Made by a program: the position numbers and the translations under genes
Assembly: GCA_016291135.1 (NCBI GenBank)
Contig: JAEFAE010000003.1
Span: 84,516-148,515, forward strand
Length of the DNA stretch: 64,000 nt
Direction of reading: 5' to 3'
From: Bacteroidales bacterium
GTDB taxonomy: Bacteria > Bacteroidota > Bacteroidia > Bacteroidales > F082
Notes under the pieces: model-generated
What the model was told of the DNA's origin: nothing
What the model saw: the letters and a program-made list of their open reading frames with translations, nothing else
Databases searched by the model: none
Part shown: one piece after another, positions 1 through 64,000 of the stretch
How the letters are laid out: every line of letters begins with the position of its first letter
How positions within the stretch are numbered: position 1 is the first letter of the stretch

Positions 1-156
1 GGCGAGTTCGTCTACCAGCTCCGGCAGATCCACCGAAGCGCAGCCTTCTTTCGGGGTCACGGTCATGTGGCCTTTCTCATTGATTGAAAAATAGTTACCA
101 CCCCAACCTTTCACGTTGTAAAGGTCTTCGGAGTCTTCAATGCGCCATTTTCTCAT
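1..156 (-). CDS. speA: Biosynthetic arginine decarboxylase, first 52 codons only (gene runs off the left edge)
   Basis: The reverse complement of 1-156 reads MRKWRIEDSEDLYNVKGWGGNYFSINEKGHMTVTPKEGCASVDLPELVDELA with no stop before the window edge. This matches my memory of the N-terminus of Bacteroidales SpeA. It is absent from the ORF track because it is open-ended. Confidence 0.6.
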   Translation of the reverse strand, partial: MRKWRIEDSEDLYNVKGWGGNYFSINEKGHMTVTPKEGCASVDLPELVDELA

Positions 157-253
157 GCTTTTTGTTTTTTGTTGTTAAAAAAATGTGCTGCAAAGATAGT
201 TTTATTTTGAAAAAAAGTGGTCTGGTTCTTGTAATTGTATGTTTTTTTTTACT

Positions 254-261
254 TAATTTTG
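254..261 (+). promoter_or_regulatory. Candidate Bacteroidota sigma-A -7 box (TAATTTTG) upstream of clpV
   Basis: Exact match to the TAnnTTTG consensus, 35 nt upstream of the clpV ATG in an AT-rich intergenic region. No clean -33 TTTG at the expected spacing. Confidence 0.3.
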
Positions 262-295
262 TCAGTTAAAGACATCAATCGAACAAAAAAACGTT

Positions 296-2791
296 ATGAG
301 TAGAAAAACCATTCTTGCCTCTTATGAGGAACTCTTGAAGAAAGCGATGAGCTATGCGGTAGACAACGCCAACGATGCGGTCTATCCCTGCCATCTCTTC
401 AAAGCGTTGTTGCACAAGGACATGGGCATGGTCTCTTTCCTTGAGGACAACCTCGACAAAGACTACTATTACCTCGTGGAATGGGCCGATGTGGAGATTT
501 CGATGACTCCCAAGTCGTCCCGTCCCAACAGTGACCTCAACCTCTCAGACGAGTCCATCGCCGTCTTCGACATGGCGGACGACTACCGCGCCAAGTTCGG
601 TTTGGAGGAGCCCGACAACTATTGCCTGCTGGCCGCCCTGGTCACGCCGGGTGTGGGCTTCAACTTCAACCAGATGAAGAACCTGCCGCTGAACGTCAAC
701 GAGGTGATCGATGCCATGGGCAAACCCACCCTCGCTGAGGGCGCCGCTGCCCAACCGGCCGTGCAACTCTCACAGAACGCCAAGAAGGTGCTTGCCAAGT
801 ATTGCATCAACAAGGTAGAGCAGGTCGCCTCGGGCCAGACCACCCCGGTCATCGGCTTTGAGCGTGAGATCGCCGTATTCTTTGAGGTGCTGGGCCGCAA
901 GACCAAGTCGAACCTGCTTATTACCGGTGAATCGGGTGTGGGCAAGACCTCGTTGGTCAATGGCTTCGTGAACCGACTGCTTTATGGTGCGGTGCCGGCC
1001 TTCTTGCAAGGTGCTCCCGTCTATGAGTTGGATTTGGCTGCCTTGGCCTCCGGTGCCGTCAACAACATGGAGACGGAAGACCGTTTCAAGAGCGTCCTCG
1101 GCGAACTCCGTGCTTTTGGCAACGCCGTCCTCGTCATCGAAGGACTCGATAAGATGATGGACAAGATGGGTGCCTTGCACGGCTGTGGCGACATCCTCAA
1201 GCAGGAACTCAACAGGGGAGACATCCTTCTCGTGTGCACTTCCACCATCGACGGCTTCACCAAGAACATCGAGACCGACAAGGAGATGGTGCGCAAGTTC
1301 GAGAAGATCAGTATCGACGAGCCCGACATGGACACCTGCTTCCGTATTGTGAAGGGGGCGGTGACCACTTACGAGAAATACCATGGCATGGAGATGGACG
1401 ACAACGTGATCACCGAAGCCATCCGGCTCTCCAAACGCTATATGACGGAGAAGGCCATGCCCGATTCGGTGTTCGACCTCATCGACCGTACCATGGCGCT
1501 CATCAAGACCATGAACGATGTGTCGGAGAAGGACCTGGCCTCGGTGGAAGAAAAGGTCAACCAACTCAAGGCGAATCCCGAGGGCCTCGACGACAAACGC
1601 CTCATGGTGGAGCAGAACTGGCTGCACTACGAGCTGTTCAACAAGATCAACGTGCTGCTTGTCGCCCAACTCGACGACGACACCGACTTCCTGAAGATCC
1701 CCACCAAGGAACAGCGCTTTGAATACCTCGACATGGTCATCGCCAAGCTGAAACCCTTGGCTGCCCAGAAACGCACCCAGGTGCTCGACACCGACTTGCT
1801 GGCCGTTGTCGCCAAGCAGACCGGCATCCCGATGGGTAAGGTCCAGTCGAAAGAGCGTGAGAAGCTGGTCAACGCCGAAGAGATCCTCAAACGCAGGGTC
1901 GTGGGTCAGGACCATGCCATCAAAATTATCCTCGACTCCATCTACGAGTCGCGTTCAGGCCTCAACAAGAAGGGTCAGCCCATGGGCTCCTTCTTCTTCC
2001 TCGGACCCACCGGTACCGGTAAGACCGAGCTCTCCAAGGCCTTGGCCGAGTTCCTTTTCCAGGAGGAATCCTCGTTGATCCGTTTCGACATGTCCGAGTT
2101 CAAGGAAGAGCACTCCGTGGCCTTGCTCTACGGAGCGCCTCCAGGATACGTCGGCTATGAAGAAGGCGGTCTGCTGGTCAACAAGATCCGTCAGAAGCCC
2201 TATTCGGTGGTGCTGTTCGACGAAATCGAGAAGGCCCACAAGTCGGTGTTCGACCTGTTCCTCCAGATCCTCGACGAAGGCAAGCTCCACGACCGTCTGG
2301 GCCGCGTGGGCGACTTCTCGAATGCCTTGATCCTGTTCACCTCCAACATCGGCAGCAAGTTCATCGTGGATTCCTTCGAAAAAGGGGTCATCCCGAAGAA
2401 CAGCGACCTGATGACCATCATGCAGGACTACTTCCGTCCCGAGTTCCTGGGCCGTCTCACCGAGATCGTACCCTTCTCGCCGATTACGCCCGCCACGGTC
2501 ACGCGCATCTTCAGCATCCACCTGAAGGGACTGGTCAAGCTGCTCACCGAACAGAACATCAACTTCAAGATCGACGACGAGACCAAGCAGGCCATCGCCA
2601 TGATGGACTTCAGCCCGCAGTTCGGCGCCCGTCCCATCATCGGCACCATCCGCAAGGAGTTGCGCCGTCCGCTCTCCAAGATGATCATCTCCGGCAAGCT
2701 CAAATCAGGCGACACCGTGGAGGTCAAGATGGAGGAGGGGAAGGTGGCCTTCTATGTCAATGGCGTCAAAACCGAGTATGCGTTGAATTGA
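296..2791 (+). CDS. tssH: T6SS AAA+ ATPase ClpV (TssH)
   Basis: 831-aa ORF with two AAA+ modules: Walker A GESGVGKTS and GPTGTGKTE, Walker B-like LVIEGLD and VVLFDEIEKA. It has a Clp-type N-domain and a ClpB/ClpV-like C-terminal small domain. It sits directly upstream of tssB-tssC-hcp. Confidence 0.85.
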   Translation: MSRKTILASYEELLKKAMSYAVDNANDAVYPCHLFKALLHKDMGMVSFLEDNLDKDYYYLVEWADVEISMTPKSSRPNSDLNLSDESIAVFDMADDYRAKFGLEEPDNYCLLAALVTPGVGFNFNQMKNLPLNVNEVIDAMGKPTLAEGAAAQPAVQLSQNAKKVLAKYCINKVEQVASGQTTPVIGFEREIAVFFEVLGRKTKSNLLITGESGVGKTSLVNGFVNRLLYGAVPAFLQGAPVYELDLAALASGAVNNMETEDRFKSVLGELRAFGNAVLVIEGLDKMMDKMGALHGCGDILKQELNRGDILLVCTSTIDGFTKNIETDKEMVRKFEKISIDEPDMDTCFRIVKGAVTTYEKYHGMEMDDNVITEAIRLSKRYMTEKAMPDSVFDLIDRTMALIKTMNDVSEKDLASVEEKVNQLKANPEGLDDKRLMVEQNWLHYELFNKINVLLVAQLDDDTDFLKIPTKEQRFEYLDMVIAKLKPLAAQKRTQVLDTDLLAVVAKQTGIPMGKVQSKEREKLVNAEEILKRRVVGQDHAIKIILDSIYESRSGLNKKGQPMGSFFFLGPTGTGKTELSKALAEFLFQEESSLIRFDMSEFKEEHSVALLYGAPPGYVGYEEGGLLVNKIRQKPYSVVLFDEIEKAHKSVFDLFLQILDEGKLHDRLGRVGDFSNALILFTSNIGSKFIVDSFEKGVIPKNSDLMTIMQDYFRPEFLGRLTEIVPFSPITPATVTRIFSIHLKGLVKLLTEQNINFKIDDETKQAIAMMDFSPQFGARPIIGTIRKELRRPLSKMIISGKLKSGDTVEVKMEEGKVAFYVNGVKTEYALN

Positions 2792-2792
2792 C

Positions 2793-2856
2793 CACCCCAA
2801 ACCCCGTAGGGGTGCCCTGTCGGTAACCACGGGGTTGAAAACCCCTGGAACAAAAA
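2793..2856. repeat. REP-like nested-hairpin intergenic element, copy A
   Basis: Sequence is CCACCCCAAACCCCGTAGGGGTGCCCTGTCGGTAACCACGGGGTTGAAAACCCCTGGAACAAAA. It contains the hairpin AACCCC-GTA-GGGGT and the outer pairing CCCCGT...ACGGGG. It is closely related to copies at 62644-62717 and 62742-62815 and to an inverted diverged copy at 42213-42283. Confidence 0.8.
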
Positions 2857-2899
2857 AGTAAAACACATAACATATCACTATATCTAAAATCAAAAAAGT

Positions 2900-3361
2900 A
2901 TGGAAGAGAAAAATTTCATTTCAAAAGCCACTGATGAAGAATCAGGGAGTCAGGTAAGTGCCCTTGACACCAACAAAACCCTGTTCATCGACCAGTACAC
3001 CTCCGACGCCCAGGGCGAAGATCCCGAGCTGTTCGAGGACGCCAAGACCATCGGCGACGTGTTTGACCACTTCAAGCCCAATGTAGAGGTCCAGTTCTCC
3101 GGTGAAGACGGCGGTATCATTTCTGAGACGCTGCACTTCAACGAGATCCGTGACTTTGAGGCCGACGGCGGCAAGGGCAACCTGGTTGCCAACAGCGAGT
3201 TCCTTTCCGGCCAGAAGGCCCAGATGGACAGCTACGCCAAGGTGAGAAAGCAAATCGAGCAGAACAAGAAACTCCGCGACATCCTGAAAGACCCCAAGAG
3301 CAAGGAAGAACTCAAGGATTATCTGGAGTACCTGTTGAACGAACTGAAAGACAATGAGTAA
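2900..3361 (+). CDS. tssB: T6SS small sheath subunit TssB (VipA-like)
   Basis: 153-aa ORF immediately upstream of the large sheath gene. Size and position fit TssB. The segment LHFNEIRDFEADG resembles the F-x-x-x-DF region of VipA. The assignment rests mostly on synteny. Confidence 0.7.
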   Translation: MEEKNFISKATDEESGSQVSALDTNKTLFIDQYTSDAQGEDPELFEDAKTIGDVFDHFKPNVEVQFSGEDGGIISETLHFNEIRDFEADGGKGNLVANSEFLSGQKAQMDSYAKVRKQIEQNKKLRDILKDPKSKEELKDYLEYLLNELKDNE

Positions 3362-3426
3362 GAAGACGGAAGACAGAGGTCAGAAGTCAGCATTCAGAAG
3401 TAAAAATAGTAATATAAAATAGTATT

Positions 3427-4797
3427 ATGGCAGATCCTCAATTACAGAAAGCTACCGAAGTAAAGGTAGAACAGCAAGGACAACAACAGTCCAAGAAAGA
3501 AGTAACCGAACTGTTGCAGCAGTTTGGCGGGTTCTCCGCCATCAAGGGCATTATCCCCACTGCGGAGGACATGAACCCCACGAAGAAGGCCATCAAGGAT
3601 TCCTTCCTGAAAGACAGCCGCAAGGCTGCCAAGCGCAAGGCCTTGGCGACCGAACTGGAAGCCTGGCTCGCCATCCTCGGTGAACAGAAGACCTCCGCTA
3701 CCGACCTCGTCGATAGCTGCAAGGCCCAGGAAGAGAAACACCTCAAGGTGTTGACCCAGGGCATCACCGACGCCCTCGATGCCTCCAAGAACCTCGAGCG
3801 TTCCTACCGCGCCCTTGACATGTTCTTCAAGAACGCGGGTGCCGAGAAGGTCGATAAGCTTAAGGTTGTCAATGTGGCCAAAGACGCCATCACCGACAGC
3901 GATTCGAGCTTCGCCTCCCAAGTCGACGACCTGCTCAAGCATGCCTTCGACCGTCTGAGCTTGAAAGACAGCTACAGCTTCATCGTCATTCCCGGCGGTG
4001 TGTTCAAAGACCGCGTGGAACTGCTTCGTTGGGCCAAGATGGCGCACAAGTACAGAACGATCCTCGTCACCGACACCGCATTGGAAGACGAGAACTCCCT
4101 CGAAGACCTCCAGGATGTGACCAAGGGCTTTGTCGATAGCGACGCCGCCCTGCAGAACGTGGTCATGGCCTGCAACTGGCTGGTCGGTCGCCAGAGCGAG
4201 AAGCTCAGCTACGACGAGCAGTATGAAGATGCCTTCTACATTTCACCTGCTGGCGCGCTCGCCGGTATGATGTACGACGAGTCAAGCCCCATCTCACAAG
4301 GCCGTGCCGGTAAGAAATACGGCACCGTGTCGGATGTGAAGGGTGTGAAGCTCGACCTCCTCAAGTCAGAGATCGCTTCTCTGATGGACAACCATGTCGT
4401 GCCGATGGTCTTCTCCGAAGGCCGTGTCATGGCATTCAACAACAACACCTTGTACAATGGCGACCTCGACGCCATGATGGAATATCCCATCGTGCGTGTG
4501 TTCGACTGGGTCAAGAAGGTGTTGATGAACTATGTGCACGAGATTGCCCTCGAAAACTGGGATCCCTACACCTCACCCAAGAAACTGAAAGACAAGATCC
4601 AAGACTTCTTGAACCACTATCAGGGCTACCAGAACTTCTTCTCGAAGTACAAACTGGGCGATCCCAAACAGGATCCTAAGACCAAGATCGTGTCGGTCGA
4701 CATTTCCATCACTCCGTTCTTTGCCGCCAAGAACTTCGTCATCAAGCTCGAGGCCGACAATAAGGACTACATGGGTGCCGAAACCACCGCCGAATAA
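3427..4797 (+). CDS. tssC: T6SS large sheath subunit TssC (VipB-like)
   Basis: 456-aa ORF between tssB and hcp. Its size is typical of Bacteroidota TssC, and strong third-position GC codon bias supports coding. Confidence 0.75.
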   Translation: MADPQLQKATEVKVEQQGQQQSKKEVTELLQQFGGFSAIKGIIPTAEDMNPTKKAIKDSFLKDSRKAAKRKALATELEAWLAILGEQKTSATDLVDSCKAQEEKHLKVLTQGITDALDASKNLERSYRALDMFFKNAGAEKVDKLKVVNVAKDAITDSDSSFASQVDDLLKHAFDRLSLKDSYSFIVIPGGVFKDRVELLRWAKMAHKYRTILVTDTALEDENSLEDLQDVTKGFVDSDAALQNVVMACNWLVGRQSEKLSYDEQYEDAFYISPAGALAGMMYDESSPISQGRAGKKYGTVSDVKGVKLDLLKSEIASLMDNHVVPMVFSEGRVMAFNNNTLYNGDLDAMMEYPIVRVFDWVKKVLMNYVHEIALENWDPYTSPKKLKDKIQDFLNHYQGYQNFFSKYKLGDPKQDPKTKIVSVDISITPFFAAKNFVIKLEADNKDYMGAETTAE

Positions 4798-4856
4798 GGT
4801 CGTTAACAACAACAAATCAAATCAACACAGTATTCACCTTTAAATAATTAATTAAA

Positions 4857-5249
4857 ATGGCTAAAACACCTGTAACACTGAAAGTGGACGGCCTCACCGA
4901 ACGCGAGGTCATGATGGTAACCTATTCGTTTAACCAAGCTGTCGATACCGAAGGACAGATGTCCGGTATCCCGAGAGGTGGTTTGATCACCCTCCGTGTG
5001 AAGGCGCTGAACGACGGCAATCCGGACCTGTTGGACTGGATGATCGCCCCGAACCTCGCCAAGAACGGTGCCGTGGAATTCAACGAAACCAAATCAGGCA
5101 ACCTGATGAAGAAGATTGAGTTCACCGACGGTTACTGCATCAACTTCGTGGAGATGTGGGAAGACAAGATGGGCCACTACGAGGAGATCGTGCTCTCCTG
5201 CCGCGAGATCAAGAACGGCTCGGTGACCTACACCAACGATTGGGCTTAA
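4857..5249 (+). CDS. tssD: T6SS tube protein Hcp (TssD)
   Basis: 130-aa ORF. It shows the Bacteroidota TssD pattern (VMMVTYSFNQAVDTEGQMSGIPRGGLITLRVKA ... IEFTDGYCINFVEMW). It follows tssC and is followed by a strong hairpin. Confidence 0.8.
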   Translation: MAKTPVTLKVDGLTEREVMMVTYSFNQAVDTEGQMSGIPRGGLITLRVKALNDGNPDLLDWMIAPNLAKNGAVEFNETKSGNLMKKIEFTDGYCINFVEMWEDKMGHYEEIVLSCREIKNGSVTYTNDWA

Positions 5250-5258
5250 TGCTCTTAT

Positions 5259-5299
5259 CTGGTACAGCGGGAATCGATTCCCGCTGTACCAGCTTTTTG
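5259..5299 (+). terminator. Rho-independent terminator or attenuator after hcp
   Basis: Perfect 17-bp inverted repeat CTGGTACAGCGGGAATC / GATTCCCGCTGTACCAG (5259-5292) followed by CTTTTTGG. Confidence 0.65.
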
Positions 5300-5328
5300 G
5301 TTCTTTTCAATCACAAAACTACAGTATT

Positions 5329-5817
5329 ATGGCATACAAAGGATTTCTGAAAATAGCCATGGGGCAAGGAACAAGGGCTTTTACCTTGGTTGAATGTGAA
5401 TATCAGTTCCACCGGGAAGTGAATGAAAATGGCACTCCAAAGGGTGGCGTGACTGGTGGTAGAATCATTGCTACTGTCGTAACTCCCCAAAAGAATTTGT
5501 TTATGTATAAGTGGTTGTTTGAAGAGAAGTTGGAAAACGGTTTTGTTGAAATCAATAATTCGCAAAACGAACCTCATTATATCATGTTTGAGCGAGCCCG
5601 TTGTGTAGATATCTATGAATATTTTAACGGTCATAGCAAAGACATGATGATCAGTAGGTTGACCATACAATGTCCGGAGATGGGTTTCTATGGATTTAAT
5701 GAAGATAGTTTTGCATACGATTTCCGCCTCCAGTTCTCAAGAACTATCAATCCAAATTCTTATGCTGGTGCAATTTCACGTGAAGACTATATGTTGGAAG
5801 CAGTCCAAACCATGTAA
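5329..5817 (+). CDS. Second Hcp-family protein with a C-terminal extension
   Basis: 162-aa ORF that aligns by eye to Hcp1. TLVECEYQFHREVNENGTPKGGVTGGRIIATV matches VMMVTYSFNQAVDTEGQMSGIPRGGLITLRV, and IMFERARCVDIYEYF matches IEFTDGYCINFVEMW. About 35 extra residues at the C-terminus. Visibly AT-richer than hcp1. Confidence 0.65.
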   Translation: MAYKGFLKIAMGQGTRAFTLVECEYQFHREVNENGTPKGGVTGGRIIATVVTPQKNLFMYKWLFEEKLENGFVEINNSQNEPHYIMFERARCVDIYEYFNGHSKDMMISRLTIQCPEMGFYGFNEDSFAYDFRLQFSRTINPNSYAGAISREDYMLEAVQTM

Positions 5818-5844
5818 GTAGTATCACTTTAACGATTTAATACT

Positions 5845-8229
5845 ATGGCAATACAATTAAAAGAAGCTCCGAATATCAAAATCACATTAAGAAATGGAGA
5901 CTTGTTCTCGGATGTCGCTCCTAACTATTACTTTGATAGTTTTAATTTACAGAAAAAACTACTGGAGCCCAACTGTTTTACCTTTGAGGTGTGTAGGGAA
6001 GACTTGGTTCTTGAGGCTGCGGATTTCAAATTCAATTTGAGGGACGAGCTCCTGGGTGCCAAAGTGGAATGCTCCTTGATTGCCAAACGGTATGACGATG
6101 AACAAGAGGAGGATGTGGAGGATGTAGTTGAGAATTTCTTCTATGGTTATATCCAAAACATCAAGGTCCTTCGGAAAGGAGTGCGGACGCCTGTTACCTT
6201 TAAATGTACTGCCTATAGTCCCGATTCGCGACTCAAGCAGTTCCCAACCTGCTCGTCACGATACGACGTGCCATTGGCGAAATATGTCGCCGACATCATT
6301 TACGGACCCGCCGAAAACAATTGCAAATTCGATGTGTCCTCAGGTCGTTACGACGACGCAAATCCCATGGAGGCGGAAATCAATCCGAGGCATAACGAAA
6401 ATATGCCCTACACCGTGCAGTATCACGAGAGCGGGTATGACTTCCTGGTGCGGCTTGCCAAACGCTACGGCGAGTTCTTCTATTACGAGGACGGTTGCCT
6501 CCATTTCGGTGAAATGAAGGAATATGAACCCCTCCATCTACGAACGGGGATCGACCTGGATAATTACGCTTATGATATTAATATGAACGACCATGTGGGG
6601 GCATCGATTTGTTCTTATGATTATCTCCGAGGAAATGATCATGGTATGCTTGCGGGAAAATGGGAAGGTGGAGAATGGAAGCAAAGGGTAGAGTCTCCCC
6701 ATGAGATGGCACAATCGGCCTTTGAACGCTCTGTCGAGTATTTCAATGACGATCACTGCATGGTGCAAGAGTGCCGTTCTGCAAGACTCATGAAGGAACC
6801 GACAACAAGGGATGATCATGCTGGCGGAGACGAATGGATTGATGAACAACACTACCTACTTGAGGAATACGTTATGGCCGACTGCTTGATCTGCAACGGT
6901 GTCGCCCGTCGTGCTGTGCTCAAATTGGGCAGCGTGATCGTCATTGAAGACGAAACCCATACTGGACCGGGCGAGAAACCCGATGTGGTTGAGCACGAAC
7001 CCCTAAAGGTGATAGAGGTTCATTATGACTGGAACAGTCATAAGGGAGTGCTTAATCTGGTGAACCGTTTCAAAGCCATCCCACAGAAAACACAGGTGCC
7101 ACCCTATCTGCAACGTGACAAGTATGGCTTCCTCACCTACGGTGATTTTGATATCTTTCCTCGCAGCGGACCTCAGCATGGCCGTGTGGTGGATAACAAC
7201 GATCCTATGGGATTGGGTAGGGTTCGGGTGGTCATGAGCTGGCAATGGCATCAAGAGATACTTAATGACCAAGACAAAGAGCTTATGGAGGTGTCCGTCA
7301 ACAAGACACCTTGGATCCGTGTCTCTCAACCATACGGTGGGTGGAAAAAAGGCTGCTACCTCGTTCCGGAAATCTATGATGAAGTCATCGTGGGCTTTGA
7401 ACACAACAATGCCGAACGTCCTTACGTGTTAGGTCTTGTTCATAACAGCTGGAACGATCAAGTGGTTCCCGAATGGGTAGAACCATCCTCTGTTGAGAAT
7501 AACGAATATAAGGGCATTCGGACCCGCAACGGCCACACCATCGAGATCCGCGACAAAGATGAACATGGCTATATCAAGATCTACGACAACAATACACACA
7601 ACTATGTGGTGACCCTCGACACCGACAGCAAGAAGATCACCCTCGAATCACGAGGCAATATCGAACTTTCCGCGGATAACAATATCGTGCTGAATGCCAA
7701 AAAGAATATTGTCTTCCATGCTGACGAAGACATTATTGGCACTTCAAAAGTTTTTGACTTTAAAATGGAGGAGGGTGCATGGTTTTTTGCAGGTTCACTA
7801 GCAATCAGGACGTTAAAAGAAGGATTTAGTGTCCGCTCGGCTGAAAGAGTTCTTATGTCGGGGTACTTATCTGATCTTGATGATGCGAATTCATGTAAGT
7901 CGGCCTTGGAGTTGTCTGATAATCTTGCTGGTATAGGCTATTGGGATACAGCCAATAAAGAATATTCTAAGGTGGAGCTCAAAAAATCCCATGCGCTACT
8001 AGAAGCTACAACGGGCGATGGAGAAGTAGTACTGCACTCCCAATACAATAAAATTAGGCTTAAAACAGACTTAGAGGATATTGAATTGGGTTCAGGTAAT
8101 AACATCATGATTAACTCAACGTTCGATATGCAACTAAAAGGCATGACCTTGAAAACGAAAGATTTCTTGTCCGTTTCCATTGAAGGTATGACGACTCAAA
8201 TTAAAGGCACACCGTTGAAACTGAATTAA
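5845..8229 (+). CDS. tssI: T6SS spike protein VgrG (TssI), copy 1
   Basis: 794-aa ORF. It has a gp27-like N-terminal region (YTVQYHESGYDFLVRLAKRYGEFFYYEDG) and a gp5 OB-fold motif (GRVVDNNDPMGLGRVRVVMSWQ ... WIRVSQPYGG ... PEIYDEVIVGFEHNNAERPYVLG). It also has beta-helix-like repeats (NIELSADNNIVLNAKKNIVFHADEDI). Confidence 0.85.
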   Translation: MAIQLKEAPNIKITLRNGDLFSDVAPNYYFDSFNLQKKLLEPNCFTFEVCREDLVLEAADFKFNLRDELLGAKVECSLIAKRYDDEQEEDVEDVVENFFYGYIQNIKVLRKGVRTPVTFKCTAYSPDSRLKQFPTCSSRYDVPLAKYVADIIYGPAENNCKFDVSSGRYDDANPMEAEINPRHNENMPYTVQYHESGYDFLVRLAKRYGEFFYYEDGCLHFGEMKEYEPLHLRTGIDLDNYAYDINMNDHVGASICSYDYLRGNDHGMLAGKWEGGEWKQRVESPHEMAQSAFERSVEYFNDDHCMVQECRSARLMKEPTTRDDHAGGDEWIDEQHYLLEEYVMADCLICNGVARRAVLKLGSVIVIEDETHTGPGEKPDVVEHEPLKVIEVHYDWNSHKGVLNLVNRFKAIPQKTQVPPYLQRDKYGFLTYGDFDIFPRSGPQHGRVVDNNDPMGLGRVRVVMSWQWHQEILNDQDKELMEVSVNKTPWIRVSQPYGGWKKGCYLVPEIYDEVIVGFEHNNAERPYVLGLVHNSWNDQVVPEWVEPSSVENNEYKGIRTRNGHTIEIRDKDEHGYIKIYDNNTHNYVVTLDTDSKKITLESRGNIELSADNNIVLNAKKNIVFHADEDIIGTSKVFDFKMEEGAWFFAGSLAIRTLKEGFSVRSAERVLMSGYLSDLDDANSCKSALELSDNLAGIGYWDTANKEYSKVELKKSHALLEATTGDGEVVLHSQYNKIRLKTDLEDIELGSGNNIMINSTFDMQLKGMTLKTKDFLSVSIEGMTTQIKGTPLKLN

Positions 8230-8242
8230 AAAAGGAGAGAAA

Positions 8243-9406
8243 ATGGCTGGAATAGACCCTACACCGGAATTGTTCAAGTTGTATTCTGACGAGGACCAAA
8301 GCGCCGTTTTGAATAAGAAATCATTGGAGATCAATGATCTTCAAAAACAGGCCGATCAGCTCTCCGCAGACATCGATAGGCGTCAACATAACCTTGACAT
8401 GAAGTATGACTCGATGAATCGATCCGGCTATACGGTCAAGGATGGGGAACTGACTGAAGAAAGCACCTTTCTCGAACGTGTGGGAAGTGGAATAATGGAC
8501 GGTTATGCGGAACAACGAGGAGGGGAGAATGTGTACGCACTCAATGATATTGGAGTCACAGGGATGGTAATTTATGATGATTCCAAAATAACTGAGGAAA
8601 AGGAGTCTTTACAAGCTATTAACTCGGAGTTGGGACAAAAGCAGGCCTCATACAATACGCTGTCAAGTGCAGTAGGAGCGCCTCAGGATCAAGATGCGCT
8701 TGATTCCGAGCTGACGAATCTCTATAAATCGCAATTGGATTTACGGGACGAGTTTTTGGCAAATGACGCAGCCATACAACGTAAGGAAAACGCCATTAAT
8801 CAATTAAACAAGATTCTATGGTCAAGTACCAGCAAGTTAGAAAAGGAAAAGAAGGCCCTCGAAAACAGGCAAAATGAAATCCTCGCAGCGTATAATGCCA
8901 ACTCCGAGATGTTGATGAAGGCCGCTGAGTTCCTTACGGAAGATGAGCTCAAAAGGTTCATAGAGCTTGACAAATACATGTCTAAAAAAGCAGGAAAACC
9001 GGTAGGTTCTCAAACAATTCCACCGCCACCGCCACCACCACCTAAGCCAGCGCCTTCGGTTCCTATCGTCCAGCGATTTGTCACGGCCGGAGCCAAGTTG
9101 CAGTGTTCTTTCGGCGCAGCTTGTACCTTGAATGTGAACCGTCCCATGACCTTGTTGGAGAATGCGCCCATGGCGAATATCATGGATTTTGCGCCTTTTA
9201 CTTGTATTGTGCCCACCGGTACCTGTTCGGCACCCTCCAACCCAGCGGTGGTGGCTGCGATGGGTTCTCCCGTACCATGTACTCCTTTGATTGTTGCTCC
9301 GTGGGCTGTGGGGAAACCCGATGTATTGGTGGAAAATTTTCCTGCCTTGTTGAGCACCGATAAGTGTTTCTGTGCCTATGGGGGGGTCATATCAATCATG
9401 CCCTAA
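8243..9406 (+). CDS. Coiled-coil, poly-proline and C-terminal DUF4280 (PAAR-like) protein
   Basis: 387-aa ORF. About 250 aa are coiled-coil-like N-terminal sequence. The linker is PPPPPPPPKPAPSVP (9020-9055). The C-terminal ~115 aa match the DUF4280 pattern (GAKLQCSFG...FAPFTCI...PCTP...APW...C.CAYGG.I) and are paralogous to the stand-alone protein at 33654-34034. Confidence 0.7.
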   Translation: MAGIDPTPELFKLYSDEDQSAVLNKKSLEINDLQKQADQLSADIDRRQHNLDMKYDSMNRSGYTVKDGELTEESTFLERVGSGIMDGYAEQRGGENVYALNDIGVTGMVIYDDSKITEEKESLQAINSELGQKQASYNTLSSAVGAPQDQDALDSELTNLYKSQLDLRDEFLANDAAIQRKENAINQLNKILWSSTSKLEKEKKALENRQNEILAAYNANSEMLMKAAEFLTEDELKRFIELDKYMSKKAGKPVGSQTIPPPPPPPPKPAPSVPIVQRFVTAGAKLQCSFGAACTLNVNRPMTLLENAPMANIMDFAPFTCIVPTGTCSAPSNPAVVAAMGSPVPCTPLIVAPWAVGKPDVLVENFPALLSTDKCFCAYGGVISIMP

Positions 9407-9417
9407 TTATTGTTGTT

Positions 9418-10563
9418 ATGAAGTGGAAACCCAAACAAGACCTATCTAAAGTGGTTGTGGTGAACACCACCCTGCTGGCCGATTTCGACGCGGAACGTTG
9501 CCGTTTCTGTGGCCGCTATGGCTGCACCGACCGGGGTGTCACCCTCACCGTGGGCGACCCACCGGTGACCATCGGCGAAGCTCAATGGGCCCGACAACTC
9601 AACGACAAGTTGGCACAATGCATCGAGGCAAAGAAAGACGATCTTCCACTGTGCTATATCGACTATCAAGAACACCATTGTGTCAGGAAAACCAAAAAGA
9701 GTATCCTGCAAGGGATCCTTCAAAGAATAAAAGCCTGCGGCCCCGACTGCCAACGCAACCTGAACTGCGGCACCTACGGCGGCGTGTGGACGGAACGCGC
9801 TCCGGAGTATCACTGCCCGCATCGGGAAACAGAACTTACCATCTGTGAAAGAAACTGTGAACTTGACGGCGGTCCTTTGGTCTGTATCCCCGATGACCGC
9901 TATGGCCTGACGGACTGCGAGTTCCATGAGGAGGCTTACCGTCGGTGCTTCAAGCGGAAAGAAGGGGAGCCCTGCTATGACTTGAAAGTGAAATATGGGC
10001 TGGATCCTAAAAACGATTACCTGTTCATGCTGGCCCACCGCTTCAGTGCGGCACCCTGCCGCCATTGCGACGAGGGCACCTGCAAGAACGAGTCGAGCAT
10101 GCATTTCGATGGCATCTGTAGCCTCAAGGGATTGATGGCCACCTGCGACCATTATGAGGCGGTGCCGCCCGATCATGCCTATACCGAAGGGGTTTGCGTG
10201 TATGTGGGTAGCGCCGACGGCAAGGATGACCGTAAGATCTTCAATACCTCGGACTACGCGTCGGACCTCTCGAAAACCCAACGTGTCACCTTATGTACCG
10301 CTTGCCGCATCAGCCACAGCATCGCCAAAGCCACGGGACTGAAATGCCTCGGGGTGCGACGCGTGGCCAGCAACCCATGGCTCAACGAAGCCAACCCCCT
10401 GCATGACCATGCCATGCAGATCAACTATATGTACCTGACCCATCCCGAGGATGTGGCCAAGTACCAACCCGATATCATTGCCCAGGCCGTTTATGACGGC
10501 ATCATCCTTAACTGCCACGGCTTGGGATGCGAAGAAATAAAAGAATGTAAGTTTAATCAATAA
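9418..10563 (+). CDS. Cysteine-rich protein of unknown function (possible T6SS cargo or accessory protein)
   Basis: 381 aa counted from the first ATG (MKWKPKQ...); the track ORF begins at an upstream GTG. I count about 28 Cys, including CRFCGRYGC and CRHCDEGTC. No signal peptide or TM segment. It lies in the variable region downstream of vgrG and the PAAR-like gene. Confidence 0.5.
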   Translation: MKWKPKQDLSKVVVVNTTLLADFDAERCRFCGRYGCTDRGVTLTVGDPPVTIGEAQWARQLNDKLAQCIEAKKDDLPLCYIDYQEHHCVRKTKKSILQGILQRIKACGPDCQRNLNCGTYGGVWTERAPEYHCPHRETELTICERNCELDGGPLVCIPDDRYGLTDCEFHEEAYRRCFKRKEGEPCYDLKVKYGLDPKNDYLFMLAHRFSAAPCRHCDEGTCKNESSMHFDGICSLKGLMATCDHYEAVPPDHAYTEGVCVYVGSADGKDDRKIFNTSDYASDLSKTQRVTLCTACRISHSIAKATGLKCLGVRRVASNPWLNEANPLHDHAMQINYMYLTHPEDVAKYQPDIIAQAVYDGIILNCHGLGCEEIKECKFNQ

Positions 10564-10568
10564 TAGCT

Positions 10569-13064
10569 ATGCCAGGCGTTTCACAAAATACAGGATCATC
10601 CTCAAGCGGCGGTGGAGGCAACAACAGCTCCTCCTCCGACTCCTCCGAAAAAGAGGTGAAGAAATGTATCGTGAGATTCTTCCCCTGTGATGGATGGAAA
10701 GGCGAGTACGGCTTTGACTGGTTCCGTACCGAAGACGACCCCATCCGCGAAGAAGTGGATGAGGAAGGGACCAAGGCATCCGCTTACTACGACTGTATCG
10801 GGAAATATACCGGCGGGAAGGTGCGGGATCTGGTCCTTACCTATGCCAAAGAAGGGGAGATTGTGGAACGCAAGTCCGAAACCCGCGACTCGGACGCCCT
10901 GGTCTTCAGCGAGGTTTCCAATGACGTCCATTTCGCCACCTATTACCTTGATAACTACAAACTGAGAATCCCGGTGGTGAAAGAAGGGGAGAAATATTAC
11001 TATTTTTACTATGTCCCGGAAAAGGGTGATGAGAAAGAAGTGCAGTTCAGATACAATCATTATGATAAGAAAAAGGAGCTGTACTATGATAGTTTTTTTG
11101 AGATCGAATACAAGGGCAAGTCGTTGAAAAAACTTACCCTAAAAACAACCAAAGAGGTAGAGAACTCAAAGGGCGAGTCCTATATGGTGGATTATATCGC
11201 GACTTTCGGACCGGGCGACAAACTCAAAGCGAAATCCAAAGAGATACAAAAAAGATACCATGCGGATTCCAAACTGATCGACCGGATTTACAATTGTGAG
11301 ATGATGTTTGAACAGTCCTTGAATGCCCATCCTAGTATTACCTATGTGAAGGTGACACCACACTCTTATAAGAAGTTGGAAGTGCATCTGAAGCATGGTG
11401 AAAAGACAGTCACGCAGACGTTCGAGTTCGAAAACCGCAAATTGTACTCCTTTTTGCAACGTACTGACGATGAGGCTGAGCATTCCGTTGACATCGTCGC
11501 TGGAATGGGCTATGACAGGGCCAAGAAAAAGGCAGAGAAAGAGGGGGTGGACGAAGGCCTGTTGGACCCGGATACCACGCTGGGTTATCTTCCCGATATT
11601 GACGGCGTGGTCTCTGGCATGATTACCATCCACAACGCGGAAGGACAGAAGGGCGACCTCAACGTGACCAAGGAAATGGTGGACGGTGAGGAAGTGCTCA
11701 CCGCTACCGTTGAGGGGGGAGGAGACGAGCAATACGTGTTGCATCCCTACTGGAAGGACTATTACAACGGAAGAGGCTTTACCTATAAATTGGATAGCGA
11801 CTCCCAACACCTCAGACATTACTATTTCTATCCCACCTTGAACCTGTCCTATTTCAAGGGGATGGGGGACTACTCCGAATTCAAGAAAGAGGCAAAAATC
11901 CAAGTCGTCATTGATGGCGAGTATGACGAGATTACGCTGGAACCCACGAACGACAATATCGAAGTCAGCCCGAAAACCCTCAAAGGCAATGGGACCGTGA
12001 CGGTGAAAGTGAAAGGGGATACCTACCAAGATGGTCAGAAATACACCTGGAGCGAACCTGAAATCAACGCTCTGTCGGAAGGTGTCATGGTGGGCAAATT
12101 GAAAATGATGGTGTTCAACGATTTCCCGGCGGAGGCGCTCAACAACTGTCTCGACATCGTCAATGTAGGCTTGAAAGCCAGTACCTATTCGTCGGAAGAG
12201 GACGGTATTCACATGAATCACGATCTGAAATGCCCCACCGAGGCCTCCCTGAAAACCCAACGAAGGTACAATCTCGATAACGAGCAGTTCAAGCAGCTGT
12301 TGGCGCAAGCAGGAGTGCGTTTCAAGGAAGTGACCACGGACAAAAACATTGCACTGGAGTATGAGATTGTTATGGAAGCCGAAGAAGGAGGGGTTTCGTC
12401 CTATGACATCAGTGCGACGGAGATGGATATGGTGACAGGAGTGGTTGTGCCTGAGGTGCCGTACCACTATTTGGATTTTGTACATAGTGCCAGAATGTTC
12501 GAGCGGTACAATATCCCCAATGAAAAGTTTGAAAACGCGAGGACTTTCTTTTCAGACGCGGTGGAAACCCAACAACGTCCTACCCTGAAGGAGTATATCG
12601 ACCGGCGCGTGGTCAGTGTGTTTTATACCATCGCCGATCATCTGAGGGTGTACCTGGTGGACCAGTTCCTGACGAATGATAAGGAAGGGAAGGACCACCG
12701 TTATTATGATGAATATACGGACCATCAACAAGAGAGTGCCCTGGTGTTTATCAAATCGGTGGATGCAAACAACCACGCGAAAAGCAATGTGGTTGCCCAC
12801 TCCATATTCAAAGCCATCAAGCTGAAGGATTTGTTCAACAACTACAACGATTTCACCTTCAAGACAGGCACTACCACCAACATCATGGACTCCAGCCAAA
12901 TTAGGTATTCCATGATGCCTTTCCAATGGGTTGATTTCCATTTGGCCGTGCTGAACGACTTCAAGTATGAGATCCCCGTGATGCGACGTGACCATACTTT
13001 GGCCATGATCGAAGAACATACTACCCCAACCGATGAAGAAGGAGATACCAATTTTTCACTATGA
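10569..13064 (+). CDS. Large soluble protein, candidate T6SS effector (no recognisable catalytic domain)
   Basis: 831-aa ORF with an N-terminal Gly/Ser-rich stretch (SSSSGGGGNNSSSSDSS) followed by CIVRFFPCDGWKGEYGFDWFR. No TM segment or signal peptide. The position in the variable region and the 4-nt ATGA overlap with a small downstream ORF fit an effector/immunity arrangement. The function is an inference. Confidence 0.4.
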   Translation: MPGVSQNTGSSSSGGGGNNSSSSDSSEKEVKKCIVRFFPCDGWKGEYGFDWFRTEDDPIREEVDEEGTKASAYYDCIGKYTGGKVRDLVLTYAKEGEIVERKSETRDSDALVFSEVSNDVHFATYYLDNYKLRIPVVKEGEKYYYFYYVPEKGDEKEVQFRYNHYDKKKELYYDSFFEIEYKGKSLKKLTLKTTKEVENSKGESYMVDYIATFGPGDKLKAKSKEIQKRYHADSKLIDRIYNCEMMFEQSLNAHPSITYVKVTPHSYKKLEVHLKHGEKTVTQTFEFENRKLYSFLQRTDDEAEHSVDIVAGMGYDRAKKKAEKEGVDEGLLDPDTTLGYLPDIDGVVSGMITIHNAEGQKGDLNVTKEMVDGEEVLTATVEGGGDEQYVLHPYWKDYYNGRGFTYKLDSDSQHLRHYYFYPTLNLSYFKGMGDYSEFKKEAKIQVVIDGEYDEITLEPTNDNIEVSPKTLKGNGTVTVKVKGDTYQDGQKYTWSEPEINALSEGVMVGKLKMMVFNDFPAEALNNCLDIVNVGLKASTYSSEEDGIHMNHDLKCPTEASLKTQRRYNLDNEQFKQLLAQAGVRFKEVTTDKNIALEYEIVMEAEEGGVSSYDISATEMDMVTGVVVPEVPYHYLDFVHSARMFERYNIPNEKFENARTFFSDAVETQQRPTLKEYIDRRVVSVFYTIADHLRVYLVDQFLTNDKEGKDHRYYDEYTDHQQESALVFIKSVDANNHAKSNVVAHSIFKAIKLKDLFNNYNDFTFKTGTTTNIMDSSQIRYSMMPFQWVDFHLAVLNDFKYEIPVMRRDHTLAMIEEHTTPTDEEGDTNFSL

Positions 13065-13561
13065 ACGGATTTGATGTTTTTACATACGAACAATACTTTG
13101 CCCAAGGCAAGTGCATGATACGGGAGGGTTCCAACGTCTTGTCGCTCTTCGAGACGAAAGACGCCTACGGGAAACTCATCATCCCGGATGACCCGGAGAT
13201 GGTATGCCAACAACTCATGTACGATCCCGAAACACTTACCCTGATTGAGGAGGGGACGTTTCTGAAAGACTTCAACATCCCCATCGGCGTGTGGAAAAAC
13301 TATGACCTGGAGGGCAATGTAATCGATGAGGAAGACATGGACAAGGACTATCCGGTCAAATGGAACGACCTGAAGGGAATCATGCTCGCCAATGACATCC
13401 ATCTCGATGACGTACAGGAACTGCTTCGGAAGCCCAATGCGGAAAAACAACCCGTCTGGATCCTCAAAATGAAGACCAAGCACGGGATCCGCGAGATCAT
13501 TACCGTCGATGCCGTGAACGGCGATATCATTGAAAGAAAGAAAACCAGTATCAAAGGCTAA
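13061..13561 (+). CDS. Small protein translationally coupled to the 831-aa ORF (candidate immunity or accessory protein)
   Basis: 166-aa ORF whose ATG overlaps the upstream stop (ATGA). No signal peptide. The C-terminal ...IREIITVDAVNGDIIERKK loosely resembles a PepSY-type ending. Confidence 0.4.
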   Translation: MNGFDVFTYEQYFAQGKCMIREGSNVLSLFETKDAYGKLIIPDDPEMVCQQLMYDPETLTLIEEGTFLKDFNIPIGVWKNYDLEGNVIDEEDMDKDYPVKWNDLKGIMLANDIHLDDVQELLRKPNAEKQPVWILKMKTKHGIREIITVDAVNGDIIERKKTSIKG

Positions 13562-13565
13562 AACG

Positions 13566-14054
13566 ATGAATTATATATTTAATAAAAAAGATCGGTTCTA
13601 CGACTATTTTCCCCATATTCCTCCTATGATGTTGAAGAGGGAATTCGGTATGGATTTTTTTGAGCAGACATTGTTCAAACAACAACTGCAACGCGTGATC
13701 GTTCAGGTTTATAAAAGGTTGATTGATGTGCATGACCTGAAACATGTGAACGTGTATCCTAAGATCGGGGATGAGTTTGACCGGAATTTTTATAACGAAC
13801 TGAAACAAAACGTGCAGTTGCAGCTGCGAAACACGAATTTCTGGGATATCCTGGACGATACTATCAAGAAAAAGGATTTTGAATCGGAACAAGATATGCA
13901 AAGTTTCCTGACACGAGTGTTGGCAATGATTGGCATCGGCATTTCAAGATATACGCATGGCTCTATCAAGAGAATTGCTTTCATCGCCCTGTTTAACCAT
14001 GATTTTGATAAACTCTCTGGACAAGAAATACTATATTTGTCGGAAATAAACTAG
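13566..14054 (+). CDS. Hypothetical protein, AT-rich orphan ORF
   Basis: 162 aa from the first ATG after the upstream stop (MNYIFNKKDRFY...). It is markedly AT-richer than its neighbours. No recognisable motifs. Confidence 0.45.
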   Translation: MNYIFNKKDRFYDYFPHIPPMMLKREFGMDFFEQTLFKQQLQRVIVQVYKRLIDVHDLKHVNVYPKIGDEFDRNFYNELKQNVQLQLRNTNFWDILDDTIKKKDFESEQDMQSFLTRVLAMIGIGISRYTHGSIKRIAFIALFNHDFDKLSGQEILYLSEIN

Positions 14055-14118
14055 GAAACAATAGATATAATAATAGATACAATAATAATATGGAATTCAA
14101 TATCAAAATCTATACACT

Positions 14119-15468
14119 ATGAAAAAGTTCTTCCTATTTGCAATGCTGCTGATGGCAACGGCTGCCATGAATGCAGCGACCACACCGAAAGCCATGCTCG
14201 ATGGGGATTCCACCTTCTACATCGAAATCGCGCCCCGCATTCCGCATGGAGTCGTCCTCACCGAACCGACGGAGTTCGCCATGGCCGGAGAGCGTGTATC
14301 TATTCTCGTCGATCCGGAAAACGGCTATCAGCTGCTGTGGGTCAGTGTGACCAAGCAGGGCGACCAGAGCCAGACCGTTCCGGTCAACAACATGGCCTTT
14401 ACGATGCCTCAGTTTAACGTCTATGTCGATGCGGCCTTTGGCGTGATTGGGAATGGTCCGGTCATCAATGGCCAGATTGCGGCCCCCGCGGCCATTTGTG
14501 CGGGAAGCGCCCTTGTCCTGACTCCGCCTGAGGTTACCGGTGCCACACAGACGCAGTGGCAAATCTCCTCGGACAAGAACTTCACCTCTTACGAGGTGTA
14601 TACCAACCAACCCCTCGGCCGCAGCTACAATGGGTGGAAGCTCCGTTTTATGGCTTCCAACAGCGCCGGTACGGTCTATAGCAACACGGTCACCATCACG
14701 GTCAACAACCTGGGTGACTTGAGCCTCACGGGTGACTTGAGTGCCTGTACCCGTCAGGAAAGCAACTATGCGGTTGCAGGTGCCAGCAACGTGACGTATT
14801 CTTGGGAAGTGACAGACGAAAACGCCACCATCGAGGGGACGGGCAAATCCGTCAAGATCCTGTGGGGTACTGCCGGACGCCAAGTGGTGACGGTCACCGT
14901 TGAGGATACCAAGATCGGTTGTAGCGAGACCCTCGAGATGCAGGTGGCCGTACAGTCGTTCATCAAGGATACCGACCTGAACAACATCGTGGCCAAGAAA
15001 CACGAAGGCAAGGAATACATCCTGATCTATCCCAACCCCAAGGATTCCCATTATCGCTACCAGTGGTTCAAGGACGGTGAACCGATCCAAGGTGCCACCG
15101 GTCAGTATTACTATCCGGAGCGCGGCTTGGAGGCGGGCGCCTACCAAGTCTATATCAGCTTCAATACCGACGACAACGGCAACCTGATTTGCGGTGCCTT
15201 CACTCCGGTGTTCAACCTGACTCCCGAGCGCTCGGCTTTCCAGATCCAACCCAACCCGTCGGAAACCGGCCAGGAGCTGATCCTTGAGGCCGACATCGAA
15301 GGGGAGGCCTTCTTCACGGTCTTCACCCTTGACGGCAGAATGGTCTTCCAACAGGCCGTTTCGGGTCAACAGCCCACCGTCCAGCTTAACCTGGCCAAGG
15401 GTCTCTATATCGGTCGTCTCAGCCAAGGGGACGCCTCCGAGCAAGTAGCCAAGATTGTCATTAGATAA
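14119..15468 (+). CDS. Secreted Ig-like repeat protein with a T9SS C-terminal sorting domain
   Basis: 449-aa ORF with a signal peptide (MKKFFLFAMLLMATAAMNAATT). The last ~75 aa (FQIQPNPSETGQELILEADIEGEAFFTVFTLDGRMVFQQAV...LAKGLYIGRLS...KIVIR) fit the Por/T9SS type A CTD pattern. Confidence 0.7.
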   Translation: MKKFFLFAMLLMATAAMNAATTPKAMLDGDSTFYIEIAPRIPHGVVLTEPTEFAMAGERVSILVDPENGYQLLWVSVTKQGDQSQTVPVNNMAFTMPQFNVYVDAAFGVIGNGPVINGQIAAPAAICAGSALVLTPPEVTGATQTQWQISSDKNFTSYEVYTNQPLGRSYNGWKLRFMASNSAGTVYSNTVTITVNNLGDLSLTGDLSACTRQESNYAVAGASNVTYSWEVTDENATIEGTGKSVKILWGTAGRQVVTVTVEDTKIGCSETLEMQVAVQSFIKDTDLNNIVAKKHEGKEYILIYPNPKDSHYRYQWFKDGEPIQGATGQYYYPERGLEAGAYQVYISFNTDDNGNLICGAFTPVFNLTPERSAFQIQPNPSETGQELILEADIEGEAFFTVFTLDGRMVFQQAVSGQQPTVQLNLAKGLYIGRLSQGDASEQVAKIVIR

Positions 15469-15511
15469 AAATCGATAAATATATAGTAATTAATATAAAA
15501 AAAGTATTATC

Positions 15512-15826
15512 ATGGAAGATTTCTTTTTATTCTTGAGGTACAAGAACAAAACCATCAAGTTCAAAGTCACCGACCCCAACACGGATCTTGAAGTGCTGAT
15601 GACCAACCTTCGCAAGGCTGTTGACAACACGGGAACCCGTATCTTCGACCTGCCCGAGATGATCGACTATGTTCCTACCGAGTATTTCTTCGGCAAGAAG
15701 GACGAGACTACAGGCCGCGACATCATTTTGCAGCCCAAGATCGGCAAGACCAAGAAGACCTTGCTCGACTACAACGTCAAGCCGGGCGACACCCTCGAAA
15801 TCATCTCAGACCCCATCGCGGGTTAA
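15512..15826 (+). CDS. Ubiquitin-like (beta-grasp) protein ending in Gly-stop, copy 1
   Basis: 104-aa ORF ending ...GDTLEIISDPIAG followed directly by TAA. It lies immediately upstream of an E2-like gene and in the same operon as the E1, JAB and RING proteins. By my hand alignment it shares 61 of 104 identical residues with the equal-length paralog at 34097-34411. Confidence 0.7.
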   Translation: MEDFFLFLRYKNKTIKFKVTDPNTDLEVLMTNLRKAVDNTGTRIFDLPEMIDYVPTEYFFGKKDETTGRDIILQPKIGKTKKTLLDYNVKPGDTLEIISDPIAG

Positions 15827-15860
15827 TTAACGGATTGTGGTACCTTAATACGTACGCCTT

Positions 15861-16463
15861 ATGCAAATCATGGAATCAGCAAGGGAGATCGACCAGTACA
15901 AACAGAACCGCTATGTGGGACGGAACCGTCGTCTGATGCACGAATGGTCCGCCATCGACCAGCGTTTCAAGGACGATCCCGACATCAGCTACATCATCCG
16001 TAAACGCAATCCTGAGAACCTGCCCACCCAATATGAGATTGTCTTCAAGGTGAAGTCGTTCTGCAACATCGAGGAACCGGACGAGAACGGGCTCTGCAAG
16101 CCGGTGACGGCCGACGAGTTCCGCATGAAGATCACCATCCCGAACAACTATCCGGCGGTCGACAGCAAGCTGGAGTTCAAGTTCATCACCAAGGACGACC
16201 AGGGCAACGAGATCCCGCATCCTTGGCATCCCAACATCCGCTTCTACGGCGACTTTGCCGGTCGTGTGTGCCTCAACACGCCTGCCTGCGGTACCTTTAC
16301 CGACCTGGCATGGTATGTCGATCGCGTGATGTCTTATCTCAAATACGAGAAATACCACGCCTTGAACACGCCTCCCTTCCCGGAGGACAACAAAGTGGCC
16401 GAGTGGATCCTTGAACAGGCGGAACCCAACGGCTGGATTGAACAATTAAGAAACGAAAAATAA
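15861..16463 (+). CDS. UBC-fold E2-like ubiquitin-conjugating enzyme
   Basis: 200-aa ORF containing PWHPNIRFYGDFAGRVCLN. This is the HPN motif (16227-16235) followed by the candidate catalytic Cys (codon 16269-16271) at the spacing seen in eukaryotic E2s (HPN-x(n)-G-x-[IV]-C-L). Confidence 0.75.
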   Translation: MQIMESAREIDQYKQNRYVGRNRRLMHEWSAIDQRFKDDPDISYIIRKRNPENLPTQYEIVFKVKSFCNIEEPDENGLCKPVTADEFRMKITIPNNYPAVDSKLEFKFITKDDQGNEIPHPWHPNIRFYGDFAGRVCLNTPACGTFTDLAWYVDRVMSYLKYEKYHALNTPPFPEDNKVAEWILEQAEPNGWIEQLRNEK

Positions 16464-16470
16464 CAATGCC

Positions 16471-17649
16471 ATGAAAAAAATCGCTTTAATACTGATCGCT
16501 TTTCTGCTGCCTGCAATCGCATTTGCGCAGTATGAGGTAACCGTGTCCGACGAGGGCCCGACCGACTATACGCTTTCCATCCCGGGTTACAACGCCAAAA
16601 TCCCGGCAGCCACCATGCATATGCGGTTCGAATATGAACCCGAAACCGAAACGATCCTGATCCGCCTGGGCAGTGGCTCCGCTGCGCCCGACTACGACAA
16701 GATCTGGCTGCCTCAACATGAATTCACCTATAGCGAGATGGGTTCCTACATGAAGAACCGTGGGGTGAAGTTCAGAAAGGCAAGCACCCTGGTCGACCAG
16801 GAGAACTTCCTCAACCTTGAAAGCAGGACCATCGCCGCCTCCATCGATTGCCAAGGCATGACGTTCAACGGCAACTATGACCTGAAGTCCAAAAAGAGGG
16901 TGAAGAAGCAACTCGACTACCAGATGGTGCCGCTTGACGGAAAAATGGAACTGCAGCTCCGCTTCAAGGTGGCTCCGCGTACGAGCCTCATGAAGCTTAC
17001 GTTGCACAACCCCATGCCGATGAACCGTACCGGAAGCAAGGGGACGGTGGCATTTGTGGCCGATGACGTTACCATCAACATCAAGCTCGAACGTTGCGGA
17101 TCGGTGCAGGATCTGGTCCAAACCGCCCGCGAATATGAAGCCATGTTCCGTGTGGCCGAGGCTAAGATCGTGGATGAGCTGAAATACAGCCCCAATACCA
17201 AGAAGGCCTACCGTGACTTCTTCCTCAACATGATCGATGCCGTCGACATGGACCGTTTGGAGACGGCTTCCTGCGAAGAGGTGCGTGACAGCTATGACCA
17301 TATCCAGGACATGCTGAGCAAGATCAAGGGAGACAGCAAGCCCGATAACGGCGGAGGCGGAAAGGGAAACAGTGGAAACAGCGGCAACAGCGGCAACAGC
17401 GGCGCGGTCTCATGCGACGTGAACGCCCTCGATGCGGAAGTGAAATCCACCACCAGCAAGATCAACAACATCATCAACGAGTGGTCGTTGGCCGGCGATG
17501 CCGCTACCAAGAAGGAGAAAAAAGCGGCCTTCGACGCGGTGGTCAAGGCTTTTGATGCCAAGCTGAACAGCCTTCCTGCAGGTTGCAAGGACAAGCTCAA
17601 CGCCAAGCAGCTGAAAAAGTATGAACAAGCCAAGAAACTGATAAAATAA
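16471..17649 (+). CDS. Periplasmic or secreted protein, T6SS-module component of unknown function
   Basis: 392-aa ORF with a Sec signal peptide (MKKIALILIAFLLPAIAFAQ, no lipobox Cys). It has a Gly/Ser/Asn linker and a Lys-rich helical C-terminal domain. It is paralogous to 28931-30082; both share the C-terminal ...KK.AFD.VVK..DAK.N.L...C..KL....LK.YE.AKKLIK. Confidence 0.6.
   Translation: MKKIALILIAFLLPAIAFAQYEVTVSDEGPTDYTLSIPGYNAKIPAATMHMRFEYEPETETILIRLGSGSAAPDYDKIWLPQHEFTYSEMGSYMKNRGVKFRKASTLVDQENFLNLESRTIAASIDCQGMTFNGNYDLKSKKRVKKQLDYQMVPLDGKMELQLRFKVAPRTSLMKLTLHNPMPMNRTGSKGTVAFVADDVTINIKLERCGSVQDLVQTAREYEAMFRVAEAKIVDELKYSPNTKKAYRDFFLNMIDAVDMDRLETASCEEVRDSYDHIQDMLSKIKGDSKPDNGGGGKGNSGNSGNSGNSGAVSCDVNALDAEVKSTTSKINNIINEWSLAGDAATKKEKKAAFDAVVKAFDAKLNSLPAGCKDKLNAKQLKKYEQAKKLIK
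17365..17403 (+). repeat. In-frame 9-nt tandem repeat encoding (GNS)4G
   Basis: GGAAACAGT GGAAACAGC GGCAACAGC GGCAACAGC GGC, inside the linker of the 392-aa periplasmic protein. Confidence 0.85.
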
Positions 17650-17655
17650 TCTGTC

Positions 17656-18432
17656 ATGAACCGACTATTCCGTGGATGTTTTTTGCTGGCGCTGCTGATT
17701 CTGCTGGCTCCGGTACGGCTGTGGGCCCAGGATGAGGAGATGGCCGAATTCGTCAGGGGCGAACTGGACACCTATTATCGGGAGCTGGTCAAGCTCGACA
17801 AGCAGATTGTGACCGCCGAGGATGCGGAGCGGTATGAGACCCGCGTCAAGAACCATCTTAGACTGGTGGAATCGTGCTACAGCGACTACAGCGAAGTCAT
17901 CCGTTACGACAAGAAGCTCTACTCCTTATATGAGAAATACACCGACTATCACCAGGAACTGGAAAGAAGGATGGAATCCCTGAAGGAGGAGCAGGCGCGG
18001 CAAGAGAAATACGACAAGGTCAACACGAAGCTGAACCGTTACATGGTGACCCTTGCCGAGCTCGAAGAGGCCGGAAACCGTTGCGTCGCCAACAAACGCC
18101 TCGACTCGCTCAACATTATCAAGAAGCAGGCCGAGGAATGCTATGTGGACGAAGCCATGGTGGACTATGGCGCCAACCGCGACTTCATCGAAGAGGACGA
18201 GGACCTTGCCTTGTTGTGGAAAAAACTCAAGGAAACCTATGGGCGCATCTCAAACATGCAGATTGTCAAGACGTCGATTGACATGGTCACGATTCTTGAG
18301 ATCGTTGGCATTGTCGCAGCCGTTGTCCTCATCTTTACGATGATCTCCGGTAAGATCAAGGCGGCCAAGCTCACCAAACCGCAAAAAGAGAAGAAACCCA
18401 AGAAACAAGAAGAAGACATCCCTTCAATCTGA
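17656..18432 (+). CDS. Bitopic coiled-coil protein: signal peptide, periplasmic coiled coil, C-terminal TM and Lys-rich tail
   Basis: 258-aa ORF. N-terminal signal is MNRLFRGCFLLALLILLAPVRLWAQ. It has long heptad-like charged segments, the TM helix MVTILEIVGIVAAVVLIFTMISG, and the tail KIKAAKLTKPQKEKKPKKQEEDIPSI. Paralog at 34431-35189. Confidence 0.6.
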   Translation: MNRLFRGCFLLALLILLAPVRLWAQDEEMAEFVRGELDTYYRELVKLDKQIVTAEDAERYETRVKNHLRLVESCYSDYSEVIRYDKKLYSLYEKYTDYHQELERRMESLKEEQARQEKYDKVNTKLNRYMVTLAELEEAGNRCVANKRLDSLNIIKKQAEECYVDEAMVDYGANRDFIEEDEDLALLWKKLKETYGRISNMQIVKTSIDMVTILEIVGIVAAVVLIFTMISGKIKAAKLTKPQKEKKPKKQEEDIPSI

Positions 18433-18437
18433 GTATT

Positions 18438-20018
18438 ATGAAACGAAGAATCATTACCATACTAAGCCTGATTTTGGTGTGCTTCGCGGGTGTTATGGCC
18501 CAGCAGCCGACGGCCACTTTCGACGGCAACAAGCTGAGCATCGTGGTGCCCGAAGGGTATCTGGAGTTGGAGCGCAGCGCGATTGCCAATGCGGCGGTTC
18601 GTGACTGCATCAAATGGGAGGACGAAACCGCTTTCTTCATGTCGCAACCCGAACCTTACCTGCTTTATCCCGAGGGGCTCGCTGCCAACGAACCGCTGCA
18701 AATCGAAGGCAAGTTTAACGGTGAGCCGATCACCCTGCAGGTGGAGATGAAGGAACCCGCCCCGCAAAAGCCCGTCGATCCCGAAGGGGGAGATCCCTCC
18801 AAACGGAACCTGTTCCTGTATGGCGGACTGGGCCTGTTGGTGTTGGTGCTACTGACATTGGTGTTGCTCTTGCTGCGCAAGAAGAAAACCAACAAGGAAC
18901 CGGAGAAACCTTTCGATCCCAGCGTCATCTCGGTCATCACCGACGAATCGGTCCAATACGAACATGGGTTGAAACATGTCAAGGAGCATTTGGCGGACTA
19001 CCTCGTGTTCGACATGGACATGGTCTATGCCGACACGGCAGTCAACAAGGTGTATTTCAGCACCGCCCTCATCAAGAAGCTCTACGATTTCTTCAACAAC
19101 TCGCTGGAAACCGATGGACGCACCAACGAGACGGGCTGCTTCATCTTGGGTTGTTGGGATCGGGAGCCGGGCAATGCCGGCCGCTACGACATCAGCCTTG
19201 AGTACATGGTGGAGCCCGGCGATGACGCCGACTTTGGCGAATACAGCCTGAACTTCGGCAAGAAGATCAGCATCAACATGGCCTCGGTGATTGCCAACCT
19301 GGGCGAGAAGTCGAAACGCGACTATGTGCTCACCTGTTGGATGCACTCGCACCCCGGACTGGGGCTCTTCCTCTCGAACCAGGACCTCATCGTCCAGAAG
19401 CAGCTGACCTATTCCGATCACCGCAACCGCTTGTTGGCGCTCGTCATCGACACCAACACGCCCAAGCTGAAGCTGGGATTCTTCACGGCTCAAGCCCATG
19501 GCGAAATGAACAACAAGGAAGCGGTGAAGCGCTGGTTCTCCTTCGAGGAGATCAACCGTCAGGCCCGCGACATGAACCGAAACCATGCCCCCAAGGAAGA
19601 CCTGCTGTCGGAGTTTGTGGCCGATGCCGATTACTATACCCTCGACCTGAACGATTCCGAGCTTCCTCATCTCGGCCTGGCCGCCCATTGCATCAACCAG
19701 ATCGACAATGCCATCTATTCCTGCAACAAGGGAATTGTGGGTTACTTCTTCGGTGAGGAGGAGAACGGCTATCTCAAGGTGGGTTGCTGCCTGCCGTATG
19801 AGAACGAGGAACGGGTGGGTTGCCTGATCTACGGCGACGACCTCGATCGGGCCAAGTTGGTTGCCTATGCCTCGGACCTTGCCGGATGCCGGTTCTTCCT
19901 CAACTGCACCTCCGACGACAAGGCACACGTATGGTCTCGCAAGGGAGACGCTTTCGAGCCGGTTTGCGACACCACATTGACACAAATGAAAGAATGGATT
20001 AGAAGAAAACGCGTTTAA
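18438..20018 (+). CDS. Membrane-anchored JAB/MPN (JAMM) metallopeptidase, candidate deconjugating or processing enzyme
   Basis: 526-aa ORF with a signal peptide, ~130 aa periplasmic segment and the TM LFLYGGLGLLVLVLLTLVLLLL. The cytoplasmic domain has an upstream Glu (NETGCFILG) and an intact JAMM motif WMHSHPGLGLFLSNQD (H-x-H-x7-S-x2-D, 19344-19385). Confidence 0.75.
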   Translation: MKRRIITILSLILVCFAGVMAQQPTATFDGNKLSIVVPEGYLELERSAIANAAVRDCIKWEDETAFFMSQPEPYLLYPEGLAANEPLQIEGKFNGEPITLQVEMKEPAPQKPVDPEGGDPSKRNLFLYGGLGLLVLVLLTLVLLLLRKKKTNKEPEKPFDPSVISVITDESVQYEHGLKHVKEHLADYLVFDMDMVYADTAVNKVYFSTALIKKLYDFFNNSLETDGRTNETGCFILGCWDREPGNAGRYDISLEYMVEPGDDADFGEYSLNFGKKISINMASVIANLGEKSKRDYVLTCWMHSHPGLGLFLSNQDLIVQKQLTYSDHRNRLLALVIDTNTPKLKLGFFTAQAHGEMNNKEAVKRWFSFEEINRQARDMNRNHAPKEDLLSEFVADADYYTLDLNDSELPHLGLAAHCINQIDNAIYSCNKGIVGYFFGEEENGYLKVGCCLPYENEERVGCLIYGDDLDRAKLVAYASDLAGCRFFLNCTSDDKAHVWSRKGDAFEPVCDTTLTQMKEWIRRKRV

Positions 20019-20027
20019 TTGTTTGAT

Positions 20028-22379
20028 ATGAAACGACTGTCATTATTAACCCTATTACTCATATTTTTGTTCCAGTCCGCCAGGGCACAGGTGGGCATGG
20101 AATTCGGTCCTGTTGAATCCGACAACATGACCCGTTTCGTCGATTTCAAGATGATGAAAGACGGCAACAAAGTGCCTTATTTCGGCCTGACGGCCGACGA
20201 CTGCCGCTGTTTCGAGCTTGTGAACGGCGATACCGTGGTGCTGTATGTGGACAGCCTGGTGGACATCAGCAGCCGCAAGCTGGTCTCCAAGAACCTGACC
20301 ATCGTCATCCTGGCCGACCAGGGCATGATGCTCAGCGATGCCGACTACCTGAAACTGAAGGAAGCCATCGTGTCGTTTGTGGACGCCTTGCCGGAGTACG
20401 TCAAGGTATACATCGCCATGATGGGAACCGACGTCACCGAAACCGAGCGCGTCTATCCCGGCGAAAGCATCCGCTCGTACGTGCGTCGCGACGAGCTGGT
20501 GGAGCAGTCGGACGAGGAGAAGTCGATCTATGCCGCCATCATCTCCAAAATCCAGGAGATTGCCAACCTCGACGAGGACGACTGCTTCTACTCGGATGTG
20601 CCGCACAACCGTGAACTGACGGCCGATACGGAGTCGGACAAGATCCTCTTTGTGCTTTCGGGCGCGGTGGACGAGGATGAGGACGAGGATTTCTATCGCG
20701 ACAAGCTCCTCTTCAACAACCCCGACTATCTGGAGATCCCCGACCAGCTCAAGGCCATCTACTGCATCTATTTCGGCGATGAGCTGGAAGAGGACATGGC
20801 CAATGAGTTCAAGTTCATCTGCCATCGTACCCCCGAAGGCAAGTTCTATCCCCACTATGCGGTCGATTCGTTGAAATACATGCTGTTGGGTGCCATCGAC
20901 TCCATCGCCATGGACTACCGTATGTATTACACAGTGGGAGAGAAGGTGACCTATAACGGCCAACCCTTGGCCCTGTTCCTCGACATCGACCGCGCCAAGG
21001 CCCATGGCGAGAAGAACTATTCGTTCGGCTCCACGCTGGCCCCGATCACCCTGGCTCCTGCCGAGGCAGCTGGTGGCAAGGGCGGGTATTCCGTGCTGCT
21101 GTTCGGACTCCTGCTGGGCATCGCCTTCATCGCCTTGGCCTATCTGGTCATGCAGTATCTCGTGCCCTGGCTCCAATACCAGCTCTTCAAGAAGAAATAC
21201 GTCAAGAAGTTCAGCCCCAACGCCATCCAGAAAGATGGCAAGGATGTGGTGCTGCAACAGTGCTACTATTGCAAGGACGACTTCCAAGAAGGCGACATGA
21301 TCGTCACCAAATGCAAGCATACCGTCCACTGGGAGTGCTGGGAGGAAAACCATGACCGTTGCCCTGAATATGGCCTCAACAGTTGCAAGGAAGGCATCTA
21401 CTTCTATAATCGCAACCACCTGGCCGACCCGCGCAATTCGCCGTATTTCACCTCATGGCTGATCTACGGCCTGGCCGGCGGCCTCATATCCTGGCTGTTG
21501 TTCAAGCTGATACCCACCATCCCGTTCTTCGGAAAGCTGATCACTTGGATCGTCAGCCTGTTCCATGGGGAGAACACCCCGAACGTGGCCCCCGAGTTTG
21601 TCCAGAAGATTGCTCCTCTATTGATGTGCGGCCTGATCCTGGGCTTTGTGATCACTTTCCTGTTCAGCTTCCTGATCGATTTCCGCAGAAAGACCGCGAA
21701 GACCATCTTGCTCATGGTGGCTCGCGCCTTTGGCAACGCCATCATCGGTTTCCTCGCTTTCCTGCTGGGTGCGGTGGTCATCATCGCCTTGGGCAAGTCG
21801 AGCAACTGCTGGTGGATCGACTGGGTGCCGTGGCTCTTCTTTGGCTGTGCCATCCCGTGGCTGCTCTCGTTCAAGACCGACATCAAGTTCAAGGAAGCCT
21901 TCCTGGGTGGCTTGATCTCCGTGGTGTTGAGCTTTGTGGCCGTTTACGGACTGGGTTCCTCGGTGCCGGTGATGGGTTTGTTCGCCTTCATGATCTACGC
22001 GGCCGGTCTGGGTGCCTCGATCGCGGTGGTCCACTATACTTCGGAGAACTACTACCTCCATATCGAAGGCCCGACCAAGGAACGCGACATCGCCATCTAC
22101 AAATGGATGAACGTGGCGGGTGGATCCAACCATGTCACCATCGGCCGCTCGCCAAACTGTGTCATTGAGATGAACTGGGATCCGAGCGAAGAGATCCGCG
22201 ACAAGCAGGTGGAGCTGTACATCGACAACGACCATCCGTACTGCCGCGCCTTGACCGAAGGCACCACCTTCGGCAACGAGCAGCGGGTGCTCAAGGAGGG
22301 TGACTCGATCCTCTTGGTCCATGGCAGCTGTTTCACCGTGGGCAATACGAAATTCACTTATATTGAAAAAGATAAATAA
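20028..22379 (+). CDS. Polytopic membrane protein: periplasmic vWA-like domain, cytoplasmic RING-H2-like zinc finger, 6 further TM helices, C-terminal FHA-like domain (E3 candidate), copy 1
   Basis: 783 aa from the ATG at 20028; the track ORF begins at an upstream TTG. Signal peptide is MKRLSLLTLLLIFLFQSARAQ. The segment LTIVILADQG...KILFVLSGAVDED has a vWA-like pattern without a MIDAS motif. TM1 is YSVLLFGLLLGIAFIALAYLV. Eight metal ligands lie at 21261-21396: C-x2-C-x13-C-x-H-x2-H-x2-C-x7-C-x7-C (CYYCKDDFQEGDMIVTKCKHTVHWECWEENHDRCPEYGLNSC). About six more hydrophobic helices follow. The C-terminus VTIGRSPNCVIEM...LLVHGSCFTVGNTKFTY is FHA-like, with the GR present but no obvious S-x-x-H. Confidence 0.65.
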   Translation: MKRLSLLTLLLIFLFQSARAQVGMEFGPVESDNMTRFVDFKMMKDGNKVPYFGLTADDCRCFELVNGDTVVLYVDSLVDISSRKLVSKNLTIVILADQGMMLSDADYLKLKEAIVSFVDALPEYVKVYIAMMGTDVTETERVYPGESIRSYVRRDELVEQSDEEKSIYAAIISKIQEIANLDEDDCFYSDVPHNRELTADTESDKILFVLSGAVDEDEDEDFYRDKLLFNNPDYLEIPDQLKAIYCIYFGDELEEDMANEFKFICHRTPEGKFYPHYAVDSLKYMLLGAIDSIAMDYRMYYTVGEKVTYNGQPLALFLDIDRAKAHGEKNYSFGSTLAPITLAPAEAAGGKGGYSVLLFGLLLGIAFIALAYLVMQYLVPWLQYQLFKKKYVKKFSPNAIQKDGKDVVLQQCYYCKDDFQEGDMIVTKCKHTVHWECWEENHDRCPEYGLNSCKEGIYFYNRNHLADPRNSPYFTSWLIYGLAGGLISWLLFKLIPTIPFFGKLITWIVSLFHGENTPNVAPEFVQKIAPLLMCGLILGFVITFLFSFLIDFRRKTAKTILLMVARAFGNAIIGFLAFLLGAVVIIALGKSSNCWWIDWVPWLFFGCAIPWLLSFKTDIKFKEAFLGGLISVVLSFVAVYGLGSSVPVMGLFAFMIYAAGLGASIAVVHYTSENYYLHIEGPTKERDIAIYKWMNVAGGSNHVTIGRSPNCVIEMNWDPSEEIRDKQVELYIDNDHPYCRALTEGTTFGNEQRVLKEGDSILLVHGSCFTVGNTKFTYIEKDK

Positions 22380-22396
22380 TTGAAAATCAATATATT

Positions 22397-23692
22397 ATGA
22401 AAAAGTTATTTCTTATCCTAACGATGACGGGCCTCGCCATGACGGCCATGGCCCAGTCCCAACTTTCGACGGTCCGTGGCAAGACCAAGGACGGAAAGAA
22501 CCTCAAGGTCCAGTACTACAAGGGGACGGTCGAAGACGTGATCCAGTCCGTCAGCTACGATTTGGTGGACGAACTTCAGGCCAAGTCCAACAAACTCCAG
22601 GCAGACCTGGATGCGGCCAAAAAGGAGATCAAGAACCTGCAGGCAAGCGGCGGTGGGGCAGACGCTAACGAGTTGAAGAACCTCCGCAAGAAGGTGAAAG
22701 ACTACGAGAAGGAGAATGCCACCCTGACCAAGCAAATCAAAGAATTGAAAAATCAACTGGGCGGAGACGTGGTTGAGCCGTCCTCCGACAACGACCAGGC
22801 CGTGGCCGAAGCCCAGCGTCAGGTCGCCGAAAAGGACAAGGCCATTGCCGAGCTCAATACCGTGTTGGATGCCTGCAATGCCAAGGTCAAGGACATGGAA
22901 CGGCAGATTGGCGAGCTGAAAGGCGCCGTCCGTCCGCCCGCGAGTCCGGTGATCGGCGCCACCTTCGGGATGGGGCCTGCCTTCATCGGCAAGAGCACGC
23001 CGGACTATTGGGCCAAAAACGTGAAGCCGGCCATCTTGTTCGAGGTCTATTACGGCACGGGCAACCTGACCCCGAGCTTCCCGCTTTCGGTGGAGGCTGG
23101 ATTGGGCTTCCGCAACTTCAAGATGTCCGCTACATTGCCTGAATACACCACCGTCATCACGGGTGACGACAACGACGGCGATCCCTTCAAGGCCCACTAC
23201 AGCTTCAACAACCTGGAGGAGCGCTTGGGATTGACCTACCTTGACATTCCGGTGCGTGTGTGTGTGTCGCAACCCCTCAAGGACCGTGTCACGGTCTATG
23301 CCAAGGCGGGCTTGACCCCCTCCATCAAGGTGGGATCCAACTTCAACGGCAGCGGCACCTACAGCCTGTTCGGTTATTATCCGCAATGGGATGTCAACCT
23401 TCAGGACATTGAACCCCTTGGCTTTGGAGAGGACCTCGAGTGCTACGACGGTTTTACGCCTGAAGTGAAGTCCTTCGTCCTTTGGGGCAACCTCGCCTTT
23501 GGGGCCTACGTGCCGTTCAATGGCAGCCCCATCGAGCTGAATGCCGGCGTGAAGTTCGACTTCCCGTTGACTTCGTTCGGAACCGCCGCTACGGGCGACT
23601 TCATCCCGGGTACCCATGCCGCGGTGCTCGGCAACGGAGGCAAGGCCACCATTATGAGTCTGCAACTCGGCGTCGTTTACAACTTGAAATAA
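22397..23692 (+). CDS. Outer-membrane beta-barrel protein with an N-terminal periplasmic coiled coil
   Basis: 431-aa ORF with a signal peptide (MKKLFLILTMTGLAMTAMAQ). About 150 aa are coiled coil (KLQADLDAAKKEIKNLQ...KQIKELKNQL...). The C-terminal half has alternating-hydrophobic strands, including the LTYLDIPVRV motif typical of small Bacteroidota porin-family barrels. Confidence 0.55.
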   Translation: MKKLFLILTMTGLAMTAMAQSQLSTVRGKTKDGKNLKVQYYKGTVEDVIQSVSYDLVDELQAKSNKLQADLDAAKKEIKNLQASGGGADANELKNLRKKVKDYEKENATLTKQIKELKNQLGGDVVEPSSDNDQAVAEAQRQVAEKDKAIAELNTVLDACNAKVKDMERQIGELKGAVRPPASPVIGATFGMGPAFIGKSTPDYWAKNVKPAILFEVYYGTGNLTPSFPLSVEAGLGFRNFKMSATLPEYTTVITGDDNDGDPFKAHYSFNNLEERLGLTYLDIPVRVCVSQPLKDRVTVYAKAGLTPSIKVGSNFNGSGTYSLFGYYPQWDVNLQDIEPLGFGEDLECYDGFTPEVKSFVLWGNLAFGAYVPFNGSPIELNAGVKFDFPLTSFGTAATGDFIPGTHAAVLGNGGKATIMSLQLGVVYNLK

Positions 23693-23700
23693 TTCCGATC

Positions 23701-24909
23701 ATGGAAGAAATCGAAATCAAAGAATGGGGTAAAGAAGTGTTCGACCTCTTGTCGTGGTACAAGATGGACGTGGTCAAGAACGCCAAGGTGATGGTGGTCG
23801 GTGCCGGTGCGCTCGGCAACGAGGTGTTGAAGAACCTCGCCCTGTTTGGCGTAGGCAACATCTATATCGTGGACTTCGACACCATCGAATACACCAACTT
23901 GACCCGTTCGGTGCTCTTCCGCGAGGAGGATGCCGACAAGGGCTATTTCAAGTCGGAGGTGGCTGCCCGGAAGTTGCGTGAGATCAACCCCAACATCAAT
24001 GTGCAGTATATCTGCGGCAAGCTCAACACCGATGTGGGCTTGGGACTCTACCGGAAGATGGACGTGGTGGTCGGCTGTCTCGACAGCCGGCTGGCCCGTC
24101 TCCAGCTGAACCGGCTCTGCATGCGTGCCGACATCCCTTGGGTGGAGGGCGGCATGGAGAACCTCACCGGCAACGTCAGGGTCTTCAAACCCGGAGAGAA
24201 CTGCTACGAATGCGGCTTGACCGAAAACGCCAAGCAGAACATCTTCCAGCAGCTCTCCTGCGCTGGAGTAGCCCACCGCAACGAGAACGTGGGGCGTATT
24301 CCCACCACGCCGGTCATCGCCTCGATCATCGGCGCCGTTGAGACCCAGGAGGCCATGAAGCTTCTCCACAAGGAGGAGGTGCAGTCGGGCGTGTTCTCGA
24401 CCCTCATGGGCAAATGGTTCCACTATGAGGGCATGCACAACCACATCTCGGTGTATGACTCCCAAGCCTACTTTGAGGACTGTCCCTCGCACGAGTGCTG
24501 GAACGACGTGGTCAAGATCGCTGCCTTGAGCGCCGATACCCGGATCAACGATGTGTTCACCCTGATCCAGGAGACCCTGGGCGTGAAGGAAGTGGAGATC
24601 AACCTCCGCAACGACAAGTTTGTCGACATCATCGTTTCCAAGAACGACAACCAGCGTTTCACGCCCATGTTGCCCGAGTCCAAGATCTCGGACTACATCG
24701 ACTCGAACTACGACCTCTATACCCGTTCCCGTTCCGACCTTAACCAAAACGCCTACGAGAACATCAACGAGGAGTTCCCGTACCAGCGGCTCACCCTCCA
24801 CGAAATCGGCATCCCCTATTACGACGTCATCGAAGTGACCACCGAAAACGGGGTGTTCCATGTGGAGCTTACAGCGGATGAGGCACGTTTCCCGATCATT
24901 GTCAAATAA
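23701..24909 (+). CDS. ThiF/MoeB-family E1-like activating enzyme with a C-terminal extension
   Basis: 402 aa from the ATG at 23701. The track ORF 23482-24909 overlaps the upstream gene in another frame and is over-extended. Motifs: nucleotide loop VVGAGALGNE; DFDTIEYTNLTRS (arginine-finger region); NCYEC; and a crossover-loop Cys in QQLSCAGVA (codon 24259-24261), analogous to TCVEAGV of MoeB. About 130 aa lie beyond the adenylation domain and could be a UFD-like domain. Confidence 0.75.
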   Translation: MEEIEIKEWGKEVFDLLSWYKMDVVKNAKVMVVGAGALGNEVLKNLALFGVGNIYIVDFDTIEYTNLTRSVLFREEDADKGYFKSEVAARKLREINPNINVQYICGKLNTDVGLGLYRKMDVVVGCLDSRLARLQLNRLCMRADIPWVEGGMENLTGNVRVFKPGENCYECGLTENAKQNIFQQLSCAGVAHRNENVGRIPTTPVIASIIGAVETQEAMKLLHKEEVQSGVFSTLMGKWFHYEGMHNHISVYDSQAYFEDCPSHECWNDVVKIAALSADTRINDVFTLIQETLGVKEVEINLRNDKFVDIIVSKNDNQRFTPMLPESKISDYIDSNYDLYTRSRSDLNQNAYENINEEFPYQRLTLHEIGIPYYDVIEVTTENGVFHVELTADEARFPIIVK

Positions 24910-24917
24910 CTGTTGCC

Positions 24918-25691
24918 ATGTCTTATTTTGACCAAAACAGCCTTCAACAAGAGCTTTGCGCCGAACAGGTGCTTGCGGTGCATTTCCCCGACATCAAGGA
25001 GTGGACGGCCAACTATGGCAGCTTCTTCTCGAGGAACTACACGGGCGACTTGAAGGAATGTAACCCCAGGGATAAAAAGGTTTCCCTCTCCCGGAACGGC
25101 ATCTACGACATCCTTCCCGAGAAGATGTTCTTCGACCCTAACGAGTTGCGGAACAAGGAAAGCCGGGCCTTTGCACAACGGGTGGCCGAACTCTATGAGG
25201 AGGAAAGGAACATCCAGAAATATTTCCAGCCTTTCGACTCTTATTTCTTTAACCGGTCGCTAAACATCCGCTTGAATGTCAATAGGTTGGTGGACGATAA
25301 GGTCGAGATGATGCTCCGGCTGCTTTTCGACTACGACCTTCATGCGGAGAAGAATCCCTATATCCGCCTGCTGGCGCCTATGTTGCTTCAAGTAACCGAG
25401 TTGCGGTCCGACTTCGACCGGCTGTCGACGATGCTCGCCGCTATCATCGATTGTCGCGTGGACTACAAGATGCCGACCCAGGACCGTGTGCTCTTTACGG
25501 TGCATAAGTTGCAACTGAACAGCCGTGAGTACGCCGATTTCATGTTGCTGTTGAAGCCGTTGTTCGACTTTGTACAAGAGTGGTTCGTCCCCATGGAGAT
25601 GGACTGCGGCTATCAGGTGAAAGACTATCAGCAGCCTTTCGTGCTTTCCGACGATCGGGCTTTGGTATTGGACTACAACACACAGATTTGA
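24918..25691 (+). CDS. Conserved T6SS-module protein, positional candidate for TssG
   Basis: 257-aa ORF paralogous to 37547-38329 (HFPDIKEWTANYGSFFSRNYTGD... versus HYPFQREWIAHHKGIFTRNYADD...). It directly precedes the TssK-like, TssE and TssF genes in both modules. No other TssG candidate is present, and I recognise no TssG motif. Confidence 0.35.
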   Translation: MSYFDQNSLQQELCAEQVLAVHFPDIKEWTANYGSFFSRNYTGDLKECNPRDKKVSLSRNGIYDILPEKMFFDPNELRNKESRAFAQRVAELYEEERNIQKYFQPFDSYFFNRSLNIRLNVNRLVDDKVEMMLRLLFDYDLHAEKNPYIRLLAPMLLQVTELRSDFDRLSTMLAAIIDCRVDYKMPTQDRVLFTVHKLQLNSREYADFMLLLKPLFDFVQEWFVPMEMDCGYQVKDYQQPFVLSDDRALVLDYNTQI

Positions 25692-25715
25692 TTCTTTTAG
25701 ACAAAAAACCATACA

Positions 25716-26603
25716 ATGAATACAGATATCAGAATTGATTGGCGGTCGGGCATGGAGATCACTCCACAGACCTTTATCGACATGGAGAACAACATTTCAG
25801 AGAACCGCTTGCTGGTTCGCAAGATGATTGCCGCCAAGTCGTTCGGCGTCATCCCCAGAACGAAGTTCTCCATCAGCCATGAGCTGCTTAACGGAAGTCT
25901 GGTCCTCAAGCAGATCACCTGCGACGTGTTGCTGCCTGCCGGTCAGGTGGCCGTGGTGGAGACCAAGGCGCCCATCACCCTGGCCATCCCCGACAAGGAA
26001 GCCGATGAGCTCTACCTCACCCTAGAGGTGGGCGACCATCTCGTCACCTTTGAACGGGACGGCGTGCCGCATGTGGTCAACGAATACAAGTTCGACTTCA
26101 AGGCGCTTCCCGATGTGAGGACCCAGCAGCCGTTGCTCAAACTGGTCCGTGCCAACGAGGCTTGGACTGTTTATGAGAACTATGTCCCTCCGGTCATGAC
26201 GGTCAGGACTTCCGTGCCGTTGCTTGAGAAGCTCGACGCCTTGAAGCAATCGGCCGACAAGATCGTTACCCACGAACATGCCGACCTGATGGAAGACCCG
26301 GTGCTGGTGATGTTGCTCATCGACCAGCTGATGACCTTCTCGGCCGACGACTCCTCACGTGAGTTGGTGCTGCTGTGCAAGCGTATCGCCACGGCCTTGA
26401 GCTATGCCGTCATGAAACACAAGGTGGAGTTGCCCGCACCCAATATCATGGATGTGGAACCGTATCTGAATGCGTTCCAGCATTTTTTGGCCGACATCGC
26501 CGTCGCCATGAACGACCTGCAACCCAAGGTAGTGGAAGTGAAGGCCCCGGAACCCGAACCGGAACCGGAACCCGAACCGGATGAGTGGCTCCCGATGATT
26601 TAA
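25716..26603 (+). CDS. tssK: Short TssK-like baseplate protein with an acidic (PE)n tail
   Basis: 295-aa ORF. The N-terminus IRIDWRSGMEITPQTFIDMENNISENRLLVRKM resembles the TssK start (V.WsEGmfL.PQHFQQ.drY...). It is about 150 aa shorter than canonical TssK and ends EVKAPEPEPEPEPEPDEWLPMI. Confidence 0.5.
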   Translation: MNTDIRIDWRSGMEITPQTFIDMENNISENRLLVRKMIAAKSFGVIPRTKFSISHELLNGSLVLKQITCDVLLPAGQVAVVETKAPITLAIPDKEADELYLTLEVGDHLVTFERDGVPHVVNEYKFDFKALPDVRTQQPLLKLVRANEAWTVYENYVPPVMTVRTSVPLLEKLDALKQSADKIVTHEHADLMEDPVLVMLLIDQLMTFSADDSSRELVLLCKRIATALSYAVMKHKVELPAPNIMDVEPYLNAFQHFLADIAVAMNDLQPKVVEVKAPEPEPEPEPEPDEWLPMI

Positions 26604-26622
26604 CCTACTAACGCTTCTTGTT

Positions 26623-27102
26623 ATGTTCATCAGAAACCCTTTGCAACTGCGTTATCCCATTGTGGATCTAGACGGTAGCCAACTGAAAGGCTCTATCGAC
26701 GCCTTCTTGCGCCTGCTGATCGCCTCCAACAAGTACGACAGCATCGCCGATCAGGAGTTCGGATTCTGTCTGGAGGACTTCCGTTTCGAAGGCTTCAGTT
26801 CGGAACGGGCTGAGTTTTTGGAGCGGAAGACCGTGCCGCGAGACCGGTCGGAGAATACCGAATTGGCTGAGATCCGCAGTCCGTTGTATTCCAAAAGACT
26901 CGTCGGAAACAGCAAAAACGCCGACACGTTTGCCCGTGAATTGAAAAAGAGCATCGAGCGTTATGAACGAAGGCTCCGCGAGGTACAGGTGAACACGGAC
27001 TTCCAGAAAAACGGCCGGATCCTCCACATCATCGTGACCGGGAAGATCAACAATGCCGCCAATACCCTTTATTTTAACGAGTTTAATGTTGATGTTTGGT
27101 AA
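26623..27102 (+). CDS. tssE: Baseplate wedge protein TssE (gp25-like), copy 1
   Basis: 159-aa ORF directly upstream of tssF. It has a gp25/GPW-like start (LKGSIDAFLRLLIASNKYDSIADQEFGFCLEDFRFE). Paralog at 39230-39691. Confidence 0.6.
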   Translation: MFIRNPLQLRYPIVDLDGSQLKGSIDAFLRLLIASNKYDSIADQEFGFCLEDFRFEGFSSERAEFLERKTVPRDRSENTELAEIRSPLYSKRLVGNSKNADTFARELKKSIERYERRLREVQVNTDFQKNGRILHIIVTGKINNAANTLYFNEFNVDVW

Positions 27103-27117
27103 CAACACTTTAAGATT

Positions 27118-28872
27118 ATGACACAAGAAGATTACGATATTCAGGTACAGGTGGACAGCCTGATGCAGAAAGTCCTGGAGACCTGGAAACGCGAAGGGAA
27201 ATGGGACGGCAGCAACCCCAATTCGCCCTTTTACGGTTTCGAGAAAGACCCCTTGCTCCGTATCCTGATCACCGCCTTCGTATATCAGACCAATGGCCTG
27301 AAGGCCGATATCCAGAACTTGGAACGGGACGTGGTGAGCGATTTCCAAAACAGTATTCTGCCGTACCAGATCACCCAGGCCATTCCGGCCATGACCTTGA
27401 TCCAGACGGCCAAGAGCCCCGATGAGCCCGGCGACGTGTATTGCGACGAAACGACCGCCTTCCTGGTAAAGAAAGAATCGCTCCGCGTCAAGGAAGTGTT
27501 TCCTTTCCATCCGCTCTTTAAAGCCAAGATCATCGGGATGACCGTGAATGGTGTCACCAAGATTGCCAGCGACAAATGGAACGTCAACATCGACGTCGCC
27601 GACCAAAGCGCCGACCTCTCGAATTTCGGTTTCCTGATTACCGGCCTGCGCTACAGCAACGTGAATGTTTATTGGAACAACGAGAAGCTGCCCCTGATCC
27701 AACCCTGGGAGTTCGACCGCTTCCCCAAGATGGCCTGGTTCAACGACGCCAACATCGTCTTCAACAAGTCGATGCTCTTTGGCGGTGAAAGCAAATGGTA
27801 TGACCTCTGGGCCCAGATGAATGTGAACTACTACATGGTGGCTCCGACCTTCCGTCGTCCGATCGACTCCGATATGATCAATTTCGTGTTCGAGTTCTCG
27901 GGGATGTCGAAACCCTTCAATTTCGAAGCGGAAAACCTGGCCTTCAACTGCTTCCCGGCCGTCAACGTGCTGAAAAAAGACTTCCAGCTCTCCGGAGCGG
28001 AACCCATCGTCAAACTGACCAATGAAACGGATTACACCGATGAGGATGCCGAGCCGGTCAAAGGGGTCCGTTCTTCCGTGGATGAGAACAACCACGAAGA
28101 CTTCTTTATGAACCTGGTCATGAATCCGAATTCCTCGATCGACGACCTGGATCGCTTTAGCATCCGTCATTTCGGCTGCGAGCGGTTCAATCTGAATGCC
28201 TTGGTACGTCTGGCCAACGATCTCAGCTTGCGCTACGAGTCGGATTTCTACGCCTTCCAGAAGGTGCACAAGATGCAGAACACCGACAAGATCCGTCGTC
28301 TCAACATCGTACTGAAGGATGTGTTGGGGGTGATCCTGAACAACAAGGAGCCGCGTTCCGGCGTATATGCCATCCTGAAACATGGCAAGGGGGAGGGTAA
28401 TCCTGCGCCGATCCATCTCTCCGGTCTGTTCACCGACGGTGCCTACGCCAACGACATCGATGTGTTCAGCGACGTTTCGGGACCCAAGTGCTTCGACAAG
28501 AAGGAAACCAAGATGCTGTACAAGACCTTTGGCGGACGCGATGAGGTGGTCGATCGGGAGGAGAAGGCCATGTTGGCCAAGTACTATGCCCGTACCAACG
28601 ACCGTATCGTGACACGTGCCGACCTAAAGGCCTTCTGCAACCGTTATTTTGTCCAAATCGGTTATGCGGACGCCTTGCTCGACGTGAACAGTGTCATCGA
28701 ACGCCAAGAGGACGGCTTGTCCCGTCAGCACATCACCGTCCAGCTGAAAAACGAATTCGTGCGTGACCGCGAAGACGTGCCCATGATTGTCGACCGCTTG
28801 CGCAAACTGGTCGAGGTGCATAGCATGACCCACCTGCCGATCGTGGTGGATTACCTGGCGGTTGTGAGTTAA
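27118..28872 (+). CDS. tssF: Baseplate protein TssF, copy 1
   Basis: 584-aa ORF. The N-terminal KDPLLRILITAFVYQTNGLKADIQNLERDVVSDFQNSILPYQITQAIPAMTLIQ follows the TssF pattern (dP.v..LlE.fAyL...l...ld...p.....ll..l.P.yl.P.PS). Its size and its position after tssE also fit. Confidence 0.7.
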   Translation: MTQEDYDIQVQVDSLMQKVLETWKREGKWDGSNPNSPFYGFEKDPLLRILITAFVYQTNGLKADIQNLERDVVSDFQNSILPYQITQAIPAMTLIQTAKSPDEPGDVYCDETTAFLVKKESLRVKEVFPFHPLFKAKIIGMTVNGVTKIASDKWNVNIDVADQSADLSNFGFLITGLRYSNVNVYWNNEKLPLIQPWEFDRFPKMAWFNDANIVFNKSMLFGGESKWYDLWAQMNVNYYMVAPTFRRPIDSDMINFVFEFSGMSKPFNFEAENLAFNCFPAVNVLKKDFQLSGAEPIVKLTNETDYTDEDAEPVKGVRSSVDENNHEDFFMNLVMNPNSSIDDLDRFSIRHFGCERFNLNALVRLANDLSLRYESDFYAFQKVHKMQNTDKIRRLNIVLKDVLGVILNNKEPRSGVYAILKHGKGEGNPAPIHLSGLFTDGAYANDIDVFSDVSGPKCFDKKETKMLYKTFGGRDEVVDREEKAMLAKYYARTNDRIVTRADLKAFCNRYFVQIGYADALLDVNSVIERQEDGLSRQHITVQLKNEFVRDREDVPMIVDRLRKLVEVHSMTHLPIVVDYLAVVS

Positions 28873-28930
28873 GAGGTGACGGCGAGCGGCGTTTTCTCAA
28901 TGAATTGAATCATAAAATGAAAGGTTTGAG

Positions 28931-30082
28931 ATGAAAAGAGTTGTTGTTTTGTTATTGGCAATGCTTCCTGTGTGGGCTTGGGCTCAAAAGGAATTGGTCA
29001 TCGAGGGGCCGAACGACAAAGTGGCGCCTGTGACGTTCCAGGTGACCTCGGATTTCGATCAGGAGAATGGGACGCTACGACTGACGCTCACCGGAGATGA
29101 CACGGCGGAGGCCAATGCGCTGTGGCTCCTCCAAGAAGCTACCGGCTATGATGTGCTGGACAAGTATTTCAAAAAGAACGAAGGGAAGCTCTCGCTATCG
29201 TCCTTTGCCAAGGAACAGATGAGTTTCATGAACCTTTGGGAGAAAACCGCTGATCCGGTCATCCAGGTTACAGGTGCTCAGTTGAGCGACAAGACGGCCA
29301 TCCAAACCAAGGAAGGGATGAAAGCCAAAATCCAGAAGCAGATCCTTCCCCTGGACACACGTTCCGCCCTCGTGCTTAACCTTCAAGTGACGCCAGGAAT
29401 CGAAACGGTCACCCTCACTTTGAACAATCCACTGCTTCTTTTCAACAACTCCGGGCGGTATGAACTGGCATTTATCGGCCAGCCTGTCAGCATGGACTTC
29501 GACGTCAAGATCGACTATTGTGGCGCTCATGCGGAAATGCTTGCCCAGCTTGAAGAATACATCCGTATCTTCGGCAAGGGGGAGGAGACCCTACAGCAAG
29601 CTCAGAGTACTTGTGTTGACAAGCTTAAAGCACTGTTAATCATAGAATATACACAGATTGATTTCAAGCGTTTTGAGAACACAAAGTGTCAGGAAATCGA
29701 CGATGCATTGGCGGCTTTGAAAGCCTTGACGGAACGCATTGCAAAGTTTGAGCTTCCCAAAGACAATGGAGGTGGTGGTGCCGGTAGCGCCAGTGGTGCC
29801 AGTGGTGCCAGTGGTTCTTCTGCATCCACCGCTGTCGACGATTGCAATACCAAGAAGGTGAACGATGACCTGAAGGCCGCTGTGGTTAAGATGAACACAT
29901 ACGCCAACGACTGGATCTCATCCAACGATCCCACCGTTAAACAGGCCAAGAAACTGGCCTTTGACGGTGTGGTGAAGGAGACGGACGCCAAAATTAATGC
30001 CCTTGCGCCCGCTTGCCGTAAGAAACTCGACAGCGGCTCGCTGAAGAACTACGAGATGGCGAAGAAACTAATCAAGAATTAA
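28931..30082 (+). CDS. Periplasmic or secreted protein, paralog of 16471-17649 (start of module 2)
   Basis: 383-aa ORF with a signal peptide (MKRVVVLLLAMLPVWAWAQ). It has a Gly/Ala/Ser linker and the same conserved Lys-rich C-terminal domain ending ...LKNYEMAKKLIKN. Confidence 0.6.
   Translation: MKRVVVLLLAMLPVWAWAQKELVIEGPNDKVAPVTFQVTSDFDQENGTLRLTLTGDDTAEANALWLLQEATGYDVLDKYFKKNEGKLSLSSFAKEQMSFMNLWEKTADPVIQVTGAQLSDKTAIQTKEGMKAKIQKQILPLDTRSALVLNLQVTPGIETVTLTLNNPLLLFNNSGRYELAFIGQPVSMDFDVKIDYCGAHAEMLAQLEEYIRIFGKGEETLQQAQSTCVDKLKALLIIEYTQIDFKRFENTKCQEIDDALAALKALTERIAKFELPKDNGGGGAGSASGASGASGSSASTAVDDCNTKKVNDDLKAAVVKMNTYANDWISSNDPTVKQAKKLAFDGVVKETDAKINALAPACRKKLDSGSLKNYEMAKKLIKN
29789..29815 (+). 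repeat. In-frame 9-nt tandem repeat (GCCAGTGGT x3) encoding (ASG)3
   Basis: Three perfect 9-nt units inside the linker GGGGAGSASGASGASGSSAS of the 383-aa protein. The position is equivalent to the GNS repeat of its paralog. Confidence 0.85.
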
Positions 30083-30141
30083 GAAGACAGAAATCAGGAG
30101 ACCGCATACAGAATACAAAAACAATATAAGGAGATATTACT

Positions 30142-31302
30142 ATGTCAGTTTCGGCAACCTTGCAGTTTGCAGAGTCAGGCGGAGGAATAACCGCTTTTCT
30201 TGCAAAGAACTTGAAAGACATCTATACGGTACTCGACCTTGACTATACGGTCGAAAAGCCTTTTGATAAGACAGGACATCCCTCGGGTGGTGCATACATT
30301 TCATTCATTAAGGTGACTGTTCGGGCTGCCAAGCAAATGGGGGCGCCTTTCCATGATTGGATCAACAAGCCTGACCAACAGATGGATGGCGTGATTAAGA
30401 TCTACGACTCAACCGGTATCATTTCTTCTACCATGCAGGATGTCACCGGTGCCGATCCTCTTGTGGACGTGGGCAATACGATGTTTGGTCTCCCAGAAGA
30501 TATGATGGAGGGGGCGATGAACCAGGCTATGGATCAAGCCTCGAATTACGACACCCGTGAACATGACCTGTACGACGAGCTTGAACATAAGGATTTGTTG
30601 GAGCAAGCTGATGACTATAAAATCAAGGTTATGGCGAATGACAGCGATGATGTGATCAAAGACAAACTACGTAAGACAAAAAAGGAGCTTGATACGCTTG
30701 ATACAAACGATGACGCATTGAGAGCGTTCATAAAGGAACACCCGGAAGTGGGATGGCCGAACAAAGAAAAGGAGACCGCGGAAATGGACCTTGAAGCCTT
30801 GAAACAGTATGCTGCAGATAACAAATTGAATGATGCGCCCCAAAAAAAGGACAATGAAACGGATGAAGAATATCTGAAGCGTTATCGGGCTTATGTGAAA
30901 GATGATATGGAATTCAAGGCGGCGAAACAAATGGTGAAGGATCGGCCAGATAAAGTTAAGAAGGCTGTTGGGGACGATGTGGAGCAACAAATCAAAAATG
31001 AAGAGGTGCTTGCTCCTGCATACCAAACCGCCGACAAACTGAAAAAACAAACGGCATCCACTGCAAAGGGTATTGCTAAGGAATTCGTCAAAAGAACCAT
31101 GGAATGCGCTCGCAGTATTACTTTCGAGAATGCCTATTGCGTCAGTTTAAAAGAGCATTTTACCAACAGACCTGATTCCCAAGGAAAACTCGACGCTTCC
31201 TATCCATGGATCCTCGAAATCGGTATCAAACCGACAACCGTGAAGGTTACGGGTGAGCAGCTTGGGCCAAAGGCCATTGGTGGCGAAATTGAGTTTAAGT
31301 AG
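30142..31302 (+). CDS. Hcp-family protein with a ~230-aa charged insertion inside the fold
   Basis: 386-aa ORF. Residues ~25-95 (VLDLDYTVEKPFDKTGHPSGGAYISFIKVTVRA...FHDWINKPDQQMDGVIKIYDS) and ~330-386 (ITFENAYCVSLKEHF...YPWILEIGIKPTTVKV) align to the two halves of Hcp1. A Lys/Asp/Glu-rich segment sits between them, where Hcp1 has only a short loop. Confidence 0.6.
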   Translation: MSVSATLQFAESGGGITAFLAKNLKDIYTVLDLDYTVEKPFDKTGHPSGGAYISFIKVTVRAAKQMGAPFHDWINKPDQQMDGVIKIYDSTGIISSTMQDVTGADPLVDVGNTMFGLPEDMMEGAMNQAMDQASNYDTREHDLYDELEHKDLLEQADDYKIKVMANDSDDVIKDKLRKTKKELDTLDTNDDALRAFIKEHPEVGWPNKEKETAEMDLEALKQYAADNKLNDAPQKKDNETDEEYLKRYRAYVKDDMEFKAAKQMVKDRPDKVKKAVGDDVEQQIKNEEVLAPAYQTADKLKKQTASTAKGIAKEFVKRTMECARSITFENAYCVSLKEHFTNRPDSQGKLDASYPWILEIGIKPTTVKVTGEQLGPKAIGGEIEFK

Positions 31303-31326
31303 GGGAAACGATAGGAGACCTTTGCC

Positions 31327-33627
31327 ATGACAATGTGTTTGATAAACAAGTTTGAAATCAATGGCGTGCGCATTGATGATAGTTTCAAGAAAAGACCTGA
31401 ATGGGTTCCGGTTAACGACCAGAATGACCCTCAATACCTTGAAGGCTACTCGGTAATGGACTGCTCCTTGACTAAAGAGTTGCTGAAACCCAACGTGTTC
31501 TCGTTTACGATGCGGCATCAAAAAGCCCAGGGGAAAAGCTTTGCTATTATAGACAATCTCATGGGCAAATCAGTAACATGTCAAGTGTATACGTTGTTTG
31601 AGGGGAATTCGAACTCATCAGTCGTTTTTTCCGGTACCATTGCTAAGGTCGGGGTGAAAGGTGCTGTTGTATCCTGCATCGCCTATAGTGAAGACGCCAA
31701 GTTGCAGGGTTCTCCCAAGTGTCGGTGTTTTTGCGGAAAGAAGCTATCGGAAATTGTCGATGCCGTTGTGAAAGATGATGTTTATCATATTAAAAAGACA
31801 ATTAGTATTCATTCCTCCTTCGATACGCTAACCCTGCCCTATATCGTCCAATACAATGAAAGCGATTACGATTTCCTTGTAAGGTTGGCAAAGCGCTTCG
31901 GGGCTTTTTTCTATTACGATCAGGATGGAGTTATAAAAAGGCTCTATTTCGGTATAATCCCTGGCTCCAATCAAGTGGATTTTGACTTGAGCGGCACGCC
32001 AAATGCAAAAAGTGTCAGCTATGAGCTCATGGCGGTAAACCCTAATTTCAGGTATATGTCGTATTTTGATGAAAAAGACAAATACCTGCAAACTGCTGTT
32101 CCCGATTTGGGTGGACTTGGTTCCACAGGCCTTATGGGTAAGGCAGTAGCTGGTTCCCGTCCACTTGTTGCTAACTATGCCCATTTTGTGGACGAACCCA
32201 ACAGACTGCCTAAGACGCCCAACAATGATATGTTAAAACTATTCAGTGAAGCAGCTTTGCGCAGTATGTCTGACAGTATGGTAACCTGTACCTTCATTAG
32301 CTATCGTTTTGATATTCATGTTGGATCTGTGGTGAAGATCGATAGCAATGATCCGATGCTGGTGACTGCAGTCCATCTCACCTGGGATTGCAATGGATCG
32401 CCTCAAAATGAGGTCACGGCTGTTGTTCTTCCCAAAACCGACTTTGTAAAAGACAAGCTATTTGCTCCTTATATGGACCCTTACGCCTATCCCAAGTCAA
32501 GCGCCTTACGCGCTGTGGTGGTCAACAACATCGATGAGAAGAAAATGGGGCGGGTACAAGTGCGCTTTGCTTGGCAACCAGCTGACATGGCTAACGATGA
32601 AAAGCAGTTGTTGCCTTGGATCCGCATTGCTCAACCCTACGGGGGTGGCAAAAAAGACAAAGAACAAGGTTGTTACATTCTGCCGGAAATTGGAGAGGAG
32701 GTCATGGTTGGATTCGAACACGACAACCTGGAAAAGCCCTATGTGATAGGTGCATTGTATCATGACTCGGATACGGCCGACAACGTTCAAATGCCGGATC
32801 CTGCATGGGTGGAAACCGACCAAGCCAACAAGAACAACGAGGTGAAAGCCTTCCGTACCAAGAAAGGCCATACCATTGAGTTCCACGACGTGGATGGCAA
32901 TGACAACTACGGTTTCATCCGCATCTATGGCAAAAACCAGTCGGAAAAGAACTATGACATCTACCTTTCCTCCAACCCAGTCAAAAACGGAGATGCTTTT
33001 TACAAAGTGAATGGTCCCAAGGAAGATGCGGAGGCAAAAAAGGAGATCGGATTGCAAGAGTATGAGGCGAAAGAGCTTCGTATCCTGGTGAGGAGCAATG
33101 GCGGAGATATTGTATTGGATGCCGGTGATGGGGATATCATCATGAATGCCAAGAACATTCGCGTCAATGTCGCCGGCAATCGTACCACAGCGATACAAGA
33201 CGACGACATCGTTAGTATCGGGGGAAACCGGTTGGTAGACGCGGGTAACGATTCCTTGATGCTACGTGGAAAACAAACCGTTATGGTACATGGAGAATTG
33301 GATGCGGAGTACAAAGCCGCGGTCAATTTGGTCGCTGACCGGGATCTTAAGGCCGACGTCAAACGAACAATGAAACTCATGGCATCGGATCTTGAGGCTG
33401 AAGCCAGCCAGACGGCAAAGGTGAAAACCAACTCCGGCATTGAACTGAATGGGGGTATGAAGGTCGATATACAGGCTACCAACTTCAAAGCCGAAGGGCG
33501 GGCCGATGCTACTTTGAAAGGCACCGATATTACCGTTGATGCCCTCGTGGCTGCTACGATAAAGGCAACCGATATCACGCTCGATTCCGAAGCGGGCACC
33601 CGAAAAGGATTGTGGACAGACATGTAA
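31327..33627 (+). CDS. tssI: T6SS spike protein VgrG (TssI), copy 2
   Basis: 766-aa ORF with YIVQYNESDYDFLVRLAKRFGAFFYYDQDG, AVVVNNIDEKKMGRVQVRFAWQ, WIRIAQPYGGG and PEIGEEVMVGFEHDNLEKPYVIG motifs. It also has C-terminal beta-helix-like repeats. Confidence 0.85.
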   Translation: MTMCLINKFEINGVRIDDSFKKRPEWVPVNDQNDPQYLEGYSVMDCSLTKELLKPNVFSFTMRHQKAQGKSFAIIDNLMGKSVTCQVYTLFEGNSNSSVVFSGTIAKVGVKGAVVSCIAYSEDAKLQGSPKCRCFCGKKLSEIVDAVVKDDVYHIKKTISIHSSFDTLTLPYIVQYNESDYDFLVRLAKRFGAFFYYDQDGVIKRLYFGIIPGSNQVDFDLSGTPNAKSVSYELMAVNPNFRYMSYFDEKDKYLQTAVPDLGGLGSTGLMGKAVAGSRPLVANYAHFVDEPNRLPKTPNNDMLKLFSEAALRSMSDSMVTCTFISYRFDIHVGSVVKIDSNDPMLVTAVHLTWDCNGSPQNEVTAVVLPKTDFVKDKLFAPYMDPYAYPKSSALRAVVVNNIDEKKMGRVQVRFAWQPADMANDEKQLLPWIRIAQPYGGGKKDKEQGCYILPEIGEEVMVGFEHDNLEKPYVIGALYHDSDTADNVQMPDPAWVETDQANKNNEVKAFRTKKGHTIEFHDVDGNDNYGFIRIYGKNQSEKNYDIYLSSNPVKNGDAFYKVNGPKEDAEAKKEIGLQEYEAKELRILVRSNGGDIVLDAGDGDIIMNAKNIRVNVAGNRTTAIQDDDIVSIGGNRLVDAGNDSLMLRGKQTVMVHGELDAEYKAAVNLVADRDLKADVKRTMKLMASDLEAEASQTAKVKTNSGIELNGGMKVDIQATNFKAEGRADATLKGTDITVDALVAATIKATDITLDSEAGTRKGLWTDM

Positions 33628-33653
33628 ACCATTCACTTATAACTCTTGATTAA

Positions 33654-34034
33654 ATGGCAGGCGACGCAACAACCGTATGTATGGGCGCGACAATGAAATG
33701 CAGCATGGGGATGACTCCGGCGCCTCTCGTGGTGATTCCACCTCGGAACTCGATGATTCAGGGTAGGTTTGTGGCCAATATCATGGATAACAAACCAATG
33801 GTCAACATCCCCACTTTCGGGATGTGCCGTTCCCTGGCCAACCCCAGCGTGGCTTCAGCCACCTCGGCCGCTTGCGGTGTCCTGACGCCCATGCCCTGCA
33901 TCCCCAGCACCGTGGCACCTTGGGCACCAGGCAACACACAGGTGCTTACGCAAGGCGCCCCTACACTGACCGTGACCAGCAAACTCGTATGCATGTGGGG
34001 TGGGGTGATTGATTTTGTTAACTCGGGGCATTGA
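33654..34034 (+). CDS. Stand-alone DUF4280 (PAAR-like) spike-tip protein
   Basis: 126-aa ORF immediately after vgrG2: VCMGATMKCSMG...NIPTFGMCRS...PCIPSTVAPWAPG...KLVCMWGGVIDF. It matches the DUF4280 Cys/Gly/Pro pattern as I remember it. Confidence 0.75.
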   Translation: MAGDATTVCMGATMKCSMGMTPAPLVVIPPRNSMIQGRFVANIMDNKPMVNIPTFGMCRSLANPSVASATSAACGVLTPMPCIPSTVAPWAPGNTQVLTQGAPTLTVTSKLVCMWGGVIDFVNSGH

Positions 34035-34049
34035 TAATCCAAATTTTTT

Positions 34050-34057
34050 TATATTTG
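34050..34057 (+). promoter_or_regulatory. Candidate internal -7 box (TATATTTG) upstream of Ubl copy 2
   Basis: Exact TAnnTTTG, 40 nt upstream of the ATG at 34097. A TTG lies at 34031-34033 (about 16-nt spacing), in a 62-nt AT-rich gap. Confidence 0.4.
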
Positions 34058-34096
34058 TGGTGTGTAATGGAATGAACTAATACAATACCACAAGCC

Positions 34097-34411
34097 ATGG
34101 AAGACTTCTACGTTCACATCCGGTATCGGAACAAATCCATCCGGTTCAAGATCTCCGATCCCAACTATGAGATGGAGCAACTCATGAACAGCTTGAAGAA
34201 CGCCTCTGACAAAGAGGGGAAGCGCTTTTTCAACCTACCGGAGATGATTGACTTCACGCCCACGGATTATTATTTTGGGAAGATGGATGAAACCACCGGC
34301 CAATGCATCATCCTTCAACCGCGTGTTGGGAAAACCCACATGAAGATGTCGGACTATAACATCCAGAACGGGGACACCCTGGAGGTCGTTCCCGATCCCA
34401 TTGCCGGTTAA
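34097..34411 (+). CDS. Ubiquitin-like (beta-grasp) protein ending in Gly-stop, copy 2
   Basis: 104-aa ORF ending ...GDTLEVVPDPIAG followed by TAA. It has the same length and the same C-terminal DPIAG as copy 1. Confidence 0.7.
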   Translation: MEDFYVHIRYRNKSIRFKISDPNYEMEQLMNSLKNASDKEGKRFFNLPEMIDFTPTDYYFGKMDETTGQCIILQPRVGKTHMKMSDYNIQNGDTLEVVPDPIAG

Positions 34412-34430
34412 TCCTTAACTCGATACAGCC

Positions 34431-35189
34431 ATGAAGCGCTTCATCCCATTGCTGTTCATGTTGCTTTTGTGGGCGGTGCCTTTTCAGGCATGGCCACAAG
34501 AGGAGGAAGAAGACAACCCTTTGGAAGCCAACCTCACCGCCCTTCATAACGACTTGAACGGTCTTAGCAACAACCTGCAGACGTACGACGATATCGCATT
34601 GTACGACTATGAGTTTCAGGAAGCCGGCAACCGATTGAAGTCGTTTGCCGCCCTCGTTGCCAAAGACAGTCCGCTCTACGATGCCTACGACCTCTGCAAC
34701 CATACCTACTATATGCTTCAGAAACGCATCGAAGGGCTCCGCGAGGATCACGAACGCCAACAAGACTACGACCGGCTGATGGATCGTTTCCAGCAGACCA
34801 TCGTCGATCTCGGTTCCTTGAAAGAACAAGGCGAGCATCTGGTGGATAACAACGAGCCGGATTCCCTTGCCGCCGTGAAGAAAAAAGCCACGAGGCTTTA
34901 TTTGAAGGCTTCTGCGGACAATGAGACCCAAAAAGCCTTGGTGGAGTCGGATCCTACCATGCAACAGTTGTGGGATACCATTGAGTCGTATAATGAAGCC
35001 ATCGAAGCGCTGGAATGCCGCTCCAGGGCGCACCTGTACGAGACACTGTTTCGCATTGCCATGGTAGCCATGGCGCTGATCCTGGTGTTGAACATGATGC
35101 GCTCCAAACTGAAAGCAAAAAAGATGTCGAAAGAGGCACGACAACAAATGAGTAAACTCATGGGGAACGACGACACCCCGGTTTTATAA
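34431..35189 (+). CDS. Bitopic coiled-coil protein, paralog of 17656-18432
   Basis: 252-aa ORF with signal MKRFIPLLFMLLLWAVPFQAWPQ. It has a charged coiled-coil body, the C-terminal TM LFRIAMVAMALILVLNMM and a basic tail. Confidence 0.6.
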   Translation: MKRFIPLLFMLLLWAVPFQAWPQEEEEDNPLEANLTALHNDLNGLSNNLQTYDDIALYDYEFQEAGNRLKSFAALVAKDSPLYDAYDLCNHTYYMLQKRIEGLREDHERQQDYDRLMDRFQQTIVDLGSLKEQGEHLVDNNEPDSLAAVKKKATRLYLKASADNETQKALVESDPTMQQLWDTIESYNEAIEALECRSRAHLYETLFRIAMVAMALILVLNMMRSKLKAKKMSKEARQQMSKLMGNDDTPVL

Positions 35190-35204
35190 AAGAAAGGATT
35201 GCGC

Positions 35205-37547
35205 ATGAAACGAATCATCCTCTTAGGAATGTTGCTGTTAATGGTCATGCCGATGATGCTGGCCCAGGAGTTGGTGCTGGATTATCCCAAGTTCCAGCCA
35301 AGTCTGGATACGGTTTTTGTGGATTTCAAGGTCGTTGATGACGGAACGAAACTGAACCTCGGTTCCATCGACAAGGGAGCCCTCTCCATCTCGGAAACCG
35401 GCTACAACGGCCTTGACGATGGCACCACTTTGGTGGACGTCTTGGACATCCGTAACTATGATCCCGATTATGAAGCAGGTAACTATTCCATGATCGTTTT
35501 GGCCGATCGTGCCGCCACCAGCGCGCAGATGGAGGAGCAACGACAGGCCATCACGGAACTATACAAGGGACTCCCCAAAGCGCATTTTTACCTGTCTGCC
35601 ATGGACGAAGTGCGCACCCCCACAACGGAGATCAAGGATTTTTACCAGCTGACGCAGTGGTTTGACAGTTGTTTCAACATGCCGTCTGCCAAGGAAAAGT
35701 TCATCTATAAGGCACTGGCTTCCGTGTTGGAAGAGATCTCGAAAACGGATACCCATGACTTTTATCCTGAACTGGAATACAATCCCAATCTGAAAAACGA
35801 TACCAAAAAGGTGGTTGTAATGCTGACCAACGGCGTTTACAAGAAAGCGGATGGCAGCTATATCGGAGGGGAGGATTTCTTCCGGATCAAGATGACGCTG
35901 ATCTCTGAGCAGGACCTGAGAGAAAACACACAAGTGAGCTATGTGTTTTTGGGTGACCGCTTTATCGAAGAGGACTTCCACCATGAGATCCAATATGTTT
36001 TCAAGGAAGGTGACCGTTATGACTCGGACTTTGACTTCCAAACCCTTAAGGAGGCACTGGTCATGCACCCCGACCCGAAAGCCATGGATTACCGCATGGT
36101 CATCACCAACCTTGCGGAGAAGTTATACGACGGTCAGAAGATTACCTTGTATGCCTACCTGCATCAGGGTGATGTGGATGCCATGGGTTCCCGATCCTTT
36201 ACCAAAGGATGCCTGATCGACCCCATGCCCGTACATGACAGCCTCTCGTTACGTCTTACCCGTATCGCCCAATGCCTGATCTTGGCCCTGATCGTCATCG
36301 GATTGCTGTGGCTGTTCTTCCGACTTCTGTATCCAAGATGGAGACATGCTCTTTTCAAAAGGAAATACGTTAAGGAGTTCGACAAGGCCAATGTGTTGCC
36401 TACCCGCGCCAGCGACTATGTGGGACAGAAGTGCTACTATTGCAAGGATGCCTTCCAGCCGGGCGATGAAATAGTGACCCGCTGTGAGCACACCATGCAC
36501 TACGACTGCTGGAAGGAGAATGGTTATCAGTGTCCCGAGTTCGGCAAGGAATGTGATAACGGCGATTATTTCTATAACGAGGATCATCGTTGGGATCGCC
36601 GGAATGCGCCTTATTTCCTGAAATGGTTGGTTGCCGGTTGTTTGGCAGGGTTGGTCAGCTGGCTGGTGTTCCGCCTGGCAGTGCATAACAATCTCTTCCA
36701 TGGCCTCATCAGCGATATGGTGATGCTCTTTCAAAAAGTCGGTTTGGATGCTTCAGGACAAGCCTTTGCCGATAAGATCCACGACATGCTCTTCTTCGGG
36801 GTCATTGTTGGTGGAATTGTTACCCTGGTGGCTTCCTGTCTGTTAGAACGTCGGAAGAAAACCGCCCAAAGGGTGGGGGTCATCATCGGACGTGTCTTAT
36901 GCGGGATGCTGGTCGGCTTTGCTGCTTTCCTTGTTGGCAGTTGGGTTGCCTTGGCTACGGGAAAGGACTACAACAGCTTTCTTGTCGATCTTATTCCTTG
37001 GCTCCTGATGGGGGCTGGATTGGGTCTGGTGATCGCCTACCGCACCGAGGTGCCCCTCAAACGTGCCGTTTTGTGTGGCTTCCTCTTTGCCATGCTCGGC
37101 TTCGGTGTTCTTTACATGTTCAGCTTTGAAAACAGCAACTTCGAGTTCCATTTCCTCGGTTTGTTGACCAGCATGCTGTGTCTGATTGGATTGATGGTCT
37201 TTGCGGGAGGCTTGTATGCCTGCATAGCGCAGCGGGAACAGGTCTCAAAACGGTATTTCCTCCATATCGACGGCAACCTCAAGAGCCGAGATGTGGCGAT
37301 TTACAAATGGATGAACCGTGTTGGCGGCTACCGTGTAGTGACCATCGGCAGGTCGGACCGCTGTTACATCGACATGGATTGGGACAACACGGAAGGACTT
37401 GAAGGCGTTCAAGCCGAGGTCTATATTGAGAATGACGTGCCGTATCTCAAGAACATGAGAACCAATGAAGCCACCAGGCTCTACCATGGCAGTTCGTTTA
37501 GGGTTGGAAAGACTGTGTTCACTTATCTTGAAAAAGACCGGATCTGA
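35205..37547 (+). CDS. Polytopic membrane protein with RING-H2-like finger and C-terminal FHA-like domain, copy 2
   Basis: 780 aa from the ATG at 35205; the track ORF starts at an upstream TTG. It has the same architecture as 20028-22379. All eight candidate metal ligands are conserved (CYYCKDAFQPGDEIVTRCEHTMHYDCWKENGYQCPEFGKEC, 36432-36554). The C-terminus is VTIGRSDRCYIDM...FRVGKTVFTY. Confidence 0.65.
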   Translation: MKRIILLGMLLLMVMPMMLAQELVLDYPKFQPSLDTVFVDFKVVDDGTKLNLGSIDKGALSISETGYNGLDDGTTLVDVLDIRNYDPDYEAGNYSMIVLADRAATSAQMEEQRQAITELYKGLPKAHFYLSAMDEVRTPTTEIKDFYQLTQWFDSCFNMPSAKEKFIYKALASVLEEISKTDTHDFYPELEYNPNLKNDTKKVVVMLTNGVYKKADGSYIGGEDFFRIKMTLISEQDLRENTQVSYVFLGDRFIEEDFHHEIQYVFKEGDRYDSDFDFQTLKEALVMHPDPKAMDYRMVITNLAEKLYDGQKITLYAYLHQGDVDAMGSRSFTKGCLIDPMPVHDSLSLRLTRIAQCLILALIVIGLLWLFFRLLYPRWRHALFKRKYVKEFDKANVLPTRASDYVGQKCYYCKDAFQPGDEIVTRCEHTMHYDCWKENGYQCPEFGKECDNGDYFYNEDHRWDRRNAPYFLKWLVAGCLAGLVSWLVFRLAVHNNLFHGLISDMVMLFQKVGLDASGQAFADKIHDMLFFGVIVGGIVTLVASCLLERRKKTAQRVGVIIGRVLCGMLVGFAAFLVGSWVALATGKDYNSFLVDLIPWLLMGAGLGLVIAYRTEVPLKRAVLCGFLFAMLGFGVLYMFSFENSNFEFHFLGLLTSMLCLIGLMVFAGGLYACIAQREQVSKRYFLHIDGNLKSRDVAIYKWMNRVGGYRVVTIGRSDRCYIDMDWDNTEGLEGVQAEVYIENDVPYLKNMRTNEATRLYHGSSFRVGKTVFTYLEKDRI

Positions 37548-38329
37548 TGGAACCACATGATATCAAAGCGGAAACCTGGGTAGCGGCGCATTATCCTTTT
37601 CAAAGGGAATGGATTGCGCACCATAAAGGCATTTTTACCAGGAATTATGCGGATGATATGCGTTCCTGCGATCCGCAAACGACTGTAGTGGAATTGTCTC
37701 GTGACGGCCTTTATGAGATCCTTCCCAATAAGTTGTTTTTCAATGGCAGTGAGTTGCAGGGCATCAATCAGAGTGATTTTGAGTGGACGCATCGGGTGCT
37801 GAAACAGCGTGTGGAACGCATCAAGACGGTGTTTCTGCCGTTCGACACCTCATTTTTCAACCATTCTTTGGCCTTGGAACAGGAACTGAATGCCCACTTG
37901 GCCGATAAAACCAACGTTCTCCTGAAGGCTTTTATAGGGGAGGACTACTCCAACGACCGGAATGCTTACATTCGCAGGATGGCTCCCATGGTGCTACAGG
38001 CCGCCCACCTTCGTGGGAAATATGCTGTGCTGTGCAAAATCATCACCTGTGTTTTGGGATCTTCGACCCATTACATCAAGAAAGGGAATAGGATCCGGTT
38101 TGTGGTGAACCGTCCCAACTTGGAACGAAAGGCGTTCTTGAACTATCTTGAGGAACTGAAACCCTTTTTCCAATGGGTGGAGGAGTGGTTCATCCCTTTC
38201 GACTTCCAATGTGAGTTCAAAGTGAGGGACTATGGACGCGACGACCGTTTTACGGGTCCAAACAAACTGTTACTCGACTACAACGCCACCCTTGGCAACC
38301 AACCTCATAAAGCATCAACCAAACCATGA
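37547..38329 (+). CDS. Conserved T6SS-module protein, positional TssG candidate, copy 2
   Basis: 260-aa ORF whose start overlaps the upstream stop by 1 nt. Paralog of 24918-25691. Confidence 0.35.
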   Translation: MEPHDIKAETWVAAHYPFQREWIAHHKGIFTRNYADDMRSCDPQTTVVELSRDGLYEILPNKLFFNGSELQGINQSDFEWTHRVLKQRVERIKTVFLPFDTSFFNHSLALEQELNAHLADKTNVLLKAFIGEDYSNDRNAYIRRMAPMVLQAAHLRGKYAVLCKIITCVLGSSTHYIKKGNRIRFVVNRPNLERKAFLNYLEELKPFFQWVEEWFIPFDFQCEFKVRDYGRDDRFTGPNKLLLDYNATLGNQPHKASTKP

Positions 38330-39219
38330 ACAAGGATATTAGAATCAACTGGAATGTCGGGATGGAACTCCTTCCAGAGACTTTCATCCATTTAGAGAAT
38401 CAATTGGCCGAATACCGTCAACTGTTGCGTAAAGTTCAGGCTTCCAAACAGTTCGGGCTGATCCCGGGATCGGCTTTCAAGACGATGGTGTCGGTTGAGG
38501 GTGACGCAGTTTCCGTGGGAGAGGTAGACTGCCAAGCGCTCTTGGAAGACGGCGGCATGGTGGATTACCATCGCGACGCCCGTTGGCAACTGACGATTCC
38601 AGGATCATCGGGTAGTTATTATCTCGCGCTTGCTCCGTCGGAGAAGACACGAGAATATGAATTAGACGAGGTTCCATTCGTCGAGAATGAATATGAATTC
38701 ACGCTCCGTACCTTGGAACAGCTCCCTGGCCACATGCCCATTGCCAAGGTAATCCATGAGAACGGTGCATGGGAATTGCAGGAGGACTACATCCTCCCGG
38801 TCATCGCTATGCAAGACGCCCCCTTGTTGATGGAGATGGAGAAAGCCATTCTACAGTTGGTCCGACAGGTTCTCAACCACGAGAAATTCACATACCTCCG
38901 AAACCACGACGTGATGCGGATGTTTGCAGAAGAGATGGAGTGTCTTGGGATGAACCAAAGTCCCCGAGACTTCGTGACGTTGTGCCGCCGTTTCGTTCGC
39001 TTGCTTTCCTATGTTATTCAGGATGCACCGGTACAGCTTCCGGAATACAATCCTTACGACCTCCAACTGTTTCTCACCGCGGTTTGTGGATTCCTTATCC
39101 AAGCCATCGAGCGCCTTCCTATGGTGGAGGTGGTGGAATACCAGCCGGTGCCAAAACAAGAATCCAAGCCGGAATCCGAGTCAGAACCCGAACCCGAAGA
39201 CGATTGTCCCATCCTTTAA
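38326..39219 (+). CDS. tssK: Short TssK-like baseplate protein with an acidic tail, copy 2
   Basis: 297-aa ORF with an ATGA overlap to the upstream gene. The N-terminus is IRINWNVGMELLPETFIHLENQLAEYRQLLRKV. The C-terminus is QPVPKQESKPESESEPEPEDDCPIL. Confidence 0.5.
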   Translation: MNKDIRINWNVGMELLPETFIHLENQLAEYRQLLRKVQASKQFGLIPGSAFKTMVSVEGDAVSVGEVDCQALLEDGGMVDYHRDARWQLTIPGSSGSYYLALAPSEKTREYELDEVPFVENEYEFTLRTLEQLPGHMPIAKVIHENGAWELQEDYILPVIAMQDAPLLMEMEKAILQLVRQVLNHEKFTYLRNHDVMRMFAEEMECLGMNQSPRDFVTLCRRFVRLLSYVIQDAPVQLPEYNPYDLQLFLTAVCGFLIQAIERLPMVEVVEYQPVPKQESKPESESEPEPEDDCPIL

Positions 39220-39229
39220 TTGAAAAGCC

Positions 39230-39691
39230 ATGTACGTCAAGCGACCGATCATCATGAAATATCCTACCGTGGCCAAGGATGCGTTGAAAAAGTCCATTGA
39301 CGCTTTCCTTGACCTGCTAATCACCTCGGGAAAAGACAGTTTCAAGGCAGATGCGGATTTCGGCTTCGCCTTGGAGGATTTCCGTTTTGAGATCTACAGT
39401 CCTGAGACCGGTATGTTCCATGGGGATGTCCGAAAACAGAAGAAAGATATCATAGGGACCATCGAAGATCCCATGCAAAAATACAGGATCAAGGGTTCCA
39501 GTGTCAATACCGAAACTTTTGCGGGACATCTTAAGAATTCCATCGAGCAGTATGAGCATCGGTTGAAAAATGTAGAAGTGGCCATGGATTTCCTGGCACG
39601 AGGCACGGTGTTGTTGGTTTCGGTAAACGGCATCATGGACGATGGGTACGACTCGCCCTACACTTACTATAACAAAATCCAAATCTGGTAA
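39230..39691 (+). CDS. tssE: Baseplate wedge protein TssE (gp25-like), copy 2
   Basis: 153-aa ORF. LKKSIDAFLDLLITSGKDSFKADADFGFALEDFRFE is paralogous to copy 1. Confidence 0.6.
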   Translation: MYVKRPIIMKYPTVAKDALKKSIDAFLDLLITSGKDSFKADADFGFALEDFRFEIYSPETGMFHGDVRKQKKDIIGTIEDPMQKYRIKGSSVNTETFAGHLKNSIEQYEHRLKNVEVAMDFLARGTVLLVSVNGIMDDGYDSPYTYYNKIQIW

Positions 39692-39696
39692 ACAGC

Positions 39697-41340
39697 ATGA
39701 AGAACGACGATATCAAAAACCGGGTGGTGGAGCTGAGAAACAAGGTGTTCTCACTCTGGGCAAGTGAAGGAAAATGGGAAAGCGACAATCCCAATACGCC
39801 TTTATACGGAATGGATAAAGACCCGCTGGTGTCGATGATGATTACAGCCCTGGCCTATCAAGAGGATCAGATCGAACAGGACCTGGCACGGTTCCGTTCC
39901 GGCATGGTGGGCGAGTTGGAAGAGGCCATGCTGCCTTACCATCTGCTTAAAGCCAATCCGTCCGTGGCCATGATGGCCACCGCCAAAGCGCCAGGCAATC
40001 CCGCTCGCTGCCTGGTGGGAAGCGACACGGTGTTCGCCGTGCTGAAAGAGACCTTTCAAGGGCGCGACAAAATCAACTACTGCCCCTTGTTTGAGTCGAA
40101 CATCATTGGTGCCAAGGTAGTGTCTGTCAAGCCCCTGCTTCAAGGGCAATGGAAACTGACACTGGAAGTGGAGGATGAGAAGACGGTACTCGGCGGCGTG
40201 GGGCTCTTCTTTAAAGACCTGGCGTTCGACGAGGTGACCATGCAGCTCGGAGACAAAGAGGTTCCGTTGATCAACCCGTGGGAATACGACCGTTTCCCGA
40301 TGAATCCTGATTTCTCGTTTTGGAACCTGATCTACAACCGTTCATTGACCTTCGGGACCAATGAGCAATGGTTCGATCTTTGGGCGGAGATGGATGTTCC
40401 GTACTACATGGTGGATCCTTATACGCCCATCGTGCTTGAACGCGGCATCGTGGAACTCACGCTTGATTTCGCGGGGTTGAAAGAGGATATGCTCAATGTC
40501 AATAATGTGGTGATCAACGCGTTCCCGGTAGTCAATGTCAACAAGAAACACTTTGCGTTAACACCTTCCGAACCCATTGTGAAGATTGCGGACGATAACG
40601 ATTTCTTCATGAATTTGGTTGGGGAATACGACACCATGGATGAAGCCGACAAGTTCATCCTTCGCCGTTTTGGTTGCGAACGTTTCGGGTTCAACGAGTT
40701 GCTTCGGCTGGCCGACGAGCTGCAACGTAGAAATAGCACCGACTTCTATGCGTATCAGACGATCCCTGCGTTACAAGATAGCGACCGGATCCGTAAGTTG
40801 CGGATTTTGCTGAAAGATATCATTGCCATCGTGAAGAAAGATGGAAACCCGAAAACGGGGGTTTATGCCCTGTTAAAGGAAGACGCCAAGGTGGAGGTCT
40901 CCATCCCGCTGACCGCCCTCTACACCGATGGCGCCAAGGGCAATGGCGTCGAAGCTGGTGCTTCGGTGGTGAACGTGCCGAGCGATTTCGATGCCGGCCA
41001 GACCCGCTTGTTGACGCGAACCACCGGTGGACGCGACGAGGTGGTGGACGAGGAAGAAAGGAAGATGCTCTCGCATTATTATGCCCTAACCAACGACCGG
41101 GTGGTGACTCGAGCCGACCTGAAGTCGTTTTGTATCAAGGAATTGTACAACTACGACATCGGCAACGTCAACCGCGTTGAAATCGCTAGCGACGAAGAAG
41201 GTACGCGTACGGTGGTTGTCTTTGTCTCGAACGTAAATCCAGATTTGAACCTGACCAACATCCAACAGCGAATTGAAAGGATGATCGAAGTGCACGGCGC
41301 CGGCCAAATGCAGGTCAAAGTGATGATTGTCAAACAATAG
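39697..41340 (+). CDS. tssF: Baseplate protein TssF, copy 2
   Basis: 547-aa ORF. KDPLVSMMITALAYQEDQIEQDLARFRSGMVGELEEAMLPYHLLKANPSVAMM follows the TssF N-terminal pattern. It is collinear with copy 1. Confidence 0.7.
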   Translation: MKNDDIKNRVVELRNKVFSLWASEGKWESDNPNTPLYGMDKDPLVSMMITALAYQEDQIEQDLARFRSGMVGELEEAMLPYHLLKANPSVAMMATAKAPGNPARCLVGSDTVFAVLKETFQGRDKINYCPLFESNIIGAKVVSVKPLLQGQWKLTLEVEDEKTVLGGVGLFFKDLAFDEVTMQLGDKEVPLINPWEYDRFPMNPDFSFWNLIYNRSLTFGTNEQWFDLWAEMDVPYYMVDPYTPIVLERGIVELTLDFAGLKEDMLNVNNVVINAFPVVNVNKKHFALTPSEPIVKIADDNDFFMNLVGEYDTMDEADKFILRRFGCERFGFNELLRLADELQRRNSTDFYAYQTIPALQDSDRIRKLRILLKDIIAIVKKDGNPKTGVYALLKEDAKVEVSIPLTALYTDGAKGNGVEAGASVVNVPSDFDAGQTRLLTRTTGGRDEVVDEEERKMLSHYYALTNDRVVTRADLKSFCIKELYNYDIGNVNRVEIASDEEGTRTVVVFVSNVNPDLNLTNIQQRIERMIEVHGAGQMQVKVMIVKQ

Positions 41341-41365
41341 CAGTCATATTTGGCGCTTTTTTACC

Positions 41366-42202
41366 ATGAGAAAACTGATTATCGATGCGGGATCCACCAA
41401 AACGGAGTGGATCCTTTTGGATGGCGGACGGGTGGTGGACCGGTTCACCTTGGGCGGCTATAACCCGAATTACAACGAGCCGGACGTACTCTTGGACCTG
41501 CTATATCAAGATCTCAAGAATTTCCCTGCCGTTGACGCGGTCTATTACTATGGTTCGGGTTGTGGAACAACGGACAATCAGGAAGCCACTGCCCAGTTTC
41601 TGCGTGTCCGGTTTGAGGAGGCTGTGGTGGTTGAGGTGACCCACGACCTGATGGCGGTGTGCCATGCCGTGTTAGGTCATGATAAAGGCATTGCCTGTAT
41701 CCTGGGTACGGGGGCCAACTCCTGCCTGTACGATGGCAAGGACGTGGTGGACCGAGCGGTCTCGTTGGGCTATCTGGTGGGCGACGAGGGGAGTGGCTGC
41801 TATCTTGGAAGGCAGGTGGCCAAGGCCTATTTCTACGATTGGATGCCTCTTGAACTAAAGCTTTCATTCGAGCAATGTTATCATCTGGAACTCAAAGAGT
41901 TTATTGATAACGTATATCACCAACAAGGGGCCTCGAAATACCTGGCGGGTTTCGCCAAGTTTGCCGGCGATCACCAGCAGCATCCCTTCATCAAGAACTT
42001 GGTGAAGGACGGTTTCCGGGAGTTTATCCGGGTGTTTGTGTTGCGGTATCCCGAAGCGCGTTTGCTGCCCGTCAGCTTTGTGGGATCGGTGGCGTATTAT
42101 TTTCAGGAATTGTTGCAGGAATGTCTAGAGGCCGAAGGCCTCACCCTGGGAAAGGTCCGTCAGACCCCATCCGAAGGTTTAATCCGTTTCCATCAATCCT
42201 GA
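41366..42202 (+). CDS. BadF/BadG/BcrA/BcrD-type ATPase (N-acetylglucosamine kinase-like, ASKHA fold)
   Basis: 278 aa from the ATG at 41366; the track start 41327 overlaps tssF. ASKHA motifs are present: IIDAGSTKTEW, ACILGTGANS and VGDEGSGCYLG. Confidence 0.7.
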   Translation: MRKLIIDAGSTKTEWILLDGGRVVDRFTLGGYNPNYNEPDVLLDLLYQDLKNFPAVDAVYYYGSGCGTTDNQEATAQFLRVRFEEAVVVEVTHDLMAVCHAVLGHDKGIACILGTGANSCLYDGKDVVDRAVSLGYLVGDEGSGCYLGRQVAKAYFYDWMPLELKLSFEQCYHLELKEFIDNVYHQQGASKYLAGFAKFAGDHQQHPFIKNLVKDGFREFIRVFVLRYPEARLLPVSFVGSVAYYFQELLQECLEAEGLTLGKVRQTPSEGLIRFHQS

Positions 42203-42212
42203 CGGTTGATAT

Positions 42213-42283
42213 GGGTTTTCAACAACCCCGGAGGGGTTGAAGGTGGGTGGCTACCGATGGAGACCCCCTATGGGGTTCCAACC
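42213..42283. repeat. REP-like element, diverged inverted copy D
   Basis: The reverse complement reads GGTTGGAACCCCATAGGGGGTCTCCATCGGTAGCCACCCACCTTCAACCCCTCCGGGGTTGTTGAAAACCC. It aligns to copy A (AACCCCGTAGGGG..C.GTCGGTAACCAC...GGGGTTG..AAAACCC) with an insertion of about 16 nt. It lies between convergent genes and overlaps the last codons and stop of miaA. Confidence 0.55.
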
Positions 42284-43149
42284 AACTCCGAAGGGGAAAC
42301 CCATTGATAGGACGGATCCTTCCGAAGCCAGGTCATCTGCCGTTTGGCATAGTGACGCGTGTTCAATTTGATTTGTTCAACGGCTTCGCCGAGGGTGCAT
42401 TTTTCATCGAAATAATCGAACAATTCCTTGTAGCCCACCGTGTTGAGGGCATTCAGGTGCCGGTGGGGGTAGAGTCCGCGGGCTTCGTCCACCAGCCCTT
42501 GGGCCAACATGCGTTCCACCCGTTGGTTGATGCGGTTGTTGAGCTCCTGGCGATCCCACAGCAAGGCGTATTTCACGATGTCGAAATCCCGCTTGGCAGT
42601 CGTCCGGGTACGGAATGTCGTGTAAGGCTGCCCCGTCTGTAGACAGACCTCCAGGGCCCGCAGCAGGCGTCGGGGGTTCTTGCGGTCCACGATGGCGTAG
42701 TATTCGGGGTCCAACCGTTGCACGGCTTCCTGTAAGGCAGCCAATCCTCCTTCCTGGAACAAGTCGTTCACCTGTTTGCGGAGGGCGGGGTCGATGTCGG
42801 GCATGGCATCGATACCGTTGCACACCGCATCGATGAACAGGCCGGAGCCTCCGGTTAGCACCACGGTGTCATGATCTAAGAAAAGCTTGTCCAACAAGAG
42901 GAGGGCTTCCCGTTCGTAGGTGCCTGCATCATAATGGTCGAAAATGCTGATATGCTGAACAAAATGATGCTTTACTTGAAGTAATTCTTTAGGTGTCGGT
43001 GCCGCGGTTCCGATCGACATCTCGCGGTAGAACTGCCGGCTGTCGGCGTTGAGGATCTCCGTGTGATGCCGCTTGGCAACTTGGATGGCCGCCTCGGTCT
43101 TGCCCGAGGCGGTGGGCCCGGCGATGACGATCAGGGTGCGGCCGTTCAT
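42268..43149 (-). CDS. miaA: tRNA dimethylallyltransferase
   Basis: 293-aa ORF starting MNGRTLIVIAGPTASGKTEAAIQVAKRHHTEILNADSRQFYREMSIGTAAPT. The P-loop and SRQ.YR motif are characteristic of MiaA. Confidence 0.9.
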   Translation of the reverse strand: MNGRTLIVIAGPTASGKTEAAIQVAKRHHTEILNADSRQFYREMSIGTAAPTPKELLQVKHHFVQHISIFDHYDAGTYEREALLLLDKLFLDHDTVVLTGGSGLFIDAVCNGIDAMPDIDPALRKQVNDLFQEGGLAALQEAVQRLDPEYYAIVDRKNPRRLLRALEVCLQTGQPYTTFRTRTTAKRDFDIVKYALLWDRQELNNRINQRVERMLAQGLVDEARGLYPHRHLNALNTVGYKELFDYFDEKCTLGEAVEQIKLNTRHYAKRQMTWLRKDPSYQWVSPSELVGTP

Positions 43150-44629
43150 GGGGTGTCGAGCTTTTTGGGGACGGGACCGTTGTTGGAGACGACGACGGGC
43201 GCCTCCAGTTCCTTCACGACGTGAAGGCCCTGTTCGGCGCCGACCTGCTTCATGTAGGCATAGGCTTCCTCAAAGTCGTTTCCGATGATGCCGTCCAACA
43301 CCGCTTCGCGGATGGCGTTCTTGATGATGCCCACCTCGCGTCCGGCAGGGATGCCGAAGGTCTCCATGATGGCCGTGCCGTCGATGGGGGGCTGCCAGTT
43401 GCGCAAGTGGTCTTTGGCTTCGATCTCCTTGAGCTTCTCCTGCACGATCTCGAAGTTGTGGTGGTATTTCTTGATCTTCTCCTCGTTTTTCGAGGTGATG
43501 TCGGCATGACAGAGCAGCATCAGGTCGTCGATGTCGTCGCCCGCGTCGAACAGCAGGCGTCGTACGGCGGAGTCGGTGACGATGTCCTCGGCGAGGACGA
43601 TGGGGCGGAGGTGGAGCAGCACGAGCTTCTCCACATATTTCATCTTCTCGTTGAGCGGCAACTTGAGCTGGGCGAAGATCTTGGGGACCATCTTGGACCC
43701 CTTGAACTCATGGCCGTGGAAGGTCCATCCGGTGCCGTCCTCCCAGCGCTTGGTCTGCGGCTTGGCGATGTCGTGCAGTAGGGCGGCCCAGCGCAGCCAG
43801 AGGTTGTCGCTCTTCTCGGCCACCTGGTCGAGCACCTGCATGGTATGGAAGAAGTTGTCTTTGTGACCCTTGCCATGGATCACCTCGACGCCCTTGAGCA
43901 GGCAAAGCTGGGGCAGGATGTACTTCAGCAGTCCCGATTCGTCGAGCAGCAGGAACCCGGTGGAGGGTCGGGAAGACATCATGATCTTGTTCAGTTCCTC
44001 GGTGATCCGTTCCATCGAGACGATCTTGATGCGTTCTGCGTTGCGGGTGATGGAATAGAACGAGTCGGGGTCGATGTAGAAATGCAGTTGCGTGGCGAAG
44101 CGGATGGCCCGCATCATGCGCAGGGGGTCGTCGGAATAGGTGATGTCGGGGTCGAGCGGGGTGCGGATGGTCAGGTCTTCGAGGTCGCTCATCCCGTCGA
44201 AAGGATCGAGGAAGGCCCCGAAGTCGTCTTCGTTGAGGCTGATGGCCATCGCATTGATGGTGAAGTCGCGCCGGTTCTGGTCGTCCTCCAGGGTGCCGTC
44301 TTCCACAAAGGGTTTGCGGCTGTTGCGGTCGTACGACTCGCGGCGGGCGCCCACAAACTCGATTTCGATTCCCTTGTAACGGATCATGGCCGTGCCGAAA
44401 GCGCCATAGTACTTCGCTTCCTTGTGCCCGGGCAGGTGAGAGGCCACCTTCTTGGCCAAGGCGATGCCGCTTCCGATGGTCACGATGTCGATGTCGTTCG
44501 ATTTCCGCCGAAGCAGGATGTCGCGCACATAGCCTCCGATGACATAGCCCCTTACGCCTAGTTCCTTGCAGGACTGGGAGATGAGGCGGAACAGTGGGTT
44601 GTCGATATGGGGCAGGAAATCGTATTCCA

Positions 44630-44630
<1 letters not shown>
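43146..44630 (-). CDS. Poly(A) polymerase / tRNA nucleotidyltransferase family protein with HD domain (CCA-adding enzyme-like)
   Basis: 494-aa ORF with the nucleotidyltransferase motif GYVIGGYVRDILLRRKSNDIDIVT. It also has RDFTINAM and an HD region (LLHDIAKP). Its 3' end overlaps the miaA start by 4 nt, and its start codon overlaps the clpC stop codon by 1 nt. Confidence 0.8.
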
Positions 44631-47212
<2,582 letters not shown>

Positions 47213-47261
47213 AATCCAATTTTAGTTGAAAAAAGGTAATGACTCTACTTAAAAACAAATG

Positions 47262-47269
47262 CAAAGTTA
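47262..47269 (-). promoter_or_regulatory. Candidate -7 box (TAACTTTG on the minus strand) for clpC
   Basis: Exact TAnnTTTG on the minus strand, about 50 nt upstream of the clpC ATG (47212). Confidence 0.4.
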
Positions 47270-47362
47270 ATAACAAAAATCGCTCCTCGCTCGTTTTTTG
47301 GGCCTTTTTGACAAAATTTCATGAAAAAAGACATTCTTCGTGGGTTGGAAAGGTTTTTTTTG

Positions 47363-47370
47363 TAACTTTG
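47363..47370 (+). promoter_or_regulatory. Candidate -7 box (TAACTTTG) for gyrA
   Basis: Exact TAnnTTTG, 65 nt upstream of the gyrA ATG and preceded by a T-run. Confidence 0.4.
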
Positions 47371-47434
47371 CGCCTGCTTTTAAAAAGGCCCTTAAATTTG
47401 AATATTGGAAATTGAATATTGAGAATCTATTGCG

Positions 47435-50035
47435 ATGGATGAAAAGAATTTGAACGAAGAGAATCTTCCAACCGAAAAGATAATCAGGGTAAACCTTGAG
47501 AACCAGATGAAATCGGCCTACATCGACTATTCGATGTCGGTCATCATCTCCCGCGCCTTGCCCGATGTGCGCGACGGACTGAAACCGGTGCACCGCCGTG
47601 TGCTGTACGGCATGCTGGGCATGGGCGTGACTTCCCACAGCGGCTACAAGAAATCGGCCAGAATCGTCGGTGAGGTGCTTGGTAAGTACCACCCGCACGG
47701 CGACTCCTCCGTGTACGACGCCATGGTGCGTATGGCCCAGCCGTGGTCGCTCCGCTATCCCTTGGTGGATGGCCAAGGCAACTTCGGCTCCGTCGACGGC
47801 GACAGCCCGGCAGCCATGCGTTATACCGAGGCCCGTCTGAAGAAAATAGGTGAGGAGATGCTCGACGACCTTGAAAAAGACACCGTCGATTTCCAGAACA
47901 ACTTCGACGACTCCCTGCAGGAGCCGACGGTGCTGCCCACCCAGATCCCTGCCTTGCTGGTCAACGGCTCCAACGGTATCGCCGTGGGTATGGCCACCAA
48001 CATGGCCCCGCACAACCTCAGCGAGTGCGTGGACGGCATCATTGCCTACATCGACAACCGCGACATCACCGTCCAGGAGCTGATGGAATACATCAAGGCC
48101 CCCGATTTCCCTACCGCCGGCGTCATCTATGGTTACGAAGGCGTCCGTGAGGCGTTTGAGACGGGTAGGGGACGTATCGTGGTGCGTGGCGAGGCCACCA
48201 TCGAGGAACACAACGGTCACGAGCGCATCATCGCCACCTCCATCCCGTATCAGGTCAACAAGGCCGACATGATCAAGAAGACCGCCGACCTGGTCAACGA
48301 CAAGAAGCTCGACGGCATCGCCGACATCCGCGACGAGTCCGACCGCAAGGGCATCCGCATCGTGTATGAACTCAAGCGCGACGCCAACGCCGAGATCGTC
48401 CTCAACAAGCTGTACCAGATGACCGCCCTCCAGAGCTCGTTCAACGTGAACAACGTGGCGTTGGTCAACGGCCGTCCTTACACGCTGAACCTGAAGGACC
48501 TCATCAAGCATTTCGTGGATCACCGCCATGAGGTGGTCATCCGCCGTACCCAGTTCGACCTGAAGAAAGCCGAGGAACGCGCCCACATCCTGGAGGGATT
48601 GGCTCGGGCCATCGACATCGTCGACGAGATCATCGCCACCATCCGTGCCTGTAAGGGCGGTACCCCCGAGGCCAAGCAGGCCATCATGGAGAAGTTCGGC
48701 TTTGACGATCCGCAGGCTTCCGCCATCGTGGCCTACCGTCTAGGTCAGTTGGCCGGACTCGAGATCAAGAAGATCATGGACGAATTGCACGACCTTGAGG
48801 AAAAGATCCGCCATTTCCACGAAGTTCTACAAAATGTGGAAATGCAGTTCCAGATCATCAAGGACGAATTGCTGAACATCAAGGAAAAATATGGCGATGA
48901 ACGCCGTACCAAGATCGTCCCTGCCGCCGGTGAGTTCCGCATCGAGGACATGATTGCCGACGACACCGTCGTGGTCACCATCTCGCACCTGGGCTATGTG
49001 AAGCGCACCCCGTTGCGCGAATACCGTCGCCAGAGTAGGGGAGGCAAGGGCTCCAAGGGCTCTTCGACCCGCGAGACCGACTTCATCGAGCACATCTTCA
49101 CCTGCACCAACCACAACTACCTGCTGTTCTTTACCGAACAAGGCAAGTGCTACTGGCTCCGTGCTTTCGAGATCCCCGAGGAAGGCAAGAACAGCAAGGG
49201 GAGGGCCATCCAGAACCTGCTGAACGTCGACAAGGATAACAAGGTGATCACCGTCTTGAATGTCAAGGACCTGAGGGATGAGGAATTCATCAACAACCAC
49301 TATGTGATCCTGTGCACCAAGAAGGGCATCATCAAGAAGACCTCGCTGGAGGCCTATTCCCGTCCGCGCAAGGCGGGTATCAACGCCATCAACATCCGCG
49401 AGGGAGATGAGCTGTTGACCGCCAACATGACCAGTGGCGAGGACGAAGTGCTGATGGCTCTGCGTTCCGGCAAGGCCGTGCGTTTCAACGAGAAGACCGT
49501 GCGCCCGATGGGTCGTACCGCCTCCGGCGTGAAGGGCATTACCTTGGCTTCGGAAAACGACGAGGTCATCGGCATGATCTGCCTCCACAGCCCCGAACAG
49601 ACGGTGCTCGTGGTTTCGGAGAAGGGCTTCGGCAAACGTAGTGGCATTGAAGACTACCGCGTCACCAACCGTGGCGGCAAGGGCGTCAAGACTTTGAATA
49701 TCACCGACAAGACCGGCGAGCTGATCGCCATCAAGGACGTGACCGACGAAGACGACCTGATCATCATCAACAAGTCGGGCATCCTGATCCGCATCGGTGC
49801 CGACACGCTCCGTGTGATGGGCCGTGCCACCCAGGGGGTCAAACTGATCGACCTCCGCGGCAACGACGAGATTGCCGCCGTCACCAAGGTGAAGCGTGAG
49901 GACGAAGACGAGGAGATCCAGTATGACGAGGAAGGCAATCCCATCGTCGTGGAACCGGTAGCAGGGGAAGCGATGGAGGAGGGGACCCAACCCGAGGCCA
50001 ACCCCGACAACCAGCCCGAACCCGACGCGGAATAA
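47435..50035 (+). CDS. gyrA: DNA gyrase subunit A
   Basis: 866-aa ORF with [49 protein letters not shown] (QRDR region) and the active-site AAMRYTE. It has C-terminal beta-pinwheel repeats and an acidic tail. Confidence 0.95.
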
Positions 50036-50113
50036 GTTTGGAACGGGATTTGATAAACAGTATGATATTTTGAACGTAAGAGAACAATTGTATCACCATA
50101 ACTCAGAAAGAAA

Positions 50114-51277
50114 ATGAAAAAGTTAATGATTTTGTTGGCTGTCATGCTCACTGCAAACGTGATGATGGCCCAAAAGACCGACCGTACGAACGCTTATATG
50201 TACAACAAGAACGGTCAGTATGAAAAGGCGGCTGAATCGATCGAGAAGTGCGTTCACCACGAATCGTTCCTCGGCATGAAGCCGAAAGACCAAGCCCAGG
50301 CTTGGCTTTATCGTGGCATGATCTACCTCAACATCCACCAGAACCCCGAACTGGCTGCCAAGTACCCGGATTGCCTCGAGAAGGCTTACGAAGCCCTTGA
50401 GAACTGCATCAAAGCCGATGCCGGCTATGCCAAAGACAATGCTCAGGATGTGTATCCCCGTATTGCTGCCATTGCAGTCAACTACTTCCAGGACGGTGTG
50501 AACCAATTCAACAATCAGTCCTATCCTGAAGCTGCCGTCAACTTCCGCAAGTCGTATGACATCTCCAAGAATGGTGCTGCTCCCGACACTTCAGCACTGA
50601 TCAACACGGCTTTGGCCTATCAGCGTGCCAAGATGTTCGACGAGGCCATCGTCAACTACAACGACCTGAAGACCTTGGGTTACAACCACGTGGATCTCTA
50701 CAAGAACCTGGCTGCCTGCTACCTGGGCAAGGACGACCAAAACAGCGCCGTTGGCGTGATCGAAGAAGGTATGGCCAAGTTCCCCGGTGATGCCGGCATG
50801 ATCATCGAGAAGGTGAACCTGTTCCTGAAGCAAGGCAAGGGTGATGAAGCCCTGAACGACCTCAACAAGCTTGCCGAGCTCGACCCGAACAACCCGTCGA
50901 TCTTGTTCATCCTCGGTACCATCTACGGTGACGATACCCACGACATCTACAATCCCGACAAAGCCATCGAGTATTACACCCAGGCCATCAATGTCAATCC
51001 TGAGTATTACGATGCCGTTTACAACCTCGGCGCCTTGTACATCACGATGTCCAACAAGCTGAAGGCCGAAGCCAACGAAATCACCGGTTTCTCCAAGGCT
51101 GAGATCGAACGTTACGACTCGCTGGTGAAGCAAGCCGAAGACCTGGTCCGCACCGGTCTGCCGTATGTGAAGCAGGCTTACGAAGCCCAGCCTTCCGACG
51201 ATATCAAGCACGTGCTGAAGACCATGTACGTCCAGCTGAAGATGATGGACGAGGCCAAGGCCTTGGATGCTGAGTAA
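50114..51277 (+). CDS. Secreted tetratricopeptide-repeat protein
   Basis: 387-aa ORF with a signal peptide (MKKLMILLAVMLTANVMMAQ). It contains repeated TPR-like A/Y/L patterns (e.g. AIEYYTQAINVNPEYYDAVYNLGALY). Confidence 0.6.
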   Translation: MKKLMILLAVMLTANVMMAQKTDRTNAYMYNKNGQYEKAAESIEKCVHHESFLGMKPKDQAQAWLYRGMIYLNIHQNPELAAKYPDCLEKAYEALENCIKADAGYAKDNAQDVYPRIAAIAVNYFQDGVNQFNNQSYPEAAVNFRKSYDISKNGAAPDTSALINTALAYQRAKMFDEAIVNYNDLKTLGYNHVDLYKNLAACYLGKDDQNSAVGVIEEGMAKFPGDAGMIIEKVNLFLKQGKGDEALNDLNKLAELDPNNPSILFILGTIYGDDTHDIYNPDKAIEYYTQAINVNPEYYDAVYNLGALYITMSNKLKAEANEITGFSKAEIERYDSLVKQAEDLVRTGLPYVKQAYEAQPSDDIKHVLKTMYVQLKMMDEAKALDAE

Positions 51278-51327
51278 GAAAACGCCTGAAGTCTGAAGTC
51301 GGTTGACCGAAGACAAAGGGAAGAAGA

Positions 51328-51364
51328 AGACCCCGGGGGAGCACCTCCGGGGTCTTTGCTTTTT
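51328..51364 (+). terminator. Rho-independent terminator after the TPR gene
   Basis: 9-bp stem AGACCCCGG / CCGGGGTCT with a 10-nt loop, followed by TTTGCTTTTT. Confidence 0.6.
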
Positions 51365-51483
51365 GAACGATGCTCAGTGGTTTTCCATGCTATTTAACAT
51401 AATATTGATTATATTTGAAAAGGGTTGCAAAAAAAAGTTCTGAAAAGAATGACACAAACCACCTATTTTAATGAAAGGTTGGG

Positions 51484-51491
51484 TATATTTG
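51484..51491 (+). promoter_or_regulatory. Candidate -7 box (TATATTTG) for the DUF3127 gene
   Basis: Exact TAnnTTTG, 58 nt upstream of the ATG at 51549. A second exact TATATTTG lies at 51410-51417. Confidence 0.4.
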
Positions 51492-51548
51492 CAACGGATT
51501 TGGATGAACCGTGCAAAGAACGAATTATCAACAATAAAAACCACTACT

Positions 51549-51950
51549 ATGGAAATTACTGGAAAAGTCGTAAGACTAGGCGGACTCACCGAAGGCACCA
51601 GTGCCCGCGGCCCGTGGCGCAAACAAGACTTAATTATTGAAACAGACGAACAGTTTCCCAAGACGGTTTGCCTGACCTGCTGGACGAATCAGATCGACGA
51701 GATCCAGAATATGGTTCCCGGTCAAATGATCAAGGCACAGATCGACATTTCTTCAAGGGAATTCAACGGGAAATGGTACACCGATGTGCGTGTGTGGCGT
51801 TTTGAGAATCCCAACGCGGCTCCTCAACCTGCTCCCACTTTTGGCGCAGCACCGCAACCGCAACCCATGCACCAGACGCCTCCCATGGCCACGTCGCCCC
51901 AGGAAACGTATTTTGACGACTCCAACAACGGCGACGATCTGCCGTTCTGA
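51549..51950 (+). CDS. DUF3127-family (OB-fold-like) protein with a Pro/Gln-rich acidic tail
   Basis: 133 aa from MEITGKVVRLGGLTEGTSARGPWRKQDLIIETDEQFPKTVCLTCW.... This pattern is typical of Bacteroidota DUF3127 proteins. The tail ends DDLPF, which resembles an SSB-type C-terminus. The track ORF start (51471) is over-extended. Confidence 0.65.
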   Translation: MEITGKVVRLGGLTEGTSARGPWRKQDLIIETDEQFPKTVCLTCWTNQIDEIQNMVPGQMIKAQIDISSREFNGKWYTDVRVWRFENPNAAPQPAPTFGAAPQPQPMHQTPPMATSPQETYFDDSNNGDDLPF

Positions 51951-52021
51951 TCCCTTCAATGATTTAACATAATGTAAGAATCCCGGGGTGTTTCACTCTG
52001 GGATTTTTGTTTTGGCGTGCT

Positions 52022-53089
52022 TTATTTCAGCGCTTTTTGTGCTTCCTCAAAGAGTTTCCATTGCGCCCGTGTGCGGACCAGGTTGTGTTCGGGATACCTT
52101 ATTTTATAATAGGTGTCACCATTAATATAGTCGGCAAAGAACCGTACGGCTTGCATGTATGGGAACAGACAGGCGGCATACGGCAGGTTTTCGCGCTCCA
52201 CTGGGGTTAGGAAGGATTTCGTGCCTTCCAGATAGCCTTCCAGGAAGGCATCGTAGATGGCCCTGTTGAAATGGATGTTCCCCAGGTCGGGGTCGTCCTC
52301 GGCGCCGGTGTTGGCCGCCGACCGCAGGAAATCGCCGAAATCGCTAAAGACAAAGCTCGGCATAATGGTATCTAAGTCAATGATACACAATACATTTCCT
52401 TCTTTGTCGAAGAGCATGTTGTTGACCTTGGTATCGCAATGGCAGATGCGTTTCGGAAGCTTGCCCTCGCGGTACAGGCGCTCGCCGAGGCACATGGCCG
52501 AGGCGTGCTCTTGGATCTTTTTGACATAATCTTGAACCTCTGCATCTTTCATCCTGCCCACAGGGTTGGCAGCGATGGCCTCCTCCAACTGTTTCAGGCG
52601 GAACTCGATGTTGTGGAAGTTGGGAATGATCTCCCCGATCGGCTCCTTCAAGTCGGCCAGCAGGGCCTCGAAGTCGCCGAAGTTGCGTCCGGCGTCGTAG
52701 GCCGATTGCGGGGTGACGGCCTCCTGGGTCACGCTGTCGGCGATGAAGTCCATCACCCGCCAGTACTCCTCACCTACCTTCACGTAAGTCTTTCCCGTGT
52801 CGGCTTTTAGGAAATGCAGCACCCGTCGGTTGATATCGGTCATCCCGGCCGCTTCATATTTACGACGGATATGGTCCGTCACGGTCTCGATGTTGCGCTG
52901 CAGCATCTCCACATCGGTGAACACCTTGTCGTTGATGTGCTGCAGGACGTAACGGGGCTGCTCCTCCCCTTTCATCATGATCTTAAACGTGTCGTTGATA
53001 AGGCCGTTGCCCAGCGGCAGCACGGCGTCGATATGTTCCGCAGTCACAAAATGGCTAGCGATCGTCTGCAGTGTTTGAGGTTCGTACAT
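52022..53089 (-). CDS. APH/choline-kinase-family phosphotransferase (sugar-kinase-like)
   Basis: 355-aa ORF with the catalytic loop ICHCDTKVNNMLFD (H-x-D-x4-N) and the downstream IIDLDT motif. Confidence 0.6.
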   Translation of the reverse strand: MYEPQTLQTIASHFVTAEHIDAVLPLGNGLINDTFKIMMKGEEQPRYVLQHINDKVFTDVEMLQRNIETVTDHIRRKYEAAGMTDINRRVLHFLKADTGKTYVKVGEEYWRVMDFIADSVTQEAVTPQSAYDAGRNFGDFEALLADLKEPIGEIIPNFHNIEFRLKQLEEAIAANPVGRMKDAEVQDYVKKIQEHASAMCLGERLYREGKLPKRICHCDTKVNNMLFDKEGNVLCIIDLDTIMPSFVFSDFGDFLRSAANTGAEDDPDLGNIHFNRAIYDAFLEGYLEGTKSFLTPVERENLPYAACLFPYMQAVRFFADYINGDTYYKIRYPEHNLVRTRAQWKLFEEAQKALK

Positions 53090-53260
53090 GGTTGGAAGTT
53101 TTTGACAAAGATAGAAATCTTGTTTGAAAAAGGAACAAAAAACGTTTATATATGCGAAGTTGATAAATTACCGAGCAATTATTTTTTGTTTTTCAGATAA
53201 GAAATAGAATGAATCATATCTTTTTATAAATTAGCCGCTTGAAATCAACACGATGAACCT

Positions 53261-54676
53261 ATGAAAACAAGACTTACCGCCATTATCCTTGTCGCGGCCA
53301 GTATCCTGATGGCTTGTACGCCCAAACCCAAAGAGGATCGCCACGGCAACTATGTCATTAAAGACAACATGATCGTATTTGATGAGCCGCAACGTGCCCC
53401 CGGGCAACAAAGCGTGCTGCAGTTCGCTGCCGATCCCATCGAGAATGTCCGCATTGGATTCATCGGCTTGGGCATGCGTGGCTATGACGCCGTGGACCGC
53501 ATCACTTATATCGATGGCGTCACCGTGACTGCCTTGTGCGACATCGTCCCCGATCGCGTGGAGAGCGTCCAGACCGATATTCTGGAAGCCCGTGGATTGC
53601 CTCGCGCCGCCGATTATTCGGGCAGTACGGAAAGCTGGATCGGACTCTGTGAGCGCGACGACGTCGACTTGGTGTATATCTGCACCGACTGGGTCAACCA
53701 CGTGCCGATGGCCGTCTATGCCATGCAACACGGCAAGCACGTGGCCGTTGAAGTGCCCGCCGCCACCTCCATCGAAGAATGCTGGCAACTGGTCGATGTG
53801 GCCGAACAGACACAACGCCACTGCATGATGCTCGAGAACTGCTGCTACGACTTCTTCGAGCTGACGGCCTTGAACATGGCCCAGCAAGGGATGTTCGGCG
53901 AGCTGATCCATGGCGAAGGCGCCTACATCCATAACCTGGAGCCTTTCTGGCACGAGTACTACGACAACTGGCGTCTCAAGTTCAACCAGAACCATGCGGG
54001 CGACGTGTATCCCACCCACGGCCTCGGACCCCTCTGCCAGGCCTTCAACATCCACCGTGGCGACCGCATGAAGACCCTGGTCTCGATGTCAACGCCGTCC
54101 TACAACGGCAAGAAGATTGCGAAGGAGATGATGAACACGGAGGAATTCGCCAATGGCGACATGACCACCACGATGATTTCCACCGAAAAAGGCAAGACCT
54201 TGTTGATCGAGCATAATGTCTATACCTACCGTCCTTACAACCGTCTGTACCAACTCACGGGCACCGAGGGTTTCGCCAACAAGTATCCCATTGAGGGCTT
54301 TACCGTGCTCGACGAGAAGCTGCCGGCAGGATTCCTTGCCGAGGGCCAGCACCTCAATCCCCATGGCTTTGTGCCCGCCGAAGTGCGCGACAAGATCATG
54401 AAGGAATACCTGCACCCCATCGCGGTGGAAATCGAAGAGAAAGCCAAGGAGGTTGGTGGCCACGGCGGCATGGACTTTATCATGGACTACCGCTTGATCT
54501 ACTGCCTGCACAACGGTCTGCCGCTCGACCAGGACGTGTACGACGCCGCTGAGTGGTCCTGCCTCGGCGAGCTCACCGCTGCCTCCATCGCCAACGGCGG
54601 TATGCCGGTGGCGATGCCCGATTTCACCCGTGGCGACTGGAACAAGGTCCAGGGGTACCGCCATGCTGTCAAGTGA
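53261..54676 (+). CDS. Gfo/Idh/MocA-family NAD-dependent enzyme, glycoside hydrolase family 109-like
   Basis: 471-aa ORF with a lipoprotein-type signal (MKTRLTAIILVAASILMAC) and a Rossmann start (RIGFIGLGMRG). Its length and C-terminal region are typical of GH109 alpha-N-acetylgalactosaminidase-like proteins of Bacteroidota. Confidence 0.6.
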   Translation: MKTRLTAIILVAASILMACTPKPKEDRHGNYVIKDNMIVFDEPQRAPGQQSVLQFAADPIENVRIGFIGLGMRGYDAVDRITYIDGVTVTALCDIVPDRVESVQTDILEARGLPRAADYSGSTESWIGLCERDDVDLVYICTDWVNHVPMAVYAMQHGKHVAVEVPAATSIEECWQLVDVAEQTQRHCMMLENCCYDFFELTALNMAQQGMFGELIHGEGAYIHNLEPFWHEYYDNWRLKFNQNHAGDVYPTHGLGPLCQAFNIHRGDRMKTLVSMSTPSYNGKKIAKEMMNTEEFANGDMTTTMISTEKGKTLLIEHNVYTYRPYNRLYQLTGTEGFANKYPIEGFTVLDEKLPAGFLAEGQHLNPHGFVPAEVRDKIMKEYLHPIAVEIEEKAKEVGGHGGMDFIMDYRLIYCLHNGLPLDQDVYDAAEWSCLGELTAASIANGGMPVAMPDFTRGDWNKVQGYRHAVK

Positions 54677-54702
54677 ATCACAGAACAGGAATCGTGAAAA
54701 AG

Positions 54703-54737
54703 CAAGAGAGGGTGACCCCAGCGGTCACCCTCTCTTG
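54703..54737. terminator. Bidirectional hairpin terminator between convergent genes
   Basis: Perfect 15-bp inverted repeat CAAGAGAGGGTGACC / GGTCACCCTCTCTTG with a 5-nt loop. It is flanked by an A-run upstream and TTGT downstream. Confidence 0.6.
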
Positions 54738-54759
54738 TTGTAAACAGTTGCAACCTGTC

Positions 54760-55575
54760 TTATTTCGAAGAAGGAAAGGTCAGGGTGAAGGTGGCACCGG
54801 TGTTGAGGTACATATAGCCTGTGCCCGGTTTAAGCTGGGTTAAGGAGCCCTGCCATTCGTTGCCTGAATACGTGGAAGTCTTGCCGACGTCCTTGATGAC
54901 GTCGCCTTCATTGGGTTGGATGCCAGACAGGGCCTCCTCCAAGGTCATCGAACGGGTCTCAGGAAATCCGATCCAGTTCCAGCCTGGAAAAAGCGTAATG
55001 GTGTTGGATTCCGGTTTGGCGAGGGTGCCATGGAGTGTCAACGGGGTGTCGTTCTTCACCAGGATCATGTACATCGACTTATTGGTGAAGGTCAGGTTGC
55101 CGTCATACCATACGCCGTTTTGGAGCATGCTGTTCTGGCTTATGTCCTTGATCAGCGATTCGTCGTTGTTTTGGGCGATGTCCTCCTTAAGTCCGGCAAT
55201 AAAACCGGCATCGCACTCCAAGAAGAACGAGACCCAATTCCAGCCAGCATACAGGCTTATTGTTTGTGTCGTTTGGGCAGGCGTCTCACTATCGGCATCC
55301 TGGTTGCCGCCTTGTCCATGGTCTCCCGGCAGGAGCGGGGTGTCCGAGGTTCCCGGGGTTACGATGCCGTCAGCATCATGGTTGCCACCTTGTCCATGGT
55401 CTCCCGGCAGGTTGGGATTCTCACCGTCACGGGTCACGACGAGACGTTCTTGTCCATAGAGGACACTGCCGCCAGCGGAACCCAGCAGGAACAGAAGCAC
55501 CAAGGCGGCAGCCACCTTGTTGAATGGGGCGTTATGAATTTTCGAGGGATGAGTGAAGGGTAATGGATTTTTCAT
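54760..55575 (-). CDS. Secreted protein with a duplicated LPGDHGQGGN-x-DAD motif and two GWNW-containing domains
   Basis: 271-aa ORF with an N-terminal hydrophobic signal (AAALVLLFLLGSAGG). A 78-nt-period DNA repeat covers 55291-55332 and 55369-55410. No recognisable family. Confidence 0.5.
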   Translation of the reverse strand: MKNPLPFTHPSKIHNAPFNKVAAALVLLFLLGSAGGSVLYGQERLVVTRDGENPNLPGDHGQGGNHDADGIVTPGTSDTPLLPGDHGQGGNQDADSETPAQTTQTISLYAGWNWVSFFLECDAGFIAGLKEDIAQNNDESLIKDISQNSMLQNGVWYDGNLTFTNKSMYMILVKNDTPLTLHGTLAKPESNTITLFPGWNWIGFPETRSMTLEEALSGIQPNEGDVIKDVGKTSTYSGNEWQGSLTQLKPGTGYMYLNTGATFTLTFPSSK

Positions 55576-55602
55576 GGGAAATGGATTTGGATGTTGAAAC
55601 GA

Positions 55603-57561
55603 TTAGGCCATGGCAGACTTGAAGAAGATTTCTGCGTCTTTCCAGACGGTGTAGTCTCGGGCGTAAAGCAGGTTGAGTTGGTTGTAAACGCTGGGGTCTT
55701 CGATGCCACCTGCCTTTTCCAGCGGTGTGGCGGGTGAATAGACACCCCGGCGGATCTTGGGAAGCTTCTGGAGCTCTTCGTCGGCATTGCAATAACCGAC
55801 CCAGGTGCGGCGCCCAATCAGCACGAGCAAGGCGTCTTTCAGGAAACGCACCGGCTTTTTCACCACCAACGCCAGCGGAAGCCAGAACAGGAGGCCGAAG
55901 CCGGAGAGGATGATGTCGATCAGCCGTTTGTTGCGCCGGTTGGCCACGGTATCGATGGCTTTGATATCGACGGTATAGAGGTCGCCCCGCGTGTTGATGC
56001 TGTTGCTGCCGATGATCGAGAGGCTGTCTTCGGGCGCGATCTTGTAATCGACGTTGGAGGCATGCCATTCCACCATCTTGTCGATGATGACCTGGTGCGG
56101 CACGTCCTTGGAGCAGAAGATGATCTCCGTAATCTTGTAGATGGTGATGATATCCGGTACCTGTGAAAGGTTGCCGATGAACCCGTCGGGGGCCTCCCCT
56201 TGCGTTTCCGAGCTGACCAGGCCGATGAAATCGGGCTTGATGGAGGTGCTTTGGAGGAGCGACTCCACCCGATGGGCTTCCTCGGGGCTGCCGATCAACA
56301 GGAAACGCTTCTTGGCGTTGTGTTTCGAGAGGAAGGTCTCATTCCCCATCGCCATGCCGATCAGCCGCACCACACTCATCACCAGGGCGAGCCAGAGCGT
56401 GCCGAAGACGATCAAGGCACGCGAGAAGCGGAGCGACTCAGGCAGCAAGGCGTAGAGCATCAGCACGAAGACGCTGCCAATGGCGACGCCGAACACCCCC
56501 TTGCTAAGGCGATAGGGCTTGTCGTAGCCGCCTGCGAAGTAGGTGCACAGCAGCCAGATGAGGATGTAGGCGGGCAATACCACGGCAAACAAGGTGGTCG
56601 GATAGCTTCCCGAGCCGCCGTACACCATGCTCTTGCCCCAGAAATAGCTGATGGCGGCCAGCCCGCCATAACCCAACACCGCGTCGAGGAAGGGGATGGC
56701 GATCTTGTGGAAGAATTGGCTGAGTAAGGCCAGGAAGGCCTTGAAGTAGATGGCCATGTTGATGAAAAACGAGAACCAGAAGGCCCGTTTCTGCCCGAAG
56801 TGCTTCTTGGCGAAGATCTCCATGGCCTTGTAGAACACCAGGACGTAGTTGACGCTGGTCTTCTTGGTGCTCTCCCCTTTGTAGTGGATGATGCGGGTCT
56901 CGGGGAAGTAGTAGTTCTTGTAACCGCCTTGGGTGATGCGGTACGAAAGGTCGATGTCTTCGCCATACATGAAGAAGGTCTCGTCAAGGAGTCCCACCTT
57001 GTCCAAGGTCTCTCGTCGCATCAGCATGAAGGCGCCGGCCAGGATCTCCACCTCGTTGGTCTCATCGTCGGAGAGATGTCCCATGTAATAACGGGCAAAG
57101 CGCTTGGAATGCGGAAACAGCTTGGCCAGGCCGAACATCTTGTAGAAAGCCGCCGCCGGCGTGGGCAGTCCACGCTTCGACTCGGGAAGGAAATTACCCT
57201 TGCCGTCCACCATCTTCACGCCAAGGCCTCCCGCGTCGGGATGGGCATCCATAAAGGCGATGCACTTCGCGAAGGTGTCGTCCTCGACCACCGTGTCGGG
57301 GTTGAGCAGCAAGACGTACTGTCCCGTGGAGACGCGGATGGCCTGGTTGTTGGCCCGGCTGAAGCCCACGTTGTCCTTGTTGGCGATGACGTTCACCTCG
57401 GGAAACTTCTCCGAGAGCATCCTGAGCGAGCCGTCCACCGAGTTGTTGTCGACCACAAACACTTCGCCTTCAATGCCCTGCATGGCCCTGCGGACCGAAT
57501 AGAGACATTGCTCGAGGAAATGCTCCACATTGTAGTTGACGATGACGACGGATAGTTTCAT
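55603..57561 (-). CDS. Family 2 glycosyltransferase fused to a multi-TM region and a degenerate sugar-transferase-like C-terminus
   Basis: About 652 aa from MKLSVVIVNYNVEHFLEQCL...VFVVDNNSVDGS (GT2 signature, with DTVVEDD and GAFMLMRRE). Several hydrophobic helices occupy the middle. The C-terminal RRNKRLIDIILSGFGLLFWLPL resembles the start of bacterial sugar transferases. Confidence 0.65.
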   Translation of the reverse strand: MKLSVVIVNYNVEHFLEQCLYSVRRAMQGIEGEVFVVDNNSVDGSLRMLSEKFPEVNVIANKDNVGFSRANNQAIRVSTGQYVLLLNPDTVVEDDTFAKCIAFMDAHPDAGGLGVKMVDGKGNFLPESKRGLPTPAAAFYKMFGLAKLFPHSKRFARYYMGHLSDDETNEVEILAGAFMLMRRETLDKVGLLDETFFMYGEDIDLSYRITQGGYKNYYFPETRIIHYKGESTKKTSVNYVLVFYKAMEIFAKKHFGQKRAFWFSFFINMAIYFKAFLALLSQFFHKIAIPFLDAVLGYGGLAAISYFWGKSMVYGGSGSYPTTLFAVVLPAYILIWLLCTYFAGGYDKPYRLSKGVFGVAIGSVFVLMLYALLPESLRFSRALIVFGTLWLALVMSVVRLIGMAMGNETFLSKHNAKKRFLLIGSPEEAHRVESLLQSTSIKPDFIGLVSSETQGEAPDGFIGNLSQVPDIITIYKITEIIFCSKDVPHQVIIDKMVEWHASNVDYKIAPEDSLSIIGSNSINTRGDLYTVDIKAIDTVANRRNKRLIDIILSGFGLLFWLPLALVVKKPVRFLKDALLVLIGRRTWVGYCNADEELQKLPKIRRGVYSPATPLEKAGGIEDPSVYNQLNLLYARDYTVWKDAEIFFKSAMA

Positions 57562-57669
57562 GGCGTAATAACGGCCAAAATTAGGAAATTTTCCCAAAAG
57601 GATTGCTGTAGTAACGATTATTCCCCGAAAGAATTGTAATTTTGACCCGATTTATTCGTTAGTCTCGTT

Positions 57670-59382
57670 ATGGAAGATCAAACCAGGACATCGCTGCGTT
57701 TCGGCATCATGGTCGACGACCTCGCGCTGGAGGCGTGGAAGGTGGATGCGGTCAAGCTGCTCGTGGAAGGTGGCATGACCCTCGCCCTGGTGATCCGCAA
57801 CGGGGCGCCGGCCCCTTCGAAGGGATTCTTCCAGAAACTCGCCCACTATCCGGTGCGGCGGCTGTTCTTCCAACGGTGGAACCACCGTCAGTTCAAGCCG
57901 GAGAGCAAGCGGATGAAAGCATTGGCTCCTGCCCTTGCCCCGCTGGGGCTGAAGCTGGAGGAAGTGCCTTCCCTGATCTGTGTCCCTGTGGAGAAAGGTG
58001 CTTCAACCTTTATTTCAAATAACGATATCGAAAGTATTCGTTTACAAGAACTTGACTTCATATTACGCTTTGGATTCGGTATCCTGAAAGGCGCGATCTT
58101 GCAGGCCGCCCGCTACGGCGTATGGTCCTATCATCACGACGACGAGATGGTCTATCGGGGCGGCCCGCCCGGTTTCTGGGAGTGGATGCACAACGATCCC
58201 CGCAACGGGGTGATCCTGCAACGGCTGACCGAGTCGCTCGATCGGGGCTACGTCCTCCAGAAACGCTGGTATCCCACCCTCCTCCATTCCTATAGGGCGC
58301 ATCTCGACCAACTGTATTTCGACAGTGCCGACATGCCCTTGCAGGTGTGTCGTGAGCTCCTGCATACCGGTGAACTTCGGGAGACGCTTTCCGAGTCGAA
58401 GGCCTCGTTGTACCGACCTCCGTTGAACTACCAGATGTTGCAGTATTGGATCCGGTGCCCCTTCCGTCGGCTCCGTTTTCACCTGCATGACCTCTTTCGT
58501 CAGGAAGACTGGGATGTAGGCTATGTGGAGGCGCCGTTGAACGAATTTTTGGAATCACCCCAACATGATGCCGACCAGGTGCACTGGTTTCGTCGCCGTC
58601 GGGCCTCCTTGTACTATGCGGATCCCTTCGTGGTGACCACCTCAAAGGATACGTACATCTTTTTCGAACAATACGACTACCGTAAGGGCCGGGGCTGTCT
58701 CCAGGCGGCGAAGCGTTCCGAGGAATTCAAGAAACACTATACCCTGTTGGAGGAAGGCTATCACCTCTCCTATCCCTCGGTCATCGAGCATGAGGGGGTG
58801 GTCTACTGCCTCCCCGAAGCCAACGCCTCGCAGCGGATCAACCTGTACCGTTTCAACGAGAAGGCGATGAAGCTGGAACAGGAATGCGTGTTGATGGAGC
58901 ACGTCCGTGCCGTGGATCCCACGCTGTTGTTCCGCGACGGCCGCTGGAACCTCTTCTTCACCCAGAAGGACTTCCCCAGCGTGAAGCTTTATCGTTACCT
59001 CGCCGACGACCTCCACGGTCCCTATGTGCCTTTCTTCGGCAATCCCGTCAAAGTGGACTGCGCCGACGCACGCCCCGCAGGATCGTTCTTCGAGTTGCAC
59101 GGGGTGTTGGTGCGACCGGCTCAGGACTGTGTCCGCTATTACGGCAATGCGGTTCATCTGAACCGGGTGGACCGGCTCGACGAAGACACTTTCGAGGAGT
59201 CCATCATGGACACGGTGGCGCCCTTCGCGTCGTCCAGCTTCAAACAAGGCCTCCATACCCTGAATGGCAACGGTACCTTGACCGTGTTCGACGGCAAGCG
59301 CTGGCGTTTCACCCTCTCCGGCTTCTTTAGGCAGTGGCGGGTCAAGCGTAACGACAGGGAGAACAGGAGGTCGCATGTTTAA
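57670..59382 (+). CDS. Formyltransferase-fold N-domain protein with a large C-terminal domain of unknown function
   Basis: 570-aa ORF. WSYHHDDEMVYRGGPPGFWEWMHNDPRNGVILQRLTESLDRGYVLQK resembles the catalytic core pattern of formyl_trans_N enzymes (H...RG...W.....GV......D.G.vl.q). Confidence 0.45.
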   Translation: MEDQTRTSLRFGIMVDDLALEAWKVDAVKLLVEGGMTLALVIRNGAPAPSKGFFQKLAHYPVRRLFFQRWNHRQFKPESKRMKALAPALAPLGLKLEEVPSLICVPVEKGASTFISNNDIESIRLQELDFILRFGFGILKGAILQAARYGVWSYHHDDEMVYRGGPPGFWEWMHNDPRNGVILQRLTESLDRGYVLQKRWYPTLLHSYRAHLDQLYFDSADMPLQVCRELLHTGELRETLSESKASLYRPPLNYQMLQYWIRCPFRRLRFHLHDLFRQEDWDVGYVEAPLNEFLESPQHDADQVHWFRRRRASLYYADPFVVTTSKDTYIFFEQYDYRKGRGCLQAAKRSEEFKKHYTLLEEGYHLSYPSVIEHEGVVYCLPEANASQRINLYRFNEKAMKLEQECVLMEHVRAVDPTLLFRDGRWNLFFTQKDFPSVKLYRYLADDLHGPYVPFFGNPVKVDCADARPAGSFFELHGVLVRPAQDCVRYYGNAVHLNRVDRLDEDTFEESIMDTVAPFASSSFKQGLHTLNGNGTLTVFDGKRWRFTLSGFFRQWRVKRNDRENRRSHV

Positions 59383-60676
59383 GAAGATCCTGGGAACGGG
59401 CATGACGCGGGTGATGAACCTGCTGATCGGCTTCATCACGATGATGATGGGTACCCGGGTGCTGGGCCCTGCCGAATGGGGCATCGGTTTCACCATCCTG
59501 ACTGACGTGACCTTCCTCTTGATCGGTATCGAGTTCCTCGCCGGCAGCGGATTGGTGTATTTCACCCCAAGGAAGAAGCTTTCGACCTTGATGACGGTCT
59601 CCTACACCTGGATCCTGATGGTGATGGCCTTGTATGTGCTGCTGTTCTGGATCCTGTCGTACCATCCCGTGGTCTTCGACCGCATTGTCCCCAAAGGCTA
59701 CGAGGGGTTGACCTTGCTGCTGACGCTCATCTATAGCTTCCATAACTTCAACCTGAACGTGCTGCTCGGCAAGGAGAAGGTGGGCACCTTCAACTGGATC
59801 TTCCTGTTGCAGATCTTCGTCCAGGTATGCTCCATGGCCCTGTTCATCTTCGTGTTTGGCCTGCGCGACGCCCATGCCTTCGTCTATTCCCTGCTTTGCG
59901 GCTATTCCACGGCTTTTGTGGTGGGCCTCCTGTTCGTCCTTCCCATGCTCAAGAAGGAAGGGCGCGACCCTTTGCTGCCTACGGCCAAGGAGATGCTGCG
60001 CTATGGCTACGTGATCCAGCTCTCCACCCTCGTCAGCACCTTGAACCGCCGCATGAGCATCTATCTGATCCGTCAGCACTGTACGGAGAAAGCCGTGGGC
60101 GTGTATGGTGCCGGTTCCCAGGTCGGTGAGGGCGTCAAGGTGTTCGGCCTGAGCATCTCGATGGTGCAGTTCTCTCGTTTGAGCAACCTCACCGACCCCA
60201 AGCAGATCGTGTCGCTTACCATCAAATTCCTGAAAATCACCGTAGTGCTGACCCTGCTCTCTTTGTTGGTGTTGGCCTGTTTGCCGGTGGGCTTCTTCGA
60301 ATGGCTGTTCTCCAGCGAGTTTGGCGAGGTCAAGCGCATCATCCTGCTCATGTCGCCCGGACTGCTCTTCCTCTCGGCCCAGATGATCTTCTCGCATTAC
60401 TTCTCTGGGACGGGCGTGCCGAAATACAACCTCTACGCCTCGCTGACGGGCTTGGCCGTGACCATCCCCTGCACCTTCCTGCTGATCCCTCCCTACGGCA
60501 TTACAGGCGCTGCGGTGGCGTTCTCCTGTACCTACACCGCCATCATGCTCTACCAGTGGTTTGCCTTCAGGCGACTGACGGGGGTTAAGGCGCGCGACCT
60601 GTTGTTGACAAAAGAAGACTGGAATTGGTGTAAAGAGGAATTTTTCGCTATCTTTGCAAAAAATAAGGAATCATGA
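59375..60676 (+). CDS. Polysaccharide biosynthesis or export protein (Wzx/MOP flippase-like)
   Basis: 433-aa ORF with about 12 hydrophobic helices. It overlaps the upstream gene by 8 nt. Confidence 0.6.
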
Positions 60677-62619
60677 CAAACGAAGTGTTAGACGACGAAC
60701 GCGATATCTTCACCCAACCTGAGGAAACGCCGGCCGTGACAGGGCATTACGGCGAAGACCAGATCATCCACTTGGAGGACATGGAACACATCCGCCTCCG
60801 TCCGGGCATGTATATCGGCAAGCTGGGCGACGGCGCCTCGCAAGACGACGGCATCTACGTGTTGATCAAGGAGGTCATGGACAACTCCATCGACGAGTTC
60901 ACCTCCGGATACGGAAAGAAAATCGAACTGCATATCGACACCAACGAGAAAAAGGTCTCCATCCGCGACTATGGCCGGGGCATTCCCTTGGGCAAGCTGG
61001 TGGAGGCTGTGTCGCAGCTGAATACCGGTGCCAAGTACGACAGCAAGGTGTTCCAGAAGTCGGTCGGACTGAACGGCGTGGGTACCAAGGCGGTGAATGC
61101 GCTCTCCTCCTATTTCAAGGTGCAGTCCATCCGCGAAGGCAAGACGCGCATCGTGGAATTCGCCCAAGGCAAGATGACCTCCGACACGGGCATCGTTCCG
61201 TATGATGGTGGCGAGGAAAGCGGCACCTTGGTGGAGTTCATCCCCGACAGCGCCAAGTTCGGCAACTACCACTATGTGGACGACTATGTGGAGAAACGGG
61301 TCTGGAACTACGCTTACCTGAACCGGGGACTGACCTTGGTCTACAACGACAAGCGCTACTACTCCAAGAATGGTCTGCTCGACCTGTTGAACAACAACAT
61401 GGAAGGCGAAGGCCTCTACCCCATCATCCATATCAAAGACGGCGATTTCGAGGCGGCTTTCACCCATGTCAACGGCCAGTCGAGCGACTATTTCTACTCG
61501 TTTGTCAACGGCCAGCACACCACCGAGGGCGGCACACACCAGTCGGCGTTCCGCGAGGGCTATGCCCGTGTGGTGCGTGAGTTCTTCCAAAAGGAGTACG
61601 AGCCCGCCGACATCCGGCAAGGCCTGATCTGCGCCCTCTGTGTGCGCATCCAGGAACCGGTGTTCGAGGCACAGACCAAGACCAAGCTGGGCTCTACCCA
61701 CCTGGCGCCCAACAACCCCGATGGCACCAACGACAGCCCCTTCCTCAAGACCTACGTGTTCGACATCCTCAAACGGCACCTCGACAACTACCTGCACAAG
61801 AACCCCGAGACCGTCACGGTGTTGCAGCAGAAGATCCAGGCCAACGAGAAGGAACGCAAAGAGATTGCCGGCATCAAGAAGGCGGCCCGCGAGAGCGCCA
61901 AGAAAGTCAGCCTCAACAACAAGAAGCTGCGTGACTGCCGTATCCACTTGAACACCAACCACGAGAAACGGCTGGAGAGCACCCTCTTCATCACCGAGGG
62001 CGACTCCGCTTCGGGAAGCATCACCAAGAGCCGCGACGTGCAGACCCAGGCCGTGTTCAGCCTCCGGGGCAAGCCGCTCAACTGCTTGGGCATGACCAAG
62101 AAAGTGTGCTACGAGAACGAGGAGTTCAACTTGCTGCAGGCAGCCCTGAACATCGACGAGGACATCGAGAACCTCCGTTACAACAACATCGTCATCGCCA
62201 CCGATGCCGATGTCGACGGCATGCACATCCGCCTGCTCATGCTCACCTTCTTCCTCCAGTTCTATCCCGACGTGGTCCGTAACGGGCATGTCTATATCCT
62301 GCAGACGCCCCTGTTCCGGGTGCGCAACAAGAAAGAGACCCACTACTGTTATTCCGAGGAGGAACGCATCAATGCCATCGTGCAATGCGGCAAGCAGGCC
62401 GAGATCACCCGTTTCAAGGGCTTGGGCGAGATCTCGCCCGACGAGTTCCGTGCCTTCATCGGACCCAACATGCGGTTGGAGCCGGTGATCCTGCAGTACG
62501 ACTTCGGCATCAAGGAACTGCTGAAATACTACATGGGCAACAACACCCCTGAGCGGCAACGCTTTATCATCGACAACCTACGCATCGAAGACGACACCTA
62601 TATAGATAAAATACAATAA
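60673..62619 (+). CDS. parE: Type IIA topoisomerase subunit B, probably topoisomerase IV ParE
   Basis: 648-aa ORF with a GHKL ATPase N-terminus ([12 protein letters not shown]...[11 protein letters not shown]...GRGIP...[13 protein letters not shown]) and a Toprim domain ([30 protein letters not shown]). The ParE versus GyrB choice is based on the atypical N-terminus and is uncertain. Confidence 0.7.
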
Positions 62620-62643
62620 CCCCACTCCTGACTACAACCTCGG

Positions 62644-62717
62644 CCACAACCCCGTAGGGGTTACCTGTCGGTAACCACGGGGTTGACCAAAGGGAAACCC
62701 CTGGAACAAAACACAAC
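62644..62717. repeat. REP-like nested-hairpin element, copy B
   Basis: Sequence is CCACAACCCCGTAGGGGTTACCTGTCGGTAACCACGGGGTTGACCAAAGGGAAACCCCTGGAACAAAACACAAC. It has three mutually exclusive or nested stems: AACCCC/GGGGTT, GGTTACC/GGTAACC and AACCCCGT/ACGGGGTT. Confidence 0.85.
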
Positions 62718-62741
62718 ACATATAATAAAACACGATACCCT

Positions 62742-62815
62742 CCACAACCCCGTAGGGGTTACCTGTCGGTAACCACGGGGTTGACCGAAGGGAAACCCCT
62801 GGAACAAAACACAAC
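62742..62815. repeat. REP-like nested-hairpin element, copy C (tandem with B, 98-nt period)
   Basis: Differs from copy B at a single position (GACCGAAGGG versus GACCAAAGGG). Confidence 0.85.
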
Positions 62816-62829
62816 CTATTATCATAAAA

Positions 62830-64000
62830 ATGAAACACATTACATTGATTGTTATGGCATGCATCATCGCAATGACTGCTTGTAAAGAGAAACCGGATCC
62901 GGAACCGCGTTATCAAGTGCCGGCCTATCCGGAGGCCCGTCAAGACACTTCGGTGGTTGACGACTATTTTGGAACCATGGTGGCGGATCCCTACCGCTGG
63001 TTGGAGAACGACACCTCCGCCGAGACCAACGCTTGGGTGCAAGCCCAACGGGCGGTCACCGACGCCTACCTCAGCCAGATTCCCTTTAGGTCGGCCATCA
63101 AGGACCGGCTGACCCAGCTTATGAACTATGAGCGCTACAGCGTTCCTTCCAAGCGCTTCGGTCGCTACCTCTTCAGCAAGAACGACGGCTTGCAGAACCA
63201 GAGTGTGCTGTATATCCAGAACGGCCCTGACGCCAAGCCCGAGGTCCTGCTCGACCCCAACCAGCTTTCCGAAGACGGCACCGTGGCCTTCGGCGGCGGC
63301 TCCCAGTCGAACGACGGCAAGTACTTTGCCTATACCATCCAACGGAGCGGCTCCGACTGGGTGGAGATCTACGTGATGGACATCGAAACCCGCGAGCTCC
63401 TTCCCGACCACATCGAATGGGCCAAGTTCACCGGCGCCTCCTGGTTCCAGGACGGCTTCTTCTACTCTGCCTACGACGCCCCGAAGAAAGGCAAGGAGTT
63501 CTCCAACGTGAACGAGAACCACAAGGTTTATTACCACAAGCTGGGCACCGAACAGAAAAAAGACAAGCTGGTGTATGAGAACCGCAACGAACCCCGCTTC
63601 TTCCATTCGCTGAGTGTCACCGACGACGAGAAGTACGCTTTCCTGATGGAGAGTGGTGCTGGATCTGGTAACTCGCTGCTTATCAAAGACCTGTCGAACC
63701 TCGACAATCCCTTCGTCCGTATCACCGACGACCAGGACCACTTCTACAGCCCCTTCGACGTGGTCGATGACCATGTGTACCTGTTCACCAACTACGGTGC
63801 CGACAAGGGCCGGATCGTCCGCTTCCCCGCCTCGGCCCCGCAGGAGGCCAACTGGGAGGAGATCGTCCCTGAGTCGGAGAACGTCATCGTCTCCGCGGAG
63901 ATGGCTGCCGGCAAGATGATCGTCACCTTCGACCGCGATGCCGCCAACCATGCCTACGTCTATACGCTGAATGGCGAGATGCTCCACGAGATCGAGCTCC
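62830..64000 (+). CDS. Prolyl oligopeptidase (S9A) family protein, N-terminal ~390 codons (runs off the right edge)
   Basis: Open frame from the ATG at 62830 to the window end. It reads MKHITLIVMACIIAMTAC (lipoprotein signal) ...DDYFGTMVADPYRWLENDTSAETNAWVQAQ..., the hallmark N-terminal motif of prolyl endopeptidases. It is not in the ORF track because it has no stop. Confidence 0.8.
   Translation, partial: MKHITLIVMACIIAMTACKEKPDPEPRYQVPAYPEARQDTSVVDDYFGTMVADPYRWLENDTSAETNAWVQAQRAVTDAYLSQIPFRSAIKDRLTQLMNYERYSVPSKRFGRYLFSKNDGLQNQSVLYIQNGPDAKPEVLLDPNQLSEDGTVAFGGGSQSNDGKYFAYTIQRSGSDWVEIYVMDIETRELLPDHIEWAKFTGASWFQDGFFYSAYDAPKKGKEFSNVNENHKVYYHKLGTEQKKDKLVYENRNEPRFFHSLSVTDDEKYAFLMESGAGSGNSLLIKDLSNLDNPFVRITDDQDHFYSPFDVVDDHVYLFTNYGADKGRIVRFPASAPQEANWEEIVPESENVIVSAEMAAGKMIVTFDRDAANHAYVYTLNGEMLHEIEL

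What the first reader, a model, noticed from the sequence alone, without database searches (positions are those of the whole stretch)
28931..41340. Second, collinear but diverged spike/Ubl/E3/baseplate module sharing a single sheath, ClpV, E1, E2, JAB and OM barrel
Seen: module 2 is made up of these genes:
- A periplasmic protein.
- Hcp, VgrG and the PAAR-like protein.
- A Ubl, the coiled-coil TM protein and the RING/FHA membrane protein.
- A TssG candidate, a TssK-like protein, TssE and TssF.

The module 2 genes from the Ubl onward keep the order of module 1 (15512-28872), apart from the genes module 2 lacks; its periplasmic-protein, Hcp, VgrG and PAAR-like genes lie ahead of the Ubl. Module 2 has no tssB, tssC, clpV, E1, E2, JAB or OM-barrel gene.

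The paralogs are old. The two Ubls share 61 of 104 residues by my hand alignment, and the TssE pair is clearly more diverged.

Inference: two alternative baseplate and membrane-anchor sets may exist, each with its own Ubl and its own RING protein. Both would assemble with one sheath and be serviced by one E1/E2/JAB. That would amount to two differently loaded or targeted firing complexes, with the E3-like protein and the Ubl providing specificity.
Basis: partly seen in the sequence, partly recalled or inferred. Interest (0 to 1): 0.85.

Follow-up and report, generated by a model that had tools for sequence, protein, structure and literature searches.

The report
Second baseplate–anchor–ubiquitin-like module in T6SS
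An uncultured gut/rumen Bacteroidales bacterium carries a bacterial "spear gun" (type VI secretion) locus wired to a ubiquitin-like tagging system, and it holds a second, old but intact copy of only the spike, tag, membrane-anchor and baseplate genes, which most likely builds an alternative firing complex using the single shared sheath, recycling ATPase and tagging enzymes.

Summary
Window 28931-41340 holds 11 tightly packed + strand genes: Peri2, Hcp3, VgrG2, a DUF4280 PAAR-like protein, Ubl2, CC2, RING2, TssG2 candidate, TssK2, TssE2 and TssF2. Ten of them have a paralog upstream (BLASTP 3e-19 to 6e-135, 25-59% identity); Hcp3 does not. The region has no sheath, ClpV, E1, E2, JAMM or OM-barrel gene.

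Module 2 is not a relic. It is intact in more than 12 contigs from other uncultured Bacteroidales, with pN/pS 0.06-0.43. Its proteins form their own clade (100/100 bootstrap) outside all module-1 orthologs. It is accessory: the closest relatives by module 1 lack it. It usually follows tssF1 directly. In two contigs a seven-gene core (Ubl-CC-RING-TssGKEF) sits alone between housekeeping genes.

This supports a trans-dependent alternative baseplate/anchor set in which the Ubl and RING protein travel with the baseplate rather than the spike. Three things are untested: conjugation, alternative versus mixed assembly, and absence of a second sheath/E1/E2 set elsewhere in the genome. My literature searches found no paper linking T6SS to a Ubl/E1/E2/RING cascade.

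The parts
28931..30082 (+). Peri2: secreted/periplasmic protein with an N-terminal signal-like segment, a Gly/Ser linker and a helical C-terminus. Paralog of Peri1.
   Evidence: 28% identity to 16471-17649, E 5e-40. Sequence read. Orthologs 45-70% identical in L001, L002, L003, L020 and L023. pN/pS 0.25-0.28.
30142..31302 (+). Hcp3: Hcp-fold protein (N- and C-terminal parts) split by an internal charged insertion of about 250 aa. It is not an ortholog of the tube protein Hcp1.
   Evidence: PF17642 TssD 5.8e-14 in two stretches. Alignment with Hcp1, Hcp2 and the second Hcp of L016.
31327..33627 (+). VgrG2 spike
   Evidence: PF04717 2.6e-18 and PF05954 2.6e-12. 29% identity to VgrG1.
33654..34034 (+). 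PAAR-like tip protein (DUF4280)
   Evidence: PF14107 2.9e-33. Sub-threshold NCBIfam IglG PAAR-like hit, 8.7e-13. 37% identity to the C-terminus of 8243-9406.
34097..34411 (+). Ubl2: 104-aa ubiquitin-like beta-grasp protein ending in ...DPIAG
   Evidence: 61/104 identical to Ubl1. AF2 pLDDT 74.6 with bb-a-bb-b topology. Foldseek hits to SUMO, ubiquitin, Bil Ubl and EccD, TMt about 0.7. The DP[IV]AG tail is invariant in 19 sequences. pN/pS 0.06-0.10.
34431..35189 (+). CC2: signal peptide, periplasmic coiled coil, one C-terminal TM helix, then a Lys-rich cytoplasmic tail ending DDTPVL
   Evidence: 25% identity to CC1. TM scan. Tails compared. Fused in frame to RING2 in L001, L023 and L026.
35199..37547 (+). 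RING2: polytopic inner-membrane protein. Order of parts: signal peptide, periplasmic domain with vWA-like DxSxS/TDG motifs, TM helix, cytoplasmic RING-H2-like finger, about 5-6 TM helices, FHA-like C-terminus.
   Evidence: Prok-RING_1 8e-5 and zf-RING_2 5e-4. Invariant Cys/His pattern. Per-domain identity to RING1. 30 orthologous clusters. 184 family representatives at E<=1e-30.
37547..38329 (+). TssG2 candidate (baseplate wedge). The assignment rests on position and weak fold evidence.
   Evidence: 33% identity to 24918-25691. No Pfam or PDB sequence hit. AF2 pLDDT 72. Top Foldseek hits: diffocin baseplate triplex 8v3w_4 at E 5e-3, phiCD508 baseplate, Myoviridae 'tail protein' at 2.4e-4, all with low TM.
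38326..39219 (+). TssK2: short TssK, N-terminal shoulder/neck region only
   Evidence: TIGR03353 5.8e-11, residues 6-255 against profile 2-259 of 429. PF05936 1e-4. 32% identity to TssK1.
39230..39691 (+). TssE2 (gp25-like sheath initiator)
   Evidence: Weak gp25 and TIGR03357 hits. 40% identity to TssE1, which passes the PF04965 cut-off at 28.9 against 27.2 bits.
39697..41340 (+). TssF2 (baseplate wedge)
   Evidence: 37% identity to TssF1, E 6e-135. 4 of 10 family members give weak PF05947 T6SS_TssF hits, best 7.5e-4.
296..2791 (+). ClpV-type AAA+ ATPase, single copy, presumed shared
   Evidence: AAA_2, AAA_lid_9 and ClpB_D2-small hits. It is distinct from the housekeeping ClpB at 44630-47212 on the - strand.
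2900..4797 (+). Sheath genes: presumed TssB (2900-3361, assigned by position only) and TssC (3427-4797). Single copy.
   Evidence: TssC PF17541 3.2e-102. TssB has no family hit but is conserved next to TssC in L016.
4857..5249 (+). Hcp1, the canonical 130-aa tube protein. Single copy, with no ortholog in module 2.
   Evidence: PF17642 2.9e-27. 75% identity to the first Hcp of L016.
15512..15826 (+). Ubl1
15861..16463 (+). E2-like protein, single copy
   Evidence: Invariant HPWHPNIR-x8-GRVCL motif (HPN plus catalytic Cys). Weak UQ_con hit at 0.0034. No PDB sequence hit.
18438..20018 (+). Membrane-anchored JAMM/JAB peptidase, single copy
   Evidence: HSHPGLGLFLSNQD matches HxHx7Sx2D. Best PDB sequence hits are Caldiarchaeum Rpn11-like 6fjv at 5.8e-5, then Rpn11 and CSN5. 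Signal peptide plus a TM helix at residues 127-145.
20019..22379 (+). RING1, paralog of RING2
22397..23692 (+). Coiled-coil plus OM beta-barrel-like protein, single copy
   Evidence: Weak OMP_b-brl hits. Absent from L016 and L008.
23701..24909 (+). E1 (ThiF/MoeB-type adenylating enzyme), single copy. The true start is probably 23701 rather than the TTG at 23482.
   Evidence: PF00899 3.2e-53. Orthologs are 402-405 aa. Sequence read.
24918..28872 (+). TssG1 candidate, TssK1, TssE1 and TssF1 (the module-1 baseplate)

Best explanation
**What it is.** Module 2 is a functional, accessory, anciently diverged paralogous copy of the parts of this Ubl-linked Bacteroidales T6SS that sit at the spike, baseplate and inner-membrane interface. 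Those parts are the Hcp-like adaptor, VgrG, the PAAR-like tip, Ubl, the CC protein, the RING/FHA polytopic protein, the Peri protein and TssG/K/E/F.

**What it lacks.** It has lost, or never had, the generic parts: the TssBC sheath, the Hcp1 tube, ClpV, E1, E2, the JAMM peptidase and the OM protein. It therefore depends on the main cluster in trans.

**Most likely mechanism.**
- Each set builds its own baseplate on its own membrane anchor.
- The common E1 and E2 charge both Ubls. Their E1/E2-facing features, including the DPIAG tail, are conserved.
- The cognate membrane RING protein directs conjugation of its own Ubl to a nearby acceptor. The Lys-rich cytoplasmic tail of the CC partner is one candidate.
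- The conjugated Ubl acts as a removable docking or licensing tag between anchor and baseplate. This would parallel the built-in Ubl domain of TssN, which binds TssK in T6SS-iii.
- The JAMM peptidase removes the tag.
- The result would be two alternative firing complexes, with different spikes and envelope anchors, drawing on one sheath/ClpV pool.

**Shown:** paralogy, intactness, purifying selection, the distribution among genomes, the domain content and the Ubl fold.

**Inferred:** trans-dependence, conjugation, the docking role of the Ubl, and alternative rather than mixed assembly.
For: **Paralogy.** E-values run from 3e-19 to 6e-135.

**Division of labour.** Every private component is one that contacts the spike, baseplate or inner membrane. 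Every generic component is single-copy.

**Conservation and selection.**
- Module 2 is intact in more than 12 independent contigs.
- pN/pS is 0.06-0.43 with synonymous sites saturated. That is similar to module 1.

**Phylogeny.** The module-2 clade has 100/100 bootstrap support in all 8 families and lies outside all module-1 orthologs.

**Accessory status.** The closest module-1 relatives, L006 and L007 (TssF1 88% and 85% identical), go straight from tssF1 to the kinase-like gene.

**Genomic position.**
- Tandem, directly after tssF1, in 8 contexts besides the window: L001/L017, L002/L019, L020, L023/L024, L025, L026, L032 and L033.
- A stand-alone Ubl-CC-RING-TssGKEF core lies between rpsB-tsf and ROK/GH92 in L027 and L028.
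- No context has a sheath, E1 or E2 gene in cis.

**Pattern of conservation between paralogs.**
- Ubl pair 59%, with 40 invariant positions including the tail and 21 positions that discriminate the two clades.
- RING core 59% and FHA 51%, against 24% for the periplasmic domain.

**The conjugation machinery is present.**
- The Ubl has a beta-grasp fold.
- E1 is a ThiF-family enzyme.
- E2 has the HPN...C motif.
- The JAMM motif is present and the protein resembles Rpn11.

**CC and RING interact.** They are fused in frame in several lineages.

**Precedent.** In T6SS-iii the Ubl domain of TssN docks TssK (PMC10781749, read).
Against: **Evidence that is missing.**
- There are no expression, protein or functional data.
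- The rest of the genome was not visible, so a second tssBC/clpV/E1/E2 set elsewhere cannot be excluded.
- No module-2-bearing genome was checked in full for the main cluster.
- Mixed (heteromeric) baseplates or anchors cannot be excluded.
- The acceptor of the Ubl is unknown.

**Evidence that is weak.**
- The E2, RING, FHA, TssE2, TssF and TssG assignments are sub-threshold or motif-based.
- The trees are simple NJ trees without an outgroup, and module 2 sits on a long branch.

**Observations with other readings.**
- Ubls are very conserved in general (Ubl1 orthologs are 85-96% identical). The high Ubl1/Ubl2 identity is therefore not by itself proof of shared enzymes.
- GC3 of module 2 (0.61) is lower than that of the module-1 core (0.76) and the flanking housekeeping genes (0.82). 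This could mean low expression or foreign origin.
Confidence: 0.55

Rival explanations
1. The two sets are not alternatives. Module-2 proteins co-assemble with module-1 proteins in a single machine, giving a heteromeric baseplate wedge ring and membrane anchor. On this reading the duplication diversified one apparatus.
For: - The modules are adjacent, co-oriented and separated by only 58 bp in most genomes, and no terminator-like site lies in that gap, so co-expression is likely.
- JAB and the OM protein are single-copy although they appear to belong to the envelope complex.
- The stand-alone cores in L027 and L028 lack their own VgrG and PAAR.
Against: - Module 2 contains a complete wedge set (TssE, F, G, K), and in most genomes also its own hub (VgrG, PAAR). 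No module-1 baseplate protein is formally needed.
- Close relatives function with module 1 alone.
- At 25-40% identity the interfaces have probably diverged.
Confidence: 0.2
2. Module 2 belongs to a second complete T6SS whose sheath, ClpV, E1 and E2 genes lie elsewhere in the genome, so nothing is shared.
For: - Only 64 kb of the genome is visible.
- Module 2 occurs at different chromosomal sites, so split systems are possible.
- It forms a deep, distinct clade.
Against: - In 11 contexts with up to 10 kb of flank, no extra tssBC, clpV or ThiF gene accompanies module 2.
- The genome-collection scan for RING proteins returned at most two RING loci per contig, always one of each type.
- The Ubl tail and the RING core are strongly conserved between the paralogs.
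Confidence: 0.12
3. Module 2 is a decaying remnant of a duplicated or horizontally acquired T6SS cluster and has no function.
For: - It lacks essential genes.
- Its GC3 is lower than that of module 1 and the chromosome.
- Its distribution is patchy.
Against: - All 11 ORFs are intact here and in more than 12 other contigs across lineages only 52-98% identical.
- pN/pS is 0.06-0.43 with saturated dS.
- Gene order is conserved.
- The CC-RING fusion is an innovation rather than decay.
Confidence: 0.03
4. The Ubl/E1/E2/RING/JAB genes are an anti-phage, Bil-like defence system that merely sits inside the T6SS locus. On this reading the second Ubl/RING pair is a defence-specificity variant unrelated to secretion.
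For: - Known bacterial Ubl operons such as Bil and CBASS Cap2/3 act in defence (PMC10557695).
- The E1 shows generic similarity to the PADLOC E1-E2 models.
Against: - The Ubl, E2, JAB and RING proteins match no PADLOC model.
- These genes are interleaved with T6SS structural genes in a fixed order in all 17 genome contigs seen.
- In L027 and L028 the Ubl and RING travel as one unit with TssGKEF.
- The E3 and the DUB are envelope-anchored, like membrane-complex parts.
Confidence: 0.05

Closest known systems
T6SS-iii of Bacteroidota (TssB, C, D, E, F, G, K, VgrG, ClpV plus the TssNQOPR membrane complex; Bongiovanni et al. 2024, PMC10781749)
   Same: - The sheath and tube families are the Bacteroidota type (PF17541 TssC, PF17642 TssD), with a DUF4280 PAAR-like tip, ClpV and a TssEFGK baseplate.
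- The host is Bacteroidales.
- A ubiquitin-fold element sits at the membrane-baseplate interface (TssN's Ubl domain binds TssK).
- vWA and PKD domains occur in envelope parts (TssR, TssP). Compare the vWA-like N-terminus of the RING protein and the PKD/T9SS protein at 14119-15468.
   Different: - No protein in the window hits a TssN, O, P, Q or R family.
- The anchor is instead a RING/FHA polytopic protein together with the CC, Peri, membrane JAMM and OM proteins.
- The Ubl is a free 104-aa protein with a Gly terminus, accompanied by E1 and E2.
- Part of the system is duplicated.
Auxiliary or orphan T6SS modules (vgrG/hcp/paar-effector islands such as V. cholerae Aux clusters and P. aeruginosa vgrG islands). 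This comparison is from my own knowledge.
   Same: Extra spike modules encoded apart from, or next to, a main cluster. They use the main cluster's sheath, ClpV and membrane complex in trans to diversify the payload.
   Different: To my knowledge, known auxiliary modules carry spike, adaptor, effector and immunity genes only. Module 2 also duplicates the whole baseplate wedge (TssE, F, G, K) and the inner-membrane anchor with its Ubl.
Prokaryotic Ubl conjugation operons: Bil, Bub, CBASS Cap2/Cap3, and the Caldiarchaeum E1/E2/RING/Rpn11 system. Also the Prok-RING families of Burroughs, Iyer and Aravind 2011, which I could not read here.
   Same: - A beta-grasp Ubl ending in Gly.
- A ThiF-type E1.
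- An E2 with the HPN...Cys motif.
- A RING-type finger (weak Prok-RING_1 hit).
- An Rpn11-like JAMM peptidase whose best PDB sequence hit is the Caldiarchaeum Rpn11-like protein.
   Different: - The genes are embedded in a secretion-machine locus.
- The E3 and the DUB are membrane proteins.
- There is no match to defence models.
- Two Ubl/E3 pairs accompany one E1/E2/DUB.
Eukaryotic Ubl paralogs that share enzymes, for example SUMO1 and SUMO2/3 using one E1 and one E2 with E3-level or reader-level discrimination. This comparison is from my own knowledge.
   Same: It shows the same logic: several Ubl paralogs, one activating and conjugating cascade, and specificity supplied downstream.
   Different: This is an analogy only. 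No homology beyond the fold is implied, and sharing is untested here.
FHA-dependent T6SS activation: Fha1/TagH with PpkA/PppA in the P. aeruginosa H1-T6SS. This comparison is from my own knowledge.
   Same: An FHA-like domain is attached to the membrane side of the apparatus, which suggests post-translational control of assembly.
   Different: - Here the FHA-like domain is fused to the RING membrane protein.
- No Ser/Thr kinase or phosphatase was identified in the locus.
- The FHA hit is sub-threshold.

Membership tests
Type VI secretion system (contractile sheath machine): baseplate/spike content of module 2 | VgrG spike (gp27/gp5-like) | tested here: met
   PF04717 2.6e-18 and PF05954 2.6e-12, both above their cut-offs.
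Type VI secretion system (contractile sheath machine): baseplate/spike content of module 2 | Hcp-fold protein | tested here: met
   PF17642 at 52.5 bits against a cut-off of 25.8. The fold is interrupted by an insertion of about 250 aa, so a role as bulk tube protein is doubtful.
Type VI secretion system (contractile sheath machine): baseplate/spike content of module 2 | PAAR or PAAR-like tip | tested here: met
   DUF4280 at 115 bits against a cut-off of 26.3.
Type VI secretion system (contractile sheath machine): baseplate/spike content of module 2 | TssK | tested here: inconclusive
   TIGR03353 at E 5.8e-11, but 42 bits against a cut-off of 100. Only the N-terminal 60% of the profile is covered.
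Type VI secretion system (contractile sheath machine): baseplate/spike content of module 2 | TssE (gp25-like) | tested here: inconclusive
   TssE2 is sub-threshold (17.7 bits). Its 40%-identical paralog TssE1 passes PF04965 at 28.9 against 27.2 bits.
Type VI secretion system (contractile sheath machine): baseplate/spike content of module 2 | TssF | tested here: inconclusive
   TssF2 itself gives no hit. 4 of 10 family members hit PF05947 weakly, best 7.5e-4. The profile gives no PDB sequence hit.
Type VI secretion system (contractile sheath machine): baseplate/spike content of module 2 | TssG | tested here: inconclusive
   No sequence hit. The AF2 model's top matches are diffocin and phiCD508 baseplate chains and phage 'tail proteins', at low TM of 0.26-0.41. 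The assignment rests mainly on position before tssK.
Type VI secretion system (contractile sheath machine): baseplate/spike content of module 2 | Own sheath (TssB/TssC) and ClpV | tested here: not met
   None in 28931-41340, and none next to module 2 in any related contig. Single copies lie at 296-4797.
T6SS subtype iii (Bacteroidota) | TssN, O, P, Q, R membrane complex | tested here: not met
   None of the 36 + strand proteins from 296 to 42202 hits a family of that name in Pfam or NCBIfam. Divergent homologs cannot be excluded by HMM alone.
T6SS subtype iii (Bacteroidota) | Bacteroidota-type TssC and Hcp families | tested here: met
   PF17541 3.2e-102. PF17642 for Hcp1, Hcp2 and Hcp3.
Ubiquitin-like conjugation system (E1-E2-E3-DUB) | Beta-grasp Ubl with an exposed C-terminal Gly | tested here: met
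   AF2 and Foldseek. Both Ubls and all orthologs end DP[IV]AG.
Ubiquitin-like conjugation system (E1-E2-E3-DUB) | E1 adenylating enzyme | tested here: met
   PF00899 at 180.8 bits. Single copy, outside module 2.
Ubiquitin-like conjugation system (E1-E2-E3-DUB) | E2 with a catalytic Cys after the HPN motif | tested here: inconclusive
   The motif HPWHPNIR...GRVCL is invariant in 7 orthologs. UQ_con reaches only 17.4 bits against a cut-off of 27. No PDB sequence hit.
Ubiquitin-like conjugation system (E1-E2-E3-DUB) | RING-type E3 | tested here: inconclusive
   Eight invariant Cys/His residues with RING-H2-like spacing. Prok-RING_1 and zf-RING_2 are sub-threshold.
Ubiquitin-like conjugation system (E1-E2-E3-DUB) | JAMM deconjugating peptidase | tested here: met
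   The HxHx7Sx2D motif is present. Rpn11-like and CSN5 hits, best 5.8e-5.
Ubiquitin-like conjugation system (E1-E2-E3-DUB) | Covalent attachment of the Ubl to a target lysine | not testable with these tools
   Needs biochemistry or mass spectrometry.
Anti-phage Bil/CBASS-type Ubl defence systems | Match to curated defence-system protein models | tested here: not met
   PADLOC gives no hit for Ubl1, Ubl2, E2, JAB, RING1 or RING2. The E1 gives only generic adenylation-domain hits.

The most novel reading that the evidence does not exclude
This would be an undescribed T6SS subtype. A eukaryote-like Ubl/E1/E2/RING/JAMM cascade would replace the fixed Ubl domain of TssN and reversibly 'glue' baseplates to the membrane anchor. 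The cell would hold two orthogonal Ubl/RING-E3/baseplate/anchor sets that compete for one E1/E2/DUB and one sheath/ClpV pool. Ubl conjugation would then decide which of two differently armed machines is assembled.
Probability: 0.3. Interest if true: 0.92.

Novelty: new variant of a known kind. Interest (0 to 1): 0.72.

Why it matters
**For the T6SS field.** If correct, this is the first case I could find where ubiquitin-like conjugation is built into the assembly of a bacterial secretion nanomachine rather than serving phage defence or sulfur transfer. It would also extend the idea of 'auxiliary modules' from spikes and effectors to whole baseplate/anchor sets. That bears on how sheath, baseplate and membrane complex recognise one another.

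**A natural experiment.** The locus offers two co-resident Ubl/E3 pairs that are 59% and 33% identical and differ at 21 clade-fixed Ubl positions. They sit beside a single E1, E2 and DUB. Open questions become directly testable:
- How are Ubl paralogs discriminated downstream of shared enzymes?
- What does a prokaryotic membrane RING E3 modify?
- How is T6SS baseplate docking licensed?

**Ecology.** The hosts are abundant but uncultured rumen and gut Bacteroidales. The system may therefore shape competition in those communities.

Tried and rejected
**Searches that gave nothing**
- Profile searches of the TssF and TssG families against PDB sequences.
- The E2 as a single sequence and as a profile against PDB sequences.
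- The RING profile against PDB sequences.
- PHROGs for all baseplate proteins, Hcp3 and Peri2.
- Rfam on the whole window.
- NCBIfam for most module-2 proteins.

**Literature**
- Seven counted searches found no paper linking T6SS to a Ubl/E1/E2/RING system.
- One search was too broad to be informative.
- Burroughs et al. 2011 (PMC5938088), which defined the Prok-RING families, is not held. I could not check whether it mentions this gene neighbourhood.

**Rejected: pseudogene or remnant.** Intact ORFs and purifying selection argue against it.

**Rejected: recent in-situ tandem duplication.** The module-2 clade lies outside all module-1 orthologs.

**Looked for: a donor lineage for horizontal acquisition**
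- Among 1.84 billion representative proteins, nothing lies between the module-2 clade (at least 53% identity within it) and the rest (at most about 36%).
- Deep nodes are unresolved and module 2 is on a long branch. Ancient duplication and xenology therefore cannot be separated.

**Promoter and terminator scan.** The sigma-70 scan is not informative for Bacteroidota promoters. Terminator-like sites occur at the chance level, and none lies in the 58-bp tssF1-Peri2 gap.

- Structure-prediction jobs could not include locus-derived sequences. The TssF and RING proteins were therefore not modelled.
- The first dN/dS script timed out and was rewritten.

Full report
**1. What is in the window**

From 296 to 42202 the + strand carries 36 tightly packed genes with no intergenic gap above about 110 bp. 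Pfam and NCBIfam scans and direct reading of the sequence give this order:

- ClpV, presumed TssB, TssC, Hcp1, Hcp2, VgrG1.
- A 387-aa protein with a C-terminal DUF4280 PAAR-like domain.
- Four unassigned proteins (399, 831, 166 and 174 aa).
- A PKD protein with a T9SS sorting tail, which marks the host as Bacteroidota.
- Ubl1, then an E2-like protein with the motif HPWHPNIR...GRVCL.
- Peri1, then CC1.
- A membrane-anchored JAMM peptidase. Its motif is HSHPGLGLFLSNQD, and its best PDB sequence hits are Caldiarchaeum Rpn11-like, Rpn11 and CSN5.
- RING1, then a coiled-coil/OM-barrel-like protein.
- A ThiF-type E1 (PF00899, 3e-53).
- TssG1 candidate, TssK1, TssE1 and TssF1.
- The 11 genes of the finding.
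- A BadF/NagK-like kinase gene, followed by housekeeping genes: miaA, cca and clpB on the - strand, and gyrA on the + strand.

**2. Check of the observation**

All-against-all BLASTP confirms ten paralog pairs between 28931-41340 and the upstream cluster.

| Pair | Identity |
|---|---|
| TssE | 40% |
| TssF | 37% |
| PAAR | 37% |
| RING | 33% |
| TssG candidate | 33% |
| TssK | 32% |
| VgrG | 29% |
| Peri | 28% |
| CC | 25% |

- E-values run from 3e-19 to 6e-135.
- Hcp3 has no significant paralog hit.
- Module 2 contains no sheath, ClpV, E1, E2, JAMM or OM-barrel gene, and there is no room for one.

One correction is needed. Cluster 1 also has Hcp, VgrG and PAAR ahead of its Ubl. Module 2 is therefore collinear with the whole of cluster 1 from the second Hcp onward, and only Peri is displaced. 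A divergent single-module relative, L016, shows the compact ancestral-looking order ClpV-TssB-TssC-Hcp-Hcp(insertion type)-VgrG-PAAR-Ubl-E2-Peri-CC-RING-E1-TssGKEF. Module 2 mirrors that order minus the generic genes.

**3. Strength of each gene assignment**

Solid:
- VgrG2, Hcp fold and DUF4280.
- Ubl fold. The AF2 model has pLDDT 74.6 with beta-grasp topology. Foldseek matches SUMO, ubiquitin, bacterial Bil Ubl 8tyx/8tyz and the EccD Ubl domain.

Good but sub-threshold:
- TssK (TIGR03353, 5.8e-11; N-terminal two-thirds only).
- RING. Eight invariant Cys/His residues with RING-H2 spacing, plus weak Prok-RING_1 and zf-RING_2 hits.
- TssE, through its paralog.
- TssF. 4 of 10 family members give weak PF05947 hits.

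Weak:
- FHA. One weak hit in RING1, and a distant family member (P0100) named 'FHA domain-containing protein' at NCBI.
- TssG candidate. There is no sequence evidence. The AF2 model (pLDDT 72) gives top but low-TM matches to diffocin and phiCD508 baseplate chains and to phage 'tail proteins'.

Inferred topology of the RING proteins, from hydropathy and motifs:
- signal peptide;
- a periplasmic domain with vWA-like DxSxS...TDG motifs;
- a TM helix;
- the cytoplasmic RING finger;
- about 5-6 TM helices;
- a cytoplasmic FHA-like domain.

**4. Distribution in other genomes**

Genome scan with a profile of both RING paralogs. It returned 19 loci on 17 contigs. All are uncultured Bacteroidales from rumen or gut (Ca. 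Limimorpha, RUG/RGIG MAGs, horse and human gut).
- The module-1 arrangement Ubl-E2-Peri-CC-JAB-RING-OMP-E1-TssGKEF is conserved in about 12-14 of them.
- Two contigs carry both modules in tandem (JAILBC01 and JAEEON01).
- One contig has module 2 with its upstream side cut off.

Further contexts.
- In 8 contexts besides the window, module 2 directly follows tssF1. In L020 two extra genes intervene, and in JAEEON01 the kinase-like gene does.
- In L027 (GCA_018396375.1) and L028, a seven-gene core Ubl2-CC2-RING2-TssG2-K2-E2-F2 stands alone. It is 46-86% identical to the window's proteins. It lies between rplM-rpsI-rpsB-tsf and ROK/GH92/mutS2, with no spike genes and no module 1 nearby.
- In a third genome, module 2 is followed by rnf/nqr genes.

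Accessory status. The closest relatives of the window by module 1 are L006 and L007 (TssF1 88% and 85% identical). They go straight from tssF1 to the kinase-like gene. Module 2 is therefore accessory and has been mobile or repeatedly lost.

Family size. An hmmsearch of 1.84 billion representatives with the RING profile found 184 representatives at E<=1e-30. Where named, they are 'hypothetical' or 'FHA domain-containing' proteins of Bacteroidaceae or Prevotellaceae MAGs. The RING/FHA family is therefore much wider than the loci examined.

**5. Age and selection**

- NJ trees of RING, TssF, K, E, G, Ubl, CC and Peri all recover a module-2 clade with 100/100 bootstrap. The clade lies outside every module-1 ortholog, including those from single-module genomes.
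- In a 176-sequence RING tree, module 2 sits on a long branch (0.48) from an unresolved deep node. Nothing outside the clade exceeds about 36% identity. The split is either ancient or fast, and no donor lineage is sampled.
- Divergence between dual-module genomes is similar for both modules, which is consistent with co-inheritance.
- All module-2 genes show pN far below pS (pN/pS 0.06-0.43, with dS saturated), like module 1. This rules out decay.
- GC3 is 0.61 for module 2, 0.76 for the module-1 core and 0.82 for the neighbouring housekeeping genes. That hints at foreign origin or lower expression.

**6. What the pattern of shared and private parts says**

- Private parts: Hcp-like adaptor, VgrG, PAAR, Peri, Ubl, CC, RING/FHA protein, and TssG, K, E, F.
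- Shared parts: TssB/C, Hcp1, ClpV, E1, E2, JAMM and the OM protein.

Between paralogs, the regions expected to touch shared enzymes are the best conserved.
- The Ubl is 59% identical, with 40 positions invariant in both clades including the DP[IV]AG tail. Another 21 positions are fixed differently in the two clades.
- The RING core is 59% identical and the FHA-like domain 51%. The TM region is 34% and the periplasmic domain 24%.

CC and RING are fused in frame in several lineages, so they very likely form one complex. CC has a Lys-rich cytoplasmic tail and a clade-specific C-terminal motif, EEDIPSI in module 1 and DDTPVL in module 2.

The stand-alone core in L027 and L028 shows that Ubl and RING are inherited with the baseplate and anchor, not with the spike.

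**7. Mechanism proposed (inference)**

In T6SS-iii, the cytoplasmic ubiquitin-like domain of TssN docks the baseplate through TssK (PMC10781749). Here no TssN-R homolog is detectable. A free Ubl, a membrane RING protein, a membrane JAMM peptidase and soluble E1 and E2 sit in the corresponding part of the locus.

I propose the following sequence:
- The RING protein directs E2-dependent attachment of its cognate Ubl to a membrane-proximal lysine. The CC tail or the RING protein itself are candidates.
- This creates a removable docking or licensing site for the cognate baseplate.
- The JAMM enzyme resets it.

Two Ubl/RING/baseplate sets would then give two alternative firing complexes drawing on one sheath, tube, ClpV and enzyme pool. 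The rivals are mixed assembly, a hidden second generic set, a remnant, and a defence system. They are listed with their evidence in the Rival explanations section. PADLOC gives no support for a defence system.

**8. Novelty**

My literature searches found no paper that connects T6SS with a Ubl/E1/E2/RING cascade. The Bil and Bub papers mention only 'rare RING-type E3s' in uncharacterised bacterial operons. The 2011 Prok-RING paper could not be read.

To my knowledge, known auxiliary T6SS modules do not include baseplate and anchor genes. I therefore class the finding as a new variant of a known kind: an auxiliary T6SS module extended to baseplate, anchor and Ubl, inside what looks like an undescribed Ubl-linked T6SS subtype.

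**9. Limits**

- There are no functional data.
- Only 64 kb of the genome is visible.
- Several assignments are sub-threshold.
- The trees are distance-based and unrooted.
- Structure jobs were restricted to window and database proteins, so TssF and the RING protein were not modelled.

Noticed in passing
window 296-28872 and loci L004-L019: The whole main cluster looks like an undescribed T6SS variant. It has Bacteroidota-type sheath and tube genes but no detectable TssN-R. Instead it has a complete Ubl/E1/E2/RING/JAMM set interleaved with envelope proteins, conserved in order in about 14 uncultured Bacteroidales genomes.
   Followed up: partly
L027 5919-13206; L028 3450-10791: A stand-alone seven-gene Ubl-CC-RING-TssG-K-E-F core of the module-2 type lies between ribosomal-protein/tsf genes and ROK/GH92/mutS2. 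It has no spike genes and no main cluster within 6-10 kb.
   Followed up: partly
L001 9224-12286; L023 10001-13087; L026 6939-10001 (window equivalents 34431-37547): In several lineages CC2 and RING2 are fused in frame into one protein of about 1020-1028 aa. The RING2 signal peptide becomes a second TM helix. This is a Rosetta-stone indication that the two proteins form a complex.
   Followed up: yes
window 18358-18432 (CC1 tail) and 35115-35189 (CC2 tail): CC proteins end in a Lys-rich cytoplasmic tail with a conserved C-terminal motif that differs by clade: EEDIPSI in module 1, DDTPVL in module 2, KDIPTI in L016. The tail could be a Ubl acceptor or a peptide ligand.
   Followed up: partly
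window 30142-31302; L016 2679-3491: Hcp3-type proteins are Hcp folds interrupted by a charged insertion of 150-250 aa. The same type is the second Hcp of the compact L016 cluster. They may act as a spike-proximal adaptor rather than as tube subunits. Module 2 has no ortholog of the canonical Hcp1.
   Followed up: partly
window 23482-23700: The longest E1 ORF (TTG at 23482) overlaps the OMP gene by 211 bp. Orthologs are 402-405 aa, so the real start is probably the ATG at 23701 (MEEIEIKEW...).
   Followed up: yes
window 8243-14054: PAAR1 has a 280-aa N-terminal extension and is followed by four unassigned genes (399, 831, 166 and 174 aa). These vary among related loci and have lower GC3, so they are probably effector, adaptor or immunity cargo of module 1.
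   Followed up: no
window 14119-15468: A PKD-domain protein with a T9SS C-terminal sorting domain is conserved immediately upstream of Ubl1 in most module-1 loci. That suggests a T9SS-exported surface component linked to this T6SS (compare the PKD domains of TssP).
   Followed up: no
window 41327-42202; L002 2975; L006 18871: The BadF/NagK-like kinase gene follows tssF2 in the window and follows tssF1 in single-module genomes. In JAEEON01 it lies between the two modules. The module-2 insertion point therefore differs among genomes, or the region was rearranged.
   Followed up: partly
L016 and L008: Divergent single-module relatives from horse and human gut lack the JAMM and OM-barrel genes inside the cluster (Peri-CC-RING-E1). 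These two 'shared' components are therefore not universal to the system.
   Followed up: no
L020 582-3909: Two extra genes (528 aa, and 569 aa with apolipoprotein-like helical repeats) lie between tssF1 and Peri2 in one dual-module contig. They may be cargo.
   Followed up: no
window 28931-41340 compared with 15512-28872 and 42268-50035: GC3 is 0.61 in module 2, 0.76 in the module-1 core and 0.82 in the adjacent housekeeping genes. The spike genes of both sets are lowest, at 0.40-0.52.
   Followed up: partly

Follow-up and report, generated by a model that had tools for sequence, protein, structure and literature searches.

An Hcp-type tube protein from uncultured Bacteroidales with a large, predicted helical insert in a barrel loop, encoded beside a VgrG2-type spike gene

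Tube-family proteins of phages and contractile injection systems (CIS) may carry added domains or occupy special positions, as do the initiators gp48 and gp54 and the Ig-like appendages of tail tubes. The additions known there are terminal or lie on the outer surface of unsheathed tubes. For the T6SS, Ma et al. 2017 reportedly described 'evolved' Hcps (Hcp-ET), specialised forms that are extended by a toxin at the C-terminus. According to the accessible text on Hcp1 of E. coli EAEC, the Hcp ring measures 80 Å outside and 40 Å inside, and the chain runs through a helix (67-78), beta4 (82-89), the overhang loop L4,5 (91-96) and beta5 (PMC3925092). The same text locates L4,5 at the hexamer-hexamer stacking interface: Trp substitution at N93 and S158 abolishes stacking, and in G96C/S158C the rings are cross-linked head to tail (PMC3925092). 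The sheath, with an inner diameter of 80-100 Å, barely fits the tube, as stated in the accessible part of a review (PMC10433429). In B. fragilis GA3, minor Hcps form heterohexamers with one helical effector, Bte1, in the lumen (accessible parts of PMC13213661 and PMC13035841; PDB 9vnd), and a cargo-loaded Hcp2-Hcp3 ring is described there as not binding VgrG in pull-downs, whereas the major Hcp binds (PMC13035841).

We analyzed a 64,000-nucleotide stretch of a Bacteroidales draft genome (hereafter the window; contig JAEFAE010000003.1), in which the T6SS genes include those for ClpV, TssC, two other Hcps, two VgrGs, and PAAR-like, TssK-like and TssE-like proteins. The open reading frame under study (Table 1) very probably encodes a genuine Bacteroidota-type Hcp (TssD) with an internal insert, within a VgrG2 cassette. 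Its product, P0001, matched the Bacteroidota profile for TssD/Hcp (PF17642) in two separate stretches with a score of 52.5 bits (cut-off 25.8), and no Pfam family scored above threshold in the segment between them. Scanned alone, the N-terminal stretch (residues 1-91) matched profile positions 1-75 (E = 8.1e-9) and the C-terminal one (residues 315-371) positions 71-120 (E = 7e-5; 23.1 bits, slightly below the cut-off). A preliminary description of this DNA had the two ends aligning to the Hcp1 of the window (4857-5249). This held at the level of profile and fold but not in pairwise comparison, where BLASTP was non-significant (E = 1.9-3.1). Against the Hcp2 of the window (5329-5817) the two halves gave E = 0.006 and 0.014.

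The structure was predicted with AlphaFold2 from a 36-row alignment (mean pLDDT 74.7). The model has strands at residues 4-11, 27-38 and 52-62, followed in order by a helix (69-75), a strand (81-88), the insert and a strand (324-339), and ends with strands 356-363, 366-374 and 377-385; no strand was predicted in residues 89-323. In a fold search of the full model against 48,161 PDB representatives the best match was 7yw0_A, B. fragilis Hcp5 (Z 13.4, rmsd 2.6, 117 of 120 residues, model residues 3-386). EAEC Hcp1 (4hkh_A) followed with Z 13.0 over 135 aligned residues, and 9vnd_B aligned with Z 10.2. All 30 chains with a Z of at least 8 were Hcps, Hcp fusions, or chains of phage or contractile-injection tail/baseplate entries, and the model barrel matched many tail tube proteins at Z 7-10. 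The top Foldseek match of the model was 6bdc, F. johnsoniae Hcp1 (E = 9.2e-4). Whether the flanks fold as an Hcp beta-barrel had been set as a check on the preliminary description, and in the predicted model they jointly do. That description had also proposed an internal domain interrupting the barrel, not a C-terminal extension, and this is borne out by the model: the extra domain spans residues 91-323 and the chain ends in strands (356-385).

The insert consists of approximately 233 residues (91-323; 30412-31110) in the beta4-beta5 loop (L4,5). An insert-less second Hcp from a genome of the same genus (L011:1468-1866) aligned twice, residues 28-85 of P0001 to its residues 14-71 (E = 4e-7) and residues 324-353 to 84-113 (E = 1e-4); about 238 residues here occupy the place of 12 there. 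The boundaries first given, about 30430-31130, were approximately right, and the segment does replace a short turn (~8-12 residues in relatives). Its projection from the ring, as initially supposed, is better placed at L4,5: by analogy with EAEC Hcp1 the site would be the stacking interface and not the outer wall. The protein thus resembles the Hcp/TssD of Bacteroidota T6SS(iii) (PF17642; 6bdc, 7yw0) in profile match, barrel and a T6SS locus beside vgrG, and differs from it in the size of L4,5. Like Hcp-ET, it is an Hcp with an additional covalently attached domain, encoded together with spike genes; unlike Hcp-ET, the domain is internal, belongs to no recognisable toxin family and is not followed by an immunity gene. 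The likeness to phage and CIS tube proteins lies in a tube fold that is either dedicated to a particular position or enlarged by a further domain. The difference lies in the location of the insert, which occupies a loop of the stacking face in a system with a sheath. In the literature searchable here we found no published Hcp with an entire domain in its L4,5 stacking loop.

Table 1. Positions of the inserted hcp gene, its predicted parts and its neighbours in the window.
Feature	Position	Strand	Remarks
Whole gene: specialised Hcp/TssD with internal insert	30142..31302	+	386 aa, P0001; ORF, PF17642, Hcp fold
N-terminal Hcp barrel half, residues 1-90	30142..30411	+	PF17642 positions 1-75; model secondary structure: beta1, extra helix 15-25, beta2, beta3, helix 69-75, beta4 81-88
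Insert N-arm, residues 91-140	30412..30561	+	In all members; moderately conserved, Q99 nearly invariant; pLDDT < 50
HeH unit 1 (predicted), residues 141-186	30562..30699	+	Helix, extended stretch, helix; pLDDT > 90
HeH unit 2 (predicted), residues 209-258	30766..30915	+	Variable middle of insert; homologous to unit 1
Insert C-arm, residues 270-323	30949..31110	+	Predicted long helix back into beta5; K301, E321, A323 conserved
C-terminal Hcp barrel half, residues 324-386	31111..31299	+	Model: beta5 and three more strands; PF17642 positions 71-120
p383, upstream neighbour	28931..30082	+	383 aa; conserved; hydrophobic N-terminus, signal-peptide-like by eye
Cognate VgrG2-type spike gene	31327..33627	+	24 nt downstream; Phage_base_V, Phage_GPD; NCBIfam VgrG models
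PAAR-like tip protein (DUF4280)	33654..34034	+	PF14107, E 2.9e-33; 80-93% identical across related loci

Thirty-five other protein clusters (90% identity), from several sources, share the split architecture. It occurs in two species-level genomes elsewhere, in full-length copies on seven metagenome contigs and in 6 of the 20 Hcp-bearing genomes of our genus sample, and in a 401-genome sample of the order the window gene was the only Hcp match, among 44 match rows, to be split within one frame. All members of this small family come from uncultured Bacteroidales. An assembly chimera, a frameshift gene fusion or a meaningless low-complexity expansion could be suspected from the draft state of the genome (60 contigs, 83% completeness) and from the biased composition of the insert. 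The distribution of the architecture speaks against this, as do a frame that is open throughout, invariant residues within the insert, a pLDDT above 90 for its core, and a GC3 of the insert (0.50) equal to that of the flanks (0.49-0.52), and we give an artefact practically no chance. The fusion or assembly error that was to be checked for is excluded by the 35 other clusters and the independently assembled contigs.

With 16% K+R, 23% D+E and a net charge of -16, the insert has the Lys/Asp/Glu-rich composition given in its initial characterization. Among the 36 family members its length varies from 108 to 247 aa, and every one of the 36 inserts is net acidic (-4 to -20). Essentially all members share residues 91-180 and 291-323; residues 181-290 are optional. 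A model of the insert alone reached a pLDDT above 90 for insert residues 50-200; the linkers (91-140 and 290-317) stayed below 50 in AlphaFold2, which leaves the placement of the insert relative to the barrel unpredicted. In the model the core is all-helical and confidently predicted, and it consists of two homologous, putative helix-extended-helix (HeH; SAP/LEM/Rho_N/Ish1-like) units with helices at 149-158/169-188 and 217-226/241-267. Aligned by hhalign, the two units matched over 35 columns with 94.9% probability (E = 4.5e-8). D142, E146 and R177 of unit 1 are invariant across the family, and 31 of the 36 members pass a 60%-occupancy filter in the stretch of unit 2.

In VIA searches unit 1 matched Rho N-terminal, LEM and SAP domains at Z 4.3-5.4. 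The HeH-type entries among the top rows included 1a62_A (Z 5.4, rmsd 1.8, 44 aa) and 2odc_I (Z 5.1, 45 of 47 residues), both with Z values within the chance range for helical motifs, and further 2do1, 1zrj, 9i5y, 6h9u and 7bu5. Pfam Ish1 matched 13 of the 36 members at E <= 0.1, the matches in the homologues falling in the region of unit 2; among five of these matching members whose scores were examined, P0014 alone exceeded the cut-off (32.5 vs. 26.6). P0001 itself gave no Ish1, SAP or Rho_N match in Pfam at E <= 0.1, and the HeH assignment of this protein, which comes from structural scores of Z ~5 and from its homologues, is a weak one. The two predicted units of approximately 40 residues each resemble SAP, LEM, the Rho N-terminal domain and Ish1 (rmsd 1.8-2.2 Å to Rho_N/LEM/SAP) but differ from them in the weak scores, in the missing Pfam match of P0001 and in being acidic, not basic. 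A literature search for Hcp together with 'SAP domain' retrieved no HeH/SAP domain within an Hcp loop.

Searches of the insert with Pfam, a PDB sequence profile, Foldseek (PDB and BFVD) and VIA revealed neither a toxin or enzyme family nor a known adaptor family; a toxin of a new kind would escape such comparisons. Foldseek with the insert-only model gave nothing meaningful (best E 1.1 against the PDB and 0.16 against BFVD viral models), and a wide VIA search gave a best Z of 5.5 with no whole-domain match, the HeH sub-motif alone recurring. In the PDB sequence-profile search with alignment A4 the insert columns produced nothing below E 1, and the columns of the flanks matched Hcps only (6bdc, E = 6.7e-6); the ESM Atlas held no usable match to insert residues 141-305. 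Word-seeded searches, which may miss distant relatives, were run over three length classes of proteins. Among proteins of 30-211 aa no free-standing homologue appeared and the only match was a 155-aa fragment (99% identical), no fused insert appeared among those of 677-2000 aa, and those of 212-676 aa that matched the insert protein were all PF17642 proteins. A complex prediction of the insert (232 aa, A4) with VgrG2 (766 aa, A5) gave a score of 0.00 and a mark of 0.32; run without controls, it carries no verdict. Two origins of the insert were rejected: an intein or mobile insertion, as no such family matched in the Pfam scans, and a recent foreign acquisition, as its GC3 equals that of the flanks.

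A VgrG2-type open reading frame follows within 12-24 nt in 11 of the 12 inserted-Hcp copies, the 12th lying at a contig end, and in one locus (L014) the Hcp-VgrG2 pair is present twice in tandem. The preliminary claim of specificity to the second module is upheld in the sense of this pairing (11/12). Directly upstream of 10 of the 12 copies lies p383, a protein with no Pfam or NCBIfam match above threshold. Identity to the proteins of the window across the same loci was 34-46% for the inserted Hcp and 40-46% for VgrG2, against 66-73% for p584, 71-74% for TssE and 80-93% for the PAAR-like protein. The GC3 of the pair was 0.50-0.53, that of most upstream core genes 0.73-0.82 and that of TssE 0.68. 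The inserted Hcp and VgrG2 are a fixed two-gene cassette with a codon composition of its own, and the cassette diverges much faster than the surrounding core genes; the GC3 of 0.50 of the inserted Hcp, compared with 0.75 for the major Hcp, hints at a different expression or origin. Insert-less second Hcps are also encoded directly upstream of vgrG in related loci (L011, L012, L021, L022 and L024), and adjacency to vgrG is therefore a property of the lineage and not of the insert. In two genomes, G175 and G598, the inserted Hcp is found beside the major Hcp without the context of a second module.

We hypothesize that the inserted Hcp is a low-copy, spike-associated protein. L4,5 would be part of a face on which Hcp rings stack, no space would remain between the sheath and a tube of 80 Å, and six inserts of approximately 26 kDa would be too large for one lumen of 40 Å, a volume argument that depends on an assumed ring height. 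A site on the stacking face, no outer space and too small a lumen would together argue against a bulk tube subunit. At low copy number the protein could build a ring of its own where the tube meets the cognate VgrG2 spike, or contribute a minor share of the subunits to a hexamer of mixed composition, like the minor Hcps of B. fragilis. In both cases the insert would lie inside the hub or the lumen, would serve as a built-in passenger or adaptor with no enzymatic activity, and would be expelled with the spike. Such a passenger/adaptor role in a spike-cognate, low-copy specialised Hcp is the role we consider most likely from the model and the site; as a mechanism it stays tentative, with a probability somewhat short of even, and the whole explanation (an L4,5-inserted Hcp, the VgrG2 cassette and a low-copy passenger/adaptor role) we put at about an even chance. 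The minor Hcps of B. fragilis GA3 are similar in that they are low-similarity extra paralogues beside a major Hcp and belong to a compositionally distinct, variable cassette. Their helical effector is a separate protein bound in the lumen, whereas the Hcp of the window has a helical module in its own chain. Since the Hcp2-Hcp3 ring of B. fragilis did not bind VgrG, adjacency of the genes is no proof of a position near the spike.

A more specific version, which we consider improbable, would have the inserted Hcp combine in one chain a lumen plug and the T6SS equivalent of the tube initiators of phages. As a dedicated first ring it would stack on one side only, and its six loop-borne HeH modules would fill the hub cavity of VgrG2 and the first stretch of the lumen and be fired into prey as built-in cargo; the Ubl/E1/E2/RING set of the locus might modify the conserved lysine of the insert. 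If this were true, each spike type would get its own matched ring, and the joint movement, duplication and divergence of the Hcp-VgrG2 pair would have an explanation.

Three other functions were weighed against the passenger/adaptor role. The insert could be a toxic or target-modifying effector domain, making the protein an 'evolved Hcp' with an internal passenger, for example a nucleic-acid-binding HeH module acting in prey. Apart from the insert, the second module offers no obvious effector, since neither VgrG2 nor the PAAR-like protein shows an extra domain in Pfam or NCBIfam, and the insert is the most length-variable part of the cassette. Evolved Hcps with toxin extensions are established, and many domains of the HeH, SAP, LEM and Rho_N types are DNA or RNA binders. 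However, sequence and fold searches returned no toxin or enzyme family, the acidity of all 36 inserts is unlike that of typical DNA-binding modules, and conservation is highest in the barrel-adjacent arms and HeH unit 1, which looks like a binding or structural element and not like a diversifying toxin. Nor is there an immunity gene directly downstream or space for one, with vgrG2 starting 24 nt past the stop codon here and 12-24 nt past it in 10 further copies. We regard an effector as unlikely.

Alternatively, the inserted Hcp could be a purely structural element of the tube end, a cap, terminator or assembly checkpoint ring, whose insert, placed on the stacking face, would keep other rings from being added on that side or bind baseplate or cap components. 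The conserved barrel-adjacent arms would fit such a role, and L4,5 is a stacking determinant at which, in the accessible text, a single Trp stops tube formation in EAEC (PMC3925092). The locus holds two paralogous sets of baseplate genes, for which a module-specific structural adaptor is conceivable, but the inserted Hcps of G175 and G598, without a second module, are not tied to a duplicated baseplate. Weak HeH-like matches were seen in phage/diffocin baseplate chains (9ndy_M, Z 5.3; 9cuy_P, Z 5.0; 8v3w_N, Z 4.3), although a Z of 4-5 over approximately 42 residues is at noise level for helical motifs. A variable, optional middle would also be unusual for a precise structural joint, and we think a tube-end element slightly less likely still. 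Less probable by far is that the Lys-rich, exposed insert is a regulatory handle, a substrate or docking site for the conjugation-type genes of the locus, which encode a ThiF-type E1 (23482-24909; PF00899, E = 3.2e-53), an E2-like protein (15861-16463; weak UQ_con match, E = 0.0034), two RING-like proteins (matches in 20019-22379 and 35199-37547) and a Ubl-like ORF of 104 aa (34097-34411) ending in Gly. The ORF is present in six related loci, where its conservation is 84-92% and its end reads VVPDP[IV]AG-stop in every case (6 of 6), and the insert has a nearly invariant Lys, K301. The connection is one of mere neighbourhood, the Ubl match stays below threshold (ubiquitin, E = 0.095), the target of a conjugation system is not inferable from sequence, and no conjugation genes were seen within the 3.5-kb context of the inserted Hcp in G175.

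The inserted Hcp raises the structural question of how a sheathed tube tolerates or exploits a 26-kDa module at the ring-ring interface, and it would lend natural support to the idea that some Hcp rings have fixed positions or mixed composition. For the engineering of cargo into Hcp it is of interest that, judging by this architecture, L4,5 has room for a folded domain. The constant pairing of Hcp with VgrG suggests a co-evolution of spike and first-ring specificity. Practical reach will be limited until a family member is expressed, given a small family of uncultured Bacteroidales only. A smaller point of comparison lies in the beta1-beta2 region, where an extra short helix is predicted at residues 15-25 and where, according to the accessible part of the source, B. 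fragilis Hcp1 has an insertion, G11-S25 (PMC13213661).

The window holds a long T6SS locus of the Bacteroidota type, as judged by Pfam and NCBIfam, with its genes on the same strand (see table). It lies at G000:C51:84516-148515 of the source genome, a 2.6-Mb draft in 60 contigs that is 83% complete. The Hcp with an internal insert (inserted Hcp) is separated by 59 nt from the conserved 383-aa gene before it and by 24 nt from vgrG2 after it.

Features of the T6SS locus in window coordinates
Feature	Position	Strand	Length (aa)	Basis
ClpV	296-2791			Pfam/NCBIfam
TssC	3427-4797			Pfam/NCBIfam
Hcp1, ordinary	4857-5249		130	Pfam/NCBIfam
Hcp2, ordinary	5329-5817		162	Pfam/NCBIfam
VgrG1	5845-8229			Pfam/NCBIfam
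Protein with PAAR-like DUF4280 C-terminus	8243-9406		387	
Protein with T9SS sorting domain	14119-15468			
E2-like UQ_con match, weak	15861-16463			E 0.0034
First paralogous gene set	20019-28872			
RING-like paralogue	20019-22379		~780	
ThiF-type E1	23482-24909			E 3.2e-53
Inserted Hcp	30142-31302	+	386	ORF
VgrG2, second VgrG	31327-33627			Pfam/NCBIfam
PAAR-like DUF4280 protein	33654-34034			Pfam/NCBIfam
Small ORF	34097-34411	+	104	
Second paralogous gene set	35199-41340			
RING-like paralogue	35199-37547		~780	
TssK-like and TssE-like genes	two sets in window			Pfam/NCBIfam

The TssD profile (PF17642) matched the inserted Hcp in two separate segments with 52.5 bits (cut-off 25.8), residues 1-91 corresponding to profile positions 1-75 and residues 315-371 to positions 71-120. 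The middle 231 residues, scanned alone, gave no family above threshold; the internal insertion splitting an Hcp, proposed in the preliminary description, was thereby borne out. A second Hcp without insert, from a genome of the same genus, aligned on both sides of the insert: its residues 14-71 with 28-85 of the inserted Hcp (E 4e-7), and its 84-113 with 324-353 (E 1e-4). Because both halves align, approximately 238 residues in the inserted Hcp replace 12 in this relative. An AlphaFold2 model with a mean pLDDT of 74.7, built on a family alignment of 36 rows, predicted strands at residues 4-11, 27-38, 52-62, and 81-88, a helix at 69-75, and no further strand until 324-339, followed by 356-363, 366-374, and 377-385. 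The full model was aligned to 48,161 PDB representatives with no pre-filter. B. fragilis Hcp5 (7yw0_A) superposed with Z 13.4 and an rmsd of 2.6 Å (117/120 residues, spanning model residues 3-386), and EAEC Hcp1 (4hkh_A) with Z 13.0 over 135 residues. The other PDB rows were Hcps and tail tube proteins, and Foldseek was in agreement (6bdc, E 9.2e-4). Given these profile and fold matches, both flanks together are predicted to form one Hcp beta-barrel, as had been expected. The two halves had also been said to align to the Hcp1 of the window; this held for the profile and the fold, but pairwise BLASTP yielded no significant match to Hcp1 and only a marginal one to Hcp2. Profile, predicted fold, and gene context place the protein in the Hcp/TssD family.

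In a large protein search, 36 clusters (90% identity) from several sources were recovered, including the window's own, all with PF17642 and 262-402 aa in length. Exhaustive phmmer against 1.84 billion representatives yielded just 23 clusters (50% identity), a few of which were fragments. Two further loci came from 185,579 species genomes, and one metagenome scan provided 7 contigs with full-length copies and 5 more with insert-less relatives. Any TssD match was present in 20 of 121 genomes sampled from the same genus, and six of these 20 (G000, G150, G175, G598, G603, and G629) carried a split match within one ORF of 269-404 aa. A profile of the protein family matched in five of 201 genomes sampled from the taxonomic family (three inserted forms and two insert-less Hcps), all in one genus. 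At the level of the order, 11 of 401 genomes had TssD, and of the 44 match rows only the window's was split; the inserted-Hcp family is narrow. Since the same split architecture recurs across sources, in independent genomes and metagenome contigs, and GC3 is the same in insert (0.50) and flanks (0.49-0.52), an assembly error or recent fusion, named at the outset as what would overturn the reading, is ruled out for practical purposes. The order sample also contained a tandem Hcp-Hcp, a 281-aa frame with two TssD matches (G517:C317:12-782, minus strand), and, on several contigs of genome G226, frames of 299-1116 aa with only TssD profile positions 35-128.

In the inserted Hcp, helix 69-75 and strand 81-88 precede the insert and strand 324-339 follows it. 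For EAEC Hcp1 the accessible part of the published report gives helix 67-78, beta4 (82-89), the overhang loop L4,5 (Ile91 to Gly96), and beta5 (PMC3925092). According to the same text, L4,5 and the C-terminus constitute the hexamer-hexamer interface, the substitutions N93W/S158W abolished stacking and tube formation, and G96C/S158C cross-linked rings head to tail (PMC3925092). With the same element order in both proteins and L4,5 at the ring-ring interface, we infer from topology and numbering that the insert is placed on a stacking face of the ring. The earlier assignment to a loop of the fold stands, refined to L4,5, and the insert would accordingly not lie on the outer wall.

Residues 91-140 and 290-317 had pLDDT values below 50 in the full model, and residues 141-289 were mostly helical with values of roughly 85-96. 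A model of the insert only (45-row alignment, pLDDT 78.6, pTM 0.66) reproduced these helices, and its pLDDT exceeded 90 across insert residues 50-200. Among the 36 family members, residues 91-180 and 291-323 were present in essentially all and moderately conserved; D142, E146, and R177 were invariant, and Q99, D167, K301, E321, and A323 nearly so. Residues 181-290 were optional (occupancy 0.28-0.91). Insert length ranged from 108 to 247 aa, whereas the flanks were constant at 138-167 aa, and all 36 inserts were acidic (net charge -4 to -20; -16 in the window).

Two helix-extended-helix (HeH) motifs were predicted, at residues ~141-186 and 209-258, and hhalign of their sub-alignments indicated homology (94.9%, E 4.5e-8, 35 columns). 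Unit 1 superposed on the Rho N-terminal domain (1a62_A, Z 5.4, rmsd 1.8, 44 aa), the emerin LEM domain (2odc_I, Z 5.1), SAP domains (2do1, 1zrj, 9i5y, 6h9u, and 7bu5), and the T4 endonuclease VII C-terminus, at low Z values that helical motifs can attain by chance. Pfam Ish1 matched 13 of the 36 members at E <= 0.1, above cut-off in one of five Ish1-matching members scored, and Rho_N matched two of 36; the window's own protein matched neither. Because the Z values are low, the Pfam matches sparse, and the window's protein unmatched, we describe the predicted units as HeH-like and assign the insert to no HeH family. No whole-domain match was obtained in PDB or BFVD structure searches or in a PDB sequence-profile search with the insert alignment, and the ESM Atlas returned no usable match. 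Word-seeded protein searches, weak evidence in this respect, found no stand-alone or otherwise fused copies.

Twelve inserted-Hcp copies were compared, from the window and the related loci L006, L007, L010, L014 (two copies), and L015-L020. A VgrG2-type ORF lay 12-24 nt downstream in 11; the remaining copy (L019) stops at a contig end. The 383-aa gene was directly upstream in 10 of the 12, the exceptions being L010, where TssC and the major Hcp precede the inserted Hcp (G598 is similar), and the second copy in L014. On the metagenome contig L014 (1653-8811) the Hcp-VgrG2 pair occurs twice in tandem, followed by a single PAAR-like gene. In loci sharing the second-module context, identity to the window was 34-46% for the inserted Hcp and 40-46% for VgrG2, and for surrounding genes 66-73% (the 584-aa protein), 71-74% (TssE), and 80-93% (PAAR-like). 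GC3 was 0.50-0.53 in the inserted Hcp-VgrG2 pair (30142-33627) and 0.40-0.51 in Hcp2-VgrG1 with the next, 387-aa gene (5329-9406); most core genes upstream of the inserted pair had 0.73-0.82 (TssE 0.68), and downstream genes 0.59-0.68. The two low-GC3 islands are consistent with exchangeable spike cassettes. Adjacency, identities, and GC3 together indicate that each spike gene and its own minor Hcp form a compositionally distinct, fast-diverging travelling unit. Since insert-less second Hcps hold the same position upstream of vgrG (L011, L012, L021, L022, and L024), the inserted form derives from this vgrG-adjacent lineage.

The height of an Hcp ring is about 40-45 Å. The ring measures 80 Å across with a 40 Å channel (available text of PMC3925092), and the sheath, 80-100 Å in inner diameter, just takes the tube (available text of a review, PMC10433429). 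A ~26-kDa module per protomer would thus have no space outside the sheathed tube, and we estimate from the channel and ring height that six inserts would exceed the lumen of one ring. Because of these space limits, and because a bulky L4,5 group blocks stacking in EAEC, the inserted Hcp should not be a bulk tube subunit. It could form a dedicated ring at the tube end, most plausibly beside its cognate VgrG2, where the helical modules, on arms of 50 and ~30 residues, could occupy the hub cavity and adjacent lumen. Alternatively, it could account for a minority of the protomers in a hexamer of mixed composition, whose lumen would hold one or two inserts. In B. fragilis, minor Hcps form Hcp1-Hcp2 heterohexamers (accessible part of PMC13213661), and an Hcp2(4)-Hcp3(2) ring encloses a single helical effector, Bte1, with C-terminal helices that extend to the ring-ring interface (accessible part of PMC13035841). 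Against the spike-proximal placement, the latter text describes a cargo-loaded minor ring that did not bind VgrG in pull-downs, whereas the major Hcp did (PMC13035841). In both placements the insert would be a covalently attached passenger or adaptor. A non-enzymatic role is favoured because no catalytic family is detectable, there is no room for an immunity gene after the Hcp, and conservation is highest in the arms and HeH unit 1.

The inserted Hcp would work like specialised Hcps but is without the defining features of the class with C-terminal toxin extensions. For B. fragilis, the accessible part of PMC13213661 mentions as insertions a short helix in Hcp1 (G11-S25) and an N-terminal stretch in Hcp2 (M1-L13), and no others. 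Within the openly accessible main texts covered by our literature search, some seen in part, we found no description of a domain-sized internal insert in any Hcp and no publication linking Hcp with a SAP domain. The clear and unusual anatomy makes a structural question testable.

Other genes of the locus were also distinctive. The TssD profile covers residues 1-119 only of Hcp2, and a C-terminal tail of ~40 residues is unmatched. The DUF4280 domain of the 387-aa protein is confined to residues 280-386, and Pfam and NCBIfam assigned no family to the N-terminal ~280 residues; it may serve module 1 as a specialised tip protein. The middle of the locus also encodes a protein that combines PKD-like domains with a C-terminal T9SS sorting domain (TIGR04183, E 3.7e-10). 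The two paralogous gene sets have the same order: RING-like, ~258-aa protein, TssK-like, TssE-like, and a 584- or 547-aa protein. In related loci, the members of the first three pairs match each other at 26-40% identity, and the TssE-like and 584/547-aa pairs were matched solely on order, size, and family hints. This arrangement, kept in L006, L007, L015, L016, and L020, looks like a duplicated baseplate module on either side of the inserted-Hcp/VgrG2 cassette.

The 104-aa ORF, between the PAAR-like gene and the next gene, ends in VVPDPIAG-stop. It was 84-92% identical in six related loci, with a VVPDP[IV]AG-stop ending in all six, and had sub-threshold matches to ubiquitin and Rad60-SLD at residues 69-98. 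A literature search found no publication combining type VI secretion with ubiquitin-like proteins and ThiF in Bacteroides or related taxa. Judged by sequence, this ORF together with the E1, the E2-like, and the RING-like genes looks like a ubiquitin-like conjugation set within the T6SS locus.
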